32,863 nt of DNA from Octopus bimaculoides (taxonomy: Eukaryota), in NCBI RefSeq assembly GCF_001194135.2, contig NC_069004.1, positions 20,945,611-20,978,473 of the forward strand, read 5' to 3'. This document shows positions 1 through 32,863 of the stretch, piece by piece (the stretch's first letter is position 1; each line of letters begins with the position of its first letter). The notes under the pieces are model-generated. The model ran no database searches. It had not been told where the DNA came from and saw only the letters and a program-made list of their open reading frames with translations. The translations under genes were made by a program, and so were the position numbers.

Positions 1-527
1 GTCCAATGAAGGAAGGTACGCATAAGTGGACTGGCTGAGGCCTTAGATCTAGGTCTCACTTGGCTTGCCGGGTCTTCTCACGCATAGCATATTTCCAAAG
101 ATCTCGATCAGAAGTCATCACCTCGGTGAGGCCCAATGTTCAAAGGTTGTGCCTCACCACCTCATCCCAGGTCTTCCTGGCCCTACCTCTTCCACAGGTT
201 CCCTCAACTGCTAGGGTGTGGCACTTTTTCACACAGCTATCTTCATCCATTCTCGCTACATGACCATACCAGCGTAATCGTCTCTCTTGCGCACCACAAC
301 TGATGCTTCGTAAGTTCAACTTTTCTCTCAAGGTACTAATACTCTGCCTAGTATGCACACTGACATTACACATCCATCGGAACATAGTGGCTTCATTCCT
401 TGCTAGCCTATGCATGTCCTCAGCAGTCATAGCCCATGTTTCACTGCCATGAAGCATGGCTGTTCGTACACATGCGTCATACAGTCTGCCTTTTACTCTG
501 AGTGAGAGGCCCCTTGTGACCAGCAGA
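1..527 (-). mobile_element. RTE-clade LINE, 3' part of ORF plus start of 3' UTR (runs off left edge)
   Basis: ORF 140..613 gives LYDACVRTAMLHGSETW...RLRWYGHVARM...GRGRARKTWDEVV, the RTE post-RT region. It is homologous to copies at 7400-7860, 16575-16847 and 18585-18914. The 5' end abuts a (CA)n tract. Confidence 0.92.
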
Positions 528-533
528 GAGACA

Positions 534-534
534 T

Positions 535-566
<32 letters not shown>
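534..566. repeat. (CA)n microsatellite
   Basis: Direct dinucleotide run. Confidence 0.95.
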
Positions 567-569
<3 letters not shown>

Positions 570-574
570 TATGT

Positions 575-1000
575 GTCTTTTTGTTTCTGTTTGTCCATCA
601 CCACCACCACCACTTGACAAATGGTACTGGTTTGTTTCTATTAGTTAGGTAAAAGATGCTATGAATGTAGGAGACTGCATGAAGAGTGGAGGAGACATCA
701 TCAACCCTCTGCAGCTGTTATTTGGGATCCCTTTCAGAGACCTCATTGCCACAAGATCTGCCTATGTCATTTTGGCATTGTTAGCCATGTCTACTCCCAT
801 GAGAAACAATGTGCTGGAGGCAGAGAATAATGAATGTCTTGGACCGACATTGTCATCACCTTTGATAGGTTGTGATAAAAAACTAAGAAACAAGGAAGCA
901 ACAAACTTAACAAAATAAGTACTGGAGTTGCTTTGTTCAACCCAAATCTTTCAAAGTGATACCCTACCATGATCGCAGCCTAATGATTGAAACAAGTAAA
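575..1000 (+). mobile_element. Degenerate 3' half of a tRNA-derived SINE, interrupted at about 650-910
   Basis: tgtttgtcc...cacttgacaa...tggtactggtttgttt (585-636) and the tail ...catgatcgcagcctaatgattgaaacaagtaaaa (968-1001) match my recollection of the middle and tail of the SINE whose head occurs at 1632 and 24841. Confidence 0.45.
655..835 (+). mobile_element. 3' fragment of a BovB/RTE-1-like LINE ORF (C-terminal C2H2-like finger)
   Basis: A + frame not shown in the ORF track reads ECRRLHEEWRRHHQPSAAVIWDPFQRPHCHKICLCHFGIVSHVYSH. This resembles the CPYC...RIGLINHLRTH terminus of the element at 11350-13933. Confidence 0.45.
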
Positions 1001-1053
1001 AAAAAAAAGATGTAAAAAAAAAGCTAGAGAAAACAAGAAAAAAAAACCCTTAC

Positions 1054-1172
1054 TCAGGATAGATTGCAACCACTTTTCTTTGATGTTTTGCTGGTTGAGT
1101 CAGATACAGGCTTCGAAGAAGAGTCATTGCCAGCTTCTACTTCTTCACATGAAGTTGGAGGTAACTTTTGAG
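1054..1172 (-). CDS. Rab5/17/22-group GTPase, last coding exon: (A)QKLPPTSCEEVEAGNDSSSKPVSDSTSKTSKKSGCNLS*
   Basis: Acceptor is ttttcctctttatcttctcag| with AG at 1173-1174. The phase-1 start (G+CT=Ala) matches the exon at 14675-14767. IAQKLP matches Rab5 IAKKLP and is followed by a hypervariable tail and terminal CNLS*. Confidence 0.88.
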
Positions 1173-1631
1173 CTGAGAAGATAAAGAGGAAAATGCATGC
1201 ATATATATGTGTGTGTATCAATGTGTGTGTATTGTACATATATGTACTTGAAAATCTTACAAAATTGAAACCGATTTACACAATAACTCTTAATCATGAA
1301 ATGAATTATGGCTAACAAAGGTAGCCATAATACACAGTGTGCATTATCCTATCTTACAATTTAGTATAAAGATGTTAAAATAAAAACATCATTACATAAA
1401 AATACAGATACCTTTCCTTTCGTTTCATAATCACTCTTCCTGACCATCAGCATAATCCTCACTTTCTTAAAATTCTAATTTAGAAGAATTTTATTGCATA
1501 TTCTATAAACCTTCATAAGAATTTAAACAGGATATACTGCAGTTTTATATATTCAGGAAATCTTAAAATAGTATCTATTCTATAGTTGTTGCCAAAGTTG
1601 ATGCATATTTGTGTGTGTGTGTGTATACATA

Positions 1632-1755
1632 GGTGCAGGCATAGCTGTGTGGTAAGAAGCTTGCTTCCCAACCACATGGTTCCGGGTTCAGTCCCACTGC
1701 ACGGCACCTTGAGCAAGTATCTTCTACTGTAGCCTCAGGTCAACCAAAGCCTTGT
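1632..1755 (+). mobile_element. tRNA-derived SINE head (3'-truncated)
   Basis: ggtgcaggcatagctgtgtggtaag (A-box-like) ... gggttcagtccc (B-box-like) ... caaccaaagccttgt. Same family as 24841-24986. Confidence 0.8.
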
Positions 1756-1899
1756 TGTACCGTTGAATTACAAATAATGCTCATCTATTATGTTCGGGTG
1801 ACCCTATAGGTTCCAATAGTACAACTGTATTCGTCTTTGCTTAGGAAAAATGAGAAATTTTAGAAATATTACTTTATTTGTGTGTAATATGTATGGTTA

Positions 1900-2035
1900 A
1901 AATTTCATCAACAGCAAAAATATATGAATTTTCATTGGGGTTATGGCCATTATGCATAGAATATAATTTCCAAATTTCATAAAGATCCCTTCAGTACTTT
2001 TGATGTAGTTTTGGATAAAAAACAAATGACTAATG
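1900..2035 (+). mobile_element. Possible non-autonomous Helitron-like (Lep1/DINE-type) fragment
   Basis: ccaaatttcataaagatcccttcagtacttttgatgtag followed by a microsatellite. The resemblance is from memory only. Confidence 0.25.
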
Positions 2036-2385
2036 TGTGTGTCTGTGTGCATGTGTATGTGTGTGTCTGTGTGCATGTGTATGTGTGTGTATATATGTAT
2101 AGATATCTGTACGCATGTATATATGTGTGTATATGTGTACATATTACATGTACATCTATATATATACATCTACACATATGTATACATATAGATTTATATC
2201 TATATATATATATATACATATACGTGTACATATACATCTATATGCATACATGTATACATATACATCTCTCTGTGTCTTTCTCTCTCTCTATATATATATA
2301 TATACATGTATATAGATACATTTGTGCAGATATATATATGCATGTATGTATGTATATATGTATGTATGCCTGTAGATATGTGTGA
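2030..2385. repeat. Compound (TA/TG/CA)n low-complexity tract
   Basis: Direct inspection. It generates the spurious YI/CV/HT-rich ORFs. Confidence 0.95.
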
Positions 2386-2614
2386 GTATAGTTTCACCAT
2401 AGTAGATTCAGTATGAAAATGAAACCATGAAAGTGAAAGTATCTGTCATTACAGTATCAAAATGTGATCGTTTCAGTTTTGATACTGAAATAGTGGAAAG
2501 GTTTCATTTTTAAAGAGAAAGTATTTGACATGAGTGTTTTTGTTTCACTTTTGATATGTAATAGTTAAATAGTGGAGGAGATATGATGTTGCTGTGGGCT
2601 CGAACTATGCAAGA

Positions 2615-2760
2615 AGTTAAACATTTTTTGACTAAAACACAATCGGGACCCTAAGTAAGAAATGTGTAAAATTTGAATGAAATTGGTTGTGTAGTTCTGG
2701 AGTTTTAGGGATTCACACAGACACACGCACACACACAGACATACATTCTCATTTATGTGT
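2615..2760 (+). mobile_element. Possible Helitron-like (Lep1-type) 3' fragment
   Basis: aaatttgaatgaaattggttgtgtagttctggagttttagggattcacacagacac...cattctcatttat has the layout of Lep1-like 3' ends. Not verifiable here. Confidence 0.3.
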
Positions 2761-2811
2761 AAATATATATATATACACACACACACACATATATATATAT
2801 ACATATATATA

Positions 2812-3283
2812 NNNNNNNNNNNNNNNNNNNNNNNNNNNNNNNNNNNNNNNNNNNNNNNNNNNNNNNNNNNNNNNNNNNNNNNNNNNNNNNNNNNNNNNNN
2901 NNNNNNNNNNNNNNNNNNNNNNNNNNNNNNNNNNNNNNNNNNNNNNNNNNNNNNNNNNNNNNNNNNNNNNNNNNNNNNNNNNNNNNNNNNNNNNNNNNNN
3001 NNNNNNNNNNNNNNNNNNNNNNNNNNNNNNNNNNNNNNNNNNNNNNNNNNNNNNNNNNNNNNNNNNNNNNNNNNNNNNNNNNNNNNNNNNNNNNNNNNNN
3101 NNNNNNNNNNNNNNNNNNNNNNNNNNNNNNNNNNNNNNNNNNNNNNNNNNNNNNNNNNNNNNNNNNNNNNNNNNNNNNNNNNNNNNNNNNNNNNNNNNNN
3201 NNNNNNNNNNNNNNNNNNNNNNNNNNNNNNNNNNNNNNNNNNNNNNNNNNNNNNNNNNNNNNNNNNNNNNNNNNNNNNNNNNN
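2812..3283. other. Assembly gap (N). Other gaps: 16061-16574, 19789-20187, 20715-21031, 24391-24771, 28185-29018
   Basis: N runs, mostly flanked by (TA)n or poly-T. Confidence 1.
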
Positions 3284-3600
3284 CCACTGAGGTGTGGGCT
3301 GGAGCATTGTCGTGATGAAAAAGGACTCCTCTGGTGAGCATTCCCGGTCTTTTTTCTTTGATTGCTTCTCGGAGGCGTTTCAGTAACTGAGAATAATACA
3401 GCCCTGTCATGGTGTGACCCTTTACAAGGTAATCGATCAGCAAGACAACTTGAGAATCCAAAAAAACTGACACCATGACCTTGCCAGCTGAAGGAATGAC
3501 CCTGGCCTTCTTTGGGGTAAGAGAAATTGTGTGCTTCCACTGCTTTGATTGTTCTTTGGTTTCAGGCTGGTAGTGATGAACCCAACTTTTGTCCATCTGA
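3284..3600 (-). mobile_element. Mariner (DD34D-type) transposase catalytic-core fragment
   Basis: MDKSWVHHYQPETKEQSKQW...SAGKVMVSVF...GVLFHHDNAPAHTS. Its 3' part runs into the gap and its 5' part is missing. Confidence 0.9.
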
Positions 3601-3655
3601 AGTGTTAAAGAGAAAATTTTTTTAAATGTTTCTGCAAGAATTCTTGGACAAACTA

Positions 3656-4907
3656 CAGAGGTTGGACAAAATAATGGAAACATCATACAATTTCAAACAA
3701 ATTTATTTTAATATGGGTTAGTACCACCTTTGGCAGTAATTGCAGCTTGAATTCTATGAGGTATGGACTTATACAAAATTTGAATTGTTTCCAAAGGAAT
3801 TTTTGTCCATTCTTCAGTTAAAACAGTCTCCAGTTCTTGTAGTAATGCTGGTGGAGGATATAAACTCCTTGTTTTTCTAAAATGCACCATGAATGTTCAA
3901 TAATATTGAGATCTGGGGACTGTGGTAGACAGAAAAGATGTTGAACTTCATTAGGATATTCCTTAGGCCATTCAGTAACAACTTTAGCTGTGTGAATTGG
4001 TGCATTATCATCCTGAAAGATTGCATTTCCCTCCGTTAACAGTTCCACAACCATAGGATGAATTTGATCAGATAAAATGCCTAAATAGTCTTGACTATTA
4101 ATTCTGCCACGAAGGGAAACCATTGGGACAGTGGATTTCCAATATATAGCCCACCAGATCATCATGGATCCTCCTCCATGTTTAACAGTTGGTTGAAGGT
4201 AGTCTGGGTCAAATGCTTCTTTTGGCTGTCTCCACATGTATACTCGGCCAGTGGTTGGAAATAACTCGTCTGAAAAAATAACATTCTTCTACTGCTCTAG
4301 GGACCAATTCTGTAGGTTTTTACCCCACTCTAAACACTTTGCAATGTTTGTTTTTGAAAGTAGTGGTTTTCTGATTGCAGCCCTCCCGTGAAATCTGGCT
4401 TTGTGCAGCCCCTGGTGAACAGTTTTTGTGGAAACTGGATTCTTGAGGTGGTCATTAAGTTCTACAGTAATTTTGGGAGCTGTAATTTTGTAATCTTTTC
4501 TAACAATTCGTGTAAGAGTCCGAGGGTCTCTATCTGAAAGTTTTGGTTTTCTTCCGGAGTTTTGTATCAACAGGGAGGTTTTTCTCTCTTTCTCAAAGGT
4601 TGTCATTACTTTCAAGACAGTACTTCTTGATACACCAAACATTTTGGCTGTTTTCGTTAGGCTAGCACATGCCATACAAGCACCAACAATTTGACCTCTT
4701 TGAAAGTCCAATAGATCTATCATTTTAATGAATTTTAATTACCTTTTTCTGATATGTGAAAAGAAACAGCAATTTTAGCAAAACATACTAAGCAACCCTA
4801 ATAATAAATGAAAAAACAAAAATAAACAAGCTTTTGATGGTTTTATAGATATTTCAAAATTATGATGCTATGATGCTCGGTGTTTCCATTATTTTGTCCA
4901 ACCCCTG
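3656..4907 (-). mobile_element. Complete Tc1-like DNA transposon with DD36E triad (Incomer/IC-like); transposase pseudogene 3708-4723
   Basis: 27-bp TIRs CAG(A/G)GGTTGGACAAAATAATGGAAACA at 3656-3682 and 4881-4907 with 1 mismatch. TA TSD at 3654-55 and 4908-09. It has an HTH N-terminus, FSDE (Asp at 4268-4270) and QDDN-x-IIE with 36 residues between D and E. One TAG, a short in-frame deletion and one frameshift are visible. Confidence 0.95.
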
Positions 4908-5304
4908 TAGGTCTATGCACAAAGAGTGTAGCGTGTTTTGAATTAGATGATAACATTACACCTGTGTTCAAGCCTAATAGGAAAGTGCCTTTTGTGGCAA
5001 TAAAGCAAGTGGACGATGAGTTGGACATATTGCAAAAAAAAATGGAATCATTGAAAAAGTGGATCACATGAAATATGCAGCTCTGGCTATATGTATAAAA
5101 AAGAAAAATAACAAAATTAGGTTGTGTGCCAATTTTTTGACCAGTTTAAATGACTGTTTAAAAATGAACCATTATCCACTACCAATCCCAGAAGATATTT
5201 TTACAAAACTAAATGGAGAAAGATATTTTCAAAACTCGATCTGTCTGATGCATATCTACAAATCAAAGTAGATAAAAGATGCTCAAAGCTGTTAACGGTG
5301 AACA

Positions 5305-8300
5305 TGAACATGTTGGATGGCAATCTGGTATCTTCACTGGTGTACACGGGGGCTACGGTATTGGCTCCCGAAACGAAGAGGGAACTAGGCAACTGGAGTT
5401 CTGTGATACATGTAACCTTTTTAATCTGCAACACTAACTTCAGGAAGCCAGACAACTACCTGATAACCAATCAATCAGGTGACTCTACTAGCCAAATTGA
5501 TTTCATTCTCACCAGACAGTGGGACGCAGGGTTATTCTTAAATACAAAGACCCTCCCAGATGAAGAATGTACTTCCCAGCATAGACTAATCGTTAGTGAC
5601 TTTAGACTTGAGGCCAGAAGGATGCCAAGAAGCAGACCAATCCAGAAAAAAAAAATGGATTTGGAAGCTTAAGAACCCTTCACAGAGATTTAGGGACATA
5701 CTCATCAAGAAATTTGATGAGAGGGAGGAGATGAGGAGCTACAGAACTTGGACATAGAAGGTAGCTGGAAATTCCTATGGGACAGCTTACTGAATGCCAC
5801 AGACCAAGTCTGCGGATGCTGCAAAGTCCCTTCCAGACCAAGAGTAATGTGGTGGTGGAACAATATGGTAGACAAAGCCATTAGAGCAAAGAAACAGGCT
5901 GCAAAGCCTGGAAGAGTCGGGGTAGCGGGGAACTGTACCAGATAGCCAGAAGGGAGGCTGGACAACAGGTATACATAGCCAAGGGAGAAGCAGAAAAGAA
6001 GACGTTTTCCAATGTCCAGCAACATGAAGGCCAAAGAACTGAAGTATTTTGGATTGTAAGACAGTGTGTGAGACAAAACTGTGATGTTACAGGAGCAAAA
6101 TGTGTCCGCATGGATGATGATGCACTTGCTTTTAATGATTCGGAAAAGAAAGAGGCTTGGAGAAGCCATTATGAAAGACTGCTAAATGTGGAGAATGAAT
6201 GGAAGGAGGAGAGCCTGCCAAATGTTGACCCAGTAGAGGGACCAGCTATCCGAATAGATAAAGCAATTAAGGGTATGAAGCCAAGAAAAGCCCCTGGCCC
6301 ATCTGGAATCACTGCTGAGATGCTTAAAACATCTAGTGGTGTGGGCTACGGCCTAGTCACCTGCATTGTAAACCAGGGAGTTCATGACGGAGTCATACCC
6401 AATGACTGGCATAGCGCACCATAGTCAACTGCTACAAGGGTAAAGGTGATAGACATAACTACAGATGTATCAAACTGCTGGATCAGGTGATGAAGAACAC
6501 GGAGAATGTCATAGCCCAACTAATTAGGGAGAGAGTCTGCATAGATGCGATGCAGTTCAGTTTTGTACCAGGTAGAAGCACCACTAATGCTATATTCCTG
6601 ATGTGGAAACTGCAGGAGAAATACTTATCCAAAGATAAATCCCTATACTTGGCTTTTGTGGACTTGGTGAAAACCTTTGACAGGGTCCCCCAATCCCTTA
6701 TCTGGTGGGCGATGCAGAAGCTGGGTATTGACGAATGATTCATAAGGGCTGTACAGGCTCTATACAGAGATGCTGTTAGAAAGGTTAGGGTTGGCAATGA
6801 GTATAGTGAAGAATTCTGAGTAAAAGTAGGGGTCCACCAAGGATCAGCCCACAGCCCCTTCTTATTTATTATAGTCCTCCAGGTAATAACAAAGGAATTC
6901 AAGACAGGTTGTCCCTGGGAGCTCCTCTATGCAGAATCACTACCAGAACTAGAGAAGAAATTCCAAGTGTGGAAGCAAGGTTTTGAGTTGAAGGTCCTTA
7001 AAATCAATGTCGCAAAGACCAAAGTCCTAGTAAGTAGGAAGGCAAACAAATCACACACCCCTTCAGGTAGATGGCCCTGCTCGAACTGTAGAAAAGTTGT
7101 AGGTAGAAACTCCATAAGATGTACCCAGTGTAAGCTATGGACGCATAAGAGATGCAGCAACATCAAAGGAAGATTAACTGGGAAGATAGCTTTCGTCTGC
7201 AGCAGATGCACAGGGTCAATAAACACCACAGATACTCAGAAAACAGATTCCATCACATACCAAGGGGAGAAACTAGAAGTAGTTGATAGTCTCCACTACC
7301 TAGGGGACCAAGTCAGTAGTGGGGATGGATGCTCAGAGAGCGTTACCACTAGAATAAGTGTTGCCTGGGCAAAGTTCAGACTGCTTCTACTCATACTGGT
7401 GACAAAGGGTCTCTAGCTCAGAGTGAAAGGTAGATTGTATGATGCATGTGTACAAACTGCCATGCTTCATAGCAGTGAAACATGAGCTGTGACTGCTGAT
7501 GACATGTGTAGGCTCAAAAAAATGAAGCTAGCATGATCCACTGGATGTGCAATGTCAGTGTGCACAGACGACAGAGTATAAGTGTCCTGAGAGAAATGTT
7601 GGACATAAGAAGCATCAGATGTGGTGTGCAAGAGAGATGTTTGCATTGGTATGGTCATTTACTACAGGTGGATGAGGTGAGCTGTGTGAAGAAGTGCCAC
7701 TCCCAAACAGTGGAAGGAATCTGGGGTAGAAGGAGACCCAGGAAGACATGGGATGAAGTGATGAAGCATGACCATTGAATGTTGGGCCTCAAAGAGGAAA
7801 TGATGAAAGACTGAGACCTCTGGAGATATGCTGTGACTGAGAAGACCCAGCAAATAAAGTGAGATCACAGCTATAATCTACACCAGTGTACTCTTAGAGT
7901 GTAGGCCAACATGCCATGTTTGAGGAGACCTATTGAGTCAAGTACATTGGCATCAAAATAAAATCAAATCACAATCAAATGGAAATTGTAGTTCTGGTCC
8001 CCGTGCTGGTGGCATGTAAAAAGCACCATCCAAACATGGTCAATGCCAGACCCCTTGCTCCGACTGGCTTCTGTGCTGGTGGCACGTAAAAAGCACCATC
8101 CGAATGTGGCTGATGCCAACACTGCCTTGACTGGCTCCCGTGCCAGTGGCACGTAAAAGCACCATTCAAACGTGGTCGATGCCAGCCCCCTCTGACCCCT
8201 GTGCCAGTGGCATGTAAAAGCACCATCCAAACATGGTCGATGCCAGCCCTCTCTGGCTCCCATGCCAGTGGTACGTAAAAAGTACTATCTGATCGTTGTT

Positions 8301-8510
8301 GATGCCAGCCCCCTCTGGCCCCTGTGCCAGTGGCACGTAAAAAGTACCCATTACACTCTCGGAGTGGTTGGCGTTAGGAAGGGCATTCAGCTGTAGAAAC
8401 ATTGCCAGATCAGACTGGTGCCTAGTGCAGCCTCCTGACTTTCCAAACCCCAGTCGAACCGTCCAACCCATGCCAGCATGGAAAACGGACGCTAAACGAT
8501 GATGACGACG
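5305..8510 (+). mobile_element. RTE-clade LINE, 5'-truncated in the endonuclease, inactive; RT with internal PHD-type finger, 3' UTR tandem array and (GAT/GAC)n tail
   Basis: EN motifs (HVG...GVHGGYG...RNEEG; QIDFIL; SQHRL) and RT motifs (KAPGPSG, QFSFVPGRSTT, AFVDLVKTFDRVP, HQGS, ELLYA, YLG) are present. The tail is ...gctaaacgatgatgacgacg. Removing it restores the Gypsy frame TVN-THS. Confidence 0.95.
8003..8350 (+). repeat. Six about 61-70-bp tandem units in the RTE 3' UTR
   Basis: Unit starts are at about 8003, 8073, 8140, 8201, 8262 and 8324, each reading RTGCYRGTGGYAYGTAAAA(A)GYAC. Confidence 0.92.
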
Positions 8511-10417
8511 ACACACAGTGATCTATACAAATACAACAGACCACCTTTTGGACTGAAAGTAACACCCACAATATTCCAACAGATGATGGATGCGATGTTG
8601 GCAGACTGTCAAGTTGCTATTCCTTACATTGATGATGTGTTAATCAAAAGCAAATTGTAGAATGAGCATATCAAACATGTGAAGTGCATCTTTAAAAGAA
8701 TTAAGGATCATGATTTCATACTTAGTGAAGAAAAATGTGAACTTTTTTTGCCTAAAATCAAATAGCTAAGTCAAATCATAGATATGAATGGAAGACGTCC
8801 TGACTTGTCAAGGGCAGACACAATCAAGAATATGCCTCCTCCAATAAATATACTGACATTACAAGCTTTCCTTGGCCAAGTAAATTACTATCAACAGTAC
8901 ATTTCTAATTTACAATAATTGAGAGCACCATTAAATGGTTTACTAAAACAAGGAGTAAAATGGAATTGGTCAGTAAACTGCCAAAACACATTTGAAAACA
9001 AAGAAAATACTAATTTCTGACTTATCACAAATGCATTTCGATCCGAGAATGGACATTGTTGTAGCAACTGATGCTTCGAAGTATGGAATAGGAGCAGTCT
9101 TGCTACACAAGTATAAAGATTGAAATATGAAGCCAAATGTTCATACTTCGTGTTCGCTGATAGCAGCATAAAAGAAAGTATAGTAAAAAAGGAAGCTCTA
9201 TCAATTATTTTTGCGGTAAAAAATTTCACAAAATTCTACATGGTATAAGTTTTTTGTTATGAACAGTCCATTGGCCAGTACTATCAATTTTTGGATCAAA
9301 GAAAGGATTGCCTACCCATACAGGAAACCAACTACAATGCTGGCATACAATATTGCTGAACTACAATTTTAAGATGCAGTATATTCTATTGAAGAAAATT
9401 GGTCATGCAGACTGCTTACCAAGGCTAATTCCCAAGAGCATGGAACCGCTATAAGAGACCATGATAGTGTCATTGCAGTCAGAAAATGAAGTAAGAATTA
9501 TTGTGTATAATATAATCCAGAAACTGCCAGTGACAGCGCAAGATATAAAAATGAAATCTGCAAAGAAATTTACTTTACAAGAATGAAAGAAACATTGAAA
9601 AATAAGCATAATAAAAAATACAAATTCAAATAATTTCTCACTATGCGACAATGTCCTAAGCACAGAGAGTAATAGTACCAAGTTCCTACTCAAGTTCTTT
9701 GCTTGATATGGTGTTCCAGGCATGTTAGCTTCAGATAATGGAACACAATTCACAGGATATGAATTAAGAAATTTCTGCAAAATACATGCCATAAAGATCA
9801 AATGGGCAGGTATTAAGATTTGTCAACACATTCGAAAGAGCTCTAAGAAAAGCTAGGAACCAGCTAGATAATGACAAGGCACTAACGAAACTTTTGAAAG
9901 TATATAGAATAACGCCAAATCCGAATACTAATTCAGGAAAGTTACCAGCAGAGTGAATGTTTGTGCGTAAAATAAAATCGATCTTCGATAAATTATTGCC
10001 AGGAAAAAATACATATAAATGAAAGACAAAAAATACATTTGACGGAAATACAAGAAATATTACAAAATATTTCGAAGTAGTAGATTTAAAAATTACAAAA
10101 CTGGTAAAGAAGGTTGGGAGGATGTCTGTGTAATCAAAAGATTAGATAACATGATGTATTTAATTACAGAACAACATTTGGAACATAAGAGACACATTAA
10201 CCAGTTAAAGACGAAACATACAGAAGAATGGAGGGTAATAGCAATGGAAGTCTTCTATAATATGTTTGAAGTGCCAGCACCGAGAGAGATTGAACCCCAT
10301 AGGACTAGCTTCAGAAAATGAAAACAAACTGAATATCTGGTAATACCTAAACGAAAAAGATATCAGATTTAAAAAAAAAACAAAAAAACGAGTGCTTAGT
10401 ACAATGAAAAGAAAAAG

Positions 10418-10668
10418 TGCTGTGTGCAATGAACAATATTACGTTAAAAGATACAACAGCTTAGAAAAAAAATAGGATGAGAGTTATGACGCCCACTTGT
10501 GAGTGGTAGACTGGTCTGGGTAAAGTATAAATAGTAACAATCCAAGTGAGTTCAAAGGTTCAGAGTTCAGAGTCGAGTGAAGTTCATGTTAGTTCACAGT
10601 GAAGTCGTTGGTTAGTTCACAAGGAATATTGATTGCTGGTTTGTAAAGAGATTTGTTAGTTCATTACA
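10418..10668 (+). repeat. Putative Gypsy 3' LTR
   Basis: A purine tract gaaaagaaaaag (10406-10417) follows the end of pol. The segment starts TG, contains TATAAATA at about 10526 and ends ...ATTACA. No 5' LTR is available for confirmation. Confidence 0.4.
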
Positions 10669-10669
10669 T

Positions 10670-10725
10670 TCTTTTATTCTCTTACTGGCTTTAGCTGAAG
10701 GTTGGGGCCATGCTGGAGCACCACC
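10670..10725 (-). mobile_element. SINE 3'-tail fragment
   Basis: The reverse complement reads aaaggtggtgctccagcatggcccc...gtaagagaataaaaga, the same tail type as 968-1001. Confidence 0.5.
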
Positions 10726-10764
10726 TTTCAGTGTTTGGGTCTCCTTTCTATACTAGTTTCAATG

Positions 10765-10930
10765 AAGAAGCAAGCTGGACAGAGTTTTTCTTTGTGCCTC
10801 CTACTGCGATGTAGGTTCATCTGGGATTTCAAATACAAATTTGTCCAGATACTTATTGAAGTTCTTCACATTTACACCTCACAAATCTCTGAGGTTGTTT
10901 GGCAGGATAATAAACAGTTCTGATCCCCTA
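10765..10930 (-). mobile_element. CR1/L2-group (Daphne/Crack-like) LINE ORF2 C-terminal fragment
   Basis: The minus frame reads RGSELFIILPNNLRDL*GVNVKNFNKYLDKFVFEIPDEPT, resembling the GPxLFNxLP...FKxxLDKFL..IPDEP terminus. Confidence 0.5.
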
Positions 10931-10934
10931 GATG

Positions 10935-11344
10935 GGCAACCTTGTATCTCCTCTACAGCAGCACTACTGTTTCTGTCTACATTCTCGATCACTTTCTCTA
11001 ACCGGGTAACCATATACCTCCTCTACAGCAAGACACTTGTTTCTGTCTCTCTGTCACACTCTAATCTTTCATCATCTGGTACAAGATCACCTCCTCCAAT
11101 GCTCCTTGGTGACCCTGCCAGTGCTGGTGCCATATAAAAAGCAGCCAGTCCACACTGTAAAGTAGTTGGTATTTGGAAATGCATCCAGCTGTAAAACCCA
11201 TACCAAAACTGACCTCACTTTGCATCCAGCCATAAAAACCTTGCCAAAACAGACACAGAAGTCTGGTGCAGTCTTCAGCCTAGCCAGCTCTTGTCAAAGC
11301 ATCTAACCCATGCCAGCATGGAAAGCAGACTTTAACTGATGATG
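10935..11344 (+). mobile_element. Non-autonomous element or divergent LINE 3' UTR sharing the RTE 3' tail
   Basis: The 3' about 220 bp align with the RTE tail (gtgctggtgccatataaaaagca...aacccatgccagcatggaaagcagac...gatgatg). The upstream part is unrelated. Internal duplications occur at 10948/11018 and 11180/11221. Confidence 0.6.
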
Positions 11345-11349
11345 TATTT

Positions 11350-13933
11350 CAGGTATGGTTGTTCGTCGGAACGACAAGGACCATCTGATCATCCTAGAGG
11401 GGGGTGGGGAGGTCAACATTGGTGAGTGCGGAGATGGTTGATAAGCCCAATCCGCGCTTGGAAAGGTCTGCTGCAGTAGGGACAGGGAATGGTAGCAGGT
11501 GCCGGGAGCTTCAAAGCATTGTTCTTTCTGTTCTGCCTGCACTTCTCTGCAGCAGCTTTCCTGTCACTTTCATATTGGCGGGGCACCGTTGTGAACAGCA
11601 GCCCGCCACTTGGTCCTATCTAAAGCAGTCTGCTCCCATGATGACGGGTCAATGTTGAAGGCCTTCAGTGATACCTTTAGGCTGTCTTTAAACCGTTTCC
11701 TCTGGCCACCATGGGAGCGCTTGCCGTGCTGAAGCTCACCAAGCAGAAGCTTCTTGGGTATTCTGTAGTCTGGCATGTGGGCTACATGACCAGCCCAGTG
11801 AAGCTGAGTTCTCATCAGGATGGAAGGGATGCTTGGGAGCCCGGCACGAATGAGGACTTCTGTGTCTGGTATCCTTTCCTGCCAGCTTATGCCAAGTAGA
11901 TTCCTCAGCCTGGTGGTGTGGAAGTGATTTAGATTTTTGGCGTGGCGTTGGTAGACAGTCCACGACTCACATCCATACAGTAGGGTAGTGAGTACGACAG
12001 CTTTGTAGACCTTGATCTTTATCATGGAGGTGATGCCTCTTCTGTCCCATACATTCTTGTGGAGTCTGCCGAAGACAGCACTTGCTTTGGCGAGTCTGGT
12101 GTTGATCTCATCGTCAATGACTACATTGCGGGAAAGCGTACTGCCAAAGTAGGTGAATTTGTCAACCGCATTGAGTCTTTGCTCGTTGATGGAAATGTTG
12201 GGTTCTACATATGATTTTCCCGAAGCAGGTTGGTGCATCACCTCGGTCTTCTTGGTACTGATTGTGAGACCAAAGTTGTCACAGGCTTCCGAGAATATGT
12301 CTGCACTGTGTTGCATGTCCGCCTCAGAGGTAGCATTTAGGGCACAGTCATCAGCAAACAGAAAGTCATTGATAGTGTCTGTTGTAACTTCGGATTTTGC
12401 TCGTAGCCTCCTGACATTGAAAACTGATCCATCAAATCTGTACCTAATTCCAATGCCCACATCAGCGTCTCCAAAGGCGTCCGTCAGCCTTGCAGAGAAC
12501 ATGAGGCTGAACAGGGTAGGATCTAAAACACACCCCTGTTTCACTCCATTTGTGACTTCAAAAGGGTCAGAGGTCTCTCCCACTATCTCATACTCTGGCC
12601 AGCATTCCATCATGAAATTGGCGTGTGATGGTGATGAATTTTATAGGACACCCATACTTTGCCATGATTCTCCAGAGGCCTTCTCTGCTTACAGTGTCAA
12701 AGGCTTTGGTCAGATCAACATAAGTGGAGTATAGATCCACGTTTTGTTCTTGGCACTTTTCTTGGAGCTGCCTGGCAGCAAACACCATATCAATAGTACC
12801 GCGATCCTTGCGGAATCCACATTGGCTCTCTGGTAAGAGGTCTTTTTCCAGATGAACTATGAGCCTGTTCAGCAGTACTCTGGCCAGTACCTTGCCTGCA
12901 ATGGATAACAAGGATATCCCACGATAGTTATTACAGGCCTGGCGGTTTCCTTTGTGCTTGTAAAGATGTATGATGGAGGTATCTTTGAAGTTTTGGGGGA
13001 GTACCTCCTCCTGCCAGATGAGGTGGAGAAGCTGATGGAGTTTCTCAGTCAAGGTCCTGCTGCCCTCTTTATAGATCTCAGCTGGGATAGAGTCTGAGCC
13101 AGGCGCTTTCCCAGTGGACAACAGGCAGATTGCTTTCTCAATCTCTTCAAGGGTTGGAAGTTCATCCATTTCCTCATTTACAGTAATTTGGGGGAGGCGG
13201 TCAATGGCCCCATCATTGATGGTAGAGGGGCGGTTTAGTACACTTTTAAAATGCTCTGCCCACCTTCCCAGGACCATGTCTTTGTTGGTGATGAAAGTGG
13301 ATCCGTCCGCACCGAGGAAAGGTGATGATCCAGATGAGGTTGGACCATAAATTTCCTTAAGACCATCATGAAAGTTCTTCATGTCATTCCCATCTGCATA
13401 TCCTTGAATCTCTTCTGCTTTCTTGCTTAGCCAGGAATCATGCATCTGTCTGAGCTTCATCTGAATGTTGCTACACAAACTTTTCCATGTGTCCTTCTTT
13501 GGTTTGGAGGATGGATCTTCAATATGGGCTTTGTATTCAGAATGCTTTTCTTCTAGCAACTGAGTAATCTCAGTGCAGTTTTCATCAAACCAGTCTTTGT
13601 GTTTCCTGGAGATTGGTCCAAGGCACTCCAAAGCTGTGTTGTACACGATCTCACGGATTGCTTCCCATGCTGCTTCCACGTCTTGACTGCCTATCGCAAT
13701 AGGTTCAAGGTGTTCTGCCAGAGTTTCAGAGAGAGATTTCTGGACAGTTTCTGTTTTCAGCTTGTTGACATTCAGTCGTTTTGGTGCTTTCTTTCCTTGG
13801 GGTCTTCTCTTTGGTTGGATATGCAGATTGAGCTTAGCAACTATGAGGCGGTGGTGTGTCCAGCACTCAGCTCCACAGATGGCCCTAGTGATACGTATGT
13901 CCCGCCTGTCCCTCTTCCTGATGATGACATAGT
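11350..13933 (-). mobile_element. BovB/RTE-1-like LINE, 5'-truncated at the end of the endonuclease, near-intact RT
   Basis: It contains (D)YVIIRKRDRRDIRITRAICGAECWTHHRL, KAPGSDSIP, NYRGISLL, QCGFRKDRGT, VDLTKAFDTV, GVKQGCVL, FLFADD, FTYFGS and a terminal CPYC..ARIGLINHLRTH. There is a stop plus frameshift near 12590 and a frameshift near 11580. Confidence 0.95.
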
Positions 13934-13939
13934 AAATTA

Positions 13940-14290
13940 GATACCAGTGTTTTGAGCGAGGATTTCAGATAAAAAGATGTGGAACTGTACTACAACTGTC
14001 TTGTTTCTGATTGGAGTTCAAGAATTCTCTTGTTTTATAGATTAGTATCAGTTATGGACACATTTTGATTGGCTGAGGATGATCACATGATTAGGTTTAG
14101 AAATTTTTGTAAGTTTTGTCACCATGTCACCTTTGGTCTGGCAGATGCTTTGCTTCAACCACAGATTTGGTTATCACCCTCAGCAGATTGTCCTGTAAGA
14201 ACCTCCAGTTGTTCTCTATGTTGTATATCTCCATCTCTTTCTCCTTCTCATTAAAGGCTTCATTAGGGTCATCTCTAAATCTCTGCCCAT
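13940..14290 (-). mobile_element. Possible old LINE fragment (EN-RT linker)
   Basis: ORF 14127..14357 contains IENNWRFLQDNLLRVITKSV, weakly like LINE linker regions. Confidence 0.3.
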
Positions 14291-14315
14291 ATGATATGGG
14301 CAGAGATTTAGAGAT
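14271..14315. repeat. Perfect 45-bp palindrome (22-bp arms, 1-nt spacer)
   Basis: ATCTCTAAATCTCTGCCCATAT-G-ATATGGGCAGAGATTTAGAGAT. Confidence 0.97.
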
Positions 14316-14674
14316 CCTTATGCATGTATGTATGTAATAAGGAGTTGGTAACAACAAAAGTAAAATCTGAGATCTTAAATTATTGTTATTCTAAGTTTAA
14401 CATTGTTATCATGACAGAGTTCTGTCAAAAAGTCAGAGGAGAAAAGCAGTAGCTGAAACCTTTTGCAGAGCCTGTCAGACCTGTGGGAGGAAGACCCTAA
14501 GACTAGACACTTGGTCTGAATGTAGGTAACAGAGTGACACATAAGGGTCAAATAATGGTTTTAAACTGAGGTGCCATTAAGTTGGATCCAACTCAGAAAC
14601 TTGTCTATTAGTTGGTAACTAAATGTAAAGCTCTGAATTCCATAAACTGAAAGGAAACAACAAATAAATCTCAC

Positions 14675-14767
14675 CAATTTCCTGAAGTAAAAAAACTAAA
14701 TTTGTGGAAGTTAATGCACTTGTTTCAACAAACACTGCACCATTGCTGTCAGCAAACGACTTTCCAT
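14675..14767 (-). CDS. Rab GTPase exon with G5 motif: (D)GKSFADSNGAVFVETSALTSTNLVFLLQEI(A)
   Basis: 93 nt, phase 1 at both ends. Acceptor is ttttttttctttag| (AG at 14768-69) and donor |GTGAGA (GT at 14673-74). It is in frame with both flanking exons. Confidence 0.93.
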
Positions 14768-15236
14768 CTAAAGAAAAAAAAGAAAGAAAGAAGAAACAGA
14801 TATAGTTAGATAAAAAAATTAATTAATGATTTCTTATTTATCTTTCCAATCATTAACCTGAAAATTACAATTAGCTCTCACTGTTGAAGACTGGGTCTTT
14901 CAATTCAGTTATGTCATACAATAGATGGATAAATCATATACTAGTCACAAGCATACAGATACATTAATTTAGAGCTTATCCTAATCTCAGGATTTTCTGA
15001 AATGGTGAGTACAAGCTTTGCTCCTGGGTGGGACACTGGCCCACTGTAAGCACCAACCCCTAGCTGGAGATAACTGGATGTGGTTATTTTGACACTGATG
15101 ATTTGGTACAGGTGACTGGATGTTTAGGCTGCTTTGGCAATTGTGTTTTGGCACTGGAGGTAAATGCATGTCTATACAGAAATATGTGCACATAGACAGA
15201 GTGAGAGAGAGACATTATGCATACAAATACAAACAG

Positions 15237-15266
15237 GAGAGAGAGAGCGAGAGAGAGAGAGGGAGG

Positions 15267-15297
<31 letters not shown>
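15237..15297. repeat. (GA)n microsatellite
   Basis: Direct inspection. Confidence 0.95.
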
Positions 15298-15846
15298 GGG
15301 GAAAGAATAAGAGATACATAAAATGTCTGATGTCACATAAGTCAGCACCAAAATGTCTTATACTTTACTGTTGGTGCTCATTGTCAGTTGCATGGAATAG
15401 AATAAAATGACATAAAACATTTCTTGGGTATAGTGTACCTTGAGTAGCACCACTCACTGTGTCCTTCTATACTAACACAGTAAGGTGTAAACTGAGAAAA
15501 ATATAGCTATTATTTCTATTATGTTGATCAGCTCTGTGGCGATTTCCTCATTGGCTCCAGTGAAGTGGAGAGTAAGACAAAGCAAACCAATCAGAGTCAT
15601 GTTTCTAGCTTAGTAGCACAACACAATGGCCTAAGTTGTAAGGTTATTACCAACACAGCTGTCAGAAAAAAGCTACCAAACTGGGAATGATACCTGAGAT
15701 AAAGTTGTGCACTCTATGCAGGTAGATTTACTTTCCTTACCCCTCTTGGTTGAGGATATATCTATATTCTATTTTGTCATTCTTTTAATGTAACCTTGCT
15801 GAACACTACCTTCAAGGAGTTTTAGTTCATTATAGCAACCCTAGTA

Positions 15847-16847
15847 ATCATCATCATCATCATCATCATCGTTTAACGTCCGCTTTCCATGCTAGCATGG
15901 GTTGGACGATTTGACTGAGGACTGGTGAAACCGAATGGCAACACCAGGCTCCAGTCTAATTTGGCAGAGTTTCTACAGCTGGATGCCTTTCCTAACGCCA
16001 ACCACTCAGAGAGTGTAGTGGGTGCTTTTACGTGTCACCCGCACGAAAACGGCCACGCTCNNNNNNNNNNNNNNNNNNNNNNNNNNNNNNNNNNNNNNNN
16101 NNNNNNNNNNNNNNNNNNNNNNNNNNNNNNNNNNNNNNNNNNNNNNNNNNNNNNNNNNNNNNNNNNNNNNNNNNNNNNNNNNNNNNNNNNNNNNNNNNNN
16201 NNNNNNNNNNNNNNNNNNNNNNNNNNNNNNNNNNNNNNNNNNNNNNNNNNNNNNNNNNNNNNNNNNNNNNNNNNNNNNNNNNNNNNNNNNNNNNNNNNNN
16301 NNNNNNNNNNNNNNNNNNNNNNNNNNNNNNNNNNNNNNNNNNNNNNNNNNNNNNNNNNNNNNNNNNNNNNNNNNNNNNNNNNNNNNNNNNNNNNNNNNNN
16401 NNNNNNNNNNNNNNNNNNNNNNNNNNNNNNNNNNNNNNNNNNNNNNNNNNNNNNNNNNNNNNNNNNNNNNNNNNNNNNNNNNNNNNNNNNNNNNNNNNNN
16501 NNNNNNNNNNNNNNNNNNNNNNNNNNNNNNNNNNNNNNNNNNNNNNNNNNNNNNNNNNNNNNNNNNNNNNNNNNGGAGCATACTGGCTTCATTCCTTGCG
16601 AGCTTACGTATGTCCTCAGCAGTTACTGCCCATGTTTCACTGCCATGTAGCATGGCTGTTCGTACGCATGCGTCATACAGTCTGCCTTTTACTCTGAGTG
16701 AGAGTCCCTTTGTCGCCAGCAGGGGTAAGAGCTCTCTAAACTTTGCCCAGGCTGTTCTTATTCTAGCAGCTACACTTTCAGCGCACCCACCCCCACTACT
16801 AACTTGGTCGCCCAGATAGCGGAAGCTATCGACTACCTCTAGTTTTT
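15847..16847 (-). mobile_element. 5'-truncated RTE LINE spanning a gap
   Basis: The tail appears as (ATC)n at 15847-15870, followed by the conserved RTE 3' end. After the gap it reads EKLEVVDSFRYLGDQV...LHGSETW. It retains many CpGs. A possible degenerate TSD is aaccctagta (15837-46) / aaccctggaa (16848-57). Confidence 0.92.
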
Positions 16848-17074
16848 AACCCTGGAATGAGATAGAAGTTGTTTCCTGTTTGTTTACAGTCTTTATTGCA
16901 CCTGAACATCTGCCACAAACAAAAATCTGGTACTTATTTCATTATTTCATCTGGTACTTATTTTATTACACTCAAAAGACTTTTAAAACAATGTAGACAT
17001 TGACTTAAGGACAGGTAACTCAGTCAGACATAAATAGCACAAGATACTCAACTCCTTCTCCAACACTTTGTTAT

Positions 17075-17113
<39 letters not shown>

Positions 17114-17728
17114 TACACGCACTCACACTAGCAGACCCAGTCTGAACCCTATTGACTTTTCAGTAAGCCTGTTTATAAATATTGAAAGTAGTAGTCAGCA
17201 TAGTACCATGAGTTTTGGATTCTTCTTCCGGTTCTTCCACTAGTCTCAAAGATCCTGCAAAATCTATGCTACTGCCCTTCTTTCATTGACTAAACAATAA
17301 GCAATTATAGAGAAATACAAGTATATCAAATACTATACAATATAAAAGTTCTTGATTTATCTTTTGAAGATAGGTCATAATTACCAAATGGAAGTTAAGA
17401 TTAGCTCCATTATGAAGAAGTGAGATAATCTCAAGAATGACATTAAGGAACCGGACAGTTATTGACATATGTTTCTGCCTCAATTCTTCAACTTTATATC
17501 CAGTAGCCAAGAGACTTAGTCTTTTACAAAAAGAGTAGAACATAGTTATGGCCCAGGTAATTTGCATAATTTAAACAAGAACGAGAACAAATACAGGTAT
17601 ATCAAATACCATACAACATAAGTTATTATAGATTTATTAAAACTTGTCAGCTTTGGAGTTTTTGATTCTTGAGATTATCTCCTCTCTCATATGAATCCGA
17701 TCATAATTGCCATTTGTTAATTGTAATA

Positions 17729-19540
17729 TCAGGTCATTAAGAATGAAATGTTCAATTTTCTTACACACAAAGTTTGACAGTTGTTAACTCTAATGTTTTA
17801 TCTTGACAATTCTTTGTTTTACAACATTGAAGAGTTACATAATCACTTTTCGAAATGTAATTCATGGTGTCTGATTATATTGTGAGTTTTCTCTTGTAAA
17901 TCAATTTTTGTGAACCCATGGATAGATAAAAAGTTTGTGTTGTTTATGAATATGAGTTCCGCAAGTTCCAGTCGGGTGACTTTACTCTTGAAAATCAGCC
18001 CCGTGGTAGTCCTGAGACCTGAGACCAAGGTGGATAATGATAAGCTGGAAACTGTAGTGGAAGTGGGTACTTCTCAAACTTCACCAAAAAAAGCTAATGA
18101 TGTTTGTTTGGTGGTCCAGCACTGGTGTCATCTATTACAGCTTCATGAGACCTGGTAAGTCAATTACAGTGGATGTATACATCAACCAATTGGATGAAAT
18201 GATGAGTGAGCTTGCAATTAAACAACTGAGATTGGTCAACAGAAACAAGCCAATTCTCTTGCAAGACAATGCTTGACCACATGTTGTACAAAGAATGCTA
18301 CTCAAGTCACAGGAACTGAACTTGGAAGTACTCTGTCATTTACCATATTCACCAGACCTTGCACCAACAGACTATCACGTTTTCCAGGCATTCGACAACT
18401 TTTTGCAAGGAAAAAACTTCAAATCTGAAGAAGATGCAAAAACAGTCTTTTGTGATTTCATCACCTCTTGCTCTCCAGAATTCTTAGCTGCCAGCATAAA
18501 TAAGCTACCGATAAAATGGCGAAATTGTGTTGATAATTTGGATGCATACTTTGATTAACTGCATTACTTTTGTTGAGATAAAGTATGCTCCGCTGGATGT
18601 GTAATGTCAGTGTGCATACTCGACAGAGTGTAAGTACTTTGAGAGAAAAGTTGGACCTAAGAAGCATCAGATGTGGTATGCAAGAGAGACAACTGCGCTG
18701 GTATGGTCATGTGGTAAGAATGGATGGGGATAGCTGTGTGAAAAAGTGCTACACCCTAGCAGTTGAGGGAACATCTGGAAGAGGTAGACCCAGGAAGACC
18801 TGGGATGATGTGGTGAAGCACAACCTTCGAACATTAGGCCTCACCGAGGCAATGACTAGTGACCAAGATCTTTGGAAATATGCTGTGCGTGAGAAGACCC
18901 GGCAAGCTAAGTGAGACCATAACCAGTGGCCTATGCCAGGGGTGTAACCAGCCCACTTATGCATACCTTTCCTTCACTGGACACTAAACTCTGCTTGCAA
19001 AGACCTATTGAGGCAAGTGAAATTGAAATCAAATTTGATGACTGGCATCCATGCTGGCGGAGCGCTAAGAGCACCATCCGAGCATGATTGTTGCCAGAGC
19101 AGGTGACTAGCTTTCATGCCGGTGGCACATAAATAGTACCATTCAAGCGTGATCATTACCAGCGTCACCTTACTGGCACTTATGCCAGTGGCATGTGAAA
19201 AAACATTCGAGCGAGGTCGTTGCCAGTGCCGCTGGACTGGCTCCTGTGCATGAGGCACATAAAAAACACCATTTGAGCGTGGCCATTGCCAGTACTGCCT
19301 GACTGGCACTCATGCCGGTGGCACGTAAAAGCACCCAGTACACTCTCGGAGTGGTTGGCATTAGGAAGGGCATCCAGCTGTAGAATCTCTGCCAGATCAG
19401 ATTGGAGCCTGGTGCAGCCATCTGGTTTCACCAGTCCTCAGTCAAATTGTCCAACCCATGCCAGCATGGAAGGCGGATGTTAAACGATGATGATGATGAT
19501 GATGAGTTCAAAATCAGACATTTCTTTTTTAATGACCTGA
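17729..19540 (+). mobile_element. Internally deleted mariner (DD34D) split by an RTE insertion
   Basis: TIRs TCAGGTCATTAA-x4-GAAATGT at 17729-17751 and 19518-19540 (21/23), TA flanks. Transposase pieces are MDR..YEYEF|RKFQSGDF...DNDKL, LHQKKLM..WW, QDNA-x-YSPDLAPTD (34 spacing) and AYFD* at 18558. Confidence 0.88.
18585..19504 (+). mobile_element. 5'-truncated RTE LINE inserted in the mariner 3' UTR
   Basis: ORF 18585..18914 reads MLRWMCNVSV...RWYGHV...GRPRKTW. The 3' UTR has five about 65-bp units (19049-19335) and a (GAT)n tail. agt occurs at both junctions. Confidence 0.93.
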
Positions 19541-19680
19541 TATATCTTGGAGATAATTTCAAGAAATTTATGTTGTGTAATATTTTATATACCTGTATTT
19601 GTTTATGTTGTTCAAATACATGCAACTGACTATTTTGCATTATTTCTCAAAGTTCATTTTTTAATACTATTTATACATAT

Positions 19681-19728
<48 letters not shown>

Positions 19729-21093
19729 ATGCATTAGGTAGTTAGAGTAAACCCCAGCTGTTTCCTCTTGAAAAATATCTGCTTATTCNNNNNNNNNNNN
19801 NNNNNNNNNNNNNNNNNNNNNNNNNNNNNNNNNNNNNNNNNNNNNNNNNNNNNNNNNNNNNNNNNNNNNNNNNNNNNNNNNNNNNNNNNNNNNNNNNNNN
19901 NNNNNNNNNNNNNNNNNNNNNNNNNNNNNNNNNNNNNNNNNNNNNNNNNNNNNNNNNNNNNNNNNNNNNNNNNNNNNNNNNNNNNNNNNNNNNNNNNNNN
20001 NNNNNNNNNNNNNNNNNNNNNNNNNNNNNNNNNNNNNNNNNNNNNNNNNNNNNNNNNNNNNNNNNNNNNNNNNNNNNNNNNNNNNNNNNNNNNNNNNNNN
20101 NNNNNNNNNNNNNNNNNNNNNNNNNNNNNNNNNNNNNNNNNNNNNNNNNNNNNNNNNNNNNNNNNNNNNNNNNNNNNNNNNNNNNNNACCCCACATTAGT
20201 TCTGCAGGAATATAAATAAAACATAAAAAACAGACAGTGTTGGAACTCTTTTAAGCAAAATAATATATTCCTCTATACACAATCATACAAAAAAATCCAC
20301 CTTTTTTTGTATTTATTTTTACTCGCATATATATATATATATATATATATACATCTTAATGATACTAAAACCCTAGAGATGTTTGTGTGTACCTGAAATA
20401 TCACAGAAATAGTATAGTTTATCTTAATTTATTTTGCATATTATTCTCATACTTACCTTCGGCAGTGCAGTACAAATTTTTGTGATATTTGGACCTCTAT
20501 TTATTAACATAAACAATTAAACAGAATTTTTGTTTGTTTATTTCTTGATGAAAAAAAAACATGGGTTTCTATGACATCAAAACACATACACACATACAGA
20601 ATACACACACATATATTTTTAAGTGAATGTGATTTCAAAAATGTAAGTTTTTAGTACAGCAAGTATTCATACTTTAGATTTCTTTAAACAGACAATATTT
20701 TTTTTTTTTTTTTTNNNNNNNNNNNNNNNNNNNNNNNNNNNNNNNNNNNNNNNNNNNNNNNNNNNNNNNNNNNNNNNNNNNNNNNNNNNNNNNNNNNNNN
20801 NNNNNNNNNNNNNNNNNNNNNNNNNNNNNNNNNNNNNNNNNNNNNNNNNNNNNNNNNNNNNNNNNNNNNNNNNNNNNNNNNNNNNNNNNNNNNNNNNNNN
20901 NNNNNNNNNNNNNNNNNNNNNNNNNNNNNNNNNNNNNNNNNNNNNNNNNNNNNNNNNNNNNNNNNNNNNNNNNNNNNNNNNNNNNNNNNNNNNNNNNNNN
21001 NNNNNNNNNNNNNNNNNNNNNNNNNNNNNNNATATATATGTATGTATGTATGTATATGTGTGTGTGTGTGTGCGTGTATAGAAAACTTCATAC

Positions 21094-21220
21094 CTGTTGT
21101 TTTGACCTTTCTACTAGCTTCTAGATCACATTTGTTGCCAACCAATGCCACTACTAAATTGGCACTGCCATGTTTCTGGACCTTCTTCCACCAGCTGGTT
21201 GTAGCATTTGCAAAAGAATT
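21094..21220 (-). CDS. Rab GTPase exon with G4 motif: NSFANATTSWWKKVQKHGSANLVVALVGNKCDLEASRKVKTT
   Basis: 127 nt. Acceptor is tttccctcttttttacacag| (AG at 21221-22) and donor CAG|GTATGA (GT at 21092-93). It contains NKCD (NKxD). Phase 0 in, phase 1 out. Confidence 0.93.
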
Positions 21221-21707
21221 CTGTGTAAAAAAGAGGGAAAAAAATTAAGTCATTTAAAAAGTTAAATAAATAATTATTAAATAGATAAGTCTCTAAATAC
21301 AGTAAAGGGTCAGGCACTAGTGCTAAATGGACTCTCCTAAATGTACCAAAGGGCTGGACAGAAGCGTTAAGCCAGATAACTGATTTAAATCTACAATACA
21401 AGAACACAAATAATTCTTCTAGTGGATTGAACTCACAAGGCTTTCATAAACCTAAGGCTTTTACTTAAGTATCTTTACAGTGGACTCAAATCTGCAACAG
21501 TTGCAAACCAAACTCCATAACCACAGAAATAAATCTGTGCTTACAAAAAAATGAATATGGCAGGCTTCCACAAAATTTCCATCAATCCATACTGCTCTAA
21601 TAATCACTGATGCCATTAACATATTTACAGTAGCTTCCAACCATAGCATAAGGCTTTATAGTATTGGCAATACAGTTAGTATTAGCATCATAGAAAAGAG
21701 GATGGGT

Positions 21708-21930
21708 CATCATTATCATCATTTAATGTCCATGATCCATGTTGGCATGGTTTGAGAAGATCTTATGAACCCAAAGACTGCATTATGCCCCAGTGTCTGA
21801 TTTGGAATGGTTTCTGAAGTTAGATGCCCTTCCCACTTTACAGCATGTACCAGATGCTTTTGTTTTCAGGACACTAGCGCTAGTGAGGTTGTCATGCAGC
21901 TTTCAAGACTATGAACCCCAAGGGAACAAT
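21708..21930 (-). mobile_element. Degenerate element carrying the RTE-type 3' tail
   Basis: catcattatcatcatttaatgtcc...catgttggcatgg...ggtttctgaagttagatgccctt is a diverged reverse copy of the RTE tail. Confidence 0.6.
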
Positions 21931-22164
21931 TTTATGTGAGGAGATGAAGAACAGAGTGATGTAAAGTGTGAGGAAAAAGCGGAGTCTGCATGACGATGAT
22001 GATGATGATGATGTAGTATCTCATATAATATATTGAGTTGAAAAATGCTGATTAACTGAGATTATCCATGCAAATAAAGGCCAAAAAACCTCCCTCTATG
22101 AGTTTTTATAATTTAAAAGAGCAACAACTACAATAACCAAGGGAAAAAACTTCAAATATAATAG

Positions 22165-23115
22165 CTTTATTTTTATTTGTCAGGTCTGCAAGAAGGAGCA
22201 GTGCTCATAGCTTTTGCAGACTCTCCTAAACTGGGGAGATTAATACTGTTAATGTTTCTCTTGAACTTTTGTAAGTCAATACCTGTAAAGAAAGACATGA
22301 GCAGAGAGAGAGAGAAGTTACTGGGAGTAGTAATAGAAGGGTGATGACAGGAGGAGAGATATGTAAGATGAAAATACTTGAGTGCATGTGGTATGAACCC
22401 AACCAGTACCAAGGTGTCTTTGCTTCTTGGTACTAGTTGTAGTGGCTAGAAAATAAGCTAGAAAAGAAGAATGTACACCTGTAGGCTAGAGGCTGGAGCA
22501 CGACAGTGATTTTATGCCAAACAACCAGATGGCTTTTTACTATATCCAACCCAGGATATTTGAGTGTGCATTAACAGCAGCAGAGGCAGTACCACCCCAA
22601 ATGTGAGAGCAATATTCCAATATGCGATTGTGGGTCTCATATGAGTTTTGTAATATTTCAATAATTGTTGGAGGATGAAGTGTCTTCTGGTTGTGAAGAA
22701 GAGGGACAATCATGGGAGTGTGATCCTGGTCCCAGGTTAAGGATGTACATTCAAAAAGAGAGGTCTTCTGTGATAGTGAGCCTTAACAATTAAAGAAATT
22801 TTGAGGGCTCTAGCTGAATAAAGCCAATCATTAAAGTGAGTGGGTGCAATAAAATTTTCTTCTTATGAGTGGCATTTGTGTTTGCTATTGAAAAAAGTTA
22901 GCATCTCCCCCATTGGAGGACGTTTTCAAAATCTCTGTTCATGGAGTCTGTGCTTGATGAGTGGTGTCTAAGTTGTGAGTGGACAAGGCATGATTGGAGG
23001 ATGTTAAGAGAGGATTGTGTCTTTAGGGGAACTGCTGAAAGTAATAGACATCATGTTTTAATCATATTAGAAATCTTGTTTGTGAAGAATATTCAATTCA
23101 GATGAAAAGACTAAC
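22165..23115 (-). mobile_element. Decayed CR1-group LINE 3' portion
   Basis: LFFTTRRHFILQQLLKYYKTHMRPTIAY (compare YKAQIRPxLEY), GFIPH...FTGIDLQKFKRNINSINL and an A-rich tail at about 22165. Confidence 0.7.
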
Positions 23116-23405
23116 AAATGATCAACACATACAAACACACACATGGAGGGAGTGTGGTGATATTCACTGTAAATGTAGTATATACTGATCAGTAACAAGA
23201 ATGAAGGAAAGTAACTACAGGGGGCCTGAGAGGGAGTTTTTGCCTACTAATTGTCTGTAAATTAATTGATTAAATTAATTTTAATTTCACTATATCATAA
23301 ATGTAAATGTAATATTTAACTTGGAATGAAGCAGAGCTAGCTATTATAGGTAACCAGTAGGCCATAGCACTAGGAATATTCCTTAACCAAACATCACACT
23401 TGACT

Positions 23406-23783
23406 GGCACTCCGTTGCTTACGACGTCGAGGGTTCCAGTTGATCCAATCAACAGAACAGCCTGCTCGTGAAATTAATGTGCAAGTGGCTGAGCACTCCA
23501 CAGACACGTGTACCCTTAACATAGTTCTCAGGGATATTCAGCGTGACACAGTGTGACAAGGCTGACCCTTTGAATTACAGGCACAACAGAAACAGGAAGT
23601 AAGAGTGAGAGAAAGTTGTGGTGAAAAAGTACAGCAGGGTTCGCCACCATCCCCTGCCGGAGCCTCATAGAGCTTTAGGTGATTTTGCTCAATAAACACT
23701 CACAACGCCCGGTCTGGGAATCGAAACCGCGATCCTATGACCACGAGTCCGCTGCCCTAACCACTGGGCCATTGCGCTTCCAC
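23406..23783 (-). mobile_element. Full-length tRNA-derived SINE
   Basis: A box TGGCCCAGTGG (23761-23771) and B box GGTTTCGATTCC (23717-23728), followed by a long non-tRNA body. Confidence 0.88.
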
Positions 23784-24084
23784 AAACATCACACACATAC
23801 ACTAATTCTAACATCCCTGACACTGCCATGTTTCTAGATTCAAAGAAGACAAAGGCAATAGGCAAGGAGGAGGGAGGACTTTTGAGTGAAATAAAAACAA
23901 GTTATTAACTGTTTTATGGCAGTTATTAATGTCAAATGTCAAAATATTTGAGAGGAGTTACTGTCAATAAAATCATTATAATAGTAAAAGGGTTGTAAGA
24001 CTTGTATCCATTACACTATTGACTGACATCCTGATATCAGTGACTTATTGGATCAGAATGTGTTACTAATACTGTTTAGAAATC

Positions 24085-24292
24085 AAGGCTCTGAGCTGGT
24101 AGAATCGTTAACATACTGGGCAAAATGTTTAGCAACATTTCATCCATCTTCACATTCTGAGTTCAAATTCTGCTGAAGTTCACTTTGCTTTTCATCCTTT
24201 TAAGGTCAATAAAAAAAGTAGTAGGTCCATGTAAGCAACTTATCTACACCCTCATTATTTCTGGCATTGTACCAAAATTTGAAATCAATATT
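24085..24292 (+). mobile_element. tRNA-derived SINE (Meta-domain-like core)
   Basis: aggctctgagctggtagaatcg...gagttcaaattc (B box)...ctttgctttttcatccttttaaggtcaataaaa...ccaaaatttgaaatc. Same family as 29070-29173. Confidence 0.7.
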
Positions 24293-24771
24293 AGTTTAGA
24301 AATAAAGATTCTTTGACTACTAAATCTACAAGTTTTTTCATTCTCTCTATGTTTATTTTCTCTTATTCTTTTCTGTTGAAGAGCATAGGCNNNNNNNNNN
24401 NNNNNNNNNNNNNNNNNNNNNNNNNNNNNNNNNNNNNNNNNNNNNNNNNNNNNNNNNNNNNNNNNNNNNNNNNNNNNNNNNNNNNNNNNNNNNNNNNNNN
24501 NNNNNNNNNNNNNNNNNNNNNNNNNNNNNNNNNNNNNNNNNNNNNNNNNNNNNNNNNNNNNNNNNNNNNNNNNNNNNNNNNNNNNNNNNNNNNNNNNNNN
24601 NNNNNNNNNNNNNNNNNNNNNNNNNNNNNNNNNNNNNNNNNNNNNNNNNNNNNNNNNNNNNNNNNNNNNNNNNNNNNNNNNNNNNNNNNNNNNNNNNNNN
24701 NNNNNNNNNNNNNNNNNNNNNNNNNNNNNNNNNNNNNNNNNNNNNNNNNNNNNNNNNNNNNNNNNNNNNNN

Positions 24772-24820
<49 letters not shown>

Positions 24821-24840
24821 GATATACACACACAAACGAT

Positions 24841-24986
24841 AGGCTTCTATCAAAACCACTTACAAGGCTTTGGCTGACCCAAGGCTACAGTAGAAGACAC
24901 TTTCTCAAGGTTCCACACAGTGGGACTGAACCCCAAATCATGCAGCTGGGAAGCAAACTTCTTACCATATGGCCATGCAGTCACCT
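24841..24986 (-). mobile_element. tRNA-derived SINE head (same family as 1632-1755)
   Basis: The reverse complement contains ggtaagaagtttgcttcccagc...ggggttcagtcccactgtg...gtgtcttctactgtagcc. Confidence 0.8.
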
Positions 24987-25064
24987 TACGTAAAGATGTA
25001 TATAATAAAAAATTGTGTAATCTCAAGAAAGGACATTAGTAATCTGAAAAATAATATTTATTAA

Positions 25065-25268
25065 CCCTTTAGCATTCAGATTCTCTGTCAAGTGTAATAC
25101 TTAGTTATTCACATCGTCTTGAATTAATCATGCATTATAACTTCAAGATTTTAATGATGTGATTGTTTATGACATCTTAGGCTTAGTGTAAGAAGCCAGA
25201 TTTGGCAAGTTTGAATATAAAACAAGTGAATATTTGAGCTGGATATGGCCAGTTTAAATGCTAAAGGG
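25065..25268. mobile_element. piggyBac-type MITE (204 bp)
   Basis: TTAA|CCCTTTAGCATT ... AATGCTAAAGGG|TTAA, with perfect 12-bp TIRs and a TTAA TSD (25061-64, 25269-72). Confidence 0.88.
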
Positions 25269-25828
25269 TTAATGTTGTTCACTGCCTTTTCAATTCACAA
25301 GAAACCCCATAATACTTTTTCTAATTTCCTCTTCTAAATCGCTCACTAGTTCTCCCTCTATTGTATTTTTCTTTATTACTAATTCTTTACTAAATGCTAT
25401 AGACTTTACTTTAATTACCCTTTTCACAGCACCCTATTACTGATTACTGAAGATTGCCTCAGCCAATTGCACTGAACTAAGATATTTTGCACATTAAGAA
25501 CAATACATTCAACTATATTTTCTATCAAACTGTGCAGATCACAAAGTTCTGTGTTTTGTGTAGTAAACTGGTTGAAATTGTGGGCACCCTGCACAATCAT
25601 TATCTGCCAACCTGACAAATAATCTTTCTAGAAACGATCCGAATGACCTGATGTAGTTTGCCTTACATTAGTGCAATTGGGGAAATCTAGTTAGTAGCTG
25701 TTAGACTGTTGGACTAGTTTGAGGAGGTTCACAAGACTTCAATATCCCTCTCACTCCTATTGCCTAACACCATACAATCTCAGCATGTGTCTAAAATGTC
25801 ATTCCCGTTTCTCACTTGTACAAATAGC

Positions 25829-25838
25829 AATAATAATA

Positions 25839-25885
<47 letters not shown>
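25829..25885. repeat. (AAT)4(GAT)15 microsatellite
   Basis: Direct inspection. It explains the poly-Met ORF. Confidence 0.95.
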
Positions 25886-25887
<2 letters not shown>

Positions 25888-26180
25888 CTAATACAGTCAG
25901 ATTTCAGGAAAGAGCACAGTTGATAATATCAACTCCAGTACTTGACTGATACTTTATTTTATCAAGCTCCGAATGGTGAAATGCTAAGTTGACTTTAAAT
26001 CATAAGAAGCTCAAAGAAAGGTTACAAAACATTTTGTCCAACACTCCAAGGGGTCTGCTAAACAAACTATCCTTAATAATTTCTATTAGAGACATAATGC
26101 CAAAAATTTGAGAAAAATTATATCAACCCTAGTACTTTATTCGTACCTTAGGAAAGATGTAAAGCAAAGTCAACCCTGGT
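25886..26180 (-). mobile_element. Two degenerate SINE fragments (about 25886-25995 and 26078-26180) of the 24085 family
   Basis: ccagtacttgactgatactttattttatcaag...aagttgacttt and ccctagtactttattcg...aaagcaaagtcaaccct. Confidence 0.45.
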
Positions 26181-26477
26181 AGCATATTAATTTAATCAAT
26201 AAATGGATATAAATGCTGTAAGACTTTTTGTCTGTCACTCTACCAACTGTCCTTTATTCCAATAAAATAAATTGAATTCTTTTCAGAAAATAAAGATGGT
26301 GCAGATGAGAGCAGATTTTGTCTTTAAGCAAAATCTGTCTTTTACTGATAGCAGTCTTTTATTGATAGCAAAAGACATGCTTCAATTTTATTAGAGATCT
26401 TGTCTGTGAAATATATTCTACTTAGATGACGAAGTAATTATATCTACTATATAAATGAGAGTGTATGTGATTATGTA

Positions 26478-27359
26478 CAAGGTTTGATCCAGACTGTTGC
26501 CATAGTAATAAAGCTAAAGCATGCAAAATAAAGCCGATAGCCAAAGATTGACCTTGAACTCTGCTGTGCATGCACACTAAGTTTTAACATTCTAGCTCAC
26601 TTCTGCTGTTTACAGCAGTGCTTGGAAGGAATGTGTGTCACATGTGGTCGTCACATTAGCCATGACAGATAAAGTTGTCATGGCGATACCTGCTCAGAGG
26701 CTTATGCAAAGTTGCAGAACATATATGGAGAGGAGTGTATGATCCCCACACAAGTGTATGAGTGGTTCAGATGTTCCCAAGATAGCTGAAAAAATGTTAT
26801 TGACGAAGGTTCTGGGAGACAGGCAACTAACAGAACTGAGAAAAGCATTGCATATGTACATGCAGCTGTAAGGGGAAATCATCGAAACATCATCCGTGAA
26901 TTATCAGAGGATGTGCAGATTAGTTACGGCTCAGTTCAGTCCATTATCACTGAAGATTTCGATATGAGACATGTGTCTGCCAAGTTTGTGCCAAAACTGC
27001 TTTCAGCTGATGAAAAGGACACTTGGGTTTCAGTTGCATAAGATCTCCTTGATTGTGTCGAGAATAATGAAAACTCTTTGAAAACTTTGCATAGGGCTCT
27101 GGGCAGGTATCACCAAGCTTTTGGCAAAATTTAATGCAGACTCTCTGCTCAACTTTTTCTGTCATGGTCAATGCGATGATCACATGCTACACATGTTCCT
27201 TCCAAGTACTGCTGTAAACAGTGGATGTGAGCTAGAATGTTAAAACTTAGGGTGAATGCACAGCAGAATGCAAGGTCAATCTGTGCCAATTAGCTTCACT
27301 CTGCATGCTTTAGCTTCATTACTATGGCAACAGTCTGGATACTTATTGATCAGATCACA
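26478..27359. mobile_element. Mariner-derived fold-back element with two copies of the 5' end as long inverted repeats
   Basis: The left arm (about 26478-26712) and right arm (about 27083-27359) are inverted homologues, and both include the transposase start. The minus frame reads MTEKVEQRVCIKFCQKLGDTC. The + body continues to SAKFVPKLL...DLLDCVENNENSLKTL and then inverts. Confidence 0.88.
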
Positions 27360-29069
27360 TGTGTGTGTTTAGCCCCAAAAAACTCAGAAATGGTGCCTCC
27401 TTGAGAAAAACAAATAGGATTTTCGAAATTTGCCTCCCAAAGAGAAGGTTGTCCATAAATAACAATCAAATTATATAATTTGCTATGAGAAATAATTCAA
27501 CTTTTAAATTGACAAAGCTCACACTCTCTATCTGTAACCATCAGGTTCTCTCTCTTTTATGCCTACCCTCTCTCTATATATTTACAACACTCTTTATCAC
27601 TCTCTCTATATATATATATGTATTATTTCTCATGCATTGCTTTCATTTTGTTTAAAACTTTGTTAATGTTTTCTTTCATTTTATGACAAACAGCATGCAC
27701 ACAGTGATTAGTTTCCAAATCCTTTTTTCTGATTGGGTGAAAATAATTAAACGTTAAAGCTCTGTAACATTTTTCTGGAATTTTTCTAGAGTTATTTTCT
27801 CATGGTAAACTTTCTTACTCTCAATAAAAGTATATCACTCATGCTGAATGTGTGTTTGTCAGTATGTGTGTATACATGTGTGTAAGACAACAAAATGACT
27901 TTAAAAAGGTATGTAAAAGATAATTTATTTTAATAGCATAAACACACACACTGTCCGCCACTACCCTCCACGAAAACAATTCTGCCTTAATTCTTCGAAA
28001 CGCCGGGGTTTTAATGGTGGCAGCTGATGAAGGAGATGTTTCTATGTGGCCTGCTTGTTTGTTGCACCTTGTTTACCATTTTGTCCATGTTCTTTTACCA
28101 CGTCATGTACCCAGTAATGTATCTATATGTACATGTGGATGAAGATATATACATACATGTACATATATATGCATATACTCATATNNNNNNNNNNNNNNNN
28201 NNNNNNNNNNNNNNNNNNNNNNNNNNNNNNNNNNNNNNNNNNNNNNNNNNNNNNNNNNNNNNNNNNNNNNNNNNNNNNNNNNNNNNNNNNNNNNNNNNNN
28301 NNNNNNNNNNNNNNNNNNNNNNNNNNNNNNNNNNNNNNNNNNNNNNNNNNNNNNNNNNNNNNNNNNNNNNNNNNNNNNNNNNNNNNNNNNNNNNNNNNNN
28401 NNNNNNNNNNNNNNNNNNNNNNNNNNNNNNNNNNNNNNNNNNNNNNNNNNNNNNNNNNNNNNNNNNNNNNNNNNNNNNNNNNNNNNNNNNNNNNNNNNNN
28501 NNNNNNNNNNNNNNNNNNNNNNNNNNNNNNNNNNNNNNNNNNNNNNNNNNNNNNNNNNNNNNNNNNNNNNNNNNNNNNNNNNNNNNNNNNNNNNNNNNNN
28601 NNNNNNNNNNNNNNNNNNNNNNNNNNNNNNNNNNNNNNNNNNNNNNNNNNNNNNNNNNNNNNNNNNNNNNNNNNNNNNNNNNNNNNNNNNNNNNNNNNNN
28701 NNNNNNNNNNNNNNNNNNNNNNNNNNNNNNNNNNNNNNNNNNNNNNNNNNNNNNNNNNNNNNNNNNNNNNNNNNNNNNNNNNNNNNNNNNNNNNNNNNNN
28801 NNNNNNNNNNNNNNNNNNNNNNNNNNNNNNNNNNNNNNNNNNNNNNNNNNNNNNNNNNNNNNNNNNNNNNNNNNNNNNNNNNNNNNNNNNNNNNNNNNNN
28901 NNNNNNNNNNNNNNNNNNNNNNNNNNNNNNNNNNNNNNNNNNNNNNNNNNNNNNNNNNNNNNNNNNNNNNNNNNNNNNNNNNNNNNNNNNNNNNNNNNNN
29001 NNNNNNNNNNNNNNNNNNATGTTAAGAGTAAACCCTGTTTGTATGTGACACATTGTACCAGTAACAGAA

Positions 29070-29173
29070 GCAAAGTCGACCTCGGCAGAATTTGAACTCA
29101 AAACATAGACACAGGTGAAATACTGTTAAGTAGTTTGCCCGGCATGCTAACATTTCTGCCAGTTCACCGCCTT
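29070..29173 (-). mobile_element. tRNA-derived SINE head (24085 family)
   Basis: gcaaagtcgacctcggcagaatttgaactc...gcccggcatgctaacatttctgccagttcaccgcctt. Confidence 0.75.
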
Positions 29174-30019
29174 AGAACATAAAATTCATTTTAGCGATAT
29201 ATTCTTTAATATTCTTATTGATAAGCGATACTCTCTTACTCTCTTACATGAAATTTCGTGGCATTTCATCCCATAACTTTTCTTCTACTAATTTTTGTTC
29301 AATGCGACTAATGACTCTGAACTCCTCATTCATTTTTCTATAATTTAAGCCTAAGAAAAGTATACTTTTATTTTAAAATTAAAAAGTTTATGTTAATTTA
29401 AGGTAAATAGGTGCCTTACTGCCCCACTTGAGGTCGCAGATATTTTGATGTAACTTTTTTTCGACTGAACCAAATCTCAAACTATTTGTGCCAAAGTGTA
29501 GCTGAGGAGGTGTCCTCTTTAAAACTGTTAACAGTTTGCAAATTAGTTGAGAACTGAATTAGTGGTGAAGCTTGGAAGCTGCTCCGATTGACGAAATGGT
29601 GGACTTACTATATTCAACCACTACCATCGTTGAATGATATATACATATATATATAATATATATACATACATATGTATGTTTCTTTTTTCTTTTCTCTTTC
29701 CATCTCCTTATTCTTTTACTCCCTCTATGTTGTCATGTTATTGATATATACCATACTCGGGGATATCCCAGAAACAGCTGTAAGACTTTGAATTTCTTCC
29801 AAAAATAATATTGTATGACTTGAGATGTTTGCTTTGTCTTAATGTTTGACGTCCTGTTTAACAATTATATATCCGCTGCATCAAAAATTTGCAATGACTC
29901 CATAACTACTGTCTTGGCTATAACCTTGCAGCCCCGGTAATCCATTACAACACTTACCTAGCGTACCTAATCGTTTAGATCACCTGTGAACTAAACCCCC
30001 ATACTTTGTATACATACAT

Positions 30020-30050
<31 letters not shown>

Positions 30051-30166
30051 AAATATCCAGTTCTATAACTAATTTTATTGCACAATATGCACATTCATAT
30101 ATACATACATACACACACATGTATGTAGACACACGTGCATATTCACATACACAAGTTTAGATATTC

Positions 30167-30210
<44 letters not shown>
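30020..30210. repeat. (TA)n/(CA)n low-complexity tracts
   Basis: Direct inspection. Confidence 0.9.
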
Positions 30211-30211
<1 letters not shown>

Positions 30212-30649
30212 CAGTATGCAACCATATACAGTTCATACACACATGTATCTTTATGATAAAACATTATTTGATATATTAATTTGAATCTAAATAAAAGAAT
30301 TCATATCTAAATAAAGGGGTTTACAGTGTAAAGAACTATTTTCCTATTTATAGAAACAAAACAAAAAAATCAAACCAACTCAATACGGCCAACGAAAAAT
30401 CCATTTAAATATATACATACAACAAAAACAAAGTTATACAATACAAACGAAATGTCTCACATATGAACACTAAGCCAAAGCAACAAATTAAACAAGATGA
30501 ATATGCTATATCTTCATATATACCCCATTATTCATTCACTCACATACATATACTTATCAATACAAATAAACAAAACGAAAAACAAAACCAACTCTATATA
30601 GACATAGAAAAATAAGTGCTACACATACATCAAAACCAAAATAATACTA

Positions 30650-32650
30650 ATATAAAACAATTTGCCAAGAAATATACATCTATTAGAATGAAAGAAATTA
30701 AAGTAATTTTAACAGTCCATAAATCAGTTATAAATTTTGATACTAAATTATGGGCAAGAAAAGATACCCCTAACTGTTTTGATATATTTATGGGAGTGCC
30801 AGATTCCACACAAGTAACTGACATGGTAGGAATATATTTATTGGCTAATATACATGATGAATTCCCAGAGCTCATGGGGTTACTTTATAGAGATGATGCA
30901 CTCTTTATAGTTAAGAATACATCTAATAGATGCCTAGAACTCATAAAGAAATGATTATTTAAATTTCTAAAATGATTTGGTCTATCTATAACAATAGAAA
31001 AAAATATAATTCAATTAATTACTTAGATATGAACTGTAATTTATCATTTGGAATACATGAACCATATATAACCAAATTATAAATTAAAATATATAAATTA
31101 TCAAAGCAAACACCCACCTTCAATGAAAAAAGCATTAGTATTTAATAATAGCAAGAGAATTTCATATTTATCTTATAATGAGGATATATTTCATAGACAT
31201 AAAGACCAATAGGATTTGGCTTTAAGTAAAGCAGGATATAAGAAAAAATTACAATATATTAAAGATAATAATATCATAAATAAAATGAGTAAATTTGATA
31301 ATAAGAATAATAATATAAAAACCAATGATAATACTAAAAATTATAGATATATCAGGTTGGTGCAAAAGTAATGTCCAATTTCTAGAAAAAATGTTTCAGA
31401 GCAAATTTATCAATTTTTTAACCTCTTCTTATAGTTTTAAGATATCTCTGTATCTAATTTGTACTATTTTCTTTCAGATCATCAAACTTCTGTCCATTAT
31501 TCTCAGAAAATTTTACCACCATGTGTGTTCCATCTAAAGATCACATAAGAAATGTTTTACTCTACGAATTTCATAAAAGTGTTAATGCAAGTGCGGCAGC
31601 AAGATCTATTCAGAGCACTTATGGGGATGATGTAGTGAATGAAAGAAGTTGCAGGAGGTGGTTTTCCCATTTCTGAAGTAGTGATTTTACTTTAAAAGAC
31701 GAGCCAAAAGAGGGTCGTCCAAGAAAACTTGATTCTGAAATGCTAGAAGCTCTTGTTTCAGAGAACCCTACCATTACCACTAGGGAACTTGTAGAACAGT
31801 TAAATGCAGCCCATACAACTGTGGTACGCCAGATAAAACACATTGGAAAGGTTTCAGTGGCTGGAAAATGGGTCCCTCATGAGCTGTCTCCAGAGAATCG
31901 ACAACAACATGCTGCTTGTTGTCAACCATTGCTTTTGCGACACTTTCAAGCAACATTTTTAGATAGGCTTTTTACAGGTGATGAGAAGTGGATTCTTTAC
32001 CATAATGTTAAATGCCGCTGTTCTTGAATCAGTCAAGGAGGATGGCCAGTTCAACAACCGAGAGCAGGACTTCATCCAAAAAAGATCATGTTGAGTGTAT
32101 GGTGGGATATTAAAGGAGTAATCCATTATGAACTGTTGGACAACAACCAAACAATTAATGCTAATCTTTACTGTGAGTAACTTTGTTATTTGAAAACAGT
32201 TCTGATCCAAAAGTGAGCATCCTTGGTTAACATCATGATAATGCTCATCCTCACACAGTTCAATTGACCAAAACCCTCTTGGAAGAACTTGGTTGGGAAA
32301 TACTGCCTCATCCTCCATATTCTCCTGACCTTGCTCCTTCTGATTACCATTTGTTCTGAGAACTACAGAACCATTTTGATGGACTTAGGTTAACAACAAG
32401 AGAAGAGATTGAAAATGAGTTGGGTTCATATTTTGGTTCTAAACCTACAGAATTTTACAAGCGAGGCATTTATAAGGTCGTTGAAAGATGGAATGAGGTC
32501 ATTGAAAGCAATGGTGAGTATGTCAATGATTAAATATTTTCATAGTCATTGGCTTATTCATTTTTACCTTAGATCTTTAAATCGGACGTTACTTTTGCAC
32601 CAACCTGATATAAAGGAACCGAATAAAAATTAAATATAATATCTAAATAA
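30650..32650 (+). mobile_element. Penelope-like retroelement RT (probably Naiad-type), decayed, interrupted by a mariner at 31352-32608
   Basis: FDIFMG...VTDMVGIYLL, LYRDD (30886-30897), FGLSITIE, NYLD, YINYQSKHPP (31111-19) and ALSKAGY. It resumes after the mariner as RNRIKI and is cut by an RTE at about 32650. Confidence 0.82.
31352..32608 (+). mobile_element. Full-length mariner (DD34D), transposase pseudogene 31521-32533
   Basis: 28-bp TIRs TCAGGTTGGTGCAAAAGTAA(T/C)GTCC(A/G)AT and TA TSD (31350-51, 32609-10). It has WVPHEL, TGDE, HDN-34-D and YSPDLAP. Stops are at 31674, 32025, 32178, 32214 and 32357, with a frameshifting deletion at about 32231. Confidence 0.96.
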
Positions 32651-32863
32651 TTACAGAGGCATCAAGCTGTTAGATCAGGTTATGAAAGTTACAGAGAGGG
32701 TCATAGCCCAACTAATTAGGGAGCGAATCAATTTAGATGAGATGCAGTTTGGGTTCGTGCCAGGTAAAAGCACTACTGATGCCTTATTTCTAGTGAGACA
32801 GTTGCAGGAGAAATACCTAGCTAAGGATAAACCTCTGTACCTGGCTTTCGTTGACATGGAGAA
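32650..32863 (+). mobile_element. 5'-truncated RTE LINE RT fragment (runs off right edge)
   Basis: NYRGIKLLDQVMKVTERVIAQLIRERINLDEMQFGFVPGKSTTDALFLVRQLQEKYLAKDKPLYLAFVDME, homologous to 6460-6670. Confidence 0.92.

Follow-up and report, generated by a model that had tools for sequence, protein, structure and literature searches.

A divergent cephalopod Rab GTPase with the coding-exon architecture of Rab22

What kind of Rab GTPase is encoded in a 32,863-nucleotide stretch of the Octopus bimaculoides genome (hereafter the window), where a Rab C-terminal half is spread over small exons and long introns? On the minus strand, three GT-AG exons (21220-21094, 14767-14675 and 1172-1054) splice to a 112-residue peptide, NSFANATTSWWKK...KKSGCNLS followed by a stop. 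This peptide matches residues 91-202 of P0158, the 202-residue "Rab-5A-like isoform X1" of O. bimaculoides (RefSeq XP_052832223.1), with 100% identity. The three are thus coding exons 5, 6 and 7 of the gene named 'ras-related protein Rab-5A-like' at NCBI. A preliminary description had proposed these three exons, their phases of 0/1/1 and introns of 6,326 and 13,502 bp as parts of a real spliced gene, and all of this stands. The peptide matches the Pfam Ras profile PF00071 with E=1.2e-17 over profile positions 85-160 of 162, and the structures of Rab31, Rab5A and Rab22A with E about 1e-15.

The gene had been called hidden, which it is not: it has had an NCBI model from the earliest O. bimaculoides annotation onwards (XP_014784904.1, now XP_052832223.1/XP_052832224.1), and models exist in O. 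vulgaris, O. sinensis and Argonauta hians, under the automatic names 'Rab-5A-like', 'Rab-5A' and 'Rab-22A isoform X1'. It is also far longer than the 20 kb or more first described. In GCA_001194135.2 the gene range is 128,946 bp, and an extent of about 129 kb puts exons 1-4 upstream of the window. As the preliminary description had found for exons encoding G1-G3, a search with all 8-mers of P0158 residues 1-90 gave no match in the six window frames. The gene parts in the window are as follows.

21094..21220, minus strand: coding exon 5 of 7 (exon A), 127 nt, phase 0 at its start and phase 1 at its end
14675..14767, minus strand: coding exon 6 of 7 (exon B), 93 nt, phase 1 at both ends
1054..1172, minus strand: coding part of exon 7 (exon C), 119 nt including the stop TGA at 1056-1054
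14768..21093, minus strand: intron 5, 6,326 bp as assembled, with 1,230 N in three gaps
1173..14674, minus strand: intron 6, 13,502 bp as assembled, with 472 N
21221..32863, minus strand: 3' part of intron 4, devoid of coding exons of this gene, with further gaps at 24391-24771 and 28185-29018

Exon 5 lies between the acceptor ...ttttacacag/AAT and the donor CAG/gtatga. Its product, NSFANATTSWWKKVQKHGSANLVVALVGNKCDLEASRKVKTT(D), is identical to P0158 residues 91-133 and includes the G4 motif NKCD, a one-residue insertion and the pair WW. Exon 6 (acceptor ...ttctttag/ATGG, donor TTG/gtgaga) encodes (D)GKSFADSNGAVFVETSALTSTNLVFLLQEI(A) with the G5 motif ETSAL, and exon 7 (acceptor ...tcttctcag/CTC at 1172) the hypervariable tail and CaaX box, (A)QKLPPTSCEEVEAGNDSSSKPVSDSTSKTSKKSGCNLS, up to the stop. 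Four assembly gaps fall inside this gene tail (2812-3283, 16061-16574, 19789-20187 and 20715-21031), the closest to coding sequence beginning 62 nt past the exon 5 donor. Since all four are intronic, the reading frame is nowhere interrupted by a gap, and estimates are confined to the intron lengths. Besides the identity with P0158, the order, orientation and junctions of the exons are supported by RNA-derived contigs of a related species, in which an unbroken ORF runs over both junctions, and by a gap-free Argonauta locus that is colinear with the window.

The window gene belongs to a cephalopod-only clade with members in Octopus species, in Argonauta and in a further species represented by RNA contigs alone. 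When 1.84 billion cluster representatives were searched exhaustively with HMMER, a single close relative came up, P0009 (70% identity, full length); the remaining single-domain matches were at 53% identity or less, and the best non-cephalopod matches were bivalve Rab22A-like proteins (E=3e-43 to 1.5e-41). Contigs of 2.2-2.7 kb, assembled from 19 sequencing runs, encode P0009 in an unbroken 597-nt ORF and align over both window exon junctions. Together with P0158, P0159 and P0393, P0009 forms one clade with 100% bootstrap support. The full-length window protein shares only 40-46% identity with any Rab22 (44-46%), Rab5 (40-43%; Rab5A 43%) or Rab1. The earlier proposal of a divergent, lineage-specific paralogue of the Rab5/Rab22 group agrees well with the long branch on which the window gene sits and with its separate clade. 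In neighbour-joining analysis a grouping of the divergent clade with Rab22 received only 12-27% support, and in one tree the clade joined Rab1/Rab11 or a Rab6-like sequence, an instability that is probably long-branch behaviour. The clade cannot be placed by sequence trees; it is gene structure that places it with Rab22.

The coding exons of the Argonauta orthologue measure 36/80/82/75/127/93/119 nt. Those of Rab22 measure 36/80/82/72/124/93/116 nt in Lottia, 36/80/82/72/124/93/128 nt in Mercenaria and 36/80/82/72/217/119 nt in Branchiostoma, with phases identical to the Argonauta orthologue in all three. The 127-nt exon 5 of the window is homologous to the Argonauta exon of that length and to the 124-nt exon 5 of Lottia and Mercenaria Rab22, exon 6 equals its counterparts in these three genera in length and phase, and exon 7 is likewise 119 nt in Argonauta, where it ends in ...KKSGCHLS and a stop. 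Both intron positions in the window are Rab22 positions. The origin as a mosaic of Rab5, Rab22/31 and Rab17 that had been suggested is thus without support, the entire exon-intron architecture being that of Rab22. Further likeness to Rab22 (Rab22A/Rab31) lies in the N-terminal length and pattern, in the motifs GNKCDLE, ETSALT and IAxKLP common to the window protein and mollusc Rab22, and in the fold (target-normalised TM-score about 0.93 to structure 1yvd). This seven-exon structure points to a gene derived from Rab22 with its introns copied or kept; it does not show whether the gene sits at the ancestral locus.

A separate, canonical Rab22A is present in both O. bimaculoides (P0347) and Argonauta (Rab-22A-like, P0357), at 63-68% identity to other mollusc Rab22. 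It lies on a different scaffold from the window-type gene (36 Mb and 200 Mb), and its entire G domain is encoded in a single exon, the intronless CDS covering nt 1-609 in O. bimaculoides and 1-597 in Argonauta. The protein P0397 from Logan, an assembly of public sequencing runs, equals the read-through ORF of this single-exon Rab22A bar one extra Asn. The interpretation that fits best takes the window gene for the ancestral intron-bearing Rab22 locus, which diverged after a retrocopy took over. In this most economical history, an intronless Rab22 retrocopy would have assumed the ancestral role, and the intron-bearing parental locus, freed from it, would have evolved rapidly into something new and come under purifying selection since. 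Such a history resembles retrogene replacement and the 'orphaned retrogene' of amphioxus SYCP1, where a conserved single-coding-exon copy likewise stands against outgroups that are all multi-exon. However, the multi-exon parent is lost in the described cases (PMC5803294), whereas the octopod parent-type gene survives, strongly diverged and under purifying selection.

In the protein, G1 (GDRGVGKS), G4 (NKCD) and G5 (ETSAL) are intact. In switch I, STIG has become TNLG, with Asn at the position of the Rab22 threonine; G3 reads DTPGQ, or DTARQ in the relative known only from RNA; and switch II with RabF3/RabF4, including the triad tyrosine, is replaced (EKYRALAPMYYRGA to EGLLTNYSSQMHGA). Among the positions that are near-invariant in an alignment of Rab22 sequences and two outgroups, T37, A62, Y67, L70, P72, Y74, R76 and the terminal CC are changed. 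The insertion and WW noticed earlier are indeed there, at the start of helix 3 (SFANATTSWW versus SF-xxKxWV), and are kept in three cephalopod sequences. The CC ending of Rab22 has given way to a conserved CaaX box (CNLS, CHLS or CHIS), and this box, the insertion, G1, G4 and G5 are kept throughout the clade. Apart from the switch regions and the tail, no part of an AlphaFold2 model (mean pLDDT 80.8) has low confidence. In a Foldseek comparison, structures of Rab5 and Rab22 reached target-normalised TM-scores of about 0.92, with Rab5A/B/C ranked first; by sequence, the best match among solved structures is Rab31.

Because G1, G4 and G5 are intact, the protein would still bind guanine nucleotide, and judging from its motifs it probably no longer uses the GEFs and effectors of Rab5/22 or REP/GDI. 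The tail carries a lone Cys four residues from the end, an aliphatic a2 and Ser as X, with lysines just upstream. H-Ras has the comparable CaaX box CVLS, and the CXXX-end Rabs (Rab8, Rab13, Rab18, Rab23 and Rab28) share the single Cys four residues from the end with it. Since the conserved single-Cys CaaX box ends in Ser and adjoins a lysine-rich patch, the protein may attach to membranes through Ras-style farnesylation and not through the double geranylgeranylation that depends on REP; the CaaX rule is set out in PMC3504004. Some CXXX-ended Rabs are nevertheless still geranylgeranylated via REP (PMC3504004). The canonical switch and RabF motifs, altered in the window protein, are preserved in these Rabs, which REP still processes; unlike Ras, the window protein has a Rab-like interswitch and a Rab-like context of G4 and G5.

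Could the odd appearance simply come from reading the C-terminal half of an ordinary one-to-one Rab5 or Rab22 orthologue with a normal branch? The automatic names and the best structure matches (Rab31, Rab5A and Rab22A) would fit, but the presence of a separate canonical Rab22A in Octopus and in Argonauta, the 40-46% identity against 63-68% for the canonical octopus protein, and the changes at near-invariant positions make this barely credible, in agreement with the earlier view that the gene is no such orthologue. Descent from Rab5 or another member of its supergroup, with intron positions that are ancient and group-wide, is also very improbable. It would account for the Foldseek ranking, for an identity to Rab5A close to the Rab22 value and for two intron positions being, as the preliminary description has it, Rab5 positions too, and the window protein does share with Rab5 its fold and the IAxKLP stretch after helix 5. 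However, the first coding exon has exactly the 36 nt seen in all Rab22 examined; the N-terminus MLVRNVKLVFLGD parallels Rab22 MAVREVKLCLLGD, whereas that of Rab5 is roughly 20 residues longer; the window protein has other switch regions than Rab5, which moreover ends in CCSN; and both the top non-cephalopod HMMER matches and the three shared motifs argue for Rab22.

A parental copy decaying after its replacement, a transcribed pseudogene in the making with no protein function, would explain the radical changes at the catalytically important G2 Thr, G3 Ala/Gly and switch II and the huge, transposon-swamped gene. No O. bimaculoides transcript was seen, exact full-length P0158 being on record only on an NCBI genome contig. 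We nonetheless consider decay quite unlikely. Between Octopus and Argonauta, exons 5-7 are 84/90/42% identical by codon position, which indicates purifying selection, with dN 0.16 and dS saturated, while the introns are not alignable; the ORF and canonical splice sites are intact in O. bimaculoides, O. vulgaris/sinensis, Argonauta and the RNA-only species, whose ORF-bearing contigs recur across sequencing runs, and the motifs conserved over the clade point the same way. A DNA-level duplicate of Rab22, with the canonical gene at the ancestral locus and its introns lost through cDNA recombination, deserves more attention, though it too seems unlikely. The seven-exon structure demonstrates intron-bearing copying only, and a search of the single-exon locus for the hallmarks of retroposition revealed neither a poly-A tail nor target-site duplications. 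For another cephalopod, two members of one 90% cluster, the genomic ORF P0401 and the Logan protein P0400, have unrelated residues directly before RSAKEW, which suggests an intron in its canonical gene. That intron, however, would lie off the ancestral Rab22 positions, and this gene, too, lacks the ancestral introns 5 and 6; retroposition is the simplest account of losing six coding introns together, and the two genes lie on different scaffolds. Taken as a whole, a Rab22-derived gene that became a new, selected GTPase after a retrocopy takeover is the probable explanation.

The introns are filled with transposons, as first described, including LINE reverse-transcriptase ORFs, a Tc1/mariner transposase and SINE-like arrays with units of 61-66 nt. 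The orthologous introns of Argonauta are shorter (intron 5, 1,029 bp; intron 6, 4,672 bp).

18295-18558, plus strand: mariner-like fragment in intron 5
18585-18914, plus strand: LINE C-terminal ORF in intron 5
15847-16018 and 19114-19505: SINE-like arrays in intron 5
11570-13679, minus strand: LINE reverse-transcriptase ORFs in intron 6
about 5298-7778, plus strand: second LINE-like element in intron 6
3818-4723, minus strand: Tc1/mariner transposase in intron 6
about 3290-3686, minus strand: mariner fragment in intron 6
8000-8516: SINE-like array in intron 6
3562..3597, minus strand: cryptic terminal exon of the superseded 2015 RefSeq model XP_014784904.1, ending ...DGQKLGSSLPA and a stop

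This cryptic exon lies inside the mariner-like fragment of intron 6.

Three short exons on the minus strand of the window join into the C-terminal half of a Rab protein, as the preliminary description had proposed, and their coordinates, splice sites and phases were confirmed in the sequence.

Coding exons of the divergent gene in the window
21220-21094, minus strand: exon 5, 127 nt, canonical splice sites
14767-14675, minus strand: exon 6, 93 nt, canonical splice sites
1172-1054, minus strand: coding part of exon 7, 119 nt including the TGA stop codon

The introns between exons 5/6 and 6/7 measure 6,326 and 13,502 bp (phases 0/1/1), and the spliced exons encode a 112-residue peptide, NSFANATTSWWKKVQKHGSANLVVALVGNKCDLEASRKVKTTDGKSFADSNGAVFVETSALTSTNLVFLLQEIAQKLPPTSCEEVEAGNDSSSKPVSDSTSKTSKKSGCNLS, that ends at the stop codon. 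The window has a G+C content of 38% and contains six assembly gaps. All four gaps that fall within the gene segment are intronic, the closest starting 62 nt past the donor of the 127-nt exon; no reading frame therefore has to run through a gap, and the estimates concern intron lengths only. An ORF running through the gap beside exon 5 (MALVGNKCDL...XXXX) was rejected as an artefact of translation across N. No exon encoding G1-G3 was found in 21221-32863 by tblastn with human Rab5A, Rab22A, Rab31 and Rab21 or, later, with the true N-terminal 90 residues, which bears out the absence previously reported for these 11.6 kb. Since no 8-mer from residues 1-90 of P0158, the full-length O. bimaculoides protein, occurs anywhere in the window, exons 1-4 lie upstream of it and 21221-32863 is part of intron 4.

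P0009, a relative of this protein, is encoded without interruption by an ORF of 597 nt on 2.2-2.7 kb contigs that come from 19 sequencing runs and are most simply transcripts. Their match to the window is exact over the exon 5/6 junction; over the exon 6/7 junction they align at the protein level. The gap-free locus of the divergent gene in Argonauta hians is colinear with the window, with only the three exons and SINE copies being alignable. Neither AATAAA nor ATTAAA occurs between the stop codon and the window edge (1,053 nt; window 1-1053, minus strand), so that no 3′ end of the transcript is defined inside the window. The stop codon is directly followed by GTAAGG. Possibly the 3′ UTR is spliced, or it reaches past the window.

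The gene had been described as hidden; it is already in RefSeq, as XP_052832223.1 (P0158) and as the 2015 model XP_014784904.1. A word-indexed protein search with the 112-residue peptide returned matches of 34-60% identity over partial stretches and missed the identical RefSeq protein. The reading as an unannotated gene that this search alone would have suggested was overturned by an exhaustive HMMER search over 1.84 billion cluster representatives, which yielded P0009 (198 aa, 70% identity over the whole 112-residue query), and then by a search with P0009, which returned two named proteins: P0158 (202 aa; record name 'ras-related protein Rab-5A-like isoform X1 [Octopus bimaculoides]') and P0159, its Argonauta hians counterpart. 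A blank result of the word-indexed search thus cannot mean 'unannotated', as the 70% relative did return the RefSeq protein when used as query. The window peptide is identical to the last 112 residues of P0158, so the three window exons are the last three of the RefSeq gene. Its range in GCA_001194135.2 is 128,946 bp, and the extent of more than 20 kb initially ascribed to the gene has to be corrected to about 129 kb.

The 90% cluster of P0158 comprises XP_052832223.1, XP_052832224.1 and XP_014784904.1, along with an O. vulgaris model called 'Rab-22A isoform X1' and an O. sinensis model called 'Rab-5A'. The RefSeq names for the divergent gene are contradictory, three being in use (Rab-5A-like, Rab-5A and Rab-22A isoform X1). 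The superseded XP_014784904.1 ends in a cryptic exon (DGQKLGSSLPA and a stop) at window 3562-3597 on the minus strand, within a mariner-like fragment of intron 6; this terminal exon looks transposon-derived and false. The exon 7 originally proposed matches the current RefSeq model and not that of 2015. Full-text searches found no literature on the divergent gene. The gene itself is not a discovery; its nature appears to be undescribed.

The C-terminal half matches the Pfam Ras profile PF00071 with E=1.2e-17 and 64.5 bits (cut-off 21.6), and its nearest solved structures are Rab31, Rab5A, plant RABF2b and Rab22A (E about 1e-15). With the full-length protein, scores against the PDB are flat (Rab31 4e-40, Rab5A 8e-39, Rab22A 1.5e-38, Rab1A 9e-37). 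The AlphaFold2 model has a mean pLDDT of 80.8, with low confidence in the switch regions and tail only, and Foldseek matches it best to structures of Rab5, Rab2 and Rab22, at target-normalised TM-scores of about 0.92. A normal Rab fold is predicted.

Within this fold, P0158 keeps G1 (GDRGVGKS), G4 (GNKCD), G5 (ETSAL) and the catalytic Gln; window exons 5 and 6 encode G4 and G5. In all members of the divergent clade, Asn occupies the column of the switch I threonine (TNLG in octopods, ANFG in P0009), and G3 reads DTPGQ in the octopod proteins but DTARQ in P0009; the canonical pairing of a G2 threonine with a G3 DxxGQ is absent from the divergent protein, these residues being encoded outside the window. 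Switch II is EGLLTNYSSQMHGA as opposed to EKYRALAPMYYRGA in Rab22, a replacement that removes RabF3 and RabF4 and, in octopods, the triad tyrosine. The one-residue insertion and WW noticed at the outset are both present in the full-length alignment, with the additional residue ahead of WW where helix 3 begins. At the C-terminus the proteins carry GCNLS, GCHLS or NCHIS, with a single-Cys CaaX box (CNLS, CHLS, CHIS) after lysines, and have no CC, CXC, CCXX or similar double-cysteine motif. CXXX ends are also known from a minority of accepted Rabs (PMC3504004).

We counted a RabF score by hand over IGVDF, KLQIW, RFRSIT, YYRGA and LVYDIT, following PMC3504004. The P0158 segments LGSSF/KFQIW/GLLTNY/QMHGA/IVYDVT score 12/27 (44%), with RabF2 and RabF5 kept and RabF3 and RabF4 lost; octopus canonical Rab22A scores 15/27 and human Rab5A 17/27. 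Among accepted C. elegans Rabs the most divergent scored 48% (PMC3504004), which is more than the hand count gives for P0158.

The assignment of this protein by similarity is equivocal. Identity over the G domain amounts to 44-46% with mollusc Rab22, 43% with human Rab5A (the sequence used is consistent with PDB alignments) and 42-45% with Rab1. The protein differs from Rab5 in lacking the N-terminal extension, the switch II ERYHSLAPMYYRGA and the CCSN-type end. In neighbour-joining trees (300 bootstraps) the divergent proteins group together as a clade of their own (bootstrap 100%) on a long branch, the position of which is unstable: it joins Rab22 in 12% of replicates with all G-domain columns and in 27% with the switch regions removed, and otherwise attaches to Rab1/Rab11 or a Rab6-like sequence. 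A bivalve Rab22A-like query retrieved a canonical 'Rab-22A' in O. bimaculoides (P0347, XP_014778318.1; on another scaffold) and in Argonauta (P0357), as well as the unnamed cephalopod transcripts P0345 and P0348. These canonical octopod proteins share 63-68% identity with other mollusc Rab22, and with a separate canonical Rab22A in both Octopus and Argonauta the window gene is not the one-to-one Rab22 orthologue of its own genome. Between the two genera, 12% of G-domain positions differ in the divergent protein and 4% in the canonical one. The description of the gene as a lineage-specific, fast-evolving paralogue therefore holds, given its own fully supported clade, the long branch and the separate Rab22A. 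Mollusc Rab22 models (P0160, P0290, P0347 and others) often run 4-25 residues past CC (...GCCGGGGKRNSDIIY, ...SCCFSSS...KDVY); such residues are unusual for a Rab prenylation site and may be due to errors in the models or to alternative last exons.

Intron positions point to a Rab22 ancestry. We mapped exact exon chains on genomic loci and compared them with the Rab22 genes of Lottia, Mercenaria and Branchiostoma.

Coding exon lengths (nt) of the divergent gene and of Rab22 genes
Argonauta divergent gene: 36/80/82/75/127/93/119
Lottia Rab22: 36/80/82/72/124/93/116
Mercenaria Rab22: 36/80/82/72/124/93/128
Branchiostoma Rab22: 36/80/82/72/217/119

All six coding introns agree in position and phase with Lottia and Mercenaria Rab22, and five are common to Branchiostoma, with the same phases in all four genes. 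The two 3-nt exon differences correspond to an added residue in the Argonauta switch II and to the helix-3 insertion, and the window exons (127/93/119 nt) match exons 5-7 in the Rab22 pattern (124/93/116-128 nt). The mosaic origin suggested by the Rab5-, Rab17- and Rab22/31-like motifs is thus not upheld, as the exon structure is that of the Rab22 genes compared.

In canonical octopod Rab22A, on the other hand, the whole G domain and the CC motif lie in one exon, of 609 nt in O. bimaculoides (L013:3001-3609) and 597 nt in Argonauta (L012:3001-3597). The divergent gene has therefore kept the Rab22 introns, and the conserved-looking gene is the intronless copy. A multi-exon copy with ancestral introns beside a partner without coding introns is the configuration expected of a retrogene pair, here seven exons against a single exon of 597-609 nt, and the single-exon Rab22A has the look of a retrogene. 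In the NCBI models a 3′ exon of 39 nt follows 11-22 kb downstream (KSTIEAILKDVY); the Logan protein P0397, of canonical Rab22A type, matches the read-through ORF of the single exon, ending ...AKNVGTNQ, save for one additional Asn. In another cephalopod, the canonical Rab22-type genomic ORF P0401 and Logan protein P0400 of the same cluster are uninterrupted from RSAKEW to the tail, over ancestral intron positions 5 and 6, and begin with unrelated residues (MFLSYC and ...SSFYC) directly ahead of RSAKEW. This arrangement suggests that a canonical Rab22 without introns 5 and 6 has an intron there, placed three codons downstream of where ancestral intron 4 lies, and hints that the intronless copy is older than the octopod-decapod split.

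The simplest history would be that Rab22 was retroposed, that the retrocopy took over the canonical role, and that the parent then diverged rapidly. Hallmarks of retroposition were not found, with no poly-A remnant beside the single-exon CDS; tblastx of the 10-kb flanks of Lottia Rab22 against the Argonauta flanks and against the window gave no match, and no annotated neighbours lie within 10 kb of the Argonauta locus. On these grounds, and because the exon pattern was compared with Rab22 genes only, we infer this history rather than observe it. It resembles 'retrogene replacement' (PMC5803294), with the difference that the parent gene survives here.

Across exons 5-7 of the divergent gene, identity between Octopus and Argonauta is 84% at first, 90% at second and 42% at third codon positions, with a dN of 0.16 and a saturated dS, as synonymous sites are in every pair compared. 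The introns are not alignable between the two, so saturation is the expected neutral state. The codon pattern, the intact ORFs in at least four species and the kept insertion and CaaX box argue for a protein under purifying selection and not a pseudogene. For the single-exon Rab22A of the same species pair, dS is 0.53, where it is saturated in the seven-exon gene, and about 350 nt upstream and 240 nt downstream are also alignable at about 80%. Judged from these alignments, silent and flanking positions of the single-exon gene seem to be under constraint; any connection with cephalopod RNA editing would be no more than a guess.

The H-Ras CaaX box is CVLS, to which the C-terminal ends of the divergent protein can be compared. 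Guanine-nucleotide binding is probably retained, while the canonical GTP-dependent switch is probably altered or lost, as are probably the surfaces for Vps9-type GEFs, Rab5/22 effectors, REP and GDI. Membrane attachment would probably be Ras-like, by CaaX farnesylation and the lysine patch; the CaaX rule is taken from PMC3504004, and some CXXX Rabs are still processed via REP. Taken together, we tentatively propose, at somewhat less than even confidence, that in the coleoid stem an intronless Rab22 retrocopy took the canonical endosomal role and the original intron-bearing locus, instead of being lost, gave rise to a new class of Rab-fold protein, which purifying selection has maintained across the octopod radiation and in one more cephalopod lineage branching outside Octopus plus Argonauta. 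With non-canonical switches I and II, lost REP/GDI/Vps9 surfaces and a farnesyl CaaX plus lysine anchor, it might act as a cephalopod-specific membrane switch or as a constitutively bound 'pseudo-switch'.

A core endosomal Rab gene has retained its ancient exon structure without the Rab hallmarks (switch II, RabF3/F4, CC end), while a single-exon copy bears the conserved Rab22 sequence. If true, this would be a clean case of a parent gene gaining a new function after retrogene replacement, instead of being lost, and a lineage-specific addition to the cephalopod membrane-trafficking or signalling machinery. The gene is annotated, yet its evolutionary story is unreported and testable and its GTPase motif set atypical. 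It also serves as a practical warning, as similarity-based naming and distance trees fail for this gene and intron positions resolve it.

The introns are filled with transposons, as first described: LINE, Tc1/mariner and SINE-like elements were found in the span of both window introns.

Mobile elements in the window
11570-13679, minus strand: LINE reverse-transcriptase ORFs, same orientation as the window gene
about 5298-7778: second LINE-like element
3818-4723: Tc1/mariner transposase
8000-8516, 11222-11344, 15847-16018 and 19114-19505: SINE-like elements with internal tandem units of 61-66 nt (GTGGCACGTAAAA...)
140-613 (minus), 7533-7778 (plus), 16575-16653 (minus) and 18585-18914 (plus): copies of a LINE C-terminal peptide (…RLRWYGHV.RMD.DSCVKKC….GRGRPRKTWDEVVKHNL)

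The two overlapping ORFs at 11570-13679 (347 and 363 aa) match different halves of the RVT_1 profile; by this measure the pair is one LINE with its ORF split by a frameshift. Copies of the LINE C-terminal peptide occur in both orientations, one of them downstream of the stop codon of the window gene; a Pfam scan of the copies at 140-613 and 18585-18914 gave no match. The SINE-like elements have dozens of copies of 70-90% identity in the Argonauta locus of the divergent gene (L011), and the SINE family is thus common to octopods.
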